From Spirochaetia bacterium (GTDB taxonomy: Bacteria; Spirochaetota; Spirochaetia; WTKD01; G963693115): a stretch of DNA of 64,000 bases. Each line of letters begins with the position of its first letter. Position 1 is the stretch's first letter. The notes under the pieces were generated by a model that was not told the origin of the DNA, searched no databases, and was given only the letters and a program-made list of their open reading frames with translations. Where the stretch lies: NCBI GenBank assembly GCA_965226055.1, contig CBDDCA010000005.1, positions 224,001-288,000 on the forward strand, written 5' to 3'. A program made the translations under genes and the position numbers. This document shows positions 1 to 64,000 of this stretch, in pieces.

Positions 1-2
1 AA

Positions 3-416
3 ATACTCACTGTACAAAATCATGCACTCATAGATAGAAACAACACATTAGATTCTCTCAAAAAAATAAAATATTTCTGCCGTTTACAAACAGTACGAAA
101 AAACAATATACTCTTATTTCCTGAAGGTACAAGACATAAAGCTACGGCCACAAAACCTTTTTTCTCATCTTCAATAAAACTTATACTAAAAACAAGAAAC
201 ATCCCCATTGTATTAGTGGCTCTTAGTAATGGACATAAAATTGATTCTTTTTTTAATGTACCTCCTAATATCACCTTAAGAGCAAAAGTAATGGGAATAC
301 ATACTATTGAAAACTTTCATACATTAGAGAAAGATATTGAACAATTTAGAAATACTATTGATACACAACTATTAGAATGGGAAAAAGAAGACAATGAAGC
401 AAACAAAACCTCATAA
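3..416 (+). CDS. Lysophospholipid acyltransferase (PlsC-like), 5'-truncated by window edge
   Basis: The frame of ORF 216..416 is open from base 3 and reads ...ALIDRNN...NILLFPEGTR...IPIVLVAL, matching acyltransferase motifs (FPEGTR). Confidence 0.75.
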   Translation: MLTVQNHALIDRNNTLDSLKKIKYFCRLQTVRKNNILLFPEGTRHKATATKPFFSSSIKLILKTRNIPIVLVALSNGHKIDSFFNVPPNITLRAKVMGIHTIENFHTLEKDIEQFRNTIDTQLLEWEKEDNEANKTS

Positions 417-2325
417 CATTCCTTCTGTAAAAAAACAGCATCTTATCTCATTTCTCTCTACCATTATCGCCCCACATTCTAAAACTATGCTATTAGGCCT
501 CCTCTGTCTTATTACAGTAAATATCCTGTTATTGTTTATTCCGTATATTTTCTCTACAATCATAGACAATATTATTACAGAAAATAAAACACTCAGTTCA
601 TTCTCTTTTCAATCGCGCAGCATGGTATACACCTATGCACTGCTAGGAATTTCAATACTCATATTTATACTACGCATAGGATGGCGAAGTCTTCTTATTA
701 TTCCTTCATTCAAAATAGAAAATACCTTAAAAAAACACCTTTTTAAGCACTTTCTTCAATTCTCACAAAAATCACAGGAAAAAATTAGCACAGGAGAACA
801 AGTTTCACTTGTAGAAAGAGAAACACAGCAACTCACACAAGCCATTAGCTGGGGAACCCTTGCTCTTGCTGATGGAATATTTACTGTTATCAGTGTATAT
901 ACCATACTCATTATTGGATACAGAGAAATTGCATGGGCATCATTACTACTGTACCCTATTGCTTTCATATATGCATTTTTTCTCTTTAAGAATATCAATA
1001 GACAATACGAACAAATTCAAGGAAAAATAGCAGGCATATCAGAACTTACACGAGCAATGTTTGAAAATATTGCTACTATAAAATCACATAACAGTGAGTT
1101 ATTCTATCAAAATAAATTCTTACAAGAAGGAAAAGATATTGTAAAAACACAAATTCGTATATCTTTTCTTACTTCCATGATGTGGCCACTATTTATCCTA
1201 GTCAATGGAATATCCTTGGTATGTACACTGTACTTTGGCATCCGAGCATACACTTTAGGCACAGCAAGTATAGGAGACATATTTGCAGTCATCAGTTATA
1301 TTGCACAGGTAGAACTTCCTTTTTTAGGACTAGGCTTTGCTTTTGATATACAACAAAAAGGATTATCCACCGTACGTCGCATACAAAAAAGTCTCACTAT
1401 CACTCCAAATGTATATACAACACATACTACTACTCAAACAATATACAACCCCACTCGTATAAAAGGAACATTACACATTGACAATCTTGTGTTTCACTAT
1501 AAAAACGAAGAAGCTCTTTTTCAAAAAACATCAAGCAACAAGAACCGCCCCTATAAACATACAGGCACACATACAGATACACACAAAGAACCAAAAGATG
1601 CCCAAACAAAGCAGTTTACGCTTGGTCCCATTACCTTACACAGCAAAGCAGGCACATGGATAGGAATCACTGGCAAAATAGGCTCTGGAAAAAGCACTCT
1701 TGCAAAACTTATTACTCGAATATACGAAACCGAACAAAGCAATGCAATACAGTGGGACAATATTCCTATTCAAGCATTAGATCTCTCCTTGTTTAGAGAA
1801 CAAGTATTCTATCAAGCACAAGACTTTCATCTCTTTTCTGTCTCAATAGCACAGAACATTGCATTTAATGAAGAAGAGTTAAGTAAGCACACACAAGAAA
1901 AAGCCATCACCTTTGGAACATACAGTGCCCTAGAACAAGATGTAAGCATTTTTCCACAACAATGGCACACTCAAATAGGAGAAGATGGCATTTTGTTATC
2001 GGGAGGACAAAAGCAACGCATTTCACTTGCACGTACTCTTTATGCGCAAGTTCCTGTTCTCATACTAGACGATATATTCTCAGGACTTGACAATCAAACA
2101 TCTAAACAAGTATTACAAAATTTACTCAACATACGAAGCAACAAAACAACTATCATCATTAGCCATAATCTTCCTATTATCAGTAACACAGACAAAATTA
2201 TCGTTATGGACAATGGAAAAATAATTGAGGAAGGCACTCATTTCAACTTATTAAAAAACCCACATTCAGTATACTCTACAAGCTGGAAAGAGTATCTGAT
2301 AGATCAAGGGGAATATTATGAGTAA
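394..2325 (+). CDS. ABC exporter, fused TMD-NBD subunit (heterodimeric multidrug type, subunit A)
   Basis: N-terminal TM helices, Walker A GKIGSGKS, signature LSGGQ, Walker B LILDD (Asp in place of the catalytic Glu). Confidence 0.9.
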   Translation: MKQTKPHNIPSVKKQHLISFLSTIIAPHSKTMLLGLLCLITVNILLLFIPYIFSTIIDNIITENKTLSSFSFQSRSMVYTYALLGISILIFILRIGWRSLLIIPSFKIENTLKKHLFKHFLQFSQKSQEKISTGEQVSLVERETQQLTQAISWGTLALADGIFTVISVYTILIIGYREIAWASLLLYPIAFIYAFFLFKNINRQYEQIQGKIAGISELTRAMFENIATIKSHNSELFYQNKFLQEGKDIVKTQIRISFLTSMMWPLFILVNGISLVCTLYFGIRAYTLGTASIGDIFAVISYIAQVELPFLGLGFAFDIQQKGLSTVRRIQKSLTITPNVYTTHTTTQTIYNPTRIKGTLHIDNLVFHYKNEEALFQKTSSNKNRPYKHTGTHTDTHKEPKDAQTKQFTLGPITLHSKAGTWIGITGKIGSGKSTLAKLITRIYETEQSNAIQWDNIPIQALDLSLFREQVFYQAQDFHLFSVSIAQNIAFNEEELSKHTQEKAITFGTYSALEQDVSIFPQQWHTQIGEDGILLSGGQKQRISLARTLYAQVPVLILDDIFSGLDNQTSKQVLQNLLNIRSNKTTIIISHNLPIISNTDKIIVMDNGKIIEEGTHFNLLKNPHSVYSTSWKEYLIDQGEYYE

Positions 2326-2374
2326 TATACCAAACAATATCTTATAATAAAAATAAAGAATCTCCTTACTAAAC

Positions 2375-4192
2375 ATGAATAATAAAAAGACAAGATCCAC
2401 CTATATACAAGCACTAACACTCTTAAAAACACAAAAACTACTGGTAACAATAAGCATACTTCTTACTATTATATCCTCTCTCTCCAATACATATCTCGCT
2501 CTTATGTTACGTGATGCAATAGATGTTCTTACACAAGAAACATTACAAGATACAACAATACGAAATTTTATTATCAAATATATTAGCATTGCAGCCATAA
2601 GCTCTTTTGCCTTATTTTTACACTCAATAGTAAGCACTATTTTAATTGAAAAAATATTACTCAGTGTACGACAAAAAGTAGTAATACATGCTTTCTCGCA
2701 CTCTATGGATTTTTTTACAAACGAACCAATAGGCAAACTCATTACCCTTACTACCCGTGATTTAGATGCCATTGGTAATTTTTTTAGAAACATACTCACA
2801 CAAATTATCAGCAGTAGCATAGCTTTTATCATAGTAGTAGTAACCCTTTTTATTCTTAACACCTATCTAGCACTTATCACACTTGGCATTGTCCCCTTAT
2901 TGATAGTATTGGTAAACTACTTTCGCAAAAAAATTCTCAAAAAATCAAAAATTGTTCGTGAAAACACAGAAAAAATAAACATTTACCTCACAGAACATTT
3001 ACAAGGAAAACTTGACATACAGCTTCATAACAAACTGGATACCAGCAACAAAAAGTTTACTTCTATTGCAGATACCTACTATAACAGCAGACGTAATCTT
3101 GCTCTACAAGAAATGCTACTACGCCCCTTCCTCAACCTTATGCTCATTATCATAACCATTGTTGTTATTATTTCAGGAAGTATACTTAGCATAAAAGGAT
3201 TTATTACCATTGGAGTTATCATTGCATATATTCAACTTATAGACAGATTTTTCTTTCCTCTCATTACCATCGCTCAAAACATAAATCAGGTACAAGAATC
3301 ACTCATAAGCTTCAATAAAATTTTTACATTTCTTTCTACCAAGCCAAGCATTACAGAGAATGCTCCAACAGAAAGCATCCTTACACACAAAGACACTGCT
3401 ACACCAACAAAAAACTCTCCTCTCCATACTCACCATCATATCTCACAAAAAACACTTGAGCTAGAATTTAAGAATGTCAGTTTCGCATATAAAGACGACA
3501 CTTTAGTACTAAAAAATATACATTTTACACTATCACCAAATAAAACTATAGCCTTAGTGGGACATAGTGGCTCAGGAAAAACTACGATAGTAAAACTTTG
3601 CATGCGATTTTGGGATGTACAACAAGGAAGCATTACCTTAAATGGCATTGACATCCGAAACATTCCTGTCCATTCTCTACGAAACAATATAGCCTTACTT
3701 CATCAAGATAGCCTCATATTACATGGCAGTATCCGAGAAAATATAGAAATGGGAAGACATATACAACAAAAAGAACTTGACATACTCGCAGAAAAAAGTA
3801 ATCTTGATACAATAATGAAGCGTTCTCATCTGACATGGGACAGTGTAATACATAAAAAACAACTATCAGTAGGAGAACAACGCATTATAGCAATCTGTCG
3901 AGTATTAGCAAATGCTCCAAGCATAGTATTACTTGACGAATTTAGTGCAACACTAGACAATAATACCGAAAAAACAATACAGTCACTTCTAAAAGAACTA
4001 CAAAAAAAGAGAGGAACACTCATTATAGCTCATAGGCTCAATACCATAAAAGATGCAGACGAAATAATATACCTAAAAGAAGGGGAAATACTAGAAAAAG
4101 GAACACATACACATTTATTACATAAAAAAGATCATTACTATAATATGCTTCAAAAGATGCGTGACACTATTGTAGAAAAAACAAAAATATAA
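2375..4192 (+). CDS. ABC exporter, fused TMD-NBD subunit (subunit B)
   Basis: TM domain, Walker A GHSGSGKT, degenerate signature LSVGE, Walker B LLDE, IAHRL switch. Confidence 0.9.
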   Translation: MNNKKTRSTYIQALTLLKTQKLLVTISILLTIISSLSNTYLALMLRDAIDVLTQETLQDTTIRNFIIKYISIAAISSFALFLHSIVSTILIEKILLSVRQKVVIHAFSHSMDFFTNEPIGKLITLTTRDLDAIGNFFRNILTQIISSSIAFIIVVVTLFILNTYLALITLGIVPLLIVLVNYFRKKILKKSKIVRENTEKINIYLTEHLQGKLDIQLHNKLDTSNKKFTSIADTYYNSRRNLALQEMLLRPFLNLMLIIITIVVIISGSILSIKGFITIGVIIAYIQLIDRFFFPLITIAQNINQVQESLISFNKIFTFLSTKPSITENAPTESILTHKDTATPTKNSPLHTHHHISQKTLELEFKNVSFAYKDDTLVLKNIHFTLSPNKTIALVGHSGSGKTTIVKLCMRFWDVQQGSITLNGIDIRNIPVHSLRNNIALLHQDSLILHGSIRENIEMGRHIQQKELDILAEKSNLDTIMKRSHLTWDSVIHKKQLSVGEQRIIAICRVLANAPSIVLLDEFSATLDNNTEKTIQSLLKELQKKRGTLIIAHRLNTIKDADEIIYLKEGEILEKGTHTHLLHKKDHYYNMLQKMRDTIVEKTKI

Positions 4193-4217
4193 CTTTCTCT
4201 TCCAATAAAAACATCTT

Positions 4218-5894
4218 TTAATTAGCTCTCCATCTTTCTTTCAAAGATACAGTATAATTAAAATGCAATGCATTTTTCTCTCTACTTGTTATAGCATCAA
4301 GTATATAATACCCTTTTCGTAAAAACTGTAAAGGAACAGGAACAAACTCATTATCAAAAGAATGTAATTGTACAATAAAAGGCTCCGCTTTTACTGTATG
4401 TATATGCATAAACGAACGAGGGTTTATATGCTTATGTATATCTTGTAAATCTACTTGTTCAGGATTATCATGTGTAAATAAATGTTCATAATGATGTATC
4501 TCAATATCTACCGCATGCTTTACTGACACCCAATGTAATGTACCTTTTATTTTTCTTCCATCTTCTGACCAGCCTCCCCTTGTTGTAGGATCATATTCAG
4601 CATGAATTTCCTGTATGTTCCCCTGCTCATCTTTTATCACATGAGTACACGTAATATAATACGCATACTTTAAACGAACTTCTTTTCCCGGACTTAAGCG
4701 AAAATACTTTGAAGGCGGGTTTTCATTAAAATCTTCACGTTCAATATATAAAACACGAGAAAAAGGCACTTCATGAACCCCAGACTGCTCATCTTCAGGA
4801 TTATCAGAAACAGAAAATATTTCCTCTTTTTCTTTGGGGTAATTAACAATCACTAATTTTATAGGATCTAATACTGCCATAAGTCGCAACGCTCTTTTGT
4901 TGAGATCTTGACGCAAACTTTCCTCTAATCGATTATACTCTATAGTAGAATTTACTTTCGTTATGCCTACCTCTTTACAAAAATTTTGAACCGCTTGAGC
5001 AGTATACCCTCTTCTTCGCAGTCCTGCCAAAGTTCCCAACCGAGGATCGTCCCATCCCTCTACTATTTTATTGTCAATGAGAAACTTTACTTTTCGTTTA
5101 CTTAATACAGTATGAGAAATACTCAGACGCGCAAACTCTATTTGTTGTGGATGCAGCTCTTGTACATGAACATGTGAAATAAACCAATCATATAAAGGAC
5201 GATGTACCTCAAACTCTAAAGTACATAAAGAATGCGTAATACCCTCTATAGCGTCAGATAAGCAATGTGCATAATCATACATAGGATATATACACCATGT
5301 AGTACCAGTATTATGATGAGGCTGATGTTTAATACGATATATAACAGGATCACGCATCGTTATATTAGGATGTTGCATATCAATTTTTGCACGTAACAAA
5401 CAAGTTCCATCTTCAAACTTACCTTGTCGCATATCCTCAAATAACGATAAATTTTCTTCTATTGTTCTATCACGATACTGACTATTTGTACCTACCTGTG
5501 TTGGTGTCCCTCGCTGTTCCTTTATTTCTTGAGCTGAGCTATGATCAACATAGGCAAGGTTTTTCTTAATCAATATAACTGCATAATCATATAATTGCTG
5601 AAAATAGTTTGAAGTATACTTTGGTTCTCCTTCCCATGAAAAACCAAGCCATTTTACAACATCAATAATAGCATCCACAAACAGTCCTTTCTCTCGTTCA
5701 GGATTAGTATCATCAAACCGTAAATTACATGTTCCCCCAAACTCCTTTGCAACAGAAAAATTCAATACTATTGATTTTGCATGTCCAATATGTAAAAACC
5801 CATTTGGTTCTGGAGGAAAACGAGTATGAATTTTCTTAATAATACCTGCATCTAAATCATCGCGTACTTTTTTTCTAATAAAATCTTCTGGCAT
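4218..5894 (-). CDS. glnS: Glutamine--tRNA ligase
   Basis: TRFPPEPNGFLHIGHAKS (HIGH), LRFDDTNP, HSLCTLEF, VLSKRK motifs. Confidence 0.97.
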   Translation of the reverse strand: MPEDFIRKKVRDDLDAGIIKKIHTRFPPEPNGFLHIGHAKSIVLNFSVAKEFGGTCNLRFDDTNPEREKGLFVDAIIDVVKWLGFSWEGEPKYTSNYFQQLYDYAVILIKKNLAYVDHSSAQEIKEQRGTPTQVGTNSQYRDRTIEENLSLFEDMRQGKFEDGTCLLRAKIDMQHPNITMRDPVIYRIKHQPHHNTGTTWCIYPMYDYAHCLSDAIEGITHSLCTLEFEVHRPLYDWFISHVHVQELHPQQIEFARLSISHTVLSKRKVKFLIDNKIVEGWDDPRLGTLAGLRRRGYTAQAVQNFCKEVGITKVNSTIEYNRLEESLRQDLNKRALRLMAVLDPIKLVIVNYPKEKEEIFSVSDNPEDEQSGVHEVPFSRVLYIEREDFNENPPSKYFRLSPGKEVRLKYAYYITCTHVIKDEQGNIQEIHAEYDPTTRGGWSEDGRKIKGTLHWVSVKHAVDIEIHHYEHLFTHDNPEQVDLQDIHKHINPRSFMHIHTVKAEPFIVQLHSFDNEFVPVPLQFLRKGYYILDAITSREKNALHFNYTVSLKERWRAN

Positions 5895-6044
5895 ATCACC
5901 CCTCTCTCCACAAAATATTCACTACTTATTATAATATAGCATATACTAAAATATAGGAAAGATATTTCATCATTAGAATTTCCAGTACATACATCAACTA
6001 ACATGAAAAAATATAGTAGCACTTACGAAACATTCCTCATTACA

Positions 6045-6101
6045 TTATTGCGATACATTCTCATCATAATATATATGTTTTGAATCATAAAGAAAAGAAG
6101 C
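6045..6101 (-). pseudogene. Decayed remnant of a PEBP-like C-terminal domain behind the stop of the 870-aa lipoprotein
   Basis: In-frame read-through after TGA gives ASFLYDSKHIYYDENVSQ*, which aligns without gaps to DVLPRDSKYLYNNGNVSPQ of the 1119-aa paralogue. Confidence 0.7.
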
Positions 6102-8684
6102 TCAATTAGTCAAAGAAGCCGAATTTCCTATAGATTGTTTCTTAAAAATTGACACATTCATACTTGTTCCTTTAAACATATCCTTCCAATTTGTTACTTT
6201 ACGAACATCCCAACCTGAAATATCTTGATAGAACACCTTTGCATTATCAAACATATAGGACATGTTCACTACATTTTCTGTATTCCATCTTGATATATCT
6301 TGATTAAACACTGTCGCATTACTAAACATATATACCATATTTTCTACATTACCTACATTCCAATCTGCCACATTTCCATTAAATGAAGATGCATAAAAGA
6401 ACAATCCTTCCATATTTCTCACATTTCTTGTGTTCCAATCGGATATATCTTGATTAAACATTGTCGCATACGCAAACATATACCCCATATCAGTAACACT
6501 ACTCGTATTCCAACTTGATATATCTTGATTAAACATTGTTGCTTTGAAGAACATAATATTCATATCTTCAACATTACTGGTATTCCAGTTTGATATATCT
6601 TGATTAAAAGATACTGCAGTATGAAACATACCTTTTGTATTTGTCACCTTACTTACATCCCATGCAGATATATTTTGATTAAAGTCTTTTGTATGAGCAA
6701 ACATACCCCCCATATCAATAACATTACTGGTATCCCAACCTGATATACCTTGATTAAACACTTGTGCATATGCAAACATGTAGGACATATCTATTACATT
6801 ACTGGTATTCCAATTTGATATATCTTGATTAAATCTTCTTGCTCTATAAAACATTCTGTTCATATTTTTTACATTACTCGTATCCCAATCGGAGATATCT
6901 CTATTAAACTTGGGCAGATCCTCATGATATATATAAGTCCTATAATCAGAGGAAAACATATAGCTCATATCAATAACATTACTGGTATCCCAATCTGATA
7001 TATCTTGATTAAAATATCGTGCACTCCCAAACATATAGGACATATCCGTTACATTACTCGTATCCCACTGAGATATATCACTATTAAAATTAAATGCCCG
7101 ATAGAACATTTTGTGCATAGTCGTTACTCTACCTGTATTCCACACCGATATATCACCATTAAAAGAATTTGCTCCTGAGAACATTTTACTCATAGTTACT
7201 ACATTACTTGTATCCCAGCCCGATACATCCACTATCACAAAAGGAGCTAGCTCAAACATAGATTCCATCGTAATAACATTACTTGTATCCCACTGGGATA
7301 TATCTCTTTGAAATACATTTGTTTTATAAGAACTCTGTGTTGGATGATATACAAAATACTCCCCTGAAAAACCATAAAACATATAACTCATATCAGTAAC
7401 GCTACTTGTATCCCACTTTGATATATCACCATTAAACGCTTTTACTCCATAAAACATACGACTCATATCTGTCACATTACTCGTATTCCAACCTGAAATA
7501 TCTCCCTGAAACAATACCATATCTTTCAATAACGAACTCATATCAGTAATAAGACTTGTGTCTATTATGTTTAAGTCTGCTTTATTCCCTTGCTTTTGTA
7601 TTTCTGCCTCTATAATATTACGCAACTCCTCTTTCGTTTTCGGTCTATACTGAGATATACTAGTTCCCTGCTCAATATGTACTGTTACCGTAGTCTTTGC
7701 TGTCCCTCCATAGTCTCCATTTCCACTATATGTTATTGTATAAGTAGTGTACGATACTACCTCAGTAGGCACTCCTGTTATTTCTCCTGTAGCCGAATTT
7801 AACTTCAATCCTGCAGGCAAAAGAGAACTTACACGAAAAACACCTGTCGCCTGTTTTGGAATTGTATGCACTGTAACTACCTCTATTGCTTTTCCTACTT
7901 TCCCAATAAGCTCTGACTTACTTGTCTGTATGCTTATAATTCCCTCCTTTAGTTGCGAAGGAATACAATGTTGTACAGCTACTATACTCACCGCATTTTG
8001 ATACATATCCATATATACAAGCTCTACCTTATACGCTACATCATTCATAATATTTAATCCAATATGCCCAATAGACTCCCTTCCTATTGCAATATCTTGT
8101 ACAATCACTTCCCGAACCTTTTTAGTAACAATGGTATGTACTCTTACTTTCAAAATACTAATATCAGTATTGCTTTTATCTATACTCTCTTTATCCCATA
8201 CAAGATATATATCTTTTTCTACTTTTACTATCCGCACAGACTGTAATCTATCTTGTGGAGCAGTAGTATCTTCAAAAATTGCTACCGATTTCTTTATTTC
8301 TGATGACTCCTTTTTTCCTGTTCTTGCCTTTATTTTTATCTCGTATTGTGTCTTCTGTTGCAATCCTTTTAATGTATATTTTTGACCATTTTTCTTATAT
8401 TCTGATGCTGGTATCACAACCTCAATAGGCGTATCGCCTGATACAGGAACTGCTATTATAACCACTTCTTCTGCTTTTTTTGGAGCTTTCCAACTAATCT
8501 GTATACTACTCTCATCATCTATACCCCTCATTACTACTTCAGACAACGCTAATGAAATATCAACCTTCTCTTCTTCTTTCGCTATATCCTTCAATAATGT
8601 GTTTATATTTAATCCATCACAAGCAGAAAGTATAAACATAAAAATAATCCATAGTAATACATGAACCCCCATCATTTGTTTCAT
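6102..8684 (-). CDS. Surface lipoprotein: 2 FN3-like domains, Ig (He_PIG-like) domain and 17 DUF285/BspA-like repeats
   Basis: Lipobox ILSAC, LPAGLKLNSATGEITGVPT, 25-aa repeats FNQDISxWxTSNVxDMSYMF. Start placed at ATG 8684 behind a GAGGAG RBS (the ORF track starts at 8714). Confidence 0.85.
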   Translation of the reverse strand: MKQMMGVHVLLWIIFMFILSACDGLNINTLLKDIAKEEEKVDISLALSEVVMRGIDDESSIQISWKAPKKAEEVVIIAVPVSGDTPIEVVIPASEYKKNGQKYTLKGLQQKTQYEIKIKARTGKKESSEIKKSVAIFEDTTAPQDRLQSVRIVKVEKDIYLVWDKESIDKSNTDISILKVRVHTIVTKKVREVIVQDIAIGRESIGHIGLNIMNDVAYKVELVYMDMYQNAVSIVAVQHCIPSQLKEGIISIQTSKSELIGKVGKAIEVVTVHTIPKQATGVFRVSSLLPAGLKLNSATGEITGVPTEVVSYTTYTITYSGNGDYGGTAKTTVTVHIEQGTSISQYRPKTKEELRNIIEAEIQKQGNKADLNIIDTSLITDMSSLLKDMVLFQGDISGWNTSNVTDMSRMFYGVKAFNGDISKWDTSSVTDMSYMFYGFSGEYFVYHPTQSSYKTNVFQRDISQWDTSNVITMESMFELAPFVIVDVSGWDTSNVVTMSKMFSGANSFNGDISVWNTGRVTTMHKMFYRAFNFNSDISQWDTSNVTDMSYMFGSARYFNQDISDWDTSNVIDMSYMFSSDYRTYIYHEDLPKFNRDISDWDTSNVKNMNRMFYRARRFNQDISNWNTSNVIDMSYMFAYAQVFNQGISGWDTSNVIDMGGMFAHTKDFNQNISAWDVSKVTNTKGMFHTAVSFNQDISNWNTSNVEDMNIMFFKATMFNQDISSWNTSSVTDMGYMFAYATMFNQDISDWNTRNVRNMEGLFFYASSFNGNVADWNVGNVENMVYMFSNATVFNQDISRWNTENVVNMSYMFDNAKVFYQDISGWDVRKVTNWKDMFKGTSMNVSIFKKQSIGNSASLTN

Positions 8685-8809
8685 ATTATTGCTCCTCTTA
8701 TATAAAAAATACATGCGTTCATTAGCATTATAGTATCACTAATTATACTAGTAACTATACATATAAAATCAAGTATTTTTTATATTATTTTTTGATATTA
8801 CCAATAATA

Positions 8810-8889
8810 AGCAAATGTATACTTTAGTATACATTTGCTATTGTGAGATTCTTATACTAGCAATGCTATACACTATTGAGTGTATAGCA
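8810..8889 (-). terminator. Two tandem hairpins downstream of the 1119-aa gene
   Basis: AGCAAATGTATACT-tt-AGTATACATTTGCT (8810-8839) and TGCTATACACT-attg-AGTGTATAGCA (8864-8889). Confidence 0.6.
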
Positions 8890-8929
8890 GACTCTAGCCT
8901 TAAAGCCAGTGAAAAAACAGAAAATCTTG

Positions 8930-11900
8930 CTATTGAACTGAAATCTGTAAACTAGAAGATCCTAATACTGTGAATGTTTTTATATTTCCTGCTGTATCAT
9001 ATAATTGGAATGTATTAAGGTTTGAAGATTGATAATGACGTACAAAACTTCTTATCTTTGAGTGGTTAGTATTAAAATATCCTCCTGAACTCCTATCCTT
9101 ATCAATAGTACTCATATCCAACACTTCCTTTATTGCAAATATCTGTATTCTCATTATATCGTGTACAGCATACCCTATATAATTACTAGGATATTTGTTA
9201 TTTGTACCCCAAAAATAATGTGGGTATTCATTACTTCCTCCTGTGGTACCAGCTCCTTCTGCAATACTACTCACACTTACAGGCTCAGATCGTACCCAAA
9301 AAGGATGTATGTTATTTTTTCCATTATCTAAGAAAATGAGATACGATTGAGTTCCTTTTGGAGTATTGTTCCAACTTAATTGTGGAGAGACATTTCCATT
9401 ATTATAGAGATACTTTGAATCACGAGGAAGAACATCCCCATTAGAAAAAGAAGCTGAAGTTAATGTAAAGCGATTCTTAAAAATTGCCACACTCATACTT
9501 GTTCCTCTAAACATATTTTCCCAAGCATATACTTTATTAATACTCCAATTTGATATATCTTGATTAAATGCTGTTGCATTATCAAACATATAGGACATAT
9601 CTGTTACATTACTGGTATCCCAGCCTGATATATCTTGATTAAACACACTTGCCTTTCTAAACATATAGGACATATCTACCACATTCTCAGTATTCCACCC
9701 CGATATATCCTCATTAAAGACTACTGCATTATCAAACATATAAGACATATCTGCTACATTACCCGTAACCCAATCGGATATATCTCCTTGAAACGATGTC
9801 GCTTTTCCAAACATATATCCCATATCCATTACTTTACTTGTATCCCAATCGGACATATCCTGATTAAAGCCTCTTGCATCATAAAACATGTAGGACATAT
9901 TTTTTACCTCACCTACATCCCAATCGGATATATCTTGATTAAATACATGTGCATCAGAAAATAATCCTTCCATATTTGTTACTTTACTCGTATTCCAGTC
10001 CGATATATCCTGATTAAAGGACTCCGCTTGTCCAAACATATAATTCATATCCTTTACATCACTTGTGTCCCAGTCCGATATATCGCTATTAAATGCTTTT
10101 GCTTTGTGAAACATAGCACTCATATTTTCTACACTACGCGTATCCCATCGGGATAAGTCTCCATTAAACAGTGGTATATCGTAAAACATCCCCTCCATAG
10201 TGATAACCTTTCTTACATCCCATCGGGATATATCTTGATCAAAAGACTTTGCTTGTTCAAACATATAATTCATGTCTTTTACATTACTTGTATCCCAGCT
10301 TGATATATCCCCGTTAAATGCTTTTGCATTAGCAAACATATCGCCCATATACTCTACATTACTCACATCCCAAGCTCCTATGTTTTGATTAAAAGCACTA
10401 GCATACATAAACATAGAATCCATATTGAGTACATTACTGGTATTCCACTGAGATATATCTCTGTTAAACCTTTTTGCTTTGTAAAACATTTTGTTCATAT
10501 TTTTCACATTACCAGTATCCCAGCCTGATATATCCCCATTAAATGCAGGTAAATCCTCATGATAGTCATATATTATCTTATTAGATGAAAACATATAACT
10601 CATATCTGTTACATTACTGGTATCCCACTCTGATAAATCTTGATTAAAATACCGTGTACCACCAAACATATAGGACATATCTGTTACATTACTGGTATCC
10701 CACTGAGATATATCCTTATTAAAATTCAAGGCTTGATAAAACATTTTATGCATAGTTGTCACTTTACTTGTGTCCCAGCTTGATATATCCTTATTAAACG
10801 AATTTGCTTCCGAGAACATTTTGCTCATATTTGTTACATTACTGGTATCCCATTGTGACAAATCCACTAAAACAAGAGGAGCTGACTCAAACATAGATTC
10901 CATCGTAGTAACACTACTTGTATCCCACTTTGATATATCTCCCTGAAATACATTTACTTCATAAGTACCAGTATATACAGGATACTCCCCAGAAAAACCA
11001 TAAAACATATAACTCATATCTGTTACATTACTGGTATCCCACTTTGATATATCACTATTAAATGCTTTTACTCCATAAAACATACGACTCATATCTGTTA
11101 CATTACTGGTATCCCACTCTGATATATCTCCTTGAAATGATACTAAATCTTTCAATAATGAGCTCATATCAGTAATGAGACGTGTATCTATCATATTTAA
11201 GTCTGCTTGGTTTCCTTGCTTTTGTATTTCTGCTTCTATAATTTTACGCAACTCGTCTTTTGTTTTTGGTGTATACTGAAATACCCTCTCTATTTGTATG
11301 TCCAGTACAGTGTTTACTGTCCCTTCATAGATTCCATTTCCGCTATATGTTATTGTAAATGGCTGTTTTGATACTACCTCAGTAGGAATCCCTGTTATCT
11401 CTCCTGTTACTTGATTCAACTTCAGTCCTAAAGGCAATGAAGGACTTACACGAAAAACACCTGTCGCTTGTGCTGGAACTGTGCGCATTGTAATTGTTTC
11501 TATTGCTTGCCCTATTTTCCCAATAAGCTCTGACTTACTTGGCTGTATACTTATTACTCCTTCTTTTAATTGCGAAGGAACAAAATTTTTCACTACTATT
11601 TCACTTACTGCATTCTTATACGCATCTATATATACAAGCTCTACCTTATATGCGAGATCATTTATAAGGCTCAGTCCAATACTTCCAATAGATTTTCTTC
11701 CTACTGCAATATCTTGTATGATTACTTCCTGTACCTTTTTATCGCTAAGAGTATGGACTCTTACTTTCAATGTACTAATATCAGTATTTCTTGCATCTAT
11801 GCTCTTTTCTTCCCATACAAGATATATACTTTTTTCTGCTTTTATTATCCGAGCTGATTGTAGTCTATCTTGAGGAGCAGTAGTGTCTTTAGGAACTGCT

Positions 11901-12289
11901 ACTGCTTCCTTTATTTCTGGTGATTCCTTGCTTCCTGCTCTTGCCTTGACTGTTATATTATATTGTGTTTTCTGTTGCAAACCTTTTAATGTATATTTTT
12001 GACCATTTTTCTTATACTCCGATGCTAGTATCACAATCTCAACAGGTTTCCCTCCTGACACAGGCACCGCTGTAATGACCACTTCTTCTGCTTCTTTTGA
12101 AGCATCCCAGCTAATCTGCACACTGCTCTCATCATCTACATTGCTAATTACTACCTGCGATAATGTTAATGAAGTATCCTTTTTCTCTGTACCTTTTAGT
12201 AAATCCTTTAAACTTGAGCCATCACAGGCAGAGAGTATGAACGCAAAGGCAATCCACAATAGTATGTGTAACTCCATCCCTTTTCTCAT
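8930..12289 (-). CDS. Surface lipoprotein: FN3-like x2, Ig, 21 DUF285 repeats, C-terminal degenerate PEBP (YbhB/YbcL-like) domain
   Basis: Lipobox ILSAC, AAGGAG RBS, DUF285 repeats, C-terminus FTLTSASFSNGDVLP...GNVSPQLSWNNTPKGTQSYLIFLD. Confidence 0.85.
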   Translation of the reverse strand: MRKGMELHILLWIAFAFILSACDGSSLKDLLKGTEKKDTSLTLSQVVISNVDDESSVQISWDASKEAEEVVITAVPVSGGKPVEIVILASEYKKNGQKYTLKGLQQKTQYNITVKARAGSKESPEIKEAVAVPKDTTAPQDRLQSARIIKAEKSIYLVWEEKSIDARNTDISTLKVRVHTLSDKKVQEVIIQDIAVGRKSIGSIGLSLINDLAYKVELVYIDAYKNAVSEIVVKNFVPSQLKEGVISIQPSKSELIGKIGQAIETITMRTVPAQATGVFRVSPSLPLGLKLNQVTGEITGIPTEVVSKQPFTITYSGNGIYEGTVNTVLDIQIERVFQYTPKTKDELRKIIEAEIQKQGNQADLNMIDTRLITDMSSLLKDLVSFQGDISEWDTSNVTDMSRMFYGVKAFNSDISKWDTSNVTDMSYMFYGFSGEYPVYTGTYEVNVFQGDISKWDTSSVTTMESMFESAPLVLVDLSQWDTSNVTNMSKMFSEANSFNKDISSWDTSKVTTMHKMFYQALNFNKDISQWDTSNVTDMSYMFGGTRYFNQDLSEWDTSNVTDMSYMFSSNKIIYDYHEDLPAFNGDISGWDTGNVKNMNKMFYKAKRFNRDISQWNTSNVLNMDSMFMYASAFNQNIGAWDVSNVEYMGDMFANAKAFNGDISSWDTSNVKDMNYMFEQAKSFDQDISRWDVRKVITMEGMFYDIPLFNGDLSRWDTRSVENMSAMFHKAKAFNSDISDWDTSDVKDMNYMFGQAESFNQDISDWNTSKVTNMEGLFSDAHVFNQDISDWDVGEVKNMSYMFYDARGFNQDMSDWDTSKVMDMGYMFGKATSFQGDISDWVTGNVADMSYMFDNAVVFNEDISGWNTENVVDMSYMFRKASVFNQDISGWDTSNVTDMSYMFDNATAFNQDISNWSINKVYAWENMFRGTSMSVAIFKNRFTLTSASFSNGDVLPRDSKYLYNNGNVSPQLSWNNTPKGTQSYLIFLDNGKNNIHPFWVRSEPVSVSSIAEGAGTTGGSNEYPHYFWGTNNKYPSNYIGYAVHDIMRIQIFAIKEVLDMSTIDKDRSSGGYFNTNHSKIRSFVRHYQSSNLNTFQLYDTAGNIKTFTVLGSSSLQISVQ

Positions 12290-12441
12290 AATAAACTCCT
12301 TTTGAAGGATACTACTAAAAAGCTCCTTCTATATTAGCATTATTCCATACCACTTATATAATATAGTACAAATATTACAAAAGTCAAGGGCTAAAATTTC
12401 CATTTTTGTGTTTTTAATATTTGTTACTTCTGCTAGAGCAG

Positions 12442-14745
12442 TTACTGTTTAGTGGCAAGGGTAGTTAATTCTGTTTTTCTTCCTGTAGAGGCTTTTGTAG
12501 GATCTGTTGCATTGACTACCTGTACTACTATTTCATAGGTGGTGTTAGGGGTAAGATTAGTTAAATCTACACTTAAAGTTTCTAATTCTAGCGGGGCTGG
12601 ATCTGCTTTTTTAATCTCTGCTACTGTTCGGGCATTTTTTCCCTTTGCTACATGATATACTTTGTAAAATATATCTCTATCTGTGAGTATTTGTCCATTT
12701 GCTTTCTTATGACTGCTTTTAAGCGTTGGTTCAAACCATACTATGGTTATCTTCCTATCACTTATACCACCATTATTATTCGGTGGGTCAACAAAGGGGA
12801 CATCTGGCGGTGCGGTTGCTTGGCTAATGGTAGTTACTTCTATTCTTACTCCTGTAGAGACTTTTGTGGTATCCGTTGCATTAACTGCTTGTACTACTAC
12901 TTCATAGGTAGTACCTCCAGTAAGATTAGTTATACTTGTATTTGTCGTTCCCTTTGCTACTTCTAGCGGGGTTGTGTCTGCTTTAATCTGTGCTACTGTT
13001 CGGGCTTTCTTTCCTTTTGCTATACGATATACTTTGTAGGATACATCTGCCTGTGTGAGTGGTGTTCCGTCTGCTTTCTTGTGGCTAGCACTAAGATCTG
13101 GGACTTGCCATGATACCCTTATACTTGTATCAATAGGATTTCCTGTAACACTGCGGGCATCTGCAGGGGCGGTTGCTTGATTAATGGCAAGGGTAGTCAC
13201 CTCTACTCTTACCCCTGTAGAGACTTTTGTGGTATCAGTTACATTGATTGCTTGTACTACTATTTCATAAGTGGTACTAGACTTAAGATTAGTTATACTT
13301 ATACTTGTTGTTCCTTTTACTGTTATAGGAGTAGTATCTACTGTTTTAATCTCTGCTACTGTTCGCTCACTGTCTCCCTTTGCTACACTGTATACTTTGT
13401 AGGATACATCTGCCTGTGTGAGTTGTGTTCCGTCTGCTTTCTTGTGGCTAGCACTAAGATCTGGGACTTGCCATGATACCCTTATACTTATATCGACAGG
13501 ACTTCCTTGAACACTGCGGGCATCTGCGGGGGCGGTTGCAAGACTAGTGGTAGTTACTTCTCTTCTTACTCCTATAGATACTTTTGTGATATCCGTTGCA
13601 TTGACTGATTGTACTACTATTTCATAGGTGGTATTAGGCTTAAGATTGGTTATATCTATACTTGTTGTTCCTTTTGCTACTTCTAGCGGGGTTGTGTCTG
13701 CTTTTTTAATCTCTGCTACTGTTCGGGCATCTCTTCCTTTTGCTACTCGATATACTTTGTAAGATACATCTGCCTCTGTGAGTTGCGTTCCATCTACTTT
13801 CTTATGATCGCTTGTAAGCGTTGGGGCTGTCCACGATATACTTGCACTTGTATGGGTAGGACTTCCTTGAACACTGAGGGCATCTGCGGGGGCGGTTGCT
13901 TGATTAGTTTTAAGGGTAGTCACTTCTGCTCTTATCCCTGTAGAGACTTTTGTGGTATCCGTTGTGTTTACTGCCTGTACTACTATTTCATAGGTGGTAC
14001 TTTTATTAAGATTAGTTATATTTGTACTTGTTGTTCCCTTTGTTACTTCTAGCGGATTATTATCTGCACTTATAATATTTGCTATTGTTCGGCTCTCTGC
14101 TCCTTTTTCTACATGATATACCTTATACGATACATCGGCCTTTGTGAGTTGTGTTCCATCTGCTTTCTTGTGGCTAGAGTTAAGTGTTGGAGCTGTCCAT
14201 GTTATTCTTGCACTTGTATCGGTTGGACTTCCTGCAACATCGCTTACCTCTGCGGGGGCAGTGGCAGAGAATGAAATATTAGAAATAGTTACTTCTGCTT
14301 TCGTTCCTGTAGAGACTTTTGTGGGATCTGTTGCATTGACTGCCTGTACTACTATTTCATAGGTGGTATCAAGTTTACGATTATTTATATTTGTCGTTGT
14401 TATTCCTTTTCCTACCTTTATGGGTGCCTTATCTAACGCTATGATATCCGCTATTGTTAGGCTCTTTGCTCCCTTTTCTACTATAAAAACCCTATACGAT
14501 ACATCTGCCTGTGTGAGTTGTGTTCCATCTGCTTTCTTGTGGCTAGAGCTAAGCGTTGGAGCTGTCCATGATAATATAATACTTCTGTTGATAGTTTTAG
14601 ATGTAATACTTTTTACTTCTGATGGTGCAGAAGATAGTACATTATCGTCTCTACTACTAGAGCTAGTCGAAGTGCTAGCTTCACAAGCACTTATCAAAAT
14701 AATAAAAACACTAAAAACAATAAAATATATATAATTTTTTTTCAT
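12442..14745 (-). CDS. Lipoprotein with six tandem ~120-aa FN3-like repeats
   Basis: Lipobox LISAC, Ser-rich linker, six ATAP...SW...SHKKADG...YKVY...TTYEIVVQAVN units. Confidence 0.85.
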   Translation of the reverse strand: MKKNYIYFIVFSVFIILISACEASTSTSSSSRDDNVLSSAPSEVKSITSKTINRSIILSWTAPTLSSSHKKADGTQLTQADVSYRVFIVEKGAKSLTIADIIALDKAPIKVGKGITTTNINNRKLDTTYEIVVQAVNATDPTKVSTGTKAEVTISNISFSATAPAEVSDVAGSPTDTSARITWTAPTLNSSHKKADGTQLTKADVSYKVYHVEKGAESRTIANIISADNNPLEVTKGTTSTNITNLNKSTTYEIVVQAVNTTDTTKVSTGIRAEVTTLKTNQATAPADALSVQGSPTHTSASISWTAPTLTSDHKKVDGTQLTEADVSYKVYRVAKGRDARTVAEIKKADTTPLEVAKGTTSIDITNLKPNTTYEIVVQSVNATDITKVSIGVRREVTTTSLATAPADARSVQGSPVDISIRVSWQVPDLSASHKKADGTQLTQADVSYKVYSVAKGDSERTVAEIKTVDTTPITVKGTTSISITNLKSSTTYEIVVQAINVTDTTKVSTGVRVEVTTLAINQATAPADARSVTGNPIDTSIRVSWQVPDLSASHKKADGTPLTQADVSYKVYRIAKGKKARTVAQIKADTTPLEVAKGTTNTSITNLTGGTTYEVVVQAVNATDTTKVSTGVRIEVTTISQATAPPDVPFVDPPNNNGGISDRKITIVWFEPTLKSSHKKANGQILTDRDIFYKVYHVAKGKNARTVAEIKKADPAPLELETLSVDLTNLTPNTTYEIVVQVVNATDPTKASTGRKTELTTLATKQ

Positions 14746-14983
14746 ATTTTACTCCTTCATAAGTTCAAACTTACTGCTTGAATTTTGAATGCATATAACT
14801 ATACTATATTATAATATACAAAGAAAAAAAATTTTGCAATACCCAACAGCTATTTTTTTAAAAAATAGCCTGTTACTCTCAATTTTAAGTGCTACTTACA
14901 TAAAATGAGTTACACCAAAAGTGTATACACTAGATAGTAAAATTCCATGATATATTTTACCGTATGTACTATAATTATATATA

Positions 14984-16183
14984 ATGTCGTATACATGTTT
15001 TCATAATGGTATATTACTGAGTGGCATCAACAGATTTGAACATGCAGCTATCCTTATAAAAGATACCACGATTATGGATATATTTAATGAAGATAGATTT
15101 AAGCAAAAACAAACACTCTTTCCTAGCGATACTCAATATATAGATGTGCAGGGATCTTATATATCACCAGGATTTATTGACACTCATATTCATGGATTTG
15201 CAGGATATGGGACGGATAAATTACAGGAAGATCCTCGCTCACTCATCAAAATGGCACAAGCATTACCTCAGTATGGAGTTACTAGTTTTTTAGCAACACT
15301 CTACCCTAAACCTATTAACATTATGCAAGATACATTAACACTAACAATAGAAAACATAGAATATCAAAAATCACTCCCCTCAGATCAATATGGAGCCTGT
15401 ATAGCAGGAGTACACCTTGAAGGCCCCTTTATTTCAAAAAAGCGACTTGGAGTACACAAAGAAGAATGTGCAAGTCTTCCTGATACAGAAATAATGCAGC
15501 GTTTTATTGATATAGGTAAAGGGTATATCCGAAATATGACTGTAGCACCTGAACTAAAAGGCATGCATGAGATTGCTATTATGGGTATCAATAATAATAT
15601 TGTCTTACAAGCAGGACATACTGATGCACGGTACAAACATATTCAAGAAGGAATACAAGTTGGCATACTTCATTCTACGCATTTTTTTAATGCAATGTCT
15701 CGTCTTCATCATCGTGATCCGGGAACGGTAGGAGCAATACTCTTAGATTCTTCAATGTCTTGCGAAATTATTGCCGATGGATACCATGTACACCCTTTAC
15801 TTATTCGTCTTTTGTTACGTAATAAATCTAAAAATAATATAGTGCTTATTACTGACTCTGTAAGTCCTACCTTACAAAAGGGAGGAAAGTGTATAGCAAA
15901 TGGTCAAGAGGTATACTTACAAGACGGACTTTTCTATACTAAGACAGATAATATCATTGCAGGTTCAGCATTAACGATGCATCAAGGGGTAAAAAATCTC
16001 ATGCAATGGGGCATTACCCTTGATCAAGCTATATCAATGGCAAGCTATAATCCAGCTACAATTATAAAGATTCCAAAAAAGGGAATGCTATGTCCTGGCT
16101 ACGATGCTGATATTGTTGTATTTAATAATGATATAGAAATACAATATACTATGGTAGAAGGATATATTGCATATAGCAAATAA
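14984..16183 (+). CDS. nagA: N-acetylglucosamine-6-phosphate deacetylase
   Basis: PGFIDTHIHG, GVHLEGPF, THFFNAM, IADGYHV, IAGSALTM. Confidence 0.95.
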   Translation: MSYTCFHNGILLSGINRFEHAAILIKDTTIMDIFNEDRFKQKQTLFPSDTQYIDVQGSYISPGFIDTHIHGFAGYGTDKLQEDPRSLIKMAQALPQYGVTSFLATLYPKPINIMQDTLTLTIENIEYQKSLPSDQYGACIAGVHLEGPFISKKRLGVHKEECASLPDTEIMQRFIDIGKGYIRNMTVAPELKGMHEIAIMGINNNIVLQAGHTDARYKHIQEGIQVGILHSTHFFNAMSRLHHRDPGTVGAILLDSSMSCEIIADGYHVHPLLIRLLLRNKSKNNIVLITDSVSPTLQKGGKCIANGQEVYLQDGLFYTKTDNIIAGSALTMHQGVKNLMQWGITLDQAISMASYNPATIIKIPKKGMLCPGYDADIVVFNNDIEIQYTMVEGYIAYSK

Positions 16184-16211
16184 ATCATATTTGAAATAAA
16201 AAAGAGCTATC

Positions 16212-17000
16212 ATGAATGTTATTATACAAGAGGACTATCACGCTATATCTCACTATGTTGCTCACTACACAACACAAAAAATACAGTCAAAAACTACCAA
16301 CACAGCAGAAACACATACTATGTTTGTACTAGGGTTACCTACAGGATCAAGCATCATAGGTACTTATCAAGAGCTTGTGCATTTGTACCAACAAAAAAAA
16401 GTATCATTTAAGCATGTCATCACATTTAATATGGATGAATATGTAGGGCTGAAATCAGATCATCCACAGAGTTATAGCTATTTTATGCATTCCCACTTAT
16501 TTAATCATATAGACATAGATCCTAACAATATCCACTTATTCAATGGATGTAGCAACAATACAGAGACACAACTTCAAAACTATGAGACAGCTATACAGCA
16601 ATCTGGTGGCATTGATCTCTTCCTTGGAGGCATAGGACAAAATGGGCATCTTGCTTTTAATGAACCATATTCTTCTCTTCGCTCTTATAGTCATTATCAA
16701 CTATTAACACAAGATACTCGGCTTGCTAATGCACGTTTTTTTGACAACACTATGGAGAAAGTACCAACAGCAGCGTACACTGTAGGAATACAAACTATCA
16801 TGGACGCTCGTGAAGTGCTTATTATCGCAAGCGGAATAAACAAGGCCGAAGCGCTCTCTCGTGTTATTGAAGGAAACATATCTCATAGCTGCCCTGCGAG
16901 TATTTTACAGTTACACCCACATGCCACTATAGTATGTGATACAGAAGCTTGCAGTGCCTTAGCGCCCGAAACATATCAATACTTTCTCTCTTTACAATAA
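16212..17000 (+). CDS. nagB: Glucosamine-6-phosphate deaminase
   Basis: LGLPTGSS, TFNMDEY, GGIGQNGHLAFNEP. Confidence 0.95.
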   Translation: MNVIIQEDYHAISHYVAHYTTQKIQSKTTNTAETHTMFVLGLPTGSSIIGTYQELVHLYQQKKVSFKHVITFNMDEYVGLKSDHPQSYSYFMHSHLFNHIDIDPNNIHLFNGCSNNTETQLQNYETAIQQSGGIDLFLGGIGQNGHLAFNEPYSSLRSYSHYQLLTQDTRLANARFFDNTMEKVPTAAYTVGIQTIMDAREVLIIASGINKAEALSRVIEGNISHSCPASILQLHPHATIVCDTEACSALAPETYQYFLSLQ

Positions 17001-17012
17001 AATTGTATCTAA

Positions 17013-17027
17013 GTGCAGATTCATGGA
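17013..17027. repeat. Dispersed junction element, short copy (GTGCAGATTCATGGA)
   Basis: The first 14 nt match the reverse complement of CCTTGAATCTGCAC (22179-22192) with one mismatch. Confidence 0.45.
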
Positions 17028-17092
17028 GTATTACTCTCTCGTACGCTCTATCAAAGATGCCTTAGAAACACTTTTTTGCTACTCTTGAGGTT

Positions 17093-17129
17093 CTATAGCA
17101 AGAAAGGAGTATTTCCTTTCTTGCTATAG
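17093..17129. terminator. 16-bp perfect hairpin between nagB and lipoprotein L1
   Basis: CTATAGCAAGAAAGGA-gtatt-TCCTTTCTTGCTATAG. Confidence 0.75.
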
Positions 17130-17150
17130 GTGTGTATGTATCTCTCTATG

Positions 17151-20100
17151 TTACGATGTACATGCTGGATCACCTCTAAAAATCTTTGGGAGCTGTGCTG
17201 TTTTCGTTTCCATAGCTGAGCCTGTAAACATACGACTTTGTAATCTTGATATACTACACAATTTCCATGATGATAAATCTTGATCAAATACAGAAGCATC
17301 TCTAAATATATTAATAATATTTACAACTTTACTTACATTCCAGCTTCCTATATTCTGATTAAATACACTTGCTTTATTAAACATACTAAACATACTAGTA
17401 ACTTTACTTACATTCCAGTTTCCTATGTTTTGATTAAATGCACTTGCTTCATCAAACATACTATCCATATGAGTAACTTTACTCACATTCCAGTTTCCTA
17501 TATTTTGATTAAAATCATCTGTTTCAATAAACATACCAGCCATACCAGTAACTTTTCCCGTATCCCAATTTCCTATGTTTTGATTAAAAACACTTGCTCC
17601 CCAAAACATACTGGACATATTCATTACATTACTGGTATTCCACTGTGTTATATCTCCATTAAAAGTACTATCCTTCCTAAATAATTCACTCATATCAGTA
17701 ATAGCACTGGTGTCTATCATGTTGAGGTTGGGGCTAGGGTTACTGTTTCCTCCTGAACCTTGCCTTGTTTTTTCTTCGCTGATAATAGTTTGCAGTGCTG
17801 ATTTTGTTGTTGGTCTGTAATAGGCTTCTGCTTTTCCTGATGGTGCTGTTCTTATATCTGTCCGTATAACAATAGTGGCGGGTACTTTTTTCTTTGAAGC
17901 GGTTATTGTACACTGTGCTACATCATAGCTATACTCAGTAATATTAGGGTCACGTATATTGGACTTATTTGCTATGCCTGTTATAGTAACTGTTTTGCTA
18001 CTCTGATTAAACGATACTGCTAGCCCTGTTTCATCTTTTATTTTCTTTGCATCTGCCTCTAGTATGGTGGCATCACAGGTAAAGGCATTGCCACTGGGTG
18101 TGCTGGTAAGTACTCTTGTAGTATTTGATGCTAGTGCTGTGCCTACTGTTGCTGAAACTATGCTAGTGTTTCCTATAGATATTGCACTTGCTTCAAACTC
18201 GTGGCGTTCTCCTGCTGATACTTTTGCAGGATCGGTGCTGTTTACTGCTTGCACTACTATTTCGTAGGTCGTTCCGTTTGTCAATCCTGTCAGGGTAGTG
18301 TTTGTTGTTCCTGCTGCTATGTTTTTTGTTGCTGTATTAGCATTTGCTTTTATCTGTGCTACGCTTCTCGTTGTATCACCACTCTTGGCAATGCTGTATA
18401 CTTTGTACGATACTTGTGCTGTTGTTAGGGTAGCTCCTTTATTTGTTTTGTGACTTGCACTGAGGCTGGGAGCTGTCCACGATACTCTCATACCTGTCTG
18501 GGCTACTCTTGTCTGTATAGTTGATACTTCTGCAGGGGCAGTCGCTTGCGATGCGGTTGTTACGCTTGCCACTGTCGATACTGCTTTTTTGCTAGTGTCT
18601 GTTTTTACTGCTACTTCTACCACAAAGTAATACTTTGTCGCTCCTTTTATTGCTACTACTGGTGCTGTGTCTGCAGACAAACCTAAACTGGCAAGGGCTG
18701 GTACTGTGTACACTCCGCTACTTACACTGCCTATATCTATCTTTCTGCCTGCAAGTACTTCTGCTACTGTAGGGTCAGTGTCTTTCTGTAAGCCATACAC
18801 TGTGTATGCTAGCTGATTACTAGCGGTTATGTTTGTGCCATCGTAGTCTTTCGCTCCTGTAAATGTGCTTAGCTCGGTAAGTACCAGCTTTATTGTGCCT
18901 GCTGTGTTTGTTGACGGTGATACTACTAGCTTTCCTGTGAGTAATGACTGATTTGGTGCTACTGCTTTGGAAGTATAGATTTCCTTTATTTCTGTTACAT
19001 CGGTGTAAAAGCCTGCAGGAAAGAGCTTGTCGCTATTTGTTGCATCGTAATTGGGGGATGTTGTGTTGACTATCCTCACTCCTATGTAGTAATCTTTTGC
19101 TGTTTCTATGGGGGTTGCTCCTGCATTGCTTCCACTGGTGCTGTCTACTATTGCTATGGATATGGTTGCTTGAGTTGTTCCTGTTGCTTTTGTGTACTTT
19201 GCTACCTTTACACTGCTTTTCTCTGTTGCCCATAAAGCCGATACACTGGCAGGCTTTCCTGTAGTATCTTCTTTCTTGAGGTATAGCACATAGTACGCAA
19301 GGTCTGTCGCTTCAAGGGCATTGCCATTTGCCTTACTCACTCCTGCTATTGCTGAGGCATTTACTTGTACTGTTATGACTTTTTTTCCTCTGTTGCTTCC
19401 TGTGCTAGGCACTGCAAATACTACTGCATTACTGTTAGTGTAGGTGGTGCTTTTTGGGGTATTTGGTGGTGCAGTAAGCGTTGCTTTCTTTATTGTTGCT
19501 GATGCTCCTATGCTATACGAAGGATTGAGGCTGTTTATTGCTTCTACTCCTGCGGTATAGTCTGCTCCTTTCGTTCCTATAAATCTTACTTGTAAGGTAC
19601 TGTCTCCTGCTATATTCTGTGTTTGTACTCCTGCAAGTCCTTTTATTGCCTCTAGTGTTTTTGTGCTGTGGTCTCCCTCTGCTATGTATACTTTGTACTG
19701 TATTTGTGCCTGTGTGAGTTTGCTTCCACTGGGTGCTTTGTTATCATTGGTAATGTCTCCTGCACTAAATGTATAGACTGCTGTTGCGGTTATTTGGGTT
19801 ACTGATTCTACAGAGAGCTTTGCATCTTTGGGAGCGGGCGGTGCTGTTGAGGTACTATCATATACTGCCACAGTATCAGCAAGAGTAGTTACAGGGCTTA
19901 CTATGTTATTTGCTATTGTCAAAAAGGTAAAGCGATAATTCTTGGCATTTGCTTGTACCTTAGGTACTTCTAAGCCATCTGCTATCCCAAAAGTAATGGC
20001 TGTTACACTTCCTGTTATGCTTTTTTCTGCTACCAGTGTAGCACCATCGTACATACGCAAAGTATAGTAGCTTCCTATGCCTGGAGCTTGCTTAAAGCTT

Positions 20101-21950
20101 GCTTTTATTTGTATTGCTCCTGTTGTGTCTAAGCTAGGCTTGTTTTGAAAAAGATCTTCTGACGGAGCTGTGGGTTGCGGAGTAGTTATGTCTTTTGTCG
20201 CTTGAGTGCTTTTGTTTTCTGAGTAATCAAGCGTGAGTATTGTTATGGTATATGTTTTTCCTTGTGTGAGTTCTTCTACAGAGAGTGCTGTTGTGGGATA
20301 GGCTACTTTTTTCTCATTTACTACTGTGGTGCTTGTGCCTTTTTCTGCTATGCTTATGCTGTATTCTTTTATGTCTTTGTTATTGGCTTTTGTTCCATCG
20401 GGTGCTGTCCATGTTATCTGTGTGCCTATCTTTGTAGGTGATACAAAAGGATAGCTTGCTTGTATGCTTGTCACTGCATCGGGGGCGGTGCCATCATCTA
20501 CTGTAGTGGTGGTTGCTGTTATTTTTGCTCCTTTGTTGCCTGTGTAGTCTTGTGACTGTACTGCTATGCTGTATTCAGTGGTAGCTTTTAGTCCTGTTAT
20601 CTGCGTGTTTCTTAGTGTTCTCTCTGTTATTGTTACTGTCTTTGCAGGGCTGTTCTTTTCTGTTACTGTTATAGTCACTCCTGCATAGTCTCTTACATCG
20701 GGGGCTTGCCAGCCTACTACTATGCTTGTTGCTCCTCCTACTGCACTCACATTGCTTACAGGCTCTGTGCTTTTGTCGGTTGTTGCTTGTTCTTTTGACA
20801 CTGCAGTGGAGTACTTTCCGTTTTGAGAGACATACACTTCTACTTTGTAGGTAAGCGTGCCATAGAGTTTTGTGAGGGCTATGCCATCTTTTGCTACATA
20901 CACAGTGGCGTACTCTTGATTGTCTGCACTTGCAGAGCTGAGTTTGGCTGTACTGCTATTGCTCACTGTTTCGTATGCTATGAGAGTATTTGTTGCTGTT
21001 GCTATCACTCGTACTTGCAGACTTTTTCCTGTACTAAAATCAAAGTTATTCCCCCACTTGATAAGCAGGCTTTCATCGGCTGGGCTATTGCTTTTATCGT
21101 TTGCTGTTACTGTAAGATCTGCCTCTGGCAGTGCGGCTACTGTCTGTGAGAGTGCTGAGGGTACTATGCCTCTGAGTGCTTGCTTTGCCGTGCTTTCGTT
21201 GCCATTGCTATCTCTGTATACTACTGTTACATCATAGCTTATGCCGTCTATAGTAGGAACAGCAATAGTTACTTCTCCTTGTGTTACATCTTGTACTGTT
21301 ACTTCTTTTTTTACATTAGTGGTGCTTTCTATCACCTGTACTATGGCTTCTGCTATGTCTGTTTTGCCTGACGAGAGCAGTGCTTTGTCCCATGTTATCT
21401 TTATACCATTTGTTGCTGATTCTACTGCTACCTTGTTGAAGGTATCTTGAGGTTTCGTTGTATCTGTCAATGTTGTCACAGAGCGGGTTGTTTTTGGTGA
21501 TACTTCTGTATCTGAGCCTGAGTTTGACTTCTGGGCTTCTATCTCTACAGTATAATCGGTAGTAGCGTGCAAGCCTCTGAGTACATAGGGTCTGTTTTGT
21601 TGAAACAATGTACGATATTCTATTGCAGGAACACGCACTTCTATTGATTGTGCTGGTGTCGTTGATGTAGCTTTTACAACTACATGCGTAGCATCGCTTG
21701 GAGCTTCCCAGCGTAACGAGAGCGTCCCATCGTTGCCTGCTGCTTGTATCTGCACATTGGACACTGATGCGAGTGTCGGGGTTACTGGCGTTCCCCCTCC
21801 GCCTGAGGAACTACTGCTACTCTCTGCACATCCTACGAGTACGAGGGTAGTTATTGCTAGCACTAACACAAGCGCAACTAGAGTTATGCTATACTTACTT
21901 TGTAGCTTACCATTTATCTGATAGTTTAGTTTTTCATTACTTTTTTTCAT
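17151..21950 (-). CDS. Large surface lipoprotein L1 (FN3/Ig stalk plus 6 DUF285 repeats and a Cys-containing cap)
   Basis: Lipobox LVGC then a poly-Ser/Gly linker, multiple FN3-like modules, C-terminal FNQNIGNWNVSKV repeats, AAGGAG RBS. Confidence 0.88.
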   Translation of the reverse strand: MKKSNEKLNYQINGKLQSKYSITLVALVLVLAITTLVLVGCAESSSSSSGGGGTPVTPTLASVSNVQIQAAGNDGTLSLRWEAPSDATHVVVKATSTTPAQSIEVRVPAIEYRTLFQQNRPYVLRGLHATTDYTVEIEAQKSNSGSDTEVSPKTTRSVTTLTDTTKPQDTFNKVAVESATNGIKITWDKALLSSGKTDIAEAIVQVIESTTNVKKEVTVQDVTQGEVTIAVPTIDGISYDVTVVYRDSNGNESTAKQALRGIVPSALSQTVAALPEADLTVTANDKSNSPADESLLIKWGNNFDFSTGKSLQVRVIATATNTLIAYETVSNSSTAKLSSASADNQEYATVYVAKDGIALTKLYGTLTYKVEVYVSQNGKYSTAVSKEQATTDKSTEPVSNVSAVGGATSIVVGWQAPDVRDYAGVTITVTEKNSPAKTVTITERTLRNTQITGLKATTEYSIAVQSQDYTGNKGAKITATTTTVDDGTAPDAVTSIQASYPFVSPTKIGTQITWTAPDGTKANNKDIKEYSISIAEKGTSTTVVNEKKVAYPTTALSVEELTQGKTYTITILTLDYSENKSTQATKDITTPQPTAPSEDLFQNKPSLDTTGAIQIKASFKQAPGIGSYYTLRMYDGATLVAEKSITGSVTAITFGIADGLEVPKVQANAKNYRFTFLTIANNIVSPVTTLADTVAVYDSTSTAPPAPKDAKLSVESVTQITATAVYTFSAGDITNDNKAPSGSKLTQAQIQYKVYIAEGDHSTKTLEAIKGLAGVQTQNIAGDSTLQVRFIGTKGADYTAGVEAINSLNPSYSIGASATIKKATLTAPPNTPKSTTYTNSNAVVFAVPSTGSNRGKKVITVQVNASAIAGVSKANGNALEATDLAYYVLYLKKEDTTGKPASVSALWATEKSSVKVAKYTKATGTTQATISIAIVDSTSGSNAGATPIETAKDYYIGVRIVNTTSPNYDATNSDKLFPAGFYTDVTEIKEIYTSKAVAPNQSLLTGKLVVSPSTNTAGTIKLVLTELSTFTGAKDYDGTNITASNQLAYTVYGLQKDTDPTVAEVLAGRKIDIGSVSSGVYTVPALASLGLSADTAPVVAIKGATKYYFVVEVAVKTDTSKKAVSTVASVTTASQATAPAEVSTIQTRVAQTGMRVSWTAPSLSASHKTNKGATLTTAQVSYKVYSIAKSGDTTRSVAQIKANANTATKNIAAGTTNTTLTGLTNGTTYEIVVQAVNSTDPAKVSAGERHEFEASAISIGNTSIVSATVGTALASNTTRVLTSTPSGNAFTCDATILEADAKKIKDETGLAVSFNQSSKTVTITGIANKSNIRDPNITEYSYDVAQCTITASKKKVPATIVIRTDIRTAPSGKAEAYYRPTTKSALQTIISEEKTRQGSGGNSNPSPNLNMIDTSAITDMSELFRKDSTFNGDITQWNTSNVMNMSSMFWGASVFNQNIGNWDTGKVTGMAGMFIETDDFNQNIGNWNVSKVTHMDSMFDEASAFNQNIGNWNVSKVTSMFSMFNKASVFNQNIGSWNVSKVVNIINIFRDASVFDQDLSSWKLCSISRLQSRMFTGSAMETKTAQLPKIFRGDPACTS

Positions 21951-22012
21951 AATGTTCTCCTTATAATTATCTATTTATTGTATAATTATATTATACATTA
22001 TACACAAATATC

Positions 22013-22134
22013 ATTATAGCAAAAATACTATTTTTTGTGTTATATCTGAAAATTAAAAAAAAAAAAAAAATACACTGGATTACACAAAAATGCATAGCAA
22101 AAAGTGATAATAATGCTACAATAGAGATGCTATG
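22013..22134. promoter_or_regulatory. L1 promoter cassette with an A16 tract (22055-22070)
   Basis: Minus-strand TATAAT at 22013-22018, conserved 21-mer AAATACTATTTTTTGTGTTAT, A16, inverted ACACAAAAA. Shared with the L2 and L3 upstream regions. Confidence 0.65.
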
Positions 22135-22158
22135 AACAAAATTTGATCCCTACTGAAG

Positions 22159-22192
22159 CCTTTGCTGTCGCAATTAGCCCTTGAATCTGCAC
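22159..22192. repeat. Dispersed junction element (reverse orientation)
   Basis: Reverse complement GTGCAGATTCAAGGGCTAATTGCGACAGCAAAGG resembles TTCAAGGATTAAATGCGACAAAGG at 53981-54004. Confidence 0.55.
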
Positions 22193-22228
22193 TATAGCAA
22201 GAAAGGAGTATTTCCTTTCTTGCTATAG
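22192..22228. terminator. Hairpin identical to 17093-17129, downstream of L2
   Basis: CTATAGCAAGAAAGGA-gtatt-TCCTTTCTTGCTATAG. Confidence 0.75.
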
Positions 22229-22247
22229 GTTGTATTGCTACACTATG

Positions 22248-25200
22248 CTATGATGTACATGCTGAACTACCAGCAACCTTTGGATACTGTGCTGTTTTGC
22301 CATCCATAGCTGAATTTTTGAAAATATTGAAAAGTCCTTGTACCCTACACAGTTTCCATGAGGATAAATTTTGATCAAATACAGAAGCATTACGAAACAT
22401 GGCACTAATATTAGTAACATTCCCTACATTCCAATTTCCTATATTTTGATTAAAGGCACTTGCTAAAAGAAACATGGTAGCCATAGTCTTTACACTACTC
22501 ACATCCCAATCTCCTATGTCTTGATTAAAAGCAGTAGCTTCATCAAACATTGAATTCATATTAGTAACCTTGCTTGTACCCCAATCTCCTATGTCTTGAT
22601 TAAAGACAACAGCTTTAAAAAACATAGCCCCCATATCCGTTACGTTACTGGTATTCCACTGTGTTATGTCTCCATTAAAAGTACTATCACTATCAAATAA
22701 ACTATTCATATCAGTAATAGCACTGGTGTCTATCATGTTGAGGTTGGGGCTAGGGTTACTATTCCCTCCTGAACCTTGCCTTGTTTTTTCTTCACTGATA
22801 ATAGTTTGAAGCTGTGCCTTTGTTGTTGGTCTGTAATAGGCTTCTGCTTTTCCTGATGGTGCTGTTCTTAGCTCTGTCTGTATAACAATAGTGGCTGGCA
22901 CTTTTTTCTTTGAAGCGGTAATTGTACATTGCACTACATCATAGCTATACTCAGTAATAGCTGTGTCTCGTATATTGGACTTATTTGCTATGCCTGTTAT
23001 GGTAACTGTTTTGCTATTCTGATTAAACGATACTGCTAGGCCTGTTTCTTTTTTGATTTTCTCTGCATCTACCTCTAGTATGTTTGCATCACAGGTAAAG
23101 GCATTGCCACTGGGTGTGCTTGCTAGTACTCTTGTAGTATTTGATGCTAGTGCTGTACCTACTGTTGCTAATACTATGCTAGTGTTTCCTATAGCTATTC
23201 CTCTTGCTTCAAACTCGTGGCGTTCTCCTGTCGATGCTTTTGTGTCATCGGTACTGTTTACTGCTTGCACCACTATTTCGTAGGTCGTTCCGTTCGTCAA
23301 GTTTGTCAGGGTAGTGTTTGTTGTTCCTGCTGCTACTGTTGTGGGGCTTGAATCTGCTTGTTTTATCGCTGCTACATTTCTTGCACTGCCACTCTTGGCT
23401 ACTTTGTATACTTTGTACGATACTTGTGCAGCTGTTAGGGTAGCTCCTTTATTTGTTTTGTGACTTGCACTGAGGCTGGGAGCTGTCCACGATACTCTCA
23501 TACCTGTCTGGGCTACTCTCGTCTGTATAGTTGATACTTCTGCGGGGGCAGTCGCCTGCGATGCTGTCGTTACACTTGCCACTGTCGATACTGCTTTTTT
23601 ACTTGTGTCTGTTTTTATTGCTACTTCTACCACAAAGTAGTACTTTGTCGCTCCCTTTATTGCTACTACTGGTGCTGTGTCTGATGACAAGCCTAAACTG
23701 GCAAGGGACTGTACTGTGTACACTCCGCTACTTGCACTGCCTAGGTTTATCTTTCTGCCTGCAAGTACTTCTGCTACGGTAGCAGTGCCGTCTTTCTGTA
23801 AGCCGTACACTGTGTATACTAGCTGATTACTTGCTGTTATGTTTGTGCCATCGTAGTCTTTTGCTCCTGTAAATGTGCTTAACTCGGTAAGTACCAGCTT
23901 TATTGTTCCTGTAGTATTTGTTGACTGTGATACTACCAGCTTTCCTGTGAGTAATGACTGGCTGGGTGCTACTGCTTTGGAAGTATAGATTTCCTTTATT
24001 TCTGTTACATCGGTGTAAAAGCCTGCAGGAAAGAGCTTGCTACTATTGGATGCATCGTAATTGGGGGATGTTGTGTTGACTATCCTTACCCCTATGTAGT
24101 AATCCTTTGCTGTTTCTATGGGCGTTACTCCTGCATTGCTTCCACTGGTGCTGTCTACTATTGCTATGGATATTGTGTCTTGAGTTGTTCCTGTTGCTTT
24201 TGTGTATTTTGCTACCTTTACACTGCTTTTCTCTATCGCCCACAGAGCTGATACGCTGGCAGGCTTTCCTGTGGTATCTTCTTTCTTGAGGTATAGCACA
24301 TAGTACGCAAGGTCTGTCGCTTCAAGGGCATTGCCATTTGCTTTGCTCACTCCTGCTATTGCTGAAGCATTGAGTTGTACTGTTATGACTTTTTTCCCTC
24401 TATTGCTTCCTGTTGTAGGCACTGCAAATACTACTGCATTACTGTTAGTGTAGGTGGTGCTTTTTGGGGTATTTGGTGGTGCAGTAAGCGTTGCTTTCTT
24501 TATTGTTGCTGATGTTCCTATGCTATACGATGGATTGAGGCTGTTTATTGCTTCTACTCCTGCGGTATAGTCTGCTCCTTTCGTTCCTATAAATCTTACT
24601 TGTAAGGTACTGTCTCCTGCTATATTCTGTGTTTGTACTCCTGCAAGGCCTTTTATTGCCTCTAGTGTTTTTGTGCTGTGGTCTCCTTCTGCTATGTATA
24701 CTTTGTACTGTATTTGTGCCTGTGTAAGTTTGCTTCCACTGGGTGCTTTGTTATCATTGGTAATGTCTCCTGCACTAAATGTATAGACTGCTGTTGCGGT
24801 TACTTGTGTTACTGACTCTACAGAGAGCTTTGCATCTTTTGCAGCGGGCGGTGCTGTCGAGGTACTATCGTATACTGCCACAGTATCGGAAAGAGTAGTT
24901 ACAGGGCTTACTATGTTATTTGCTATTGTCAAAAAGGTAAAGCGATAATTCTTGGCATTTGCTTGTACCTTAGGTACTTCCAAGCCATCTGCTATCCCAA
25001 AAGTAATGGCTGTTACACTTGCTGTTATGCTTTTTTCTGCTACCAGTGTAGCTCCATCGTACATACGCAGAGTGTAGTAGCTTCCTATGCCTGGAGCTTG
25101 CTTAAAGGTTGCTTTTATCTGTATTGCTCCTGTTGTGTCTAAGCTAGGCTTGTTTTGAAAAAGATCTTCTGACGGAGCTGTGGGTTGCGGAGTAGTTATG

Positions 25201-26945
25201 TCTTTTGTTGCTTGGCTACTTTTGTTTTCTGAGTAATCAAGCGTGAGTATTGTTATGGTGTATGTTTTGCCTTGTGTGAGTTCTTCTACAGAGAGTGCTG
25301 TCGTGGGATAGGGTATTTTCTTCTCGCTCAGTACTGTGGTGCTTGTGCCTTTTTCTGCTATGCTTACGCTGTATTCTTTTATGTCTTTGTTATTGGCTTT
25401 TGTTGTATCGGGGGCTGTCCATGTTATCTGTGTGCCTATCTTTGTAGGTGATACAAAGGGATAGCTTGCTTGTATGCTTGTTACTGCATCGGGGGCGGTG
25501 CCATCATCTACTGTGGTGGTGGTTGCTGTTATTTTTGCTCCTTTGTTGCCTGTGTAATCTTGTGACTGTACTGCTATGCTGTACTCAGTGGTAGCTTTTA
25601 GGCCTGTTATCTGTGTATTGCGTACTGTTCTCTCTGTTATTGTTACTGTCTTTGCTGTTGTTGTTGTGCTGTCTTTTTCCGTTACTGTTATAGTCACTCC
25701 TGCATAGTCTCTTACATCGGGGGCTTGCCAGCCTACTACTATGCTTGTTGCTCCTCCTACTGCACTCACATTGCTTACAGGCTCTGTGCTTTTGTCGGTT
25801 GTTGCTTGTTCTTTTGACACTGCAGTGGAGTACTTTCCGTTTTTAGAAACATACACTTCTACTTTGTAAGTAAGCGTACCATAGAGTTTTGTGAGGGCTA
25901 TGCCGTCCTTTGCTACATACACAGTGGCGTACTCTTGATTGTCTGCACTTGCAGAGCTGAGTTTGGCTGTACTGCTATTGCTCACTGTTTCGTATGCTAT
26001 GAGAGTATTTGTTGCTGTTGCTATCACTCGTACTTGCAGACTTTTTCCTGTACTAAAATCAAAGTTATTCCCCCACTTGATAAGCAGGCTTTCATCGGCT
26101 GGGCTATTGCTTTTATCGTTTGCTGTTACTGTAAGATCTGCCTCTGGCAGTGCGGCTACTGTCTGTGAGAGTGCTGAGGGTACTATGCCTCTGAGTGCTT
26201 GCTTTGCCGTGCTTTCGTTGCCATTGCTATCTCTGTATACTACTGTTACATCATAGCTTATGCCGTCTATAGTAGGAACAGCAATAGTTACTTCTCCTTG
26301 TGTTACATCTTGTACTGTTACTTCTTTTTTTACATTAGTGGTGCTTTCTATCACCTGTACTATGGCTTCTGCTATGTCTGTTTTGCCTGACGAGAGCAGT
26401 GCTTTGTCCCATGTTATCTTTATACCATTTGTTGCTGATTCTACTGCTACCTTGTTGAAGGTATCTTGAGGTTTCGTTGTATCTGTCAATGTTGTCACAG
26501 AGCGGGTTGTTTTTGGTGATACTTCCGTGTCTTTTTGTGCCTCTATCTCTACAGTATAATCGGTAGTGGCATGCAAGCCTCTGAGTACATAGGGTCTGTT
26601 TTGTTGAAACAATGTACGATATTCTATTGCAGGAACACGCACTTCTATTGATTGTGCTGGTGTCGTTGATGTAGCTTTTACAACTACATGCGTAGCATCG
26701 CTTGGAGCTTCCCAGCGTAACGAGAGCGTCCCATCGTTGCCTGCTGCTTGTATCTGCACATTGGACACTGATGCGAGTGTCGGGGTTACTGGTGTTCCTC
26801 CTCCGCCTGAGGAACTACTGCTACTCTCTGCACATCCTACGAGTACGAGGGTAGTCATTGCTAGCACTAAAAATAGTGCAACAACTATAAATATGTTCAG
26901 CTTACCATGTAGCTGATGGTTTAGTTTTTCATTACTTTTTTTCAT
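22248..26945 (-). CDS. Large surface lipoprotein L2 (paralogue of L1, 5 DUF285 repeats)
   Basis: Long stretches identical to L1, lipobox LVGC, divergent C-terminal repeats. Confidence 0.88.
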   Translation of the reverse strand: MKKSNEKLNHQLHGKLNIFIVVALFLVLAMTTLVLVGCAESSSSSSGGGGTPVTPTLASVSNVQIQAAGNDGTLSLRWEAPSDATHVVVKATSTTPAQSIEVRVPAIEYRTLFQQNRPYVLRGLHATTDYTVEIEAQKDTEVSPKTTRSVTTLTDTTKPQDTFNKVAVESATNGIKITWDKALLSSGKTDIAEAIVQVIESTTNVKKEVTVQDVTQGEVTIAVPTIDGISYDVTVVYRDSNGNESTAKQALRGIVPSALSQTVAALPEADLTVTANDKSNSPADESLLIKWGNNFDFSTGKSLQVRVIATATNTLIAYETVSNSSTAKLSSASADNQEYATVYVAKDGIALTKLYGTLTYKVEVYVSKNGKYSTAVSKEQATTDKSTEPVSNVSAVGGATSIVVGWQAPDVRDYAGVTITVTEKDSTTTTAKTVTITERTVRNTQITGLKATTEYSIAVQSQDYTGNKGAKITATTTTVDDGTAPDAVTSIQASYPFVSPTKIGTQITWTAPDTTKANNKDIKEYSVSIAEKGTSTTVLSEKKIPYPTTALSVEELTQGKTYTITILTLDYSENKSSQATKDITTPQPTAPSEDLFQNKPSLDTTGAIQIKATFKQAPGIGSYYTLRMYDGATLVAEKSITASVTAITFGIADGLEVPKVQANAKNYRFTFLTIANNIVSPVTTLSDTVAVYDSTSTAPPAAKDAKLSVESVTQVTATAVYTFSAGDITNDNKAPSGSKLTQAQIQYKVYIAEGDHSTKTLEAIKGLAGVQTQNIAGDSTLQVRFIGTKGADYTAGVEAINSLNPSYSIGTSATIKKATLTAPPNTPKSTTYTNSNAVVFAVPTTGSNRGKKVITVQLNASAIAGVSKANGNALEATDLAYYVLYLKKEDTTGKPASVSALWAIEKSSVKVAKYTKATGTTQDTISIAIVDSTSGSNAGVTPIETAKDYYIGVRIVNTTSPNYDASNSSKLFPAGFYTDVTEIKEIYTSKAVAPSQSLLTGKLVVSQSTNTTGTIKLVLTELSTFTGAKDYDGTNITASNQLVYTVYGLQKDGTATVAEVLAGRKINLGSASSGVYTVQSLASLGLSSDTAPVVAIKGATKYYFVVEVAIKTDTSKKAVSTVASVTTASQATAPAEVSTIQTRVAQTGMRVSWTAPSLSASHKTNKGATLTAAQVSYKVYKVAKSGSARNVAAIKQADSSPTTVAAGTTNTTLTNLTNGTTYEIVVQAVNSTDDTKASTGERHEFEARGIAIGNTSIVLATVGTALASNTTRVLASTPSGNAFTCDANILEVDAEKIKKETGLAVSFNQNSKTVTITGIANKSNIRDTAITEYSYDVVQCTITASKKKVPATIVIQTELRTAPSGKAEAYYRPTTKAQLQTIISEEKTRQGSGGNSNPSPNLNMIDTSAITDMNSLFDSDSTFNGDITQWNTSNVTDMGAMFFKAVVFNQDIGDWGTSKVTNMNSMFDEATAFNQDIGDWDVSSVKTMATMFLLASAFNQNIGNWNVGNVTNISAMFRNASVFDQNLSSWKLCRVQGLFNIFKNSAMDGKTAQYPKVAGSSACTS

Positions 26946-27007
26946 AATGTTCTCCTTATAATTATCTATTTATTGTATAATTATATTATACATAATACAC
27001 AAGTCTT

Positions 27008-27125
27008 ATTATATCAAAAATACTATTTTTTGTGTTATATCTTAAAAAAAAAAAAAAAAAATACACTGGATTACACAAAAATACATAGCAAAAAGTGATA
27101 ATAATGCTACAATAGAGATGCTATG
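27008..27125. promoter_or_regulatory. L2 promoter cassette with an A18 tract (27044-27061)
   Basis: Same architecture as the L1 upstream region. Confidence 0.65.
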
Positions 27126-27148
27126 AACAAAAAGGAAAGCACACAAAC

Positions 27149-27208
27149 TGCACGAATTCAAGGAACAAAAAAGAGCAAGGAAAATAAAAATTAGTCCTTG
27201 AATCCGCA
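27149..27208. repeat. Dispersed junction element with two inverted TTCAAGGA/TCCTTGAA ends
   Basis: TGCACGAATTCAAGGA...AAAAAAGAGCAAG...ATTAGTCCTTGAATCCGCA. Confidence 0.55.
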
Positions 27209-27281
27209 AAGATTATTTCTTTAAAACAACTTTTTTTAATTTGTTATATAATAAACATAACTAATTTATTAAGGAGGGTAT

Positions 27282-28634
27282 ATGAAACATTTTTTCATAT
27301 TCAGTAGTATTTTTCTTTTTACTATCAATATTATAGCGTTTGCTGGAGGCTCTAACGAAGCAGATAATGCACAAGAGCTTATTATTGCAACAGTCAATAA
27401 TCCAGATATGGTTACAATGAAAGAACTTACTCCACAGTTTACCGAAAAAACAGGAATTAAAGTTACGTATGTGGTACTACCAGAAAATGAGCTTCGTCAA
27501 AAAGTGACACAAGATGTAGCTATAGGAGGAGGAAATTATGATATTGTAACAATAGGCACCTATGATACTCCCTTTTGGGCAAAAAATGGTTGGATTATAT
27601 CATTAGAGCCATATTTTGATGCTATGTCTGTAGATGAAAAAGCACAATATGATAGAGATGATATATTTAGTGCAGTACAAAGTGCCCTTAGCTCTGCTGA
27701 TGGAGAGTTACATGCACTGCCTTTTAATGCAGAAGGTTCGGTGCTGTTTTACAGAAAAGATCTTTTCGAAGAGGCTGGGCTAGAAATGCCTTATGAACCT
27801 ACATGGCAACAAGTGTATGAGTTTGCTACACAGCTGCACAAACCTGATCAGGGACAATATGGTATAGTACTGAGAGGGCTTCCTGGTTGGGGTCAAAATA
27901 TGGCTCCTTTTGGCACTATCATCAATGCTTTTGGAGCACGTTGGTACGACAACGATTGGAATCCTCAGTTTAATACTCCAGAAATGAAAGCTGCATGGGA
28001 ATTTTATAAAAAGATTATTGTTGATGCAGGAGAACCTGGACCTACCACTGTTGGTTTTACCGAAGCTCTTGCTTTAATGACATCAGGAAAAGGAGCTATG
28101 TGGTATGATGCTACTACCGCTGCAGGGTTTCTTCAAACCCCTGAATCAAAAGTAAAGGGAAAAATTGGGTATGCACTTGCTCCTACCGATAAGAAAAAGA
28201 ACAATACTTGGTTTTGGTCATGGGCACTTGCAATTGAAGCATCTTCAAAAAAGAAAGATGCAGCGTTTCAGTTTCTAACATGGGCAACAAGCAAAGAATA
28301 CATAGCTATGGTAGGCGAAACAAAAGGATGGGTGCAAGTTCCCGGAGGAACCAGAAAATCACTGTACAATAATCAAAAATACCAAGAAGTAGCTGATTTT
28401 GCACAAATAACATTTGACTCTATGGCTGCCGCAGATTTTGATAATCCTTCACTTGATCCTGTACCTTACAAAGGAATTCAATTTGTATCAATACCTGAAT
28501 TTCAAGGAATGGGAGAAAAAGTTGCACAAGAGTTAGCGGCATATCTTACCAACCAAAAAAGTATTGATGAAGTACTACAATCTTCACAGGCAATAGCGCT
28601 TGAAGTTGCAGAAAATGGTGGTTACAAAAAATAA
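27282..28634 (+). CDS. Polyol/sugar ABC transporter substrate-binding protein (SmoE-like)
   Basis: Signal peptide, ATVNNPDM, LPENELRQKVTQD, LRGLPGWGQNM, GIQFVSIPEFQ as in sorbitol/mannitol-type binding proteins. Confidence 0.88.
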   Translation: MKHFFIFSSIFLFTINIIAFAGGSNEADNAQELIIATVNNPDMVTMKELTPQFTEKTGIKVTYVVLPENELRQKVTQDVAIGGGNYDIVTIGTYDTPFWAKNGWIISLEPYFDAMSVDEKAQYDRDDIFSAVQSALSSADGELHALPFNAEGSVLFYRKDLFEEAGLEMPYEPTWQQVYEFATQLHKPDQGQYGIVLRGLPGWGQNMAPFGTIINAFGARWYDNDWNPQFNTPEMKAAWEFYKKIIVDAGEPGPTTVGFTEALALMTSGKGAMWYDATTAAGFLQTPESKVKGKIGYALAPTDKKKNNTWFWSWALAIEASSKKKDAAFQFLTWATSKEYIAMVGETKGWVQVPGGTRKSLYNNQKYQEVADFAQITFDSMAAADFDNPSLDPVPYKGIQFVSIPEFQGMGEKVAQELAAYLTNQKSIDEVLQSSQAIALEVAENGGYKK

Positions 28635-28640
28635 CAGTAT

Positions 28641-29510
28641 ATGCAAAAATTATTAAAGCGGGAATGGACCTTGTCCCTTCCTGCTATTGTAGTAGTTGCT
28701 TTCGTTACTCAAGGTCTTTTTTTAGGCACAATTATTTTAAGTACGCTAAAGTGGAATATCATACGTCCTGATCTTGGTATTTCGTTTGTAGGTATTGCTA
28801 ACTTTATAAAGCTGTTTACTTCTTTCGAGTCATATAAAATAATCTTTACTACTGTACTCATAGCCTTTGTATCACTTTTTTTATCATTTTCTTTTGGGTT
28901 TGGTATTGCATTGTTGCTTCACAAAGATTTTTTTGGAGTACAGTTGCTTCGCGGACTTATACTGATACCTTTTTTTACCACCGATGTTGTATGTGGAATA
29001 ATATTTAAGACATTGATACTTCATCCTTCTTTTGGTATTGCAGGACACATAGCAACACTGTTTAATAGTACTCCCATAGATTTCTTTGGCAACTATGCAT
29101 TGCTCACTGTTATATTTCTTATAGTATGGCAATGGACTCCTTTTTTCATATTGATATTACTCGCAGGACTACAAAGTATGGATACACAACAACTAGAAAG
29201 TGCTCATATTGATGGAGCAAACAAAATAATGAGATTGTTCTTTATTATCATACCAAATATTCTGCATCATATTCAGGTAGCAATATTACTCGGCTTAATA
29301 TTTATCCTAAAAGTATTTGGGCTTATCTATGTAACTACTTCTGGTGGACCAGGTATTGCAACTACCACTCTTCCCTATATTGTGTACAAAACAAACCATT
29401 TTAAGCTCGAAGTAGGAGAAGCAGCTTCACTGTCAGTGCTTACTGTAATACTCACAATAATCATATTATCGTTACTATTTAAGTATTTTCAAAGGAAATT
29501 GGAATCGTAG
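28641..29510 (+). CDS. Sugar ABC transporter permease
   Basis: WQWTPF, ESAHIDGA (EAA motif), six TM segments. Confidence 0.9.
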   Translation: MQKLLKREWTLSLPAIVVVAFVTQGLFLGTIILSTLKWNIIRPDLGISFVGIANFIKLFTSFESYKIIFTTVLIAFVSLFLSFSFGFGIALLLHKDFFGVQLLRGLILIPFFTTDVVCGIIFKTLILHPSFGIAGHIATLFNSTPIDFFGNYALLTVIFLIVWQWTPFFILILLAGLQSMDTQQLESAHIDGANKIMRLFFIIIPNILHHIQVAILLGLIFILKVFGLIYVTTSGGPGIATTTLPYIVYKTNHFKLEVGEAASLSVLTVILTIIILSLLFKYFQRKLES

Positions 29511-29513
29511 TAT

Positions 29514-30341
29514 ATGAACATTACCATTAAAAAATTATTTTCAAAATACCTCAGTATATTCTGCATAACAGGTATAGTAATACTATGGATTTTCCCTGTT
29601 ATATATATTTACCTCACGAGCTTTAAGACAGAAGAAACAGTAGTTCCTCCTAATATCTTTATTACAAATTTTACATTGGAAAATTATAAAGATGTACTCA
29701 CTCCAGAAATATTACCATTTATAAAAAATTCTTTTATGGTGGCATTGGGGTCAGTACTTTTCTCTCTGCTGTTAGGTGTCCCTGTAGCATATAGACTTGT
29801 ATTTGGCACTATGAAAAATCCTCATTCTTTGTATTTCTGGTTTCTTAGTACTTTTATATTACCTCCAGTTGCAGTGCTCATTCCTGCTTTACTTATATTG
29901 AAAACATTTGGATTATTGGACTCCATCCCAGGACTGATTATTATCTATACAGGAACGCATGTTCCAATTATTATATGGCTTACAACAGCATTTTTTAAGG
30001 ATGTACCAAAAGCATTAATTGAAGCAGCATACATAGACGGCTCAAACATTTTTTATTCTTTTTTCAAAATAATACTTCCTCTGTCTAAAATGGGTATTAT
30101 TTCTGCAGGATTATTAGTATTCGTATTTGTATGGAATGAGTTTTTCTTCGCTATAAATCTTACTGTTTCAAAAGCAAATACCCTACCCGTTTATATGTCC
30201 ACTTTCTTAACCCAAGAAGGGTTATTCTGGGCAAAGCTGTCGGCTATTGCTTCAGTAGTTATTCTTCCTACTATCATATTAGGAATGTTTTCACAAAAAG
30301 CATTAGTAAAAGGACTTACTTCTGGTGCAGTAAAAGGATAA
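29514..30341 (+). CDS. Sugar ABC transporter permease
   Basis: EAAYIDG, WNEFFFA, GLTSGAVKG. Confidence 0.9.
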   Translation: MNITIKKLFSKYLSIFCITGIVILWIFPVIYIYLTSFKTEETVVPPNIFITNFTLENYKDVLTPEILPFIKNSFMVALGSVLFSLLLGVPVAYRLVFGTMKNPHSLYFWFLSTFILPPVAVLIPALLILKTFGLLDSIPGLIIIYTGTHVPIIIWLTTAFFKDVPKALIEAAYIDGSNIFYSFFKIILPLSKMGIISAGLLVFVFVWNEFFFAINLTVSKANTLPVYMSTFLTQEGLFWAKLSAIASVVILPTIILGMFSQKALVKGLTSGAVKG

Positions 30342-30391
30342 ATAATAGAAAGTATATACATATAAATTATACTAAAAAATAAGGAGGTAGT

Positions 30392-31159
30392 ATGGATAGA
30401 GAAAATCATACATTTTCATTAAAAGGAAAAAATGCATATATAACTGGAGCTGCACAAGGTATAGGGGCAGTGATTGCCCACGCTTTTGCTGCAGCAGGAG
30501 CTAATGTCGCTATTGTTGATATACAGAAAAAAGCAGAAGAGACAGCACATGAAATTAGAAAAAAATATAATGTGCAATCATTTGCTTGTATTACTGACAT
30601 TACTCATCCAGACGATATTGCGGTTCTAAAAAATCAGCTTAGCAAAGAATTTGGTACTATTGATATTGCTTTTAATAATGCTGGTATTGTAGACAATGCT
30701 CCTGCTGAAACTATGTCCTATAGTGCATGGTCAAAAGTTATAACAACAAACCTAAGTGGTATATTCTTAACCAGTCAAATGGCAGGACAGTTAATGATAC
30801 CACAAAAAAAAGGAAGTATTATCAATACTGCTTCTATGTCTGCCCATATTGTAAATATTCCTCAAAAACAATGTGCATACAATGCATCAAAAGCAGGAGT
30901 TATTCAGCTTACAAAATCGCTTGCTGTAGAATGGGCTACTCATAACATCAGAGTTAACTCTATAAGTCCTGGTTATATTGTAACAGATCTTACACAAGCA
31001 CTTCCACAAGAATGGATGAGCGCATGGAAACAACAAGCTGTGTCCCGATTAGGAGTTCCAGAAGATCTTTCGGGAATAGTACTGTACCTTGCAAGTGATG
31101 CAGCCTCTTTTACTACTGGTTCTGATTTTATTATAGACGGTGGCTTTACTTGTGTATAA
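30392..31159 (+). CDS. Short-chain dehydrogenase (polyol 2-dehydrogenase/ketose reductase-like)
   Basis: TGAAQGIG, NNAG, PQKQCAYNASK, VNSISPG. Confidence 0.88.
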   Translation: MDRENHTFSLKGKNAYITGAAQGIGAVIAHAFAAAGANVAIVDIQKKAEETAHEIRKKYNVQSFACITDITHPDDIAVLKNQLSKEFGTIDIAFNNAGIVDNAPAETMSYSAWSKVITTNLSGIFLTSQMAGQLMIPQKKGSIINTASMSAHIVNIPQKQCAYNASKAGVIQLTKSLAVEWATHNIRVNSISPGYIVTDLTQALPQEWMSAWKQQAVSRLGVPEDLSGIVLYLASDAASFTTGSDFIIDGGFTCV

Positions 31160-31205
31160 ATAACATACGAGAGTATGTATACATATCAAAAAAAGGAGTG
31201 TAATA

Positions 31206-32249
31206 ATGAAACAAGCAATAACAACAGCAGTAGAAACTGCAGAATTAAGAGAACATGATGTTCCTGTCATTTCTGAACGAGAAGTTCTTATAAAAATGAA
31301 ATATGTAGGTATTTGTGGATCAGATATACATATTTTTCATGGAAAGCATCCATTTGTGCCACCTACTCTCTTTCCTTTAGTGCAGGGACATGAGGGTACT
31401 GCTACTGTTGTAGAGGTAGGTGCTAAGGTAAGCAATTTCTCAGTGGGAGATTCTGTCGTTATCATGCCACAGCTAACATGTGGTAACTGTGAACAGTGCA
31501 AACAAGGGCGCTATAACATATGCAAAAAATTAAAAGTAATAGGATGCCAATGCGATGGATTACTCAGTGAATATTATAAGATAGCTCCTGAACATATACT
31601 TACCGTTGATGCTGCTATTAGTGACACACAGGCGGCTATGGTAGAACCGCTTGCAGTAGCAGTGCGTGCAGTACGAAGAGCAAAAGATGTTATAGGAAAA
31701 AAAGTATTAGTGTTAGGTGCAGGAACAATAGGCAACCTTGTTGCTCAAGTAGCAAAAGCCTATGGGGCACATCAAGTAATGATAAGCGATCTGTATAAAC
31801 CACGACTAGATATTGCAGTACGTGATTGTACTGTAGATTTCGCAGTACAAGCAACAGAACATTCTTTACAAGATGCACTCCATACTCATTTCGGCTCTGA
31901 TGGAGCTGATATTATTTTTGAGTGTGTTGGTATTGAAGATACTATAGAAACTGCACTCCTTCATTGTGAGAAAGGAAAAGAAGTAATAGTCGTAGGAGTA
32001 TTTGGAGAGAAAACAAATGTATCTATGGCTTTAGTACAAGACAAGGAAATAGATATAAAAGGAGTGCTTATGTATAAAAGAGAAGATTATATATCAGCAC
32101 TTGATTTAATAGCACAAAAACGGGTTAATCTTGACGCCTTATTATTTAAGATTATTCCTTTTAAGGAATATCCAGATGTATATACACTTATCAATAATAA
32201 TAAAGAAAAAGCCCTTAAAGTTCTTATAAAAATGGAGGATGTAATATGA
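31206..32249 (+). CDS. Zn-dependent polyol dehydrogenase (MDR family)
   Basis: CGSD, GHE, CxxCxxC...C structural Zn site, GAGTIG. Confidence 0.88.
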   Translation: MKQAITTAVETAELREHDVPVISEREVLIKMKYVGICGSDIHIFHGKHPFVPPTLFPLVQGHEGTATVVEVGAKVSNFSVGDSVVIMPQLTCGNCEQCKQGRYNICKKLKVIGCQCDGLLSEYYKIAPEHILTVDAAISDTQAAMVEPLAVAVRAVRRAKDVIGKKVLVLGAGTIGNLVAQVAKAYGAHQVMISDLYKPRLDIAVRDCTVDFAVQATEHSLQDALHTHFGSDGADIIFECVGIEDTIETALLHCEKGKEVIVVGVFGEKTNVSMALVQDKEIDIKGVLMYKREDYISALDLIAQKRVNLDALLFKIIPFKEYPDVYTLINNNKEKALKVLIKMEDVI

Positions 32250-33238
32250 AATGTGTGAGTGTAGAATCAAAAGGAAAGGTACTTATAAAAAACATAGATA
32301 TACCAACTCCAAAAGCAGATGAAGTACTTATACAAGTAAAAGCAAGTGGTATTTGTGGGACAGATATTCATATTATGGATGGTGATTATGTTGCGAACTA
32401 CCCACTTATCATAGGTCATGAATTTTCAGGAAAAGTAGTAGAAATAGGATCGCAGTGTCAAAGGATTGCCGTTGGAGAACGAGTAGCAGTTGAGCCTAAT
32501 ATTCCGTGTAATAACTGTGAATTTTGTCTCAATGATAAACATCATTTTTGTAGCAACATGGTCATCCCTGGAGCACTTATTCCCGGAGGTATGGCAGAAT
32601 ATGTCTGTGTACCCGAAATAGGAGTATTTCCTATTAACTCTATTCCTTATGACGCAGCTGCTTTTATGGAACCGCTTTCCTGTGTCATTCATGGGGCAAG
32701 CAGGCTTGCCATAAAGTCAGGAAGCCGTCTTCTTGTTATGGGAGCTGGCCCTAATGGCGTACTGCAAGGAAAAATAGCTTCATTACAAGGCATTACAGAA
32801 ATAGATTATTTAGAAAAAAATCCTTTTCGTGCAAATGAAGTAAAAAAATATAATTGGGGAACTATTTTTTCTACTATAGAAGAAGTACCAAAACGTCACT
32901 ACGATGCTGTAATAGAAGCAACAGGAGTAAATGCACTCGCTAGCTTTGCTTCTCAAGTAGTAAAACCTACAGGAAAAATACTTTTATTTGGAGTGCCATC
33001 TATGGGATCAAAAATAGAACTTGATGCATTTTCTCTATTCAAAAACGAACTGTCCTATATAGGAACATACACTTCAAAAAAAGATAGTTTACAAGCTCTG
33101 TCATTACTAGAAAAAAGCACACTCAATGTAGAAGAACTTATATCGCATCGTATTACCCTTGAACAAGTTCCTGAGTTCCTTCTTAAGCTAAAATCTCTTG
33201 AAGAAAATATCAAAAAAGTAATGGTTATAAACGATTAA
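32246..33238 (+). CDS. Zn-dependent polyol dehydrogenase (MDR family)
   Basis: CGTD, GHE, CNNCEFC...C, GAGPNG. Confidence 0.88.
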   Translation: MKCVSVESKGKVLIKNIDIPTPKADEVLIQVKASGICGTDIHIMDGDYVANYPLIIGHEFSGKVVEIGSQCQRIAVGERVAVEPNIPCNNCEFCLNDKHHFCSNMVIPGALIPGGMAEYVCVPEIGVFPINSIPYDAAAFMEPLSCVIHGASRLAIKSGSRLLVMGAGPNGVLQGKIASLQGITEIDYLEKNPFRANEVKKYNWGTIFSTIEEVPKRHYDAVIEATGVNALASFASQVVKPTGKILLFGVPSMGSKIELDAFSLFKNELSYIGTYTSKKDSLQALSLLEKSTLNVEELISHRITLEQVPEFLLKLKSLEENIKKVMVIND

Positions 33239-33240
33239 AT

Positions 33241-34209
33241 ATGAAACAGTATATTGCAACCTTTGGTGAAATAGTAGTTGAAATTATGGCAACAAAAATA
33301 AACCAGAGTTTTCTTTCAGCGGGAACATTTACAGGCCCTTTTCCTAGCGGCGCACCAGCTATTTTTATCAACCAAGTAGCTCTTTTACAAGAGCCTACTC
33401 GTATGTATTCTTGTATTGGCGATGATAATTTTGGAACATGTGCTATCAATAGATTAGCTCAAAGTGGTGTCGATATATCCTGTATTAGTACTACGCAAGA
33501 ACGAGCAACAGGGGTAGCTTTTATACGATACAATACAGATGGAACACGAAATTTTATCTATCATATTGATACTGCTGCCTGTGGATTGCTCCATAAAGAT
33601 GCTGTACCTACAACATTTCTTGATAATGTTTCTTATCTGCATATTATGGGATCATCGTTATATAATCAAGCACTTATGGAGCTTGCGCTACAGTGTGTTG
33701 ATACCATAAAACAGGCAGGAGGAAAAATTTCTTTTGATGCAAATATTCGACCAGAGATTATTCGTGCCGACAAGAAAAAATTAGCATGTTTACGATATAT
33801 AGCAAGCAAAAGTGATGTGTATTTTGCAGGAGAAGATGAAAATCAATGGCTATTAGAAGATACACACACTATTCATGCACAATCTCATGAAGATTCCATT
33901 GTGCAGTTTCTCTATTCTTGTGGCGTTTCAACAATTATTATAAAAAGGGCAGAAAAAGGAGCTACTGTCTATTTTAATCATAATGAAAGAGTAGATAAAA
34001 AAGCTATGCCTATAACAAGTATTGACCCTACAGGAGCAGGCGATTGTTTTGCTGGTGCATTTATCGCTGCAATCAATAAAGGGATGACTATACAGGAGGC
34101 TCTTGACTATGCAATTATAGCAGGAGCTATGGCAGTGTCAAAACAAGGACCGATGGAAGGAGCTGTACATATTGATACCATAAAAAAATACTTGAAAAAA
34201 TTACAGTAA
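33241..34209 (+). CDS. PfkB-family sugar kinase (tagatose/fructokinase-like)
   Basis: GPFPSGAPAIF, DANIRPE, DPTGAGDCFAG. Confidence 0.88.
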   Translation: MKQYIATFGEIVVEIMATKINQSFLSAGTFTGPFPSGAPAIFINQVALLQEPTRMYSCIGDDNFGTCAINRLAQSGVDISCISTTQERATGVAFIRYNTDGTRNFIYHIDTAACGLLHKDAVPTTFLDNVSYLHIMGSSLYNQALMELALQCVDTIKQAGGKISFDANIRPEIIRADKKKLACLRYIASKSDVYFAGEDENQWLLEDTHTIHAQSHEDSIVQFLYSCGVSTIIIKRAEKGATVYFNHNERVDKKAMPITSIDPTGAGDCFAGAFIAAINKGMTIQEALDYAIIAGAMAVSKQGPMEGAVHIDTIKKYLKKLQ

Positions 34210-34342
34210 TTGGTATAAACTTTATCGCTAGCACTCTTTGGTAACGAATATCAGTTTTATCAAAACAAAATTCAAAGCTCTCATTTGCGTATGACTTAAA
34301 TGCTTTTTCAATACACTCTTTACCATAGTATTCTAGAGCCAT
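34127..34342 (-). pseudogene. Short ORF with a strong RBS, probably truncated, overlapping the kinase 3' end
   Basis: AAGGAG-aagct-ATG just downstream of the 213-aa gene. The last ~27 codons run antisense to the kinase. Confidence 0.35.
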
Positions 34343-34360
34343 AGCTTCTCCTTCTACATA

Positions 34361-35002
34361 TTAGTGCTTTGCTATTTTAGCAAATCCTGCTCCTTTTGTG
34401 AAAGTAAAAGATTCTAATAAATCACTACTAGTATAATCCATACCAATTTCATTATTCAGAGAAAATAATTTGGGAGTAACTGCATATGCATTATTGCTTT
34501 TCTCTTCTTTTAAGGCTGTTATTGTTTCCTGTAGCCTCTTATTTTCTGCTTCAAGAGATTTTAATTTTTCTTGTATTCTTATTGTTCCTTTTAATTTATG
34601 AACAGCAGTCACTTGTTCAAGCAAAGCATATAATTGACGATACGGCTCTAATGAATGAGTACTTATTTCAACTATCATAGAAAGTTCATGAAAAGAATAT
34701 GACGATAAAAAATCATCAAGTAACACATGCAAATCCTTCTCTATATCTTCTTTTTTTTCAGATACACATGATACCCCTAAAGGTAACACCAATGTATAAA
34801 AATTTTCTGTATCATATTTCATGGCATAGCTTAAACAAGGAAAAGAAAATAAAAATTTCTTTTCTTCCCCTTCTATTTTCTTATCACAAAAAGAAGAACC
34901 AAAACCAATAATTTGTCTTATATCAAGCTCTTTACAGAGCTGTTTAATCCTTTTGTCAAAATAATCAGGGTGATTTTCCTTCTTAATATTTCTAGTAGCC
35001 AT
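34361..35002 (-). CDS. Hypothetical protein with a possible HicB-like domain and a coiled coil
   Basis: FYTLVLPLGVSCVSEKKEDIEKDLHVLLDDFL resembles the HicB N-terminal pattern. Heptads IQEKLKSLEAENKRLQETITALKEE. Confidence 0.5.
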   Translation of the reverse strand: MATRNIKKENHPDYFDKRIKQLCKELDIRQIIGFGSSFCDKKIEGEEKKFLFSFPCLSYAMKYDTENFYTLVLPLGVSCVSEKKEDIEKDLHVLLDDFLSSYSFHELSMIVEISTHSLEPYRQLYALLEQVTAVHKLKGTIRIQEKLKSLEAENKRLQETITALKEEKSNNAYAVTPKLFSLNNEIGMDYTSSDLLESFTFTKGAGFAKIAKH

Positions 35003-35059
35003 ATTATTATGGTAATATATCCCAATAATAGTGTCAAATATATATGTTTACCACAATTA

Positions 35060-36595
35060 CTACTTTTCCTGCTCAATATACTGTGATATACTGGATATGT
35101 TTGCTACTAATTCCTCAGCACTTGAAAGATACGGAGAGATAGTGCATGCTAACTTTGCATGAAGTAATGTTGCTATTGCTACCTGTTTCTGTATGCTTTC
35201 TGCATCAAGTCCAGTACTATGAAGATCTGTGTTGCTCACACAATATGCTAGATAACTTGCTACTAGTCCTGCAAGCACATCTCCACTTCCTGCTTTTGCA
35301 AGTGCAGCATGACGTCCATCTACAATAAGCGGAACTGCATCTTTGTATACTATTGCGGTAACTGATTGCTTTGCTATCACTACTGCATTATAGCGCATAG
35401 ATACTGTATGTGCTGATTGCCATAGATTAGCATGCTGAACAAAATCTGCATCAAGCATGCGCATTTCTCCTATATGAGGAGTAAGCACTAGTTTTGGAAT
35501 CTGCTGTTCTTTCACAGCATGTCTATGTGTGTATTGTGTCAATCGTTCTAAATACGATAGACCATCAGCATCAATAACAGTCAGTGCATGTTTATGTACT
35601 ATATCATCAATAAAAGAAATATCTCTCGTTGTTCCCCAACCAGGACCAATAAGTGCCACATGAGGAGAGGGAATATTTCTTATCGATAGCCCCGTAATCA
35701 CAGAAGGACAATACACACTCAGTCCCTGTGCTATATGCTCATCAACTATAGCGTATACCATACCAGCAAAAGACTGTGAAGCACTCCGTGCTGCCAAATA
35801 AGCAGCCCCAGGCGTCTCTTTGCTCCCTGCTGCTAACAACACTACTCCCCGAGATCGTTTATATGTATCACAAGACATTGCTGGCACAAGCAGAGAAATA
35901 TCACTCTCTTCTACTATATAAGCACTTGCTTTTGATGCATCTAACACTTGTTGAGGAAACCCTGGATTTTCCACAATGATAGTACCACACTGTGTGCGAT
36001 TATGCGGATAATACATTGCCATCTTTGCAAGACCAAAGCTCACTGTAATATCGGCCTGTATGACAAATGAAGATATTAATGATTGCTGCTTTCCTTCCCA
36101 TTGTTCTAATATACCACTGGGAATATCCACAGCCAGCTTTTTTGCGTTACTTTTATTCACACAAGAAACTACATCTTGGTATTGTAAAGGACGATTTATC
36201 CCTACCCCTGCTATACCATCTACTATCCAATCATGAGCATCAAGAGATGCAATCTGTCGTAACATTAGTTCCAGAGAAAGTATAGGACAATTAAGCGATA
36301 CTAACATATCATGTTGTATGCATGCAAGCCGACTTTTTGGCTTGCTTACAAAACTTACACTTATATCATATCCCTTATTAAAAAGAGTACGTGCAAGCAC
36401 CTGTGCGTCTCCCCCATTATTTCCACTCCCACATAACACACATATTTTTCTTTTCTTATTATCTAGCTCTTTCTCTAAAAGCCTTACCAGTATATTTCCT
36501 GCCTGTTCCATAAGTACTATATCAGGTATGGCATATTTTTCTTGACTAATACTGTCGATATTTTGAGCACTATGATATGATATTAGCTTTTGCAT
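35060..36595 (-). CDS. nnr: Bifunctional NAD(P)HX epimerase/dehydratase
   Basis: LMEQAG, CGSGNNGGD, AVDIPSG, IGPGWG, VIDADG, TPHIGE, AGSGDVLAG. Confidence 0.92.
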   Translation of the reverse strand: MQKLISYHSAQNIDSISQEKYAIPDIVLMEQAGNILVRLLEKELDNKKRKICVLCGSGNNGGDAQVLARTLFNKGYDISVSFVSKPKSRLACIQHDMLVSLNCPILSLELMLRQIASLDAHDWIVDGIAGVGINRPLQYQDVVSCVNKSNAKKLAVDIPSGILEQWEGKQQSLISSFVIQADITVSFGLAKMAMYYPHNRTQCGTIIVENPGFPQQVLDASKASAYIVEESDISLLVPAMSCDTYKRSRGVVLLAAGSKETPGAAYLAARSASQSFAGMVYAIVDEHIAQGLSVYCPSVITGLSIRNIPSPHVALIGPGWGTTRDISFIDDIVHKHALTVIDADGLSYLERLTQYTHRHAVKEQQIPKLVLTPHIGEMRMLDADFVQHANLWQSAHTVSMRYNAVVIAKQSVTAIVYKDAVPLIVDGRHAALAKAGSGDVLAGLVASYLAYCVSNTDLHSTGLDAESIQKQVAIATLLHAKLACTISPYLSSAEELVANISSISQYIEQEK

Positions 36596-36604
36596 TCTAT
36601 TTCC

Positions 36605-37750
36605 TCACTGAGATATACTTGTTTTCCACCAGTACACACTTGCCTGATTTTCTTCCAGAAACAAGGCAGACAAAAAACCATCTTTTGATATATTATACTC
36701 TGCGAAAACAAATTCTATATCGGGTAAAACAGGAATAATTATATTTTCTATATTTCCTTTTTTGTCAAACACAAGTACATTTGGAGCATTGTTAGACAGA
36801 GTGGCATCTTCACCTACACCATAGCTAAAAAAAACAAGGCGTGATTTTTCATCCGCAAATTGTAACTCCAATGACTCTGTAGGAGAAAAAGAGAGTTTTA
36901 TATAATCAGTATACTCCCCTGTTTGTAAATCTAATGTATAAATAAGTGAATCGAAAAAATCTATACTTGTAGTCACTTCTGAATTACTCTCTTTTTCATA
37001 AGTATAATAATCAACTTGTACTAACAATGTGTCAACATTAAAAGAAGCCACTACTTTGTTGATAACGCCATATATATATTGATCTGAAGCATTGATTGCT
37101 AAAGGGTATTTTGGATACAAAGAAGAGGAAAAATATGTTCTATTTTCAAGCCTCCCATTATTATTGAATACATACATAACTTTCCCATTTTTTTCTGAAC
37201 TAAAAATGGCTATGGTATCTTCAATGAGTATATCAATGGCAAGTATAGAAAAAAAATCATAATTTTTCTGGCCTTCTCTCCCAATATGCAAAGTGTTTCC
37301 ATCGACAGAATATGCAAATAACTGAGAAAGTGCTTGTTCCGTGTCATTTATCGGAACATAAGAAGAAACATCATCGCTAGAGAGAGCATTTGCAAAAATA
37401 ATACGCTCATTACTATCAACTGCAAGTAAAGTAATGTTACCTATATCATTATTAAGTACGGTATTATCTATTGTATTCAACAATACTCCATTAGAAGAAA
37501 ATTTCATAATTCTATTTCCATTAGCAATAAAAAAAATGTTATTGTTCATAGTTATTGTACTAGGATTATATTGATAAAAATCTCTTCCCCAACTCTGAAA
37601 TTCTCCATCCAGTACTCCAATCGGCATAGAAAAAGCAAAATTTGCAGAATAAAATGTATTTTTTTGACAAGAAATAAATAGGATAATAACAATACAGATG
37701 CTACTCACTATACGAAATACATAAAAAAATCTCTTCATATACTTTTTCAT
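36605..37750 (-). CDS. Conserved spirochaete-type lipoprotein (beta-propeller-like) divergent from secA
   Basis: Lipobox FISC, IMKFSSNGVLL, IGREG, C-terminal VYWWKT. Confidence 0.65.
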   Translation of the reverse strand: MKKYMKRFFYVFRIVSSICIVIILFISCQKNTFYSANFAFSMPIGVLDGEFQSWGRDFYQYNPSTITMNNNIFFIANGNRIMKFSSNGVLLNTIDNTVLNNDIGNITLLAVDSNERIIFANALSSDDVSSYVPINDTEQALSQLFAYSVDGNTLHIGREGQKNYDFFSILAIDILIEDTIAIFSSEKNGKVMYVFNNNGRLENRTYFSSSLYPKYPLAINASDQYIYGVINKVVASFNVDTLLVQVDYYTYEKESNSEVTTSIDFFDSLIYTLDLQTGEYTDYIKLSFSPTESLELQFADEKSRLVFFSYGVGEDATLSNNAPNVLVFDKKGNIENIIIPVLPDIEFVFAEYNISKDGFLSALFLEENQASVYWWKTSISQ

Positions 37751-37797
37751 AATACCATATTTTGTAATAAATATACTATTAGAGTATAATAGTAGTA

Positions 37798-40518
37798 ATG
37801 TTTGGATTATTCAGTAAAAACAATGCAATTCCTCGAAAAAGTATGCAAGAAATACGCTCAATTTTTCACTATTTAGCAAAAATCAATACATTAGAATCAT
37901 GGGCGCGTTCATTAGCTCCTACACAGTTTCCAGAAGAGACACAAAAACTCATAGAGGCAATACAAAAAAAAGAAGAAACACTTGACTCAGTAATACCTAC
38001 TGCGTTTGCATTAGTACGTGAAGCAGCACGAAGAGTACTTGGAGAACGTATGTTTAATGTACAGATCCTTGGTGCAATTATTTTACATCAAGGACGTATA
38101 TCGGAAATGAAAACAGGAGAAGGCAAAACGCTTACTTGTACAGCTGCAGCATACTTAAATAGCCTGAGCAACAATCCTGTTCATATCGTAACTGTAAACG
38201 ATTATCTTGCTAAAAGAGATGCAGAATGGATGGAACCTATATTCTCTTTTTTAGGACGAACAGTAGGATACATTATCCCTAGTTTAGGACTAGACATTAA
38301 ACGAGAAATGTATAGCCGTGATATTGTCTATGCAACAAATAATGAACTTGGCTTTGATTATTTACGAGATAATTTACGAACTACAAAAGAAAAGCTCCTT
38401 GAACGAGGATACCATTATTGCATTATTGACGAAGTTGACTCTATTCTTATTGACGAGGCACGAACTCCATTGATTATATCAGGACAAGCAAGCGATGATA
38501 CCATTAAATTTAAGCATTCTAATAGCATTATAGGATATCTAAGCGAATGTAAAAAAGATCCGAAAACAAATGAATATCCAGAAGATGAACAATTAAGTGG
38601 AGATTACAAACTACAAGAAAAGAACAAGAGTATTTCTTTTACTACAGAAGGTATACAAAAAATTGAAAAACTTTTGAAACAACATAATTATATCAATGGA
38701 TCTTTACAGGATATTGAAAATTTTGAATACATACATTATGTAACTCAATCCTTAAAAGCACATAAATTATTTCATAAAGATGTTGACTATATTGTAAATG
38801 ATAATAAAGTAGAAATTGTTGATGAATTTACAGGACGTGTCTTAAGTGGGCGAAGATACTCTGATGGGCTTCATCAAGCCATAGAAGCAAAAGAAGGCAT
38901 TCGAGTAGCGTTACAAAATAAAACTCTTGCAGCAATTACATTTCAAAATTTCTTTAAGATGTATACAAAACTCTCAGGAATGACAGGAACTGCCGCTACA
39001 GAAGAAAAAGAATTCTTAAATATATATGGACTTGATGTAGTAGAGCTTCCTACAAACAAACCTGTTATTCGAGATGATAGACAAGATTTGATTTTTGTCA
39101 ATGAAAATGCAAAATTACAAGCAATTGTACATGAAATAGAACAAGTACATCAGACAGGACAACCTCTGTTAATAGGTACTGCATCTATAGAAAATTCCGA
39201 AAAATTAAGCCGCTTACTTGAAAAGAGGAAAATGAAACATAATGTGCTTAATGCGAAAAACCACGAACATGAAGCCTTCATTATTGCTGAAGCAGGAAGT
39301 ATTTCTGCTATAACTATTGCAACCAATATGGCAGGACGAGGAACTGATATAAAACTTGGGGGTAATCTTGATTATAAAATACAGAAAGCTATACAACCAG
39401 ATATGTCAGAACAAGAACAAGAATATACTAAAAGACAAGTGTATGAAGCATGGAAAAAAAGCTATCAACAAGTAACAGATTTAGGTGGATTATATGTACT
39501 AGGAACTGAACGTCATGAATCACGCAGAATAGATAACCAACTACGAGGAAGAAGTGGACGACAAGGCGATCCTGGAGTATCTCAGTTTTATCTTTCCTTA
39601 GATGATCAGTTATTACAATTATTTGGAAAAGGGATACATCATCTAAAAAATCTCATGGTAAAAACTATGGACGAATCTGAACCTCTTTTTCACCCTCTTA
39701 TTACTCGTACTATGCAACGAGCACAAAAAAATGTTGAAGATAGAAATTTTGAAATTAGAAAGCACTTACTTGACTTTGATTCTGTTCTTAATCAACAAAG
39801 AATTATTATATACAAAGAACGCGAGAAAATACTTTATAGTGAACATTTAATAGAACGCTTAAAAAAGAATATTGAGGCACTTTTAGAACCATATAAGAAC
39901 ACAGAAAAACAAGATTTACATACTGCAGTACAAGATATAAAAACAAATTTTTTAGTGCAGCAAGAGTTACATCACTATACTTCGGCACAAGACATTACAT
40001 CTGCCTTGTATAATGATATAGAACATAAAGAGAGTCTTGTTGGAAAACAATATTTTAATGAGCTAATAAAAACACTCTATTTACAGAACATTGATACACA
40101 GTGGCAAAATCATATCGCCAATTTAGATGAACTTCGCCAAGCTGTATATCTACGAAGTTATGCACAAAAAAATCCTCTTTTAGAATATAAACTTGAAGGA
40201 TCGAAAGCGTTTAATGCTATGTTTGAATCTATTTCTCAGACTATTTTACGAACCTTTTTAGGCATGCACATAAATGAGAAAGAAAATAACACTCCATTAA
40301 CAGTAGGACTTTCCCATAATACACAATTACACACACAACATCAAACTATGTCACTCTTTCAAGGACAATCAAACACATCTACTCAAACCTCTACAGCACA
40401 AAGAAAAAAACAATCAACGATAGCACAAGTAGTAAGAACAGAAAAAGTTGGACGAAACGAGCCTTGTCCTTGTGGAAGTGGTAAAAAATACAAACATTGT
40501 CATGGTGCAGCCAACTAA
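37798..40518 (+). CDS. secA: Preprotein translocase ATPase SecA
   Basis: [40 protein letters not shown]-terminal [23 protein letters not shown]. Confidence 0.98.
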
Positions 40519-40661
40519 GGACTCAATACACTACCAATATACTAGAGTAACAGCACACTAAAACAGAACAAGATACACTGCCATTTTCCTCATATTTCTT
40601 ATATTTTACTATATATTATATCTCTTTTTTATATATATTTATACGATTTTATAAGAAACAT

Positions 40662-40687
40662 TGCAATTTTTTTTCAATAGTTGCGTA
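40662..40687 (+). promoter_or_regulatory. Candidate ECF-sigma autoregulated promoter
   Basis: TGCAAT-N16 (T-rich)-CGTA upstream of the ECF gene, resembling the SigW/SigX-type TGAAAC-N16-CGTA consensus. Confidence 0.5.
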
Positions 40688-40729
40688 TTATATAGTAGAA
40701 GAAAACGGTACAGTAAAAACTGAAAATAC

Positions 40730-41305
40730 ATGGATAATAAAGACTATACAGACCAACAGCTTGTAAAAAAAGCATTAGAAAATGTAGATTTTTTTTCTAA
40801 CATAATTGAAAGGTATGAGAAAATGATGTTACGTTATATATATAGAATATCTTCCTTTCCAATAGAACAGTGTGAAGAAATACTACAAGACGCTTTCTTA
40901 AAAGTATGGAAATCATTAAACGAATATGATCCTTCGCTATCATTTAGTAGCTGGTTGTACCGTATAGTATATACAAGTACCATTTCATACTGGAGAAAAG
41001 AAAAAAAGCATTTACAAAATGTATTGTATAGCGAAATATCTATTGAAGATTATTCAAATATGAAAAATCTTGATGATGAAATTTTTAGAAAATTTGAAAA
41101 CGAACAGATTAAGCAAGCATTACAACAGCTTCCTATTGAATGGAGAGAAATATTAGTACTCCGTTACTGGGAAACAAAAAGCTATGAAGAAATATCTGAT
41201 ATTGTAAAAAAACCAAAAAGCACCGTAGCCACGCATATAAAAAGAGCAAAAGAAAAGCTAAAAAAAGCGTTACTCAAATTAAGGAGTGAACAACATGGAA
41301 CATAA
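40730..41305 (+). CDS. ECF RNA polymerase sigma factor
   Basis: EEILQDAFLKVW, FSSWLYRI (region 2), LPIEWREILVLRY...SYEEIS...STV (region 4). Confidence 0.92.
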   Translation: MDNKDYTDQQLVKKALENVDFFSNIIERYEKMMLRYIYRISSFPIEQCEEILQDAFLKVWKSLNEYDPSLSFSSWLYRIVYTSTISYWRKEKKHLQNVLYSEISIEDYSNMKNLDDEIFRKFENEQIKQALQQLPIEWREILVLRYWETKSYEEISDIVKKPKSTVATHIKRAKEKLKKALLKLRSEQHGT

Positions 41306-42278
41306 GAATAATAATACAAAAGAAAACAAAGCAACTACTTTACATGATACTACTGGAAATATCAAAAAAAAAGTAATAGAGCATATCAAAAAAGAGAACA
41401 TTAAACCACAACCAAAAGCATATTTTAAGATAAAGAATATTCTATTTTGGGTATTATTATCAGTTTCCATTATTATAGGAATACTAGCAACAGGCATGCT
41501 ATTTTATTTCAAAAAAACACTTGGGGATTATTTTTTTACCGACCTTAGGTTTCAAAATAAACTACGATTCCTTTCTATAAGTGTACCTATTTTCTGGATT
41601 ATATCTCTCATTCTATCCTTCTATGGAATCGTGAAAGGATATCGTAATACAAAAAATGGATATAAAATACCAAACTTTATCTTAATTATTCTCATAAGCT
41701 CTTTACTGTTAATCATAGGAACACACAATATTATTACTACACTACTAGAAAAAATTGATAGAGGATTTCATTTTTTACCAAGATACATGAAAATAAGAGC
41801 TCGTAACGAACAAAATTGGATGTCACCGCATAGAGGCCTTATTGCAGGAAGAATTATTAGTATTAACAAAGAAACAAATACTATTACAATTACTCTTCTA
41901 AACAAAGAACAATGGGACATACATATATCGGATATACAACATTTCTCAGACAAATTTCATCACTGTAGAAAACAGCCCGAAAAAAAACATCAGTTTTTTA
42001 CGCAGAAACAACAAAGAACACAGCAACACTGTAATACTACAAAAAAAGATACATACCATAGCGCTACTATTCTTGATATTCTTGCTACGATACTGATTGA
42101 TAAAGAGACAGTATTTATTCGTGCAGAAGGACAGGTGATAGGTGATTTACAGTTTAAGGCCGAAAAGCTATTTCCTGCATTTTATAATCAGCCTTATGAT
42201 CATCCTGACGATATTGGATTTTCTTGCCGTACAAAACCACATCCTCGAAACAAGGAACCTCCACTTTATTGTAACTAA
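41295..42278 (+). CDS. Multi-TM membrane protein, putative anti-sigma factor
   Basis: Overlaps the sigma stop. ATG 41295 follows AAGGAG. Three TM segments plus a C-terminal soluble domain. Confidence 0.65.
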   Translation: MEHKNNNTKENKATTLHDTTGNIKKKVIEHIKKENIKPQPKAYFKIKNILFWVLLSVSIIIGILATGMLFYFKKTLGDYFFTDLRFQNKLRFLSISVPIFWIISLILSFYGIVKGYRNTKNGYKIPNFILIILISSLLLIIGTHNIITTLLEKIDRGFHFLPRYMKIRARNEQNWMSPHRGLIAGRIISINKETNTITITLLNKEQWDIHISDIQHFSDKFHHCRKQPEKKHQFFTQKQQRTQQHCNTTKKDTYHSATILDILATILIDKETVFIRAEGQVIGDLQFKAEKLFPAFYNQPYDHPDDIGFSCRTKPHPRNKEPPLYCN

Positions 42279-42339
42279 CAAACAACATGATTTCATAGTA
42301 TAAAATAGAAAAAAATATAATAATAAAGGAGAAAAATAT

Positions 42340-43194
42340 ATGAACACTATAACAAAAACTATTTATTGTAATGTAATATTACTTACATTATTATTACTAG
42401 CAATACCTGCATTTGCTCAAGGCAATACAGAAGATACAGATCAAGAAAATAGTAAAAACTATCATAATACCACGAGAAATTCTTGTGGATACGGTGGTGA
42501 TAACGATAATTTCAGTTATGATAAGGATCCTGTAAGAAACAAATCGAAACAATCACGTTCCTATCAAAATCATAATAGAAATTCTTATGGAAAATATACA
42601 CATAGCGGTAATATCAATAGATTATTTTGGAACAAAAAAACAGAAAAAGCTCTTACTGCAAATGATCTACAAGAACAAGATACAAAAGTACTTGAAACTG
42701 TAGGAGCAGATATACAGCAGCTTGTTGCTCTCACTACTATTATGTCAGAAATTCAATCTGAAAACGAACATATGAGACAAGTATCAGGAATGAGAAACAC
42801 AAGAGATTTTCATAATAAAGTATTGCAAAACTTTAATATTGATGTACCTCAAGCTGTGTCTCCCAAAGATATACAAAACACCCTAGACACAACAAATACA
42901 ACCGCTCTCCATACATCACTTGTATCAACAGCATATTCAATAAGTAATACAATACAAGAATACTCTGATACAGATACAGTTACGACAGCACTGTTACCAT
43001 ACCTTTCTTTACTGCAACAAAAAGCACTACACTATATAAAACAAGAAATATATGCACTAGCGTTACAGAATGAGCAAGTATCACCAGAAATTACTCGCTT
43101 TGTTCAACAAGACACATTACTTGCATATGACAACACCATGCGCAGAAACAAATATTCTTCCAGATACAAAAAAAGATCTACAAATGCGTATTAA
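42340..43194 (+). CDS. Secreted hypothetical protein
   Basis: AAGGAG RBS, signal peptide ending AFA-QG, polar N-terminal region then a helical domain. Confidence 0.7.
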   Translation: MNTITKTIYCNVILLTLLLLAIPAFAQGNTEDTDQENSKNYHNTTRNSCGYGGDNDNFSYDKDPVRNKSKQSRSYQNHNRNSYGKYTHSGNINRLFWNKKTEKALTANDLQEQDTKVLETVGADIQQLVALTTIMSEIQSENEHMRQVSGMRNTRDFHNKVLQNFNIDVPQAVSPKDIQNTLDTTNTTALHTSLVSTAYSISNTIQEYSDTDTVTTALLPYLSLLQQKALHYIKQEIYALALQNEQVSPEITRFVQQDTLLAYDNTMRRNKYSSRYKKRSTNAY

Positions 43195-43248
43195 TGGTAT
43201 ACATACATAAACAATATGTAGTATAATATATATAATCATACACAACAC

Positions 43249-43278
43249 TATAAGAGAGGATATGCTTCCTCTCTTATA
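43249..43278. terminator. Hairpin between convergent genes
   Basis: TATAAGAGAGGA-tatgct-TCCTCTCTTATA. Confidence 0.7.
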
Positions 43279-43312
43279 TACTTACCTATAGCCTTAAAAA
43301 GCACAAAGGTAC

Positions 43313-44119
43313 TTAAAAAAAAGGACGTAGAGGCAGCGATTCTAAAGGCAATAAATCACTTGATAATAACCGTGATTCAGAATTAAAAATAGCAACCATA
43401 TGTTCAAAACAGGCACTTTTATACTTATCAGCTCCAATAATAGCACCATTGTTAGCAGTAGTATATTGTTGTTCTTTTAAGCTAACAATAGGCTCAATAC
43501 AAATAACCATGCCAGGCTTAAGAGACATATTCATATTTTGTTGTTTCTTATAATATACAGTAGGATACTCATGTATGTCTCTTCCTATACCATGCCCAGC
43601 AAAGCCATTATATACATGCACCCCAAGACGATGTGCTTCTTCTGATATTTCATGAGCTATATCATTTAAGGTATTGCCTGGTATTGCTGCTTGTACTCCA
43701 ACACGACTCACTTTCCAAGCTGCATCTCGTAACAGCTGATCATCAGGATCAGGCTTTCCTATAATGTAGGTCCATGAAAGATCAGCGTGCCATCCAAAAC
43801 TATTTGCCACTAAATCAACAGTAATGATATCGCTATTTTGTAATTTATATTCTGATGGCACTCCATGTGCTAAAATTTCATTTCTTGATATTGATATATC
43901 AGAAGAAAAACCTTTATACCCTTTCATAGATGATGTAATATTATATTTCCGATAATACCCTTTTGATTCAAACTCAATCTGATTTTCATTTATATCAACT
44001 CTCAGCTTTTTATGAATTTCATATAAAAAATTAAATAAAATTTTAGCTACTTGTGCTTGCTGAAGAATCTCATAAGGTTTTTTTAGGTAAAGTCTTTTTT
44101 GTTTTAACTGTTGATTCAT
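43313..44119 (-). CDS. map: Type I methionine aminopeptidase
   Basis: HGVP, DIITVD...WHAD, GHGIGRDIHEYP, GMVICIEP, FEHMV. Confidence 0.9.
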   Translation of the reverse strand: MNQQLKQKRLYLKKPYEILQQAQVAKILFNFLYEIHKKLRVDINENQIEFESKGYYRKYNITSSMKGYKGFSSDISISRNEILAHGVPSEYKLQNSDIITVDLVANSFGWHADLSWTYIIGKPDPDDQLLRDAAWKVSRVGVQAAIPGNTLNDIAHEISEEAHRLGVHVYNGFAGHGIGRDIHEYPTVYYKKQQNMNMSLKPGMVICIEPIVSLKEQQYTTANNGAIIGADKYKSACFEHMVAIFNSESRLLSSDLLPLESLPLRPFF

Positions 44120-44479
44120 TTATTGAATATCAGGACGAAGTATCTCTGCTCCAAACATATACACAGGGCTAACTTTTTTCCAAGGAAATATATGAGAAAA
44201 AAAAATAATCATACGAACAGTAAGAGGTATAGAATGAGGATAATCAGGTTCTTTTGTACAAAACAAAGCAATATGGTCAGCTGAGTGCAACAAACGAATA
44301 CATGTAGCAGGATTAAAAAAATTTATATCATTTGTTTGAGAGAAAATAATAGCACGAAAATGAGAAAAAGAAATTTTATTTTTCTGACAAAATGTCTCCA
44401 AGACTATCTTTAATCTATTCTTATTTGTTCCTTCATCTTCATTTGTAATTTGCAACGCTGCCCTAGCTATATAAAGCAT
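44120..44479 (-). CDS. aroH: AroH-type chorismate mutase
   Basis: ARAA, IIFSQTND...NPA, LFCTKEP, VR, VYM.GAEILRPD match the Bacillus AroH pattern. Confidence 0.75.
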   Translation of the reverse strand: MLYIARAALQITNEDEGTNKNRLKIVLETFCQKNKISFSHFRAIIFSQTNDINFFNPATCIRLLHSADHIALFCTKEPDYPHSIPLTVRMIIFFSHIFPWKKVSPVYMFGAEILRPDIQ

Positions 44480-44852
44480 TAAATACCTCCTGACTCAACA
44501 TAACTCCACGAAGCACTTCCTTGCTCAACACAACCTGTATGAGAAAAATAAAAAACAACACCAATGAAATAACAGCTCCTATCCCCCATACAATAATAGA
44601 AATCATATACTTGATATTCTTTCGTAGTAATATAGAACATACTATGTTTGAGAGAGAGAAAACGAATGATATAGAAAAACAAAACATAATAATCAGTAAA
44701 AAAAAGATTGAAAACTGAAAGTCAGAGAACTGATTCACCTCAAAATACAATAGAGACAGAAGCCCTGCAATTCCAAAAAACATAAAAAAGAAGTATTTAG
44801 ACCATGTTTTTGTTTTTAAAATTAATACCTGTTGTTTTATACTTAATGCCAA
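44463..44852 (-). CDS. Small membrane protein
   Basis: TTG start after GGAAGG, three hydrophobic segments, overlaps the aroH start. Confidence 0.6.
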   Translation of the reverse strand: MALSIKQQVLILKTKTWSKYFFFMFFGIAGLLSLLYFEVNQFSDFQFSIFFLLIIMFCFSISFVFSLSNIVCSILLRKNIKYMISIIVWGIGAVISLVLFFIFLIQVVLSKEVLRGVMLSQEVFNALYS

Positions 44853-44882
44853 AAAAACCTTCCTATACTATTATTATATTAT

Positions 44883-45764
44883 ATGTTAGTGTATGATACA
44901 AAGTATTATAAAAGAATAATTAATCATATGATACAACAACAACCTGCTGTATCTGTAACAAAAGCCTCTTTACCTGCAACGCCTCCTTCCACTCCTTTTA
45001 CGCAATCTCACGATACTATACAAATGGTGGTATTTGATGTATATGGGACTATCTTACATACCCGTATGGGAGAAATTAGTATCCTAGAAAAAAGCAATAC
45101 TACTGTACTGGACATACCAGAACTAGCATTACAACTTGACATACAAAAAACACAACAAGATTTACAGCATTTAATTTTAGAACAACATACTCTCTCAAAA
45201 ACAAACAATCATATAGATTACCCCGAAGTAGATATTGTACATATATGGCAAACATACTCTCAACAAGAACCACTGTTTCCTAAAACACTAAGCAAAGAAG
45301 AGGCCATGATATGTGCTTTACGATACGAGCTTTCGGTAAATCCAGTATGGGCAATGCCACATGCTTTCCATACCTTACTACGCCTACAAAAAGCAGGATA
45401 TGCACTTGGAATTATTTCTAATGCTCAATTCTATACTCCTTTAATTCTTGAAACAATATATCCACAATGGCTCGAGCTACAATTTGAAACATGCACATGG
45501 TCATATCAACATCGTATTGCTAAACCGTCATCTACACTCTACCAACGTTTCTTACAACAGTCCACATATGACGCAAAATCTATCCTTTATATAGGCAACG
45601 ATAAACGCAAAGATATTATTCCTGCAAAAACAGCTGGCATGTGTCCTCTACTATACGCAGGAGACAGTAGTTCATATCGACCATACTCCCCCGACTTAGA
45701 CACTATTGAACACACTTGTATCGTTTCTCTCGATGAAATACTTGCATTACTCCATATACCATAA
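44883..45764 (+). CDS. HAD-family hydrolase
   Basis: FDVYGT, ISNAQ, KP, IGND..KD motifs. The start may be ATG 44928. Confidence 0.85.
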   Translation: MLVYDTKYYKRIINHMIQQQPAVSVTKASLPATPPSTPFTQSHDTIQMVVFDVYGTILHTRMGEISILEKSNTTVLDIPELALQLDIQKTQQDLQHLILEQHTLSKTNNHIDYPEVDIVHIWQTYSQQEPLFPKTLSKEEAMICALRYELSVNPVWAMPHAFHTLLRLQKAGYALGIISNAQFYTPLILETIYPQWLELQFETCTWSYQHRIAKPSSTLYQRFLQQSTYDAKSILYIGNDKRKDIIPAKTAGMCPLLYAGDSSSYRPYSPDLDTIEHTCIVSLDEILALLHIP

Positions 45765-45792
45765 ACAGCAACGGTGCATACAAAATAAGATA

Positions 45793-47214
45793 TTATCGTA
45801 GATCCTTATTTTCTTTTTCACTGATTGTAAAAAAAATAGGGATAGCAGTAAAATTATACTGCTTTCGTATACAACGTATAAGATAACTACAATACGATTC
45901 AGTAAAAAGAAAACGTGCATTTACATGCAATTCAAAACACATAGGATTAGTACTACTCTGAGCAACAAAACGTAACTTTGCTCTCCTACGCTTAATAATG
46001 GGAGCAGGATGATGTTTCATAGCTTGTTGTAATACCCTATTAATATGTGAAGTTGCTATCTTAGTAGAAAGCTGACTTTGAATGATCTGAATATTTCTAA
46101 AAAGCTGATCTACTCCTACTCCAGTTTTAGCACTAAGCTGACATAACGGAGCAAAATACAACTGAGGCACTAAATATGCTATTCTCTCTTTCATCTCCAG
46201 TTTCATAGCTTCCTTATTTTCTACTAAATCCCATTTATTTAAGCACAGAACAACACTCTTTCTACGCGAAAGTGCTAAGCTCGCTATTTTCTTATCTTGT
46301 TCACTCATTCCCTCTTGCACATCAATAAACAACAAAACGATGTCAGCAGAGTTAATATATTCAATAGCTCTCTGATTTGCAAAATACTCAAGCTCATCCC
46401 TTACATTTGCTTTACGTCTTAGCCCTGCAGTATCAACAATTCCATATCTTGTGCCGTTCCATTCTATATAATCAAGAGTACTATCTCTAGTCGTGCCTGG
46501 CACGGAAGAAACAAGATTTTGCGGCTTTTTCAATACATAGTTAAAAAAGCTAGATTTTCCACTATTGGGTTTTCCTACAATCAATAAACGACATACCCGT
46601 TCATCTTGTAAAGTATGTACAGAAGCACCACGAGAATCTTCAAACTCATCTGCAACAATACTTGAAGTATCCAAAGACATTATCGTATTTTGAGGTACAT
46701 GTTCCATATCTGTAGATCTTGCTTGTTCTATTTTTTCAGACATTGTGTCTATTGTATGCCATAAGGTATCTATATGCATCTTATGTATTGCCGATATACT
46801 TATACTATTCTTAATACCAAGAGAATGATATTCATGAGCTGCCCACTGTCGTTCTTCATTATCTACTTTATTTATCACCAATAATACCTTAGACATAAAC
46901 GGGCGTAGAATTGATGCTATTTCATAATCTTCAGACACTAAACTTTCTACCGAAACAACAAATAAAATAATATCAGATCTTTGTATTTCCTCAATACCTC
47001 GTTGAGTAAGCTGTTCAGCATACGGACCTTCACCTAAAACACCAGCTAAGTCTTTTAAGCACATCGTGTAAGCATTTCTTACACATTGATACGTAAGGGC
47101 ATCACGGGTAACACCAGCAGTTTTATGAGTAATAGCAATACGCTTAGAGGAAAGCACATTAAATAACGTGGATTTTCCGACATTAGGTCGTCCTATAATT
47201 GAAATTGAAATCAT
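45793..47214 (-). CDS. der: Ribosome biogenesis GTPase Der (EngA)
   Basis: Two GTPase domains: GRPNVGKS/GVTRD/NKVD and GKPNSGKS/GTTRD/DTAG/NKWD. Confidence 0.95.
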   Translation of the reverse strand: MISISIIGRPNVGKSTLFNVLSSKRIAITHKTAGVTRDALTYQCVRNAYTMCLKDLAGVLGEGPYAEQLTQRGIEEIQRSDIILFVVSVESLVSEDYEIASILRPFMSKVLLVINKVDNEERQWAAHEYHSLGIKNSISISAIHKMHIDTLWHTIDTMSEKIEQARSTDMEHVPQNTIMSLDTSSIVADEFEDSRGASVHTLQDERVCRLLIVGKPNSGKSSFFNYVLKKPQNLVSSVPGTTRDSTLDYIEWNGTRYGIVDTAGLRRKANVRDELEYFANQRAIEYINSADIVLLFIDVQEGMSEQDKKIASLALSRRKSVVLCLNKWDLVENKEAMKLEMKERIAYLVPQLYFAPLCQLSAKTGVGVDQLFRNIQIIQSQLSTKIATSHINRVLQQAMKHHPAPIIKRRRAKLRFVAQSSTNPMCFELHVNARFLFTESYCSYLIRCIRKQYNFTAIPIFFTISEKENKDLR

Positions 47215-47236
47215 ATGTTATATCTTAATAAAAACA

Positions 47237-48970
47237 TTAGTTATATTGCATAAGATACTCTTGCACTGTATCTTTTATGTTCTGTATACTCTTATAATGA
47301 ACAATCTCTTCAAACAAAGCTCGAGTATCATCAACTCTCATCTTTGTAACATATGTTATCACACGAGGAAGCTGAAAAATAGACACACTAAAATTTCGCA
47401 AACCTGCTCCTAACAATAATGGTATCATCATTCTATCACTTGCAATCTCACCACAAATAGATATATCAATATTCTTTTCATATGAAATATAGAAAATATC
47501 GCGAAGCACTCGAAGAAATGAGGGTTGCATACTCTGATACAAATATTCTAATTTTGCATTAGTACGATCGCTTGCAAGAAGAAATTGAAGTAAATCATTT
47601 GAACCAACAGACCAAAAATTACAGCTTTGAGCCAACTCTTCTAGTATATACAGTACAGAAGGAACCTCAATCATAGGCCCTATATGAATATTTTTATCAT
47701 ACAATACCCCATTACTATCTAACGTAGACTTTGCTTGTTCTAATAGCTCAAGAAAATCATTCCATTCTTCTAAAGTAGAAACCATAGGAACTAAAATACG
47801 AATAGTACCATAATAAGATGCTCTCAAAATAGCCCTCAGCTGAGATAACATAAGCTCTTTATGAAAAAGAGTAAACCTTACTCCACGAAATCCCATCAAT
47901 GGATTCTCTTCAATATGACTATGAATATATTCCTGCATCTTATCTCCGCCTACATCAAAAGTACGTATAGTGACAGGTTTTTTAGACATAGCCTGTAGTA
48001 CTTTCATATATATTTGAAACTGATATTCTTCATTATAATAGCTTTTAGATATAGGAAACAAAAATTCGGTACGTAAAAGCCCTACTCCATCGGATAAAGA
48101 AACAAAATTTTCTTTCAATTCTTCTAATAACTCAAAATTAATAAAAAAAGACACAGGAACATTATCAATAGTTGTATGCTTACTTATTTTAGCTTCATGT
48201 AATATTTTCAAAGCCTCCTGCTTATCATGTTGAAAATGTTGCTGATACTGTTGCTGCAAAGCCTCGTCAGCATTAAGAATAAGATATCCTTTGTTAGCAT
48301 CAACAATAAGCTCTCTCCCTGTTTTGATGATATGATGTGCCCCATGAACTCCTACTAACATAGGAATATTGTACGATTTTGCAATTAAACAAATATGCGA
48401 ATTAACTCCCCCTTGTTCCGTTACAATACCAAGAATTTTCTCTCTTGGTAATCGAAAAAAATCATAGGTGAGGAGTAATTTAGATACAATAATACAAGGT
48501 TCTTTTAAGTCAAAATCATCTTTTTTATTGTCAGACACAAGATGTGAAATAATCAAAGTAATTACTTCGTTTAAGTCATGCTCTCTTTCTCTCAAATATT
48601 CTTGTTCAGAATACTCTAACAAAGTAATATAGTCTTGCATACCATCATAAATAGCCCATTCTGCATTTTGCAATTTAGTCTCTATAATAGAAACTATTTT
48701 AGAGTGAAACTCACTATCTTCAATCATCAGTAAATACGCTTCGATAATATCATACGTGTTTTTACTCATATTATTTTGCTTTAACAGAGCAATCTCTTTT
48801 TTTGTATCCTCTATTGCTTTTAAGAATCGCTGAATCTCCTCTTTACTCTCTTCTTTCGTTATTGAATATCGTGGAAAGTCTTTATACGATGATTCAAGAA
48901 CATATGCTTTCCCTAAAGAAATACCTGAGGACGCAACTATAGCTTGACATTTTTTAATTGATGTATCCAT
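47237..48970 (-). CDS. ptsI: PTS enzyme I
   Basis: GGVNSH phospho-His, GVGLLRTEF, EENPLMGFRGVR, MIEVPS, GSNDL, CGE. Confidence 0.93.
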   Translation of the reverse strand: MDTSIKKCQAIVASSGISLGKAYVLESSYKDFPRYSITKEESKEEIQRFLKAIEDTKKEIALLKQNNMSKNTYDIIEAYLLMIEDSEFHSKIVSIIETKLQNAEWAIYDGMQDYITLLEYSEQEYLREREHDLNEVITLIISHLVSDNKKDDFDLKEPCIIVSKLLLTYDFFRLPREKILGIVTEQGGVNSHICLIAKSYNIPMLVGVHGAHHIIKTGRELIVDANKGYLILNADEALQQQYQQHFQHDKQEALKILHEAKISKHTTIDNVPVSFFINFELLEELKENFVSLSDGVGLLRTEFLFPISKSYYNEEYQFQIYMKVLQAMSKKPVTIRTFDVGGDKMQEYIHSHIEENPLMGFRGVRFTLFHKELMLSQLRAILRASYYGTIRILVPMVSTLEEWNDFLELLEQAKSTLDSNGVLYDKNIHIGPMIEVPSVLYILEELAQSCNFWSVGSNDLLQFLLASDRTNAKLEYLYQSMQPSFLRVLRDIFYISYEKNIDISICGEIASDRMMIPLLLGAGLRNFSVSIFQLPRVITYVTKMRVDDTRALFEEIVHYKSIQNIKDTVQEYLMQYN

Positions 48971-49047
48971 GATATTTATATATTTTTCCTCTTACTATAG
49001 TATAGTATACTATAGTATAATATACTATATAGTCTATATATACATAT

Positions 49048-49857
49048 ATGAAAAAAAACACCAATAGCAAAAATATAAAAAAAAGAAAAAATAAAGCTAC
49101 TCTCAAAAAAAGAAAAAAAACAATTCAACTAATATTGATTATTGTTCTTGTTACTATTGTGCTTACCTTGCTTATAAGCGAATATATGCGCAACATGTTA
49201 CAAAATAGCAGCAATAACAATACGACTCACTCTACTCAACCCAAAAAAAAAGAAATAGCAAAAGAAACAGCAAAAGAAAGCACAACAGAAAATGAAGAAA
49301 AAGACGAAATAGCAGATACAGAGATATATACTCAAGACACATTGGAGAAAACACAGCGACAAAAAGACACAACAGAAAAAACAACAAGCACTCAAGAGCC
49401 AGAATCAGAAACTATGGAAACGTCTGTTTACTTTATTAAAATAGTAGGAGAAACACAACTGCAACCAATACAGTATACACGATCAATTCCCTTTACTCTT
49501 TCAGTATTAACAGCTACTTTAGAACAGCTGTTATTAGGCCCCAATAATGATGAAAAGAACACAGGAGCAAAAAGTTTCATTCCTACCCAGACAAACATAA
49601 GAAATATATACATCGAAAATAATACAGTGTTTTTAGATTTAAGTGACGAATTTCAGTTTAATCCCTTTGGTCGTCTGGGAGTGTTAGCTCAATTATTTCA
49701 AATAGTATATACTTGCACCGAATTTCAAACTATTGATACTGTACAGATACTTGTAGAAGGAAAAAAACAACGCTTTCTTTCAGGTGATTCAGGATCTATT
49801 TCTATAGACAGACCATTAAGTAGAACTATACTACTTGAATATGCAGAAAATATTTAG
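49048..49857 (+). CDS. GerMN-domain membrane-anchored protein
   Basis: Basic N-terminus, TM, acidic linker, LLLGPN..EK...SFIP...DLS...QIVYTCTEF...VQILVEG. Confidence 0.8.
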   Translation: MKKNTNSKNIKKRKNKATLKKRKKTIQLILIIVLVTIVLTLLISEYMRNMLQNSSNNNTTHSTQPKKKEIAKETAKESTTENEEKDEIADTEIYTQDTLEKTQRQKDTTEKTTSTQEPESETMETSVYFIKIVGETQLQPIQYTRSIPFTLSVLTATLEQLLLGPNNDEKNTGAKSFIPTQTNIRNIYIENNTVFLDLSDEFQFNPFGRLGVLAQLFQIVYTCTEFQTIDTVQILVEGKKQRFLSGDSGSISIDRPLSRTILLEYAENI

Positions 49858-49882
49858 TATATATGTATATCATATACCAATA

Positions 49883-50854
49883 TTAACTACTCTCTTCTAC
49901 TGCTTGCATACTCATCTTTTTATAATACAACTCAATAGTTTCGTCATGAATGTCTTGCTTACTGTTATGAATTTCAAAAAAAAATTCTTGGTTACCGCTA
50001 CTTCCTTTTAGTTTTGAAGGAATAACAGTATGCACATAAACATTTTCCTTATACAGCTCCAATAAAACAGCATATACAATATCAGTAAGATGCTTCTTGT
50101 TTTTAATTATTCCATTAAAAGGAATTTCTGTTATAACACTATCAATTCGCTTTTTCTTAAAAAAAGAAAGTTCAAACTGTGGCTTACATAATGCTACTAT
50201 GTACATATCGCGAAGCAATGGTAATATATAATACAGAAAATGTAACAAAGAACGAAAAGAAACATCTACTACTGCAGCATGTGGTTTTCCATATGTAAAA
50301 CTATCTTCCCTTAACGACAATACATTCGTACGTTCCATAAGAGTAATGTTTTTATTTCTCTTGAGTAAAAAATCAAATTGGTTATACCCAACATCAACGG
50401 CATATACATGGCTAGCCCCTGCTTGTAAAAGACAATCAGTAAAGCCTCCTGTAGATGCCCCACAATCAATCCATATCTTATCTTTTACTGTGTAGGATAT
50501 CTTATCAAGAACTCCTTTTAATTTATCTCCTCCCCTTGACACAAATGTATTCGTTTGTACATATATAACAAACATATTTGCACATACCGTATATTTATGT
50601 TTACGTACAATTTCAATAGTGTTGTTCAAAAAAAAATCTTCTTCTAAAAGTATCTTTTTTTGAGTCATAGGTACATGATTACGAAAGGAAGGAGCTTTAC
50701 ATACTGCTATTTCACCACAAAAGATATGCGATAAAAGTGTATCTTTATGTGATGGAAGATCAAAATAAAATGCTTTAGATTGCAAAAAAGAAAGGAGTGT
50801 ATCATTACGGGTAACATACACTCCTATCCCTGATTTTCTCTGATACATATTCAT
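49883..50854 (-). CDS. tlyA: TlyA-family rRNA methyltransferase
   Basis: FVSRGGDKL, DCGASTGGFTDCLLQ, VDVG, DVSF, KPQFE, GNQEF. Confidence 0.88.
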   Translation of the reverse strand: MNMYQRKSGIGVYVTRNDTLLSFLQSKAFYFDLPSHKDTLLSHIFCGEIAVCKAPSFRNHVPMTQKKILLEEDFFLNNTIEIVRKHKYTVCANMFVIYVQTNTFVSRGGDKLKGVLDKISYTVKDKIWIDCGASTGGFTDCLLQAGASHVYAVDVGYNQFDFLLKRNKNITLMERTNVLSLREDSFTYGKPHAAVVDVSFRSLLHFLYYILPLLRDMYIVALCKPQFELSFFKKKRIDSVITEIPFNGIIKNKKHLTDIVYAVLLELYKENVYVHTVIPSKLKGSSGNQEFFFEIHNSKQDIHDETIELYYKKMSMQAVEESS

Positions 50855-50922
50855 TACACTACTGTAAGGAGACCTACTATGCTCCTCACACTCACTAGGT
50901 AATATACATATAACTATTTCTC

Positions 50923-52455
50923 TTAACGAGCGTACTCAATAATTCTCGTCTGCCGAATAGCAGTTATCTTTACCCGTCCTGGATATTTTAACTCTTCTTC
51001 AATATTTTTACATATGGTACGAGCTATATCCTGTACCTGTGAATCTGACGCTTCTTCGCTATTGATGATGACACGCACTTCTCTTCCTGCATGCACTGCG
51101 TATGCGTGCTTCACTCCTTTAACAGAATTTGCTACTTTCTCTAACTTAATGAGACGTTCAATATAATTTTCTAACGTATCCCTTCTTGCCCCTGGTCGTG
51201 CAGCAGACATAGAATCTGCTATCTGCACTATTACTGACTCGATACAATTATGAGGAACATCACCATGATGTGCTGCTATTGCATTGATAACCTCAGGCGG
51301 CTCATTTATACGCTTTGCAAGCTCTACCCCCAGCTCAACATGAGTAAAATCACTATTTGAATCTATAGCTTTCCCTATATCGTGCAACAGCCCCCCTCGT
51401 TTTGCAAGGTTAGCATCTGCTCCAAGCTCCTTAGCTATCATACCAGAGAGTACTGCTACTTCTTGTGAATGACTGAGAATATTTTGTCCATAACTTGTAC
51501 GAAACTTAAGTTTTCCTATAGTTCGTAACCCATCAACATGCATGCTTCCTTGAATACCTAACTCTAAAAATACCCTTTCTCCCTCATCGTATACTACCTT
51601 ATTGATATTTTGGGTAACCTTTTCAACTTCTTCTTCTATTCTTGCAGGATGTATTCTTCCGTCTTTAATAAGGTTATTTAGCGTTTGTATGGCAATAGCT
51701 CTTCTATAAGGGTTAAAACAAGAAACTACCACTGCATCAGGAGTATCATCTATAATGATGTCTGCTCCAATCAAAGTCTCAATAACCCTAATATTTCTCC
51801 CTTCTCTCCCAATAATTCTCCCTTTCATCTCTTCATTTGGAAGTACAACAACAGAAGTAGTAATTTCTGAGCTTACTTCAGAAGCAATTCTTTGAGCTGC
51901 TTGAATTAAAATATTCTTCGCTTTTTTCTCTGCATCCTGTAGGGCATCCTGCTCTATACGATGTACAATATCCTTAATCTCTTGCCTGACCCTTGTTTCT
52001 GCTTGTTCAATAACACGTTTCTGAGCTTCTTCCAGTGTTAGCCGAGCAATAGACTCAAGTTGCTTATCAAGAGTATGTCTGATATTCTTTGTTTCTGCGT
52101 GTAGCTTATCTAGCTCTATCTCCCTATCTTTGACTTTTATTTGTTGTGTCTCCAAATCCGATTGCTTTACAGCAAGCTGATCCTCTTTCTTTTGCAAGCG
52201 ATTATCAACCTGATTAAGTTCTCTATGCCTTTCTCGAAAAGATTTTTCTTGTTCTCTTTTCTCCTTTTCAAGAAGCTCGCGTGTTTCATAAATTAAATCT
52301 TTCTTTTGCTGCTTAGCATCATTCTCTGCAGAAGCAAGAAGCCTTTTTGCATTTTGCTCCGCAGAAGTAAGCTTAATTTTTGCATAAAACCAACGTATAG
52401 TCCAACCAAATAAAAACCCAAATACAGGAAGAATAACATATAGTATATATTGCAT
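50923..52455 (-). CDS. rny: Ribonuclease Y
   Basis: N-terminal TM, coiled coil, KH domain (KGRIIGREGRNIR), HD domain (LLHDIGK). Confidence 0.97.
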   Translation of the reverse strand: MQYILYVILPVFGFLFGWTIRWFYAKIKLTSAEQNAKRLLASAENDAKQQKKDLIYETRELLEKEKREQEKSFRERHRELNQVDNRLQKKEDQLAVKQSDLETQQIKVKDREIELDKLHAETKNIRHTLDKQLESIARLTLEEAQKRVIEQAETRVRQEIKDIVHRIEQDALQDAEKKAKNILIQAAQRIASEVSSEITTSVVVLPNEEMKGRIIGREGRNIRVIETLIGADIIIDDTPDAVVVSCFNPYRRAIAIQTLNNLIKDGRIHPARIEEEVEKVTQNINKVVYDEGERVFLELGIQGSMHVDGLRTIGKLKFRTSYGQNILSHSQEVAVLSGMIAKELGADANLAKRGGLLHDIGKAIDSNSDFTHVELGVELAKRINEPPEVINAIAAHHGDVPHNCIESVIVQIADSMSAARPGARRDTLENYIERLIKLEKVANSVKGVKHAYAVHAGREVRVIINSEEASDSQVQDIARTICKNIEEELKYPGRVKITAIRQTRIIEYAR

Positions 52456-52627
52456 ATATTTCTTCCTTTACTTATTTTAATACTTAATAATTTATTATAC
52501 CATTTTATAAGTATTATTGCAAACAGAAATACAAAGATTTTTGCAGATTTAAGGAGTAAAGTGTTTAACAAAGTTTTGGTTGTTCAATACAGTATATATA
52601 GTAATAGTACAAGTAAGGAGAGAAAAA

Positions 52628-52953
52628 ATGCATAATTATCCAACAAACATAGAGAGATTAGTGATAATAGTAGCACCTTATACTCTTTAATATATGGCTT
52701 TATTAGTGGTGTTTGTAGAAAAAAAATTTCTGATATTAAAGCTCACCATATTTCTAGTATTATATCTTTTTTGTTATCCATTTATTTATTTTCTAAAGTA
52801 TTATCATACTTCTTCACTTTTTTAGATGGGTTAGTATTTCTAATTGGAAATTTCATGTTAGTATCCAAGCAGAAGTATGTGCTACAATATCACTTACACA
52901 CAATAGGCGAAAAAGATTTAAAAAATCCTAAAAAAATTAGATTCTGGAAATAA
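52628..52953 (+). pseudogene. Frameshifted small membrane-protein gene
   Basis: AAGGAG RBS plus ATG 52628 stops after 20 codons, but the adjacent frame is open from 52636 to 52953 (LSNKHRE...IRFWK). Restoring one base near codon 3 joins them. Confidence 0.45.
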
Positions 52954-52970
52954 TTTGATATAATATATAT

Positions 52971-53612
52971 ATGGGAGCAGAAAAATATAAAGAATTTGAA
53001 GAAATTTGGGATAACTTAAATAAGGCAGAGTTAGCATCTGATAAGATAGAATTTGCCTGGAAGAGTACAATAGAATCTAATAATAATATAGAAACAAAAT
53101 TAGATAGGAATAATTCAAAGGCTACAGTGCTATTAACAATTTCTATAGCATTACTAGGACTCATATTACCTATACTAATAGGCATAATATTTGAAAGCGA
53201 AAAAATAATACCTATATTAAACAGTATCCTTATCAATATAGATTGGTTGAAGCCACAAGTAGCGTTAGGAATATTTGAATTATTTCTATCATTTTCCTCT
53301 ACCTGTTTCTTCTTTTCTAGTATGTTCTTTATGAGGTTATTAACAGAGAGTGTTATGAATAAAGATATTTTGAGACTATCTCCTGCAGTTTTTTTTAGCA
53401 ATATCCCGTATGATGACAGCATAAAAACAAAAATAAGATTAATACCAACATTGGAAATGATAGCATATAAAAAGTATCAAACCTTGTTAAGTAATCGTAT
53501 AAAATTTCTAATGGGATCATCAATATTACAGATAGGATTTATATTTTTTGCCATATTGCTGATAATAGTAGGATATATTATATCTAGTTATTATCTATAT
53601 CTAGATCTATAA
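52971..53612 (+). CDS. Membrane protein resembling the Pycsar effector family (DUF5706/PycTM)
   Basis: NNSKATVLL-TM1, TM2, AVFFSNI, IAYKKYQTL-TM3 follow the family pattern. Confidence 0.55.
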   Translation: MGAEKYKEFEEIWDNLNKAELASDKIEFAWKSTIESNNNIETKLDRNNSKATVLLTISIALLGLILPILIGIIFESEKIIPILNSILINIDWLKPQVALGIFELFLSFSSTCFFFSSMFFMRLLTESVMNKDILRLSPAVFFSNIPYDDSIKTKIRLIPTLEMIAYKKYQTLLSNRIKFLMGSSILQIGFIFFAILLIIVGYIISSYYLYLDL

Positions 53613-53963
53613 TATATTTTTGTATGAATTACTATTAGGTTCTATTTTTTCTATTGGTGGCCATAGTATAATTAGTATAAGTAGTATTGTAGATACTATT
53701 ATAGATACTATAGATACTATTGGAGATGCTGCTATAATGATGATTGCAGAGGCTACTATAGATAATGCTATAGATAGTATTATACGCATAAAAAATTTCT
53801 TCTTTGAAAATATATATTCATCTTGCATATCTAGGTAGTCAATAATATCATAAGAGGTGTCATGAGGAACATTTTTTGTTTGTAATGTTGTTTTTGTATT
53901 TTGCTCTCTCCTCTTTTCCATATTCTTATAATAACATATTTTATATTTTTTTTCTTTAGTCAA
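53607..53963 (-). CDS. Small hypothetical membrane protein
   Basis: Two Ile/Ser-rich TM segments. Start uncertain (TTG 53963 or ATG 53921). Confidence 0.45.
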   Translation of the reverse strand: MTKEKKYKICYYKNMEKRREQNTKTTLQTKNVPHDTSYDIIDYLDMQDEYIFSKKKFFMRIILSIALSIVASAIIIIAASPIVSIVSIIVSTILLILIILWPPIEKIEPNSNSYKNIL

Positions 53964-53965
53964 TC

Positions 53966-54027
53966 CACGAGTTCAAGGAGTTCAAGGATTAAATGCGACA
54001 AAGGAGCAAAAAAAGAGCAAGAAATAA
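53966..54027. repeat. Dispersed junction element
   Basis: CACGAGTTCAAGGAGTTCAAGGATTAAATGCGACAAAGGAGCAAAAAAAGAGCAAGAAATAAA, with an internal 9-bp tandem duplication. Confidence 0.55.
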
Positions 54028-54037
54028 ACATATAAAC

Positions 54038-54661
54038 TTACTTTATTGGTATACTTTCTATAGGAACAACCCTTTCATTAATTGGCACACCTCTCACTCG
54101 TTTCACCAAATACTCTTTAAGTCCATCAAAAAAGGTAGTATCAAAAATAGGCATTGTATCGGATGTATTTTTTGCCCTACCTTTATATTGTATAGAATCT
54201 CCTGTTACTTTTACATCCACCCTAATAGTATCACTTGCTTTCTCTGGATAATACATAAGTATTTCATACACATAAGCAGCACGCCTCTCTAAAAACTCAG
54301 GAACAAATGGATAATCAATATAATCTTTTGCTTTATACTCCCCTACTACAAAAAAAGTACGCATTGTTTTTAATACATTTCCTGTACTTTCAAACTCTGC
54401 TTTTATGAAAGAATCATTAATAGCTGAATTGGTAAGATACTCATGTATATATTGATATACTACCTCACTAGATACCCCTTCAATCTCAATATGGTTATAT
54501 ACAGTAGATTCTGTAAGCAATGGGCTAATATCCTTGTATACTTCTCGAAATATCAAAAATACAATAACTAGAGCAAATATAGAAAAAATAGGAAAAGCTA
54601 TCAAAAAGTAAACTATATGTACCATTTTTTCAAAAATTGGTGTTTTGCTTTTACTTTCCAT
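54038..54661 (-). CDS. Membrane-anchored hypothetical protein (possibly DUF4468-like)
   Basis: AAGGAG RBS, N-terminal TM, IEIEGVSSEVVYQYIHEYL pattern. Confidence 0.6.
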   Translation of the reverse strand: MESKSKTPIFEKMVHIVYFLIAFPIFSIFALVIVFLIFREVYKDISPLLTESTVYNHIEIEGVSSEVVYQYIHEYLTNSAINDSFIKAEFESTGNVLKTMRTFFVVGEYKAKDYIDYPFVPEFLERRAAYVYEILMYYPEKASDTIRVDVKVTGDSIQYKGRAKNTSDTMPIFDTTFFDGLKEYLVKRVRGVPINERVVPIESIPIK

Positions 54662-54845
54662 AAAAATACTCCTTTTATTATTATCGGAAATTCAAATTAC
54701 TAACCAAATAGTACTGAAAAAATAAAAAAACCCATACATATATCCTAATAATAAGAAACACAAAAAAGGAGATTGTATGAGCTATATTCATATATCATAG
54801 CATGAACGCAAAGAAATAGCACACATACTTAAGTGCAAAAGCTAG

Positions 54846-54889
54846 CTCAAGCATTACATGTGACAAAGGAGAAAATAAAGAGCAAGAAA
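54846..54889. repeat. Dispersed junction element fused to the L3 terminator
   Basis: CTCAAGCATTACATGTGACAAAGGAGAAAATAAAGAGCAAGAAA aligns to 53981-54024. Confidence 0.55.
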
Positions 54890-54908
54890 GGAAAAGCTCC
54901 TTTCTTGC
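54882..54908. terminator. Hairpin downstream of L3, related to the L1/L2 hairpins
   Basis: GCAAGAAAGGA-aaagc-TCCTTTCTTGC. Confidence 0.7.
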
Positions 54909-54934
54909 CATAAGCTGTTTCTATAGGCACGCTA

Positions 54935-57900
54935 CTATGAGGGACATGAACCACCAACCCTTGGGTATTTGTGGCCATCTCCTTGCATAGCTGAACCTGT
55001 AAACATAGTACTACTGAGCTTACCTGAACGAAGGCTACATAAATTCCATGATGATAAATCTTGATCAAACTTCAAAGCATCCTCAAATACAGATTGAGCA
55101 ATAGAAACACTCGTCACGTTCCATTTTCCTATATCTTGATTAAAAGCACTTGCTCCACTAAACATAGAAGTCATATAAGTAAGATTGCTCACATCCCATT
55201 CTTTTATGTCTTGATTAAAAGCTTTTGCGTGAAAAAACATAAAGCCCATTTCAGTAACCGCACTCACATTCCAATCTCCTATGTCTTGATTAAAAGCATT
55301 TGTTAAAACAAACACATTAGACATATCAGTTACTTTGCCAACATCCCAATCTCCTATGTCTTGATTAAAAACACTTGCTTTCCTAAACATACTATCCATA
55401 CTCTCTACATTACTCATATTCCACCGTGTTATGTCTCCATTAAAAGTACTATCACTATCAAATAAACTTTCCATATCAGTAATAGCACTGGTATCTATCA
55501 TGTTGAGGTTGGGGCTAGGGTTGTTGTTTCCTCCTGAACCTTGCCTTGTCTTTTCTTCGCTGATAATAGTTTGTAGTGCTTTCTTTGTTGTTGGTCTGTA
55601 ATAGGCTTCTGCTTTTCCTGATGGTGCTGTTCTTATATCTGTCCGTATAACGATAGTGGCGGGTACTTTTTTCTTTGATGCAGTAAGGGTACACTGTGCT
55701 ACATCATAGCTATACTCAGTAATAGCTGTGTCTCGTATATTGGACTTATTTGCTATGCCTGTTATGGTAACTGTTTTGCTACTCTGATCAAATGATACTG
55801 CTAGCCCTGTCTCTTTTTTGATTTTCTCTGCATCTGCCTCTAGTATGTTTGCATCACAGGTAAAGGCAGAGTTACTAGTAAGTACTCTTGTAGTATTTGA
55901 TGCGAGTGCTGTGCCTACTGTTGCTGATACTATGCTAGTGTTTCCTATAGATATTCCTCTTGCTTCAAACTCGTGGCGTTCTCCTACTGATGCTTTTGTG
56001 TCATCGGTGCTGTTTACTGCTTGCACTACTATTTCGTAGGTCGTTCCGTTTGTCAAGTTTGTCAGGGTAGTGTTGGTTGTTCCTGCTGCTATGTTTTTTG
56101 TTGCTGTATTAGCATTTGCTTTTATCTGTGCTACACTTCGCGTTGTATCACCACTCTTGGCAATGCTGTATACTTTGTACGATACTTGTGCTGTTGTTAG
56201 GGTAGCTCCTTTGTTTGTTTTGTGGCTTGCACTGAGGCTAGGGGCTGTCCACGATACTCTCATGCCTGTTTGGGCTACTCTTGTTTGTATGCTTGATACT
56301 TCTGCGGGGGCTGTCGCTTGCGATGCGGTCGTTACGCTTGCCACTGACGATGCTACTTTCTTGCTTGTATCTGTTTTTACTGCTACTTCTACCACAAAGT
56401 AGTATTTTGTCGCTCCTTTTATTGCTACTACTGGTGCTGTGTCTGATGACAAGCCTAAACTGGCAAGGGCTGGTACTGTGTACACTCCGCTACTTGCACT
56501 GCCTAGGTTTACTTTTCTGCCTGCAAGTACTTCTGCTACTGTTGGAGTTGTAGCTTTCTGTAAGCCATATACTGTGTATACTAGCTGATTGCTTGCTGTT
56601 ATGTTTGTGCCATCGTAGTCTTTTGCTCCTGTAAATGTGCTTAGCTCGGTAAGTACCAGCTTTATTGTTCCTGCTGTGTTTGTTGACGGTGATACTACCA
56701 GCTTTCCTGTGAGTAATGACTGGCTGGGTGCTACTGCTCTGGAAGTATAGATTTCCTTTATTTCTGTTACATCGGTGTAAAAGCCTGCAGGAAAGAGCTT
56801 GTCGCTATTGGATGCATCGTAATTGGGTGATGTCGTGTTTACTATCCTTACTCCTATGTAGTAGTCTTTTGCTGTTTCTATGGGCGTTGCTCCTGCATTG
56901 CTTCCACTGGTACTGTCTACTATTGCTATGGATATTGTGTCTTGAGTTGTTCCTGTTGCTTTTGTGTATTTTGCTACTCTTGTACTGGTTTTCTCTGTTG
57001 CCCATAGTGCTGATACACTGGCAGGCTTTCCAGTGGTATCTTCTTTCTTGAGGTATAGCACATAGTAGGCAAGATCTGTCGCTTCAAGGGCATTGCCGTT
57101 TGCCTTGCTCACTCCTGCTATAGCTGAGGCATTTACTTGCACTGTTATTACTTTTTTCCCGCTGTTACTTCCTGTTGTAGGCACTGCAAATACTACTGCA
57201 TTACTGTTAGTGTAGGTCGTTACTTTTGGTGTGCTTGGGGGAGCAGTAAGGGTTGCTTTCTTTATTGTTGCTGATGTTCCTATGCTATACGATGGATTGA
57301 GGCTGTTTATTGCTTCTACTCCTGCGGTATAGTCTGCTCCTTTCGTTCCTATAAATCTTACTTGTAAGGTACTGTCTCCTGCTATATTCTGTGTTTGTAC
57401 TCCTGCAAGTCCTTTTATTGCCTCTAGTGTTTTTGTGCTGTGGTCTCCTTCTGCTATGTATACTTTGTACTGTATTTGTGCCTGTGTGAGTTTGCTTCCA
57501 CTGGGTGCTTTGTTAGTATCAGTAATGTCTCCTGCACTAAATGTATAGACTGCTGTTGCGGTTGTTTGGGTTACTGACTCTACAGAGAGCTTTGCATCTT
57601 TGGGAGCAGGCGGTGCTGTTGAGGTACTATCATATACTGCCACAGTATCAGCAAGAGTAGTTACAGGGCTTACTATGTTATTTGCTATTGTCAAAAAGGT
57701 AAAGCGATAATTCTTGGCATTTGCTTGTACCTTAGGTACTTCCAAGCCATCTGCTATCCCAAAAGTAATGACTGTTACACTTGCTGTTATGCTTTTTTCT
57801 GCTACCAGTGTAGCTCCATCGTACATACGCAAAGTGTAGTAGCTTCCTATGCCTGGAGCTTGCTTAAAGGTTGCTTTTATTTGTATTGCTCCCGTTGTGT

Positions 57901-59731
57901 CTAAGCTAGGCTTGCTTTGAAAGAGATCCTCTGAGGGAGCTGTGAGTGAGTTGGGGGTTGTTATGTCTTTTGTTGCTTGGCTACTTTTGTTTTCTGAGTA
58001 ATCAAGCGTGAGTATTGTTATAGTATATGTTTTGCCTTGCACAAGTTCTTCGACAGAGAGTGATGTTGTGGGATAGGGTATTTTCTTCTCGCTCAGTACT
58101 GTGGTGCTTGTGCCTTTTTCTGCTATGCTTATGCTGTATTCTTTTATGTCTTTGTTATTGGCTTTTGTTGTATCGGGTGCTGTCCATGTTATCTGTGTGC
58201 CTATCTTTGCTGCTGATACAAAGGGATAGCTTGCTTGTATGTTTGTTACTGCATCGGGGGCGGTGCTATCTGCTTCTGTGCTGACTGTGACTGTTGCTTC
58301 TGTTCCTTTGTTGCCTGCACTGTCCATTGATACGACTGCCACTGTATACTCGGTGGTTGCTTTGAGATCTGTTATCTGCGTGTTGCGTACTGTTCTCTCT
58401 GTTATTGTCACTGTCTTTGCCACGGTACTGCTGTCCTTTTCTGTTGCTGTTATAGTCACTCCTGCATAGTCTCGTACATCGGGGGCTTGCCAGCCTACTA
58501 CTATGCTTGTTGCTCCTCCTATGGCACTTACATTACTTACAGGTTCTGTGCTTTTGTCTGTTGTTGCTTGTTCTTTTGATACTGCAGTGGAGTACTTTCC
58601 GTTTTGAGAAACATATACTTCTACTTTGTACGTAAGCGTGCCATAGAGTTTTGTGAGTGCTATGCCATCTTTTGCTACATACACAGTTGCATATTCTTGG
58701 TTGTCTGCACTTGCTCCGCTGACATTGGTTGCACTTGTATCTTTATCTATTGTCTCTTCTGCTACTACTGTGTTTGTTGCGGTTGCTATCACTCGTACTT
58801 GGAGGCTTTTTTCTGTACTTCCTGTTCCAAAGTCAAAACTCCCCCACTTGATAAGCAGGCTTTCATCGGCTGGACTATTGCTTTTATCGTTTGCTGTTAC
58901 TGTAAGGTCTGATGCGGAAAGTGGCGTTACTGTTTGCGAGAGTGCTGATGGCACTATGCCTCTGAGTGCTTGCTTCGCTGTACTTTTGTTACCGTTGCTA
59001 TCTTTGTACACTACCACTATATCATAGCTAATGCCGTCTATAGTGGGGACAGCAATGCTTACCTCTCCTTGTGTTACATCTTGTACGGATACTTCTATCT
59101 TTACATTAGTAGTTCTTTCTATCACCTGTATTGTGGCTTCGGCTATGTCTGTCTTGCCTGACGAGAGCAGTGCTTTGTCCCATGTTATCTTTATGCCATT
59201 TGTTGCTGATTCTACTGCTACCTGTGTAAAGGTGTCCTGCGGTGCAGTTTCATCGCTAAGTGTTGTCACAGAACGGGTTGTTTTTGGTGATACTTCTGTG
59301 TCTGAGCCTGAGTCTGATTTTTGGGCTTCTATCTCTACAGTATAATCGGTAGTAGCGTGCAAGCCTCTGAGGGTGTAGGGTCTGTTTTGTTGAAACAATG
59401 CACGATATTCTATTGCAGGAACACGCACCTGTATTGATTGGGCTGGTGTTGTTGATGTAGCTTTTACGACTACATGCGTGGCTTCGCTGGGAGCTTGCCA
59501 GCGTAACGAGAGTGTCCCATCATTGCCTGCTGCTTGTATCCGCACATTGGACACTGATGCGAGTGTCGGGGTTACTGAATTTCCCCCTCCGCCTGAAGAA
59601 CTGCTGCTACTCTCTGCACATCCTACGAGTACGAGGGTAGTTATTGCTAGCACTAAAAATAGTACTACAACTATAAATATGTTCAGCTTACCATTTAGCT
59701 GATAGTTTAGTTTTTTCATTACTTTTTTCAT
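54935..59731 (-). CDS. Large surface lipoprotein L3 (paralogue of L1/L2, 6 DUF285 repeats)
   Basis: Lipobox LVGC, stalk highly similar to L1/L2, divergent repeat tip. Confidence 0.88.
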   Translation of the reverse strand: MKKVMKKLNYQLNGKLNIFIVVVLFLVLAITTLVLVGCAESSSSSSGGGGNSVTPTLASVSNVRIQAAGNDGTLSLRWQAPSEATHVVVKATSTTPAQSIQVRVPAIEYRALFQQNRPYTLRGLHATTDYTVEIEAQKSDSGSDTEVSPKTTRSVTTLSDETAPQDTFTQVAVESATNGIKITWDKALLSSGKTDIAEATIQVIERTTNVKIEVSVQDVTQGEVSIAVPTIDGISYDIVVVYKDSNGNKSTAKQALRGIVPSALSQTVTPLSASDLTVTANDKSNSPADESLLIKWGSFDFGTGSTEKSLQVRVIATATNTVVAEETIDKDTSATNVSGASADNQEYATVYVAKDGIALTKLYGTLTYKVEVYVSQNGKYSTAVSKEQATTDKSTEPVSNVSAIGGATSIVVGWQAPDVRDYAGVTITATEKDSSTVAKTVTITERTVRNTQITDLKATTEYTVAVVSMDSAGNKGTEATVTVSTEADSTAPDAVTNIQASYPFVSAAKIGTQITWTAPDTTKANNKDIKEYSISIAEKGTSTTVLSEKKIPYPTTSLSVEELVQGKTYTITILTLDYSENKSSQATKDITTPNSLTAPSEDLFQSKPSLDTTGAIQIKATFKQAPGIGSYYTLRMYDGATLVAEKSITASVTVITFGIADGLEVPKVQANAKNYRFTFLTIANNIVSPVTTLADTVAVYDSTSTAPPAPKDAKLSVESVTQTTATAVYTFSAGDITDTNKAPSGSKLTQAQIQYKVYIAEGDHSTKTLEAIKGLAGVQTQNIAGDSTLQVRFIGTKGADYTAGVEAINSLNPSYSIGTSATIKKATLTAPPSTPKVTTYTNSNAVVFAVPTTGSNSGKKVITVQVNASAIAGVSKANGNALEATDLAYYVLYLKKEDTTGKPASVSALWATEKTSTRVAKYTKATGTTQDTISIAIVDSTSGSNAGATPIETAKDYYIGVRIVNTTSPNYDASNSDKLFPAGFYTDVTEIKEIYTSRAVAPSQSLLTGKLVVSPSTNTAGTIKLVLTELSTFTGAKDYDGTNITASNQLVYTVYGLQKATTPTVAEVLAGRKVNLGSASSGVYTVPALASLGLSSDTAPVVAIKGATKYYFVVEVAVKTDTSKKVASSVASVTTASQATAPAEVSSIQTRVAQTGMRVSWTAPSLSASHKTNKGATLTTAQVSYKVYSIAKSGDTTRSVAQIKANANTATKNIAAGTTNTTLTNLTNGTTYEIVVQAVNSTDDTKASVGERHEFEARGISIGNTSIVSATVGTALASNTTRVLTSNSAFTCDANILEADAEKIKKETGLAVSFDQSSKTVTITGIANKSNIRDTAITEYSYDVAQCTLTASKKKVPATIVIRTDIRTAPSGKAEAYYRPTTKKALQTIISEEKTRQGSGGNNNPSPNLNMIDTSAITDMESLFDSDSTFNGDITRWNMSNVESMDSMFRKASVFNQDIGDWDVGKVTDMSNVFVLTNAFNQDIGDWNVSAVTEMGFMFFHAKAFNQDIKEWDVSNLTYMTSMFSGASAFNQDIGKWNVTSVSIAQSVFEDALKFDQDLSSWNLCSLRSGKLSSTMFTGSAMQGDGHKYPRVGGSCPS

Positions 59732-59785
59732 AATGTTCTCCTTGTTGGTATCTCTATTGTGTAATTATCATTACATCTAAGCATC

Positions 59786-59917
59786 ATTATAGTACAAATA
59801 CTATTTTTTGTGTTATCTCTATAAATAAAAAAAAAAAAAAAAATGGGATGTAAATACAAAAAAATATACATACACTATAGTAATATATACTAATAATGCT
59901 ACAATAGAGATACTATG
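59786..59917. promoter_or_regulatory. L3 promoter cassette with an A17 tract (59827-59843), shared with the divergent gene
   Basis: TATAAT (minus strand, 59786-59791), identical 21-mer at 59796-59816, A17, TGCTACAAT extended -10 on the plus strand. Confidence 0.65.
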
Positions 59918-60703
59918 TTATCAAGACAACTTACATTACATATTGGCATTGCTTCTATACTTTTCTTGTTTTCTCCTAGCATATACGCTACAAACTCTAT
60001 AGAATATGAAACTCTATTGTATGGTTCTCCCAATATTGAATTGAGCGAATTTATACTCGTGCTTAACAATAATTTAGAACTTTCTCTCTTAAAAATAGAA
60101 CAAGCCATGCAACAAGTTTTAGAAAGTACAGAATCAAAGCTCATAAAAGATATACGAAAGACACACCTATATTTTCTTACTGCTTTCTCATATACATATC
60201 ATGAGCCGTCAGCAAAACAGAAAAAATCTAAAAGTGAACTTGCTTTTACCGCTATAGATACCACCATTACTTTAGGAGAAAATATTATAGCACAGCTCCC
60301 CACCTATTCGGATATGTATAGAATTGTCTCTACTTGTATGATGCTAAGTGCAAAACACGGACTCATGGGCATTTCTAAATTTTTACTCTATCAGCAAAAA
60401 GCTATAGAATATATACAAAAAGCCATAGAATTAAATCCCAATAACCCAATGGCTCGTGTTACCCTCAGCAACTTTGATACACTTGGAAATTTTATCGTAG
60501 GAGCAAACAAAAAAAGAGGACAAACACTCATTTTTGTTCCTATACAAGAGTCGTGGCCAAAAGTATTTACCTTTGAATTTCTTAATTCTCAGGCAATCGT
60601 ATATAAGAAAACAAAAAATACAAGTAAGTATCAAGAGACAATCCAAGTAATGAAAACACTGTACCTAAAATCATACCGATATACTCAGTTAGAAAATTAC
60701 TAG
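59915..60703 (+). CDS. Secreted TPR-like hypothetical protein
   Basis: Signal peptide, AIEYIQKAIELNPNNPMA TPR-like motif. Confidence 0.7.
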   Translation: MLSRQLTLHIGIASILFLFSPSIYATNSIEYETLLYGSPNIELSEFILVLNNNLELSLLKIEQAMQQVLESTESKLIKDIRKTHLYFLTAFSYTYHEPSAKQKKSKSELAFTAIDTTITLGENIIAQLPTYSDMYRIVSTCMMLSAKHGLMGISKFLLYQQKAIEYIQKAIELNPNNPMARVTLSNFDTLGNFIVGANKKRGQTLIFVPIQESWPKVFTFEFLNSQAIVYKKTKNTSKYQETIQVMKTLYLKSYRYTQLENY

Positions 60704-60949
60704 GCAGAACAGTACTAATACATTTGCCTATACAATATCAATACAAATATTAGGATAAGAATATCAAAATAAGATACGAGACAGGAAGTAAAATTAAACG
60801 TCAGTAGTTTTTTCTGACTGTATAACAGTCAAGTTGTCATTACTATAAAAATAGTAATGTAAGCTAGTACTATAATCTTTCTGTTCTTAAAAAAGTAATC
60901 TTTAAAAAGATACATTTAAAATCAGTACTGCTTTGCCTTTCTCTCTGAG

Positions 60950-62498
<1,549 letters not shown>

Positions 62499-62667
62499 AA
62501 TATAACTCTGCCGAAGCAGAGTCTAATAAACATTGAAAATTAGATCTTGACGTTTTGGGAATTACTACTTACTCTTCAAATAATTGACAAGTTTCCATGT
62601 AGTAACTACAATTTTACTTCCATCTCTTATCTTATTAAGAAACACAGTTGATAACTATGTAATAATT

Positions 62668-62697
62668 ATTCTACCAGAAATATAGAAAACATGTCAA
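62668..62697 (-). promoter_or_regulatory. Sigma70 promoter of the 16S gene
   Basis: TTGACA-18 nt-TAGAAT with extended TG. Confidence 0.7.
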
Positions 62698-63023
62698 TAG
62701 CTTTTTACACTTAATTTAAAATTTAAGAAAATAACTGCAAAAAATGTAAATTGCTTCACTATAATAATCATATATCATCTACACATAGCCATAAAAATAG
62801 GTAATTTTGTAATCTCACTGTTTTATATACAGAGGATATATCATAAAAAAATCATACTATATATATCATTATTCATATCTGTAAAAGGCTATTATCCAAA
62901 AAATATACATAATAGTCAAATAATATGTATTTTCTTATCTATTTTATTATAAATTTTTATTTAATAAGGCGTAAAAAATTGAAATATTTTCTGTTATTTA
63001 GTATAATAGATAAAGAGGTGCCT

Positions 63024-64000
63024 ATGAGTAATTCATTAAAAAAATTAACGGAACATATATATCAGGAACAATGGACACGAGCAACATTTGACTCTTTTTC
63101 CATTCATAATTTTGAATCTATCAATCCCCTTCTCAATGATTTATCAACAGAAGACAAAGATAAGGCGCTTGAATTTTGTAATGAACAATTAGAGAAAAAT
63201 AAAAAAAGTGTATATGCTCTTTATATTGCAGGTATGATTGAACTCCAGATAGAATCAATCAATGATACACATATTATTCAGCTCATCCATATTTTTTCTG
63301 AAGAAAGTAAATGGAATGTAGTAGAATATCTTTGTCAAAAAATTCTTGAAATTCATGTCAACCTTAGTGCTTTACGTGCTTTGGATAGAGTATATCAGGA
63401 GACAGAACAATCTCAAAAACAAGTTGAAGTGTGGGGAAAAATAGTACAAGAGGATTTTGAGGAGATTGAGATTTTACATAGTCTTGCCTTATACAAAATT
63501 GCTCAAAATAATTTTACAGAAGCAAAAACAGATTTACAAAAAGCACTTAATCGTTGTCTTCATCATCATCAGAAAAACGATAGCGAAATTAAGAAACTAT
63601 GGAATCTGCTGTTAGATATTGAAATTAAAAACAATATTGAAAATATAACCTTTTTCCTCAATTACTGTGCTAACACAGAAACAACATCAGGTGAAGAAAA
63701 AGCGGAAGAATTATATGCTGCTATCTTAAATAAACTTCCTCTTGATTATAGTAGTGACACTCGTATTGCTATTCTTAAAAACTTACTTCGACTGAACAAT
63801 GAGGATTTTGGGTATAGAGAACAACTTGTAGAAGCGTATCGAACAAAATATAAAGATCATGATAAACTTGAAGATTTTATACGCATGACCAATCTTACTC
63901 AACAGTGGCGTAATGTTCAAGAAGCAATTAATGATTTTGAAAAGCATGTATCGTTCTTTCCAGGGAGCTTCGTATATCATAATAAATGGGGTATAGGAAG
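63024..64000 (+). CDS. greA: Spirochaete-type long transcription elongation factor GreA, N-terminal part (3'-truncated by window)
   Basis: GAGGTG RBS. MSNSLKKLTEHIYQEQWTRATF...HVSFFPGSFVYHNKWGIG resembles the extended N-terminus of Treponema/Borrelia GreA. The GreA domain itself lies outside the window. Confidence 0.7.
   Translation, partial: MSNSLKKLTEHIYQEQWTRATFDSFSIHNFESINPLLNDLSTEDKDKALEFCNEQLEKNKKSVYALYIAGMIELQIESINDTHIIQLIHIFSEESKWNVVEYLCQKILEIHVNLSALRALDRVYQETEQSQKQVEVWGKIVQEDFEEIEILHSLALYKIAQNNFTEAKTDLQKALNRCLHHHQKNDSEIKKLWNLLLDIEIKNNIENITFFLNYCANTETTSGEEKAEELYAAILNKLPLDYSSDTRIAILKNLLRLNNEDFGYREQLVEAYRTKYKDHDKLEDFIRMTNLTQQWRNVQEAINDFEKHVSFFPGSFVYHNKWGIG

Follow-up and report, generated by a model that had tools for sequence, protein, structure and literature searches.

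A modular family of spirochaete surface lipoproteins with homogenised stalks, divergent PARCEL tips and putative homopolymer-based expression variation

Introduction

Surface lipoproteins built from PARCEL (DUF285) repeats and associated with contingency loci have been described in Mollicutes by Roske et al. 2010 (PMC2996958). Among spirochaetes, Haynes et al. 2021 (PMC7864442) described phase variation of tpr/tp0126 in Treponema pallidum by means of a promoter poly-G tract. For Borrelia, full expression of ospA is described as depending on a T-rich region (Sohaskey 1999, as cited in PMC5565969 and PMC2525819), and the vlp promoter of relapsing-fever Borrelia is reported to contain a poly-T track (PMC5565969, PMC2525819).

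The window analysed here is a 64,000-nt stretch of DNA from an uncultured spirochaete, in which three related lipoprotein genes, L1, L2 and L3, had been noticed; the initial annotation proposed that they form a repertoire of interchangeable binding tips on a common stalk, and likened them to lamprey VLRs or to Mycoplasma variable lipoproteins. Lamprey VLRs are LRR solenoids in which the scaffold is conserved, the variable positions lie at or close to the beta-sheet face and the capping modules contain Cys; silent cassettes are joined somatically at a single locus to form them. We find that L1–L3 belong to a large modular surface-lipoprotein family with three modules per gene, a variant of the known PARCEL contingency lipoproteins of Mollicutes. 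With a probability of roughly 60%, this family combines concerted stalks, exchangeable tips and homopolymer tracts that would provide putative independent variation of expression.

Results

Architecture of the three genes

The genes and their parts are as follows.

L1, 17151..21950, minus strand: 1599-aa lipoprotein, translated without stops; in order, signal peptide with lipobox LVGC (Cys41), Ser/Gly tether, FN3 stalk, 6-repeat PARCEL tip and two-Cys cap
L1 tip cassette, 17154..17729, minus strand: starts at the junction NLNMIDTSAITDM (17691-17729) and ends with the last codon
L1 downstream hairpin, 17093..17129, minus strand: stem of 16-17 bp, read directly and from palindromic BLAST matches
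L1 poly-T tract (T16), 22055..22070, minus strand: ends 36 nt upstream of the TATAAT box (22013-22018)
L2, 22248..26945, minus strand: 1565-aa lipoprotein of the L1-type plan with a 5-repeat tip, in tandem with L1
L2 tip cassette, 22251..22745, minus strand: junction at 22707-22745
L2 downstream hairpin, 22192..22228, minus strand: 17 pairs
L2 poly-T tract (T18), 27044..27061, minus strand: upstream of the TATAAT box (27008-27013)
L3, 54935..59731, minus strand: 1598-aa lipoprotein of the L1-type plan with a 6-repeat tip
L3 tip cassette, 54938..55510, minus strand: junction at 55472-55510
L3 downstream hairpin, 54881..54909, minus strand: with a T-rich tail
L3 poly-T tract (T17), 59827..59843, minus strand: upstream of the TATAAT box (59786-59791)

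The span 17151-59731 also includes about 28 kb of unrelated genes.

Pfam searches placed DUF285 (PF03382) at the C-terminus of L1, L2 and L3 (E 8e-60, 1.8e-55 and 1.9e-55), with bit scores of 200.3, 186.2 and 186.2 that lie well above the gathering cut-off of 25, and fn3 matched four stretches in each protein. Comparison in 50-aa windows revealed identity of 82–100% across most of columns 1–1450, with local dips in the stalk to 62–68% at columns 301, 451 and 1201, and of 30–66% from column 1451 onward, where the DUF285/PARCEL tip is located. The break between the stalk of approximately 1350–1400 aa and the tip fell at NLNMIDTSAITDM in all three genes alike. These results bear out the initial annotation, which had described similarity over ~1,400 aa followed by sharply diverging tips of 6, 5 and 6 repeats; the repeats were spaced at 25 aa, and the motifs MSSMFWG, MAGMFIE, MGAMFFK, MATMFLL and MGFMFFH were read in the translations. 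An upstream cassette and a downstream hairpin were common to L1, L2 and L3, in agreement with the claim that each gene has its own promoter cassette and terminator, and the hairpin was conserved across the family and in a sister genome. Two TATAAT boxes are present upstream of L1. A strict terminator scan, which requires a T tail, did not flag the hairpin of L1 because this hairpin has none.

In our reading, the first of the three modules would be a 5′ control region, represented in L1–L3 by the promoter cassette with a putatively hypermutable poly-T upstream of the core promoter, and in other members by a poly-G tract between start codon and signal peptide. The second would be a stalk of ~1350 aa made of predicted FN3/Ig-like domains, with a lipid anchor through Cys41. 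The third would be a tip cassette of ~0.65–0.7 kb encoding a short helix, 3–6 PARCEL repeats predicted to form an LRR-like solenoid, and a two-Cys cap.

Family size and genome context

The system is not confined to three genes: L1–L3 are 3 of 35 full-length paralogues in the same genome, which occupy 164,820 nt or 7.3% of its 2.25 Mb. The junction motif was found 45 times, in the 35 complete genes, in 5 giant ORFs and in truncated or contig-edge copies. A sister genome (a Spirochaetia MAG with a single-contig chromosome) contained 26 loci of the same family. A host-associated spirochaete with a 2.25-Mb genome thus devotes 7.3% of it to a single type of giant lipoprotein in 35 versions, distinguished mainly by a tip of approximately 150–190 residues. 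Relative to genome size, this ranks among the larger commitments to surface variation.

An origin of the copies as assembly artefacts is contradicted by the unique flanks and unique tip of each one and by the sister chromosome, an independent single-contig assembly with 26 loci, although short-read contigs do collapse on the stalk. In addition, contigs of 317–324 nt in the public runs X2 and X3, which may come from the source sample, matched the L1 tip with 0 differences. Diversification of the tips by a diversity-generating retroelement is likewise at odds with the search for RVT_1 (PF00078), which gave no match in the 89%-complete genome and matched in 3 of 14 control genomes. We regard both origins, artefact and retroelement, as highly improbable.

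The whole-protein profile of the named Mbov_0838 family of PARCEL lipoproteins (NCBIfam NF045896) has a curated cut-off of 500 bits; the scores here, 135.7 and 130 bits, were far below it, and therefore the genes are not members of that family. A tandem repeat of 25 residues in which hydrophobic positions are conserved and hydrophilic ones vary, the targeting as lipoproteins and the intragenomic shuffling are nevertheless common to the Mollicute PARCEL proteins as described in PMC2996958 and to the present family. The host differs, since the main text of PMC2996958 contains 0 mentions of spirochetes or Treponema, and so does the arrangement: unlike in the Mollicute proteins described there, PARCEL is here a short terminal cassette on a ~1350-aa FN3 stalk that is uniform across 35 genes. 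The theme of PARCEL contingency lipoproteins is thus extended from Mollicutes to spirochaetes.

Tip repeats and predicted fold

The spacing of 25 aa was kept in nearly all of 161 repeats. Positions F8, F14 and W21 were invariant, and entropy reached at least 3 bits at repeat positions 3, 5, 6, 9 and 10, which matches the proposed picture of a retained scaffold with varying residues around it as well as the PARCEL pattern. The two-Cys cap (W[K/N]LC...C[T/P]S) was also present as described, with both Cys invariant in 41 aligned tips. In the DNA of the L1 tip, a clear direct periodicity of 75 nt was detected, and a dyad-symmetry test gave only three, weak inverted repeats (15–19 nt, 72–80% complementary).

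An AF2 model of L1 residues 1385–1599 (pLDDT 91.2, pTM 0.86) showed a beta-bridge at repeat position 3 in all six repeats. The best structural match of the modelled tip was TpLRR (6mlx_A; Z 13.0, rmsd 3.6 Å, 181 residues aligned), followed by the BspA-type LRR proteins 4h09 (Z 11.7) and 4fs7 (Z 11.0), but sequence identity to these proteins was 9–11%. A Z near 13 between repeat proteins may show merely a shared arrangement. Foldseek against PDB gave no match at E ≤0.001 and weak LRR rows only, VLR chains among them, and a sequence profile of the 41 tips gave no match in PDB at E ≤0.01. The model thus predicts, at the level of fold only, an LRR-like solenoid for the L1 tip; for PARCEL repeats, PMC2996958 had predicted amphipathic helices.

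Judging from the repeat geometry and the DSSP string, the variable residues would lie on one ligand-binding face. DUF285 repeats located at the distal end of the stalk and evolving fast at defined positions are strong circumstantial evidence for ligand-binding modules, and the tip is probably a ligand-binding end that the stalk holds off the cell. The family may also offer a natural scaffold for LRR-type binders.

The likeness to lamprey VLRs extends to the predicted LRR solenoid, to the conserved scaffold with variable positions and to the Cys-containing caps; however, the 35 genes are germline genes, no cassette library was found, and the family gave no sign of VLR-like somatic assembly, so that this half of the initial comparison is not supported. 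The other half stands: Mycoplasma variable lipoproteins are a fitting comparison, since PARCEL lipoproteins whose genes carry homopolymer tracts at the 5′ end have been described in Mollicutes (PMC2996958).

Concerted evolution of stalks and divergence of tips

The nearest neighbour of each stalk was found in its own genome in 35 of 35 cases (median identity 93%, vs 83% for the sister genome), whereas the nearest relative of the tip was in the own genome for 15 of 35 genes and in the sister genome for 20. L1 and L2 share an identical tract of 480 nt. Gene conversion within the genome keeps the stalks alike. Each tip is a unique and old lineage, and rapid change in the tips is concentrated at a fixed set of repeat positions. 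Within the genome, even the closest pair of tips was no more than 88% identical, and the median best match was 64%.

Between the two genomes, housekeeping genes showed amino-acid identity of 96–99%, dS of 0.10–0.24 and dN/dS of 0.05–0.13. Best-matching tips had a similar dS (0.08–0.31) and a dN of 0.09–0.23, and the tips evolve approximately ten times faster than housekeeping proteins. dN/dS was 0.17–0.42 in the stalk and 0.52–2.85 in the whole tip (14 pairs), and synonymous divergence was 2–3 times higher in tips than in stalks. Because tip dS is higher and the stalks undergo gene conversion, diversification of the tips alone does not explain the contrast between stalk and tip, which comes partly from the homogenisation of the stalks. 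With its clean module borders, the family lends itself to the study of gene conversion that keeps one gene segment uniform while sparing another.

An earlier class of positions used for dN/dS had been taken from the family's own variability and was partly circular; the analysis was re-run with an independent class of variable positions, derived from 537 repeats in 28 non-family ORFs. Pooled dN/dS was 1.44 at these positions, vs 0.67 for the rest of the tip. The excess over 1 is marginal (210 of 246 changes were nonsynonymous, with 81% expected; one-sided binomial p ~0.05), and near-complete relaxation of constraint fits these values equally well. In neither the whole tip nor the independently defined positions was dN/dS well below 1, as the proposal of variable tips had anticipated.

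Homopolymer tracts at the 5′ ends

Analysis of 37 family 5′ ends revealed a T14–T27 tract between near-identical flanks in 19, a G9–G16 tract in the leader, between start codon and signal peptide, in 14, and neither in 4. The sister genome has both devices, which are combined at 5 of its 26 loci. Long simple-sequence tracts in the promoter or 5′ coding region, as in Mycoplasma-type systems, are thus present in L1–L3 (T16, T18 and T17). A tract located where its length must change expression was found in the poly-G members, but not in L1–L3: the poly-T lies upstream of the -35 position, and therefore its length cannot change the spacing of the promoter hexamers and its position does not imply an on/off effect.

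This location resembles and differs from those of the described spirochaete systems. T. pallidum likewise has a variable homopolymer tract near the promoter of a surface-protein gene, where it changes transcription, but that tract is a poly-G within the promoter that sets the -35/-10 spacing in tp0126 (PMC7864442), and the proteins are unrelated, Tpr porins there and FN3-PARCEL lipoproteins, known from sequence alone, here. The Borrelia ospAB, vmp and vlp promoters resemble those of L1–L3 in that a long T tract is located upstream of the core promoter of a spirochaete lipoprotein gene (PMC5565969, PMC2525819). T-rich tracts at this comparable place are described there as enhancers of expression, not as switches, and belong to one expression site, in contrast to 19 of 37 paralogues with lengths of 14–27 here.

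The 35 genes might accordingly be a static repertoire of constitutively expressed adhesins or coat proteins with different specificities, in which the poly-T is an UP-like enhancer whose length has no regulatory consequence. At about -49 to -64 from the start region defined by TATAAT, the tract is located where an UP element would be, the Borrelia precedents for ospA and vlp (PMC5565969, PMC2525819) agree with such a role, and L1, L2 and L3 are all intact and in frame. However, tract lengths of 14–27 among paralogues with an almost identical flanking cassette show high mutability, in 14 of 37 members the poly-G is part of the coding leader and its length must determine the reading frame, and loci in the sister genome (5 of 26) unite both tracts. 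Weighing these points, we consider a static repertoire rather unlikely.

In the preferred reading, with homopolymer tracts as sources of expression variation, each gene could vary its expression independently. A clonal population would then display changing subsets of 35 putative binding specificities, to the benefit of adhesion and/or evasion of antibodies or phages.

Probable tip exchange

The family members C5_353337 and L014 have tips that are 90–95% identical in nucleotide sequence (dS 0.077) on stalks that are only ~55% identical. Their high identity begins ~100 nt before the junction and stops at the stop codon, and the cassettes that moved between unlike stalks measure ~0.65–0.7 kb. 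Upstream of L3, the flanking DNA is syntenic with L016 (88% over 1166 nt), and downstream of it with L019 (93% over 946 nt), but the tip at this syntenic locus in the sister genome differs from the L3 tip, whose closest relative, the tip of L038 (79% aa), lies elsewhere in that genome. Comparison of the two genomes thus suggests that the tip at the L3 locus has been replaced and that tips have moved between stalks and loci, although the exchange can be described just as well as replacement of the stalk. Both cases, C5_353337/L014 and the L3 locus, support the proposed interchangeability of tips on an evolutionary scale.

Programmed antigenic variation, with frequent exchange of tips within a population by gene conversion at the junction block and the 3′ hairpin as in vlsE, TprK, pilE/pilS or VLR, would account for several of these features. 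The tip forms a discrete, sharply bordered module, and conservation is highest over 30 nt at the junction (mean pairwise nucleotide identity 0.90–0.94), third codon positions included. The hairpin is conserved across the family and both genomes, the tip was apparently swapped at the L3 locus between genomes whose housekeeping dS is just 0.10–0.24, and three 5′-truncated copies keep intact tips. However, the whole-genome search with the junction motif (45 occurrences) revealed neither a library of silent cassettes nor a single expression site; a promoter of its own precedes each of the 35 complete genes, and truncated copies number only 3–5. The silent tip cassettes for which the initial annotation had suggested a genome-wide search thus did not emerge. 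With no tip pair closer than 88% and a median best match of 64%, recent copying of tips from gene to gene has left no trace, and we consider programmed cassette variation quite unlikely.

A related and distinctly doubtful possibility is that switch module, stalk and tip are reassorted in real time, by gene conversion aimed at the junction block and the 3′ hairpin. If so, a clone would change both which genes are on and which tip stands behind which switch, and bacteria would possess, in this family, an equivalent of cassette-assembled LRR receptors that works without a silent library.

Public contigs

Six public runs, none of them an RNA run, contained part of this DNA, all of it as contigs. 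These contigs were fragmented across the stalk and broken at the L1 poly-T region (22043–22081). Apparent joints within the tip among these contigs most likely reflect paralogous tips placed at 90% likeness and were given no weight. In run X6, a contig of 272 nt on the L1 tip differed at 12 places; it may belong to a paralogue and is a weak hint. The nagAB flank in the same run differed at 23 places, with 3 gaps, over 2174 nt.

Stalk-and-tip organization of L1, L2 and L3

Three minus-strand ORFs had initially been described as sharing similar stalks and diverging in their tips, and this observation is correct: coordinates, Pfam matches and identity in 50-aa windows all agree with it.

17151-21950, minus strand: L1, ORF of 1599 aa
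22248-26945, minus strand: L2, ORF of 1565 aa
54935-59731, minus strand: L3, ORF of 1598 aa

Each protein begins with a signal peptide running to LVGC (Cys41 in L1) and a Ser/Gly tether, and Pfam placed four fn3 stretches in each, with DUF285 (PF03382) at the C-terminus (E 8e-60 to 1.9e-55). Divergence was non-uniform in sliding 50-aa windows: identity was 82-100% across most of columns 1-1450, the FN3-rich stalk, apart from three local dips to 62-68%, and 30-66% from column 1451 onward, in the DUF285 repeat tip; the break between them is NLNMIDTSAITDM. As the initial annotation had it, the tips contain 6 (L1), 5 (L2) and 6 (L3) repeats and terminate in a two-Cys cap; the repeats are exactly 25 aa each, and both Cys are invariant across 41 aligned tips. 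Its claim that every gene has its own promoter cassette and terminator was borne out as well, since one and the same upstream cassette and downstream hairpin were found at L1, L2 and L3.

Ordinary genes, sugar ABC transporter genes among them, fill the ~28 kb between L2 and L3, and a complete bacterial 16S rRNA gene (60950-62498, minus strand; 1554 bits) adjoins the upstream side of L3's promoter region. Three further surface-protein ORFs lie in a row on the minus strand (6102-8714, 8930-12289 and 12442-14745), without the family stalk or junction; two of them (870 and 1119 aa) carry one FN3 domain, He_PIG and 6-8 DUF285 stretches, and one (767 aa) is FN3-only.

Family size and relatives

The first reading was partly right: the common stalk with exchangeable tips stood, and the restriction to three genes did not. 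The family is real and larger than stated. The window covers positions 224001-288000 of contig C5 in the source genome (2.25 Mb, 6 contigs, 89% complete). A genome-wide copy search gave 300 matches with L1 as query; in the genome's ORF catalogue, stalk matches fell in 66 ORFs and tip matches in 75. Full-length genes with the L1-L3 plan numbered 35 (1513-1708 aa), occupying 7.3% of the genome (164,820 nt), with two stalk subfamilies, the larger of which includes L1-L3. The junction motif is near-invariant and occurs in 45 copies, 35 in full-length genes, 5 in giant ORFs (2550-2834 aa) and the remainder in truncated or contig-edge copies. In three 5'-truncated copies (C5:342478-344118, C5:344230-345393 and C3:159738-160268) the junction is retained and the tip is intact; two of these copies form a tandem pair directly upstream of a full-length member. 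They may be remnants in decay, or else serve as donor cassettes.

Among one genome per species for 185,579 species, close relatives occurred in only one other genome, a Spirochaetia bacterium MAG of the same genus (the sister genome; 26 loci), with one further weak match (31%) in a Firmicutes MAG. The full stalk was present in 2 of 41 relatives searched, the source genome and its genus-mate, and tip-only matches in 9. All but four of the 82 matches at E<=1e-10 among 5.8 billion proteins were attributed to these two genomes. The four exceptions (P0076, P0079, P0080 and P0081) come from two other contigs. Their stalks share 42-47% identity with that of L1, and in place of DUF285 they carry Kelch or LRR_5 domains or lack a tip domain altogether, which suggests that the stalk is a general display scaffold.

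Separate histories and exchange of tips

Among L1-L3, the stalk showed dS of 0.15-0.28 and dN/dS of 0.20-0.21, and the tip dS of 0.49-0.57 and dN/dS of 0.53-0.71; thus the tips are older than the stalks at silent sites too. L1 and L2 have a 480-nt identical tract in common and identity among the three genes is mosaic, both marks of gene conversion. The nearest relative of the stalk was in its own genome for all 35 genes (median 93% own vs 83% sister genome), that of the tip for only 15 of 35 (64% vs 67%, with 29 sister-genome tips sampled). Between the two genomes, housekeeping genes show 96-99% identity (dS 0.10-0.24, dN/dS 0.05-0.13). The best cross-genome tip pairs, with comparable dS (0.08-0.31) and dN of 0.09-0.23, look like orthologous tips whose protein sequence would be changing ~10 times faster than that of housekeeping genes.

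C5_353337, a further member in the source genome with a small-subfamily stalk, and L014, a sister-genome locus with a large-subfamily stalk, share only ~45-70% nucleotide identity at the stalk end vs 88-96% over a stretch of ~650-700 nt that starts ~100 nt ahead of the junction and finishes at the stop codon, past which identity falls again; dS was 0.077 in the tip and 0.474 in the stalk. The upstream flank of L3 is syntenic with that of sister locus L016 (88% over 1166 nt) and the downstream flank with that of L019 (93% over 946 nt). L3 and L019 align well at the stalk end and 3' flank but not in the tip, and the match to the L3 tip is L038 (79% aa), located elsewhere in the sister genome. 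L1 and L2 are missing at the syntenic nagB/SBP site of the sister genome (L041, ~3420-5020), where a 327-aa DUF285-only ORF without a stalk takes their place. Within the region, nucleotide conservation peaks over the 30 nt at the junction (mean pairwise identity 0.90-0.94, third positions included). These alignments indicate that tips have moved between stalks and loci.

Tip fold and variable repeat positions

An AF2 model of the L1 tip (residues 1385-1599, from an alignment of 41 tips) reached pLDDT 91.2 and pTM 0.86. The model begins with a helix at the N-terminus, and each of its six repeats has a beta-bridge at position 3. The tip sequence profile had no match in the PDB, and Foldseek returned weak LRR rows only. 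The top match of an exhaustive structural aligner was T. pallidum TpLRR (6mlx_A; Z 13.0, rmsd 3.6 Å, 181 aligned), followed by the BspA-type LRR proteins 4h09 and 4fs7 and Leptospira LRR proteins. From the model and these matches, the tip is predicted to be an LRR-like solenoid. Its 25-residue repeat is the one also found in Mollicutes PARCEL/DUF285 lipoproteins (Roske et al. 2010).

Across 161 family repeats, entropy was at least 3 bits at positions 3, 5, 6, 9 and 10, while F8, F14 and W21 were invariant and N15, Q16, D17 and I18 nearly so. In a solenoid that makes one turn per repeat, positions 3-10 would form one contiguous third of the circumference, beta-ladder included. Because the high-entropy class was picked from the family itself, a second class was derived from DUF285 ORFs outside the family (28 ORFs, 537 repeats), in which positions 10, 6, 9, 5 and 20 were most variable. 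Pooled over 12 pairs without any gene in common, dN/dS was 1.44 at these positions (S 183, N 786, sd 36.2, nd 209.8) and 0.67 in the remainder of the tip; tip dN/dS is not well below 1. At the variable positions it exceeded 1 in 10 of the 12 pairs where defined. A rough binomial on the pooled counts gave a p of ~0.05. Diversifying selection at the variable positions is likely, although not proven, and near-neutral evolution also fits.

Homopolymer modules at the 5' ends

L1, L2 and L3 have poly-T tracts of T16, T18 and T17, respectively. In each gene, 36 nt separate the end of the tract from the TATAAT box downstream of it, which places the tract upstream of the -35 position; in L1 and L2 a TG precedes the box. 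Among the 37 family 5' ends in the source genome, a T14-T27 tract with nearly identical flanks is present in 19 and a G9-G16 tract, placed between start codon and signal peptide, in 14; the other 4 have neither. The 26 sister-genome loci showed poly-G in 22, T13-15 in 9 and both in 5, with a narrow poly-T range (13-15 vs 14-27). The sister-genome promoter syntenic with that of L3 carries T6 and G15, which implies that the 5' module was exchanged as well.

T. pallidum tpr genes are switched via a promoter poly-G (PMC7864442), and Borrelia lipoprotein promoters have expression-enhancing T-rich regions or poly-T tracks (PMC5565969 and PMC2525819). For the present family, we infer both function and switching. 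A full-text search for DUF285 with spirochaetes returned unrelated papers only, and a wider search gave, among the matches listed, T. pallidum work only; a spirochaete system combining a uniform FN3 stalk, a PARCEL cassette at its end and two kinds of homopolymer device was not found in the literature searched, which included the main text of Roske et al.

Between the first TATAAT box and the start codon of L1 there is a second promoter-like site (21985-22014, minus strand; ATGATA, 18 nt, TATAAT; 10/12 matches). The first codons of L3 (59705-59731, minus strand) differ from those of L1 (21924-21950) and L2 (26919-26945) by two compensating 1-nt A-run changes (A6+A6 vs A7+A5), giving MKKVMKKLN vs MKKSNEKLN; one other family member, C6:155053, has the N-terminal form of L3.
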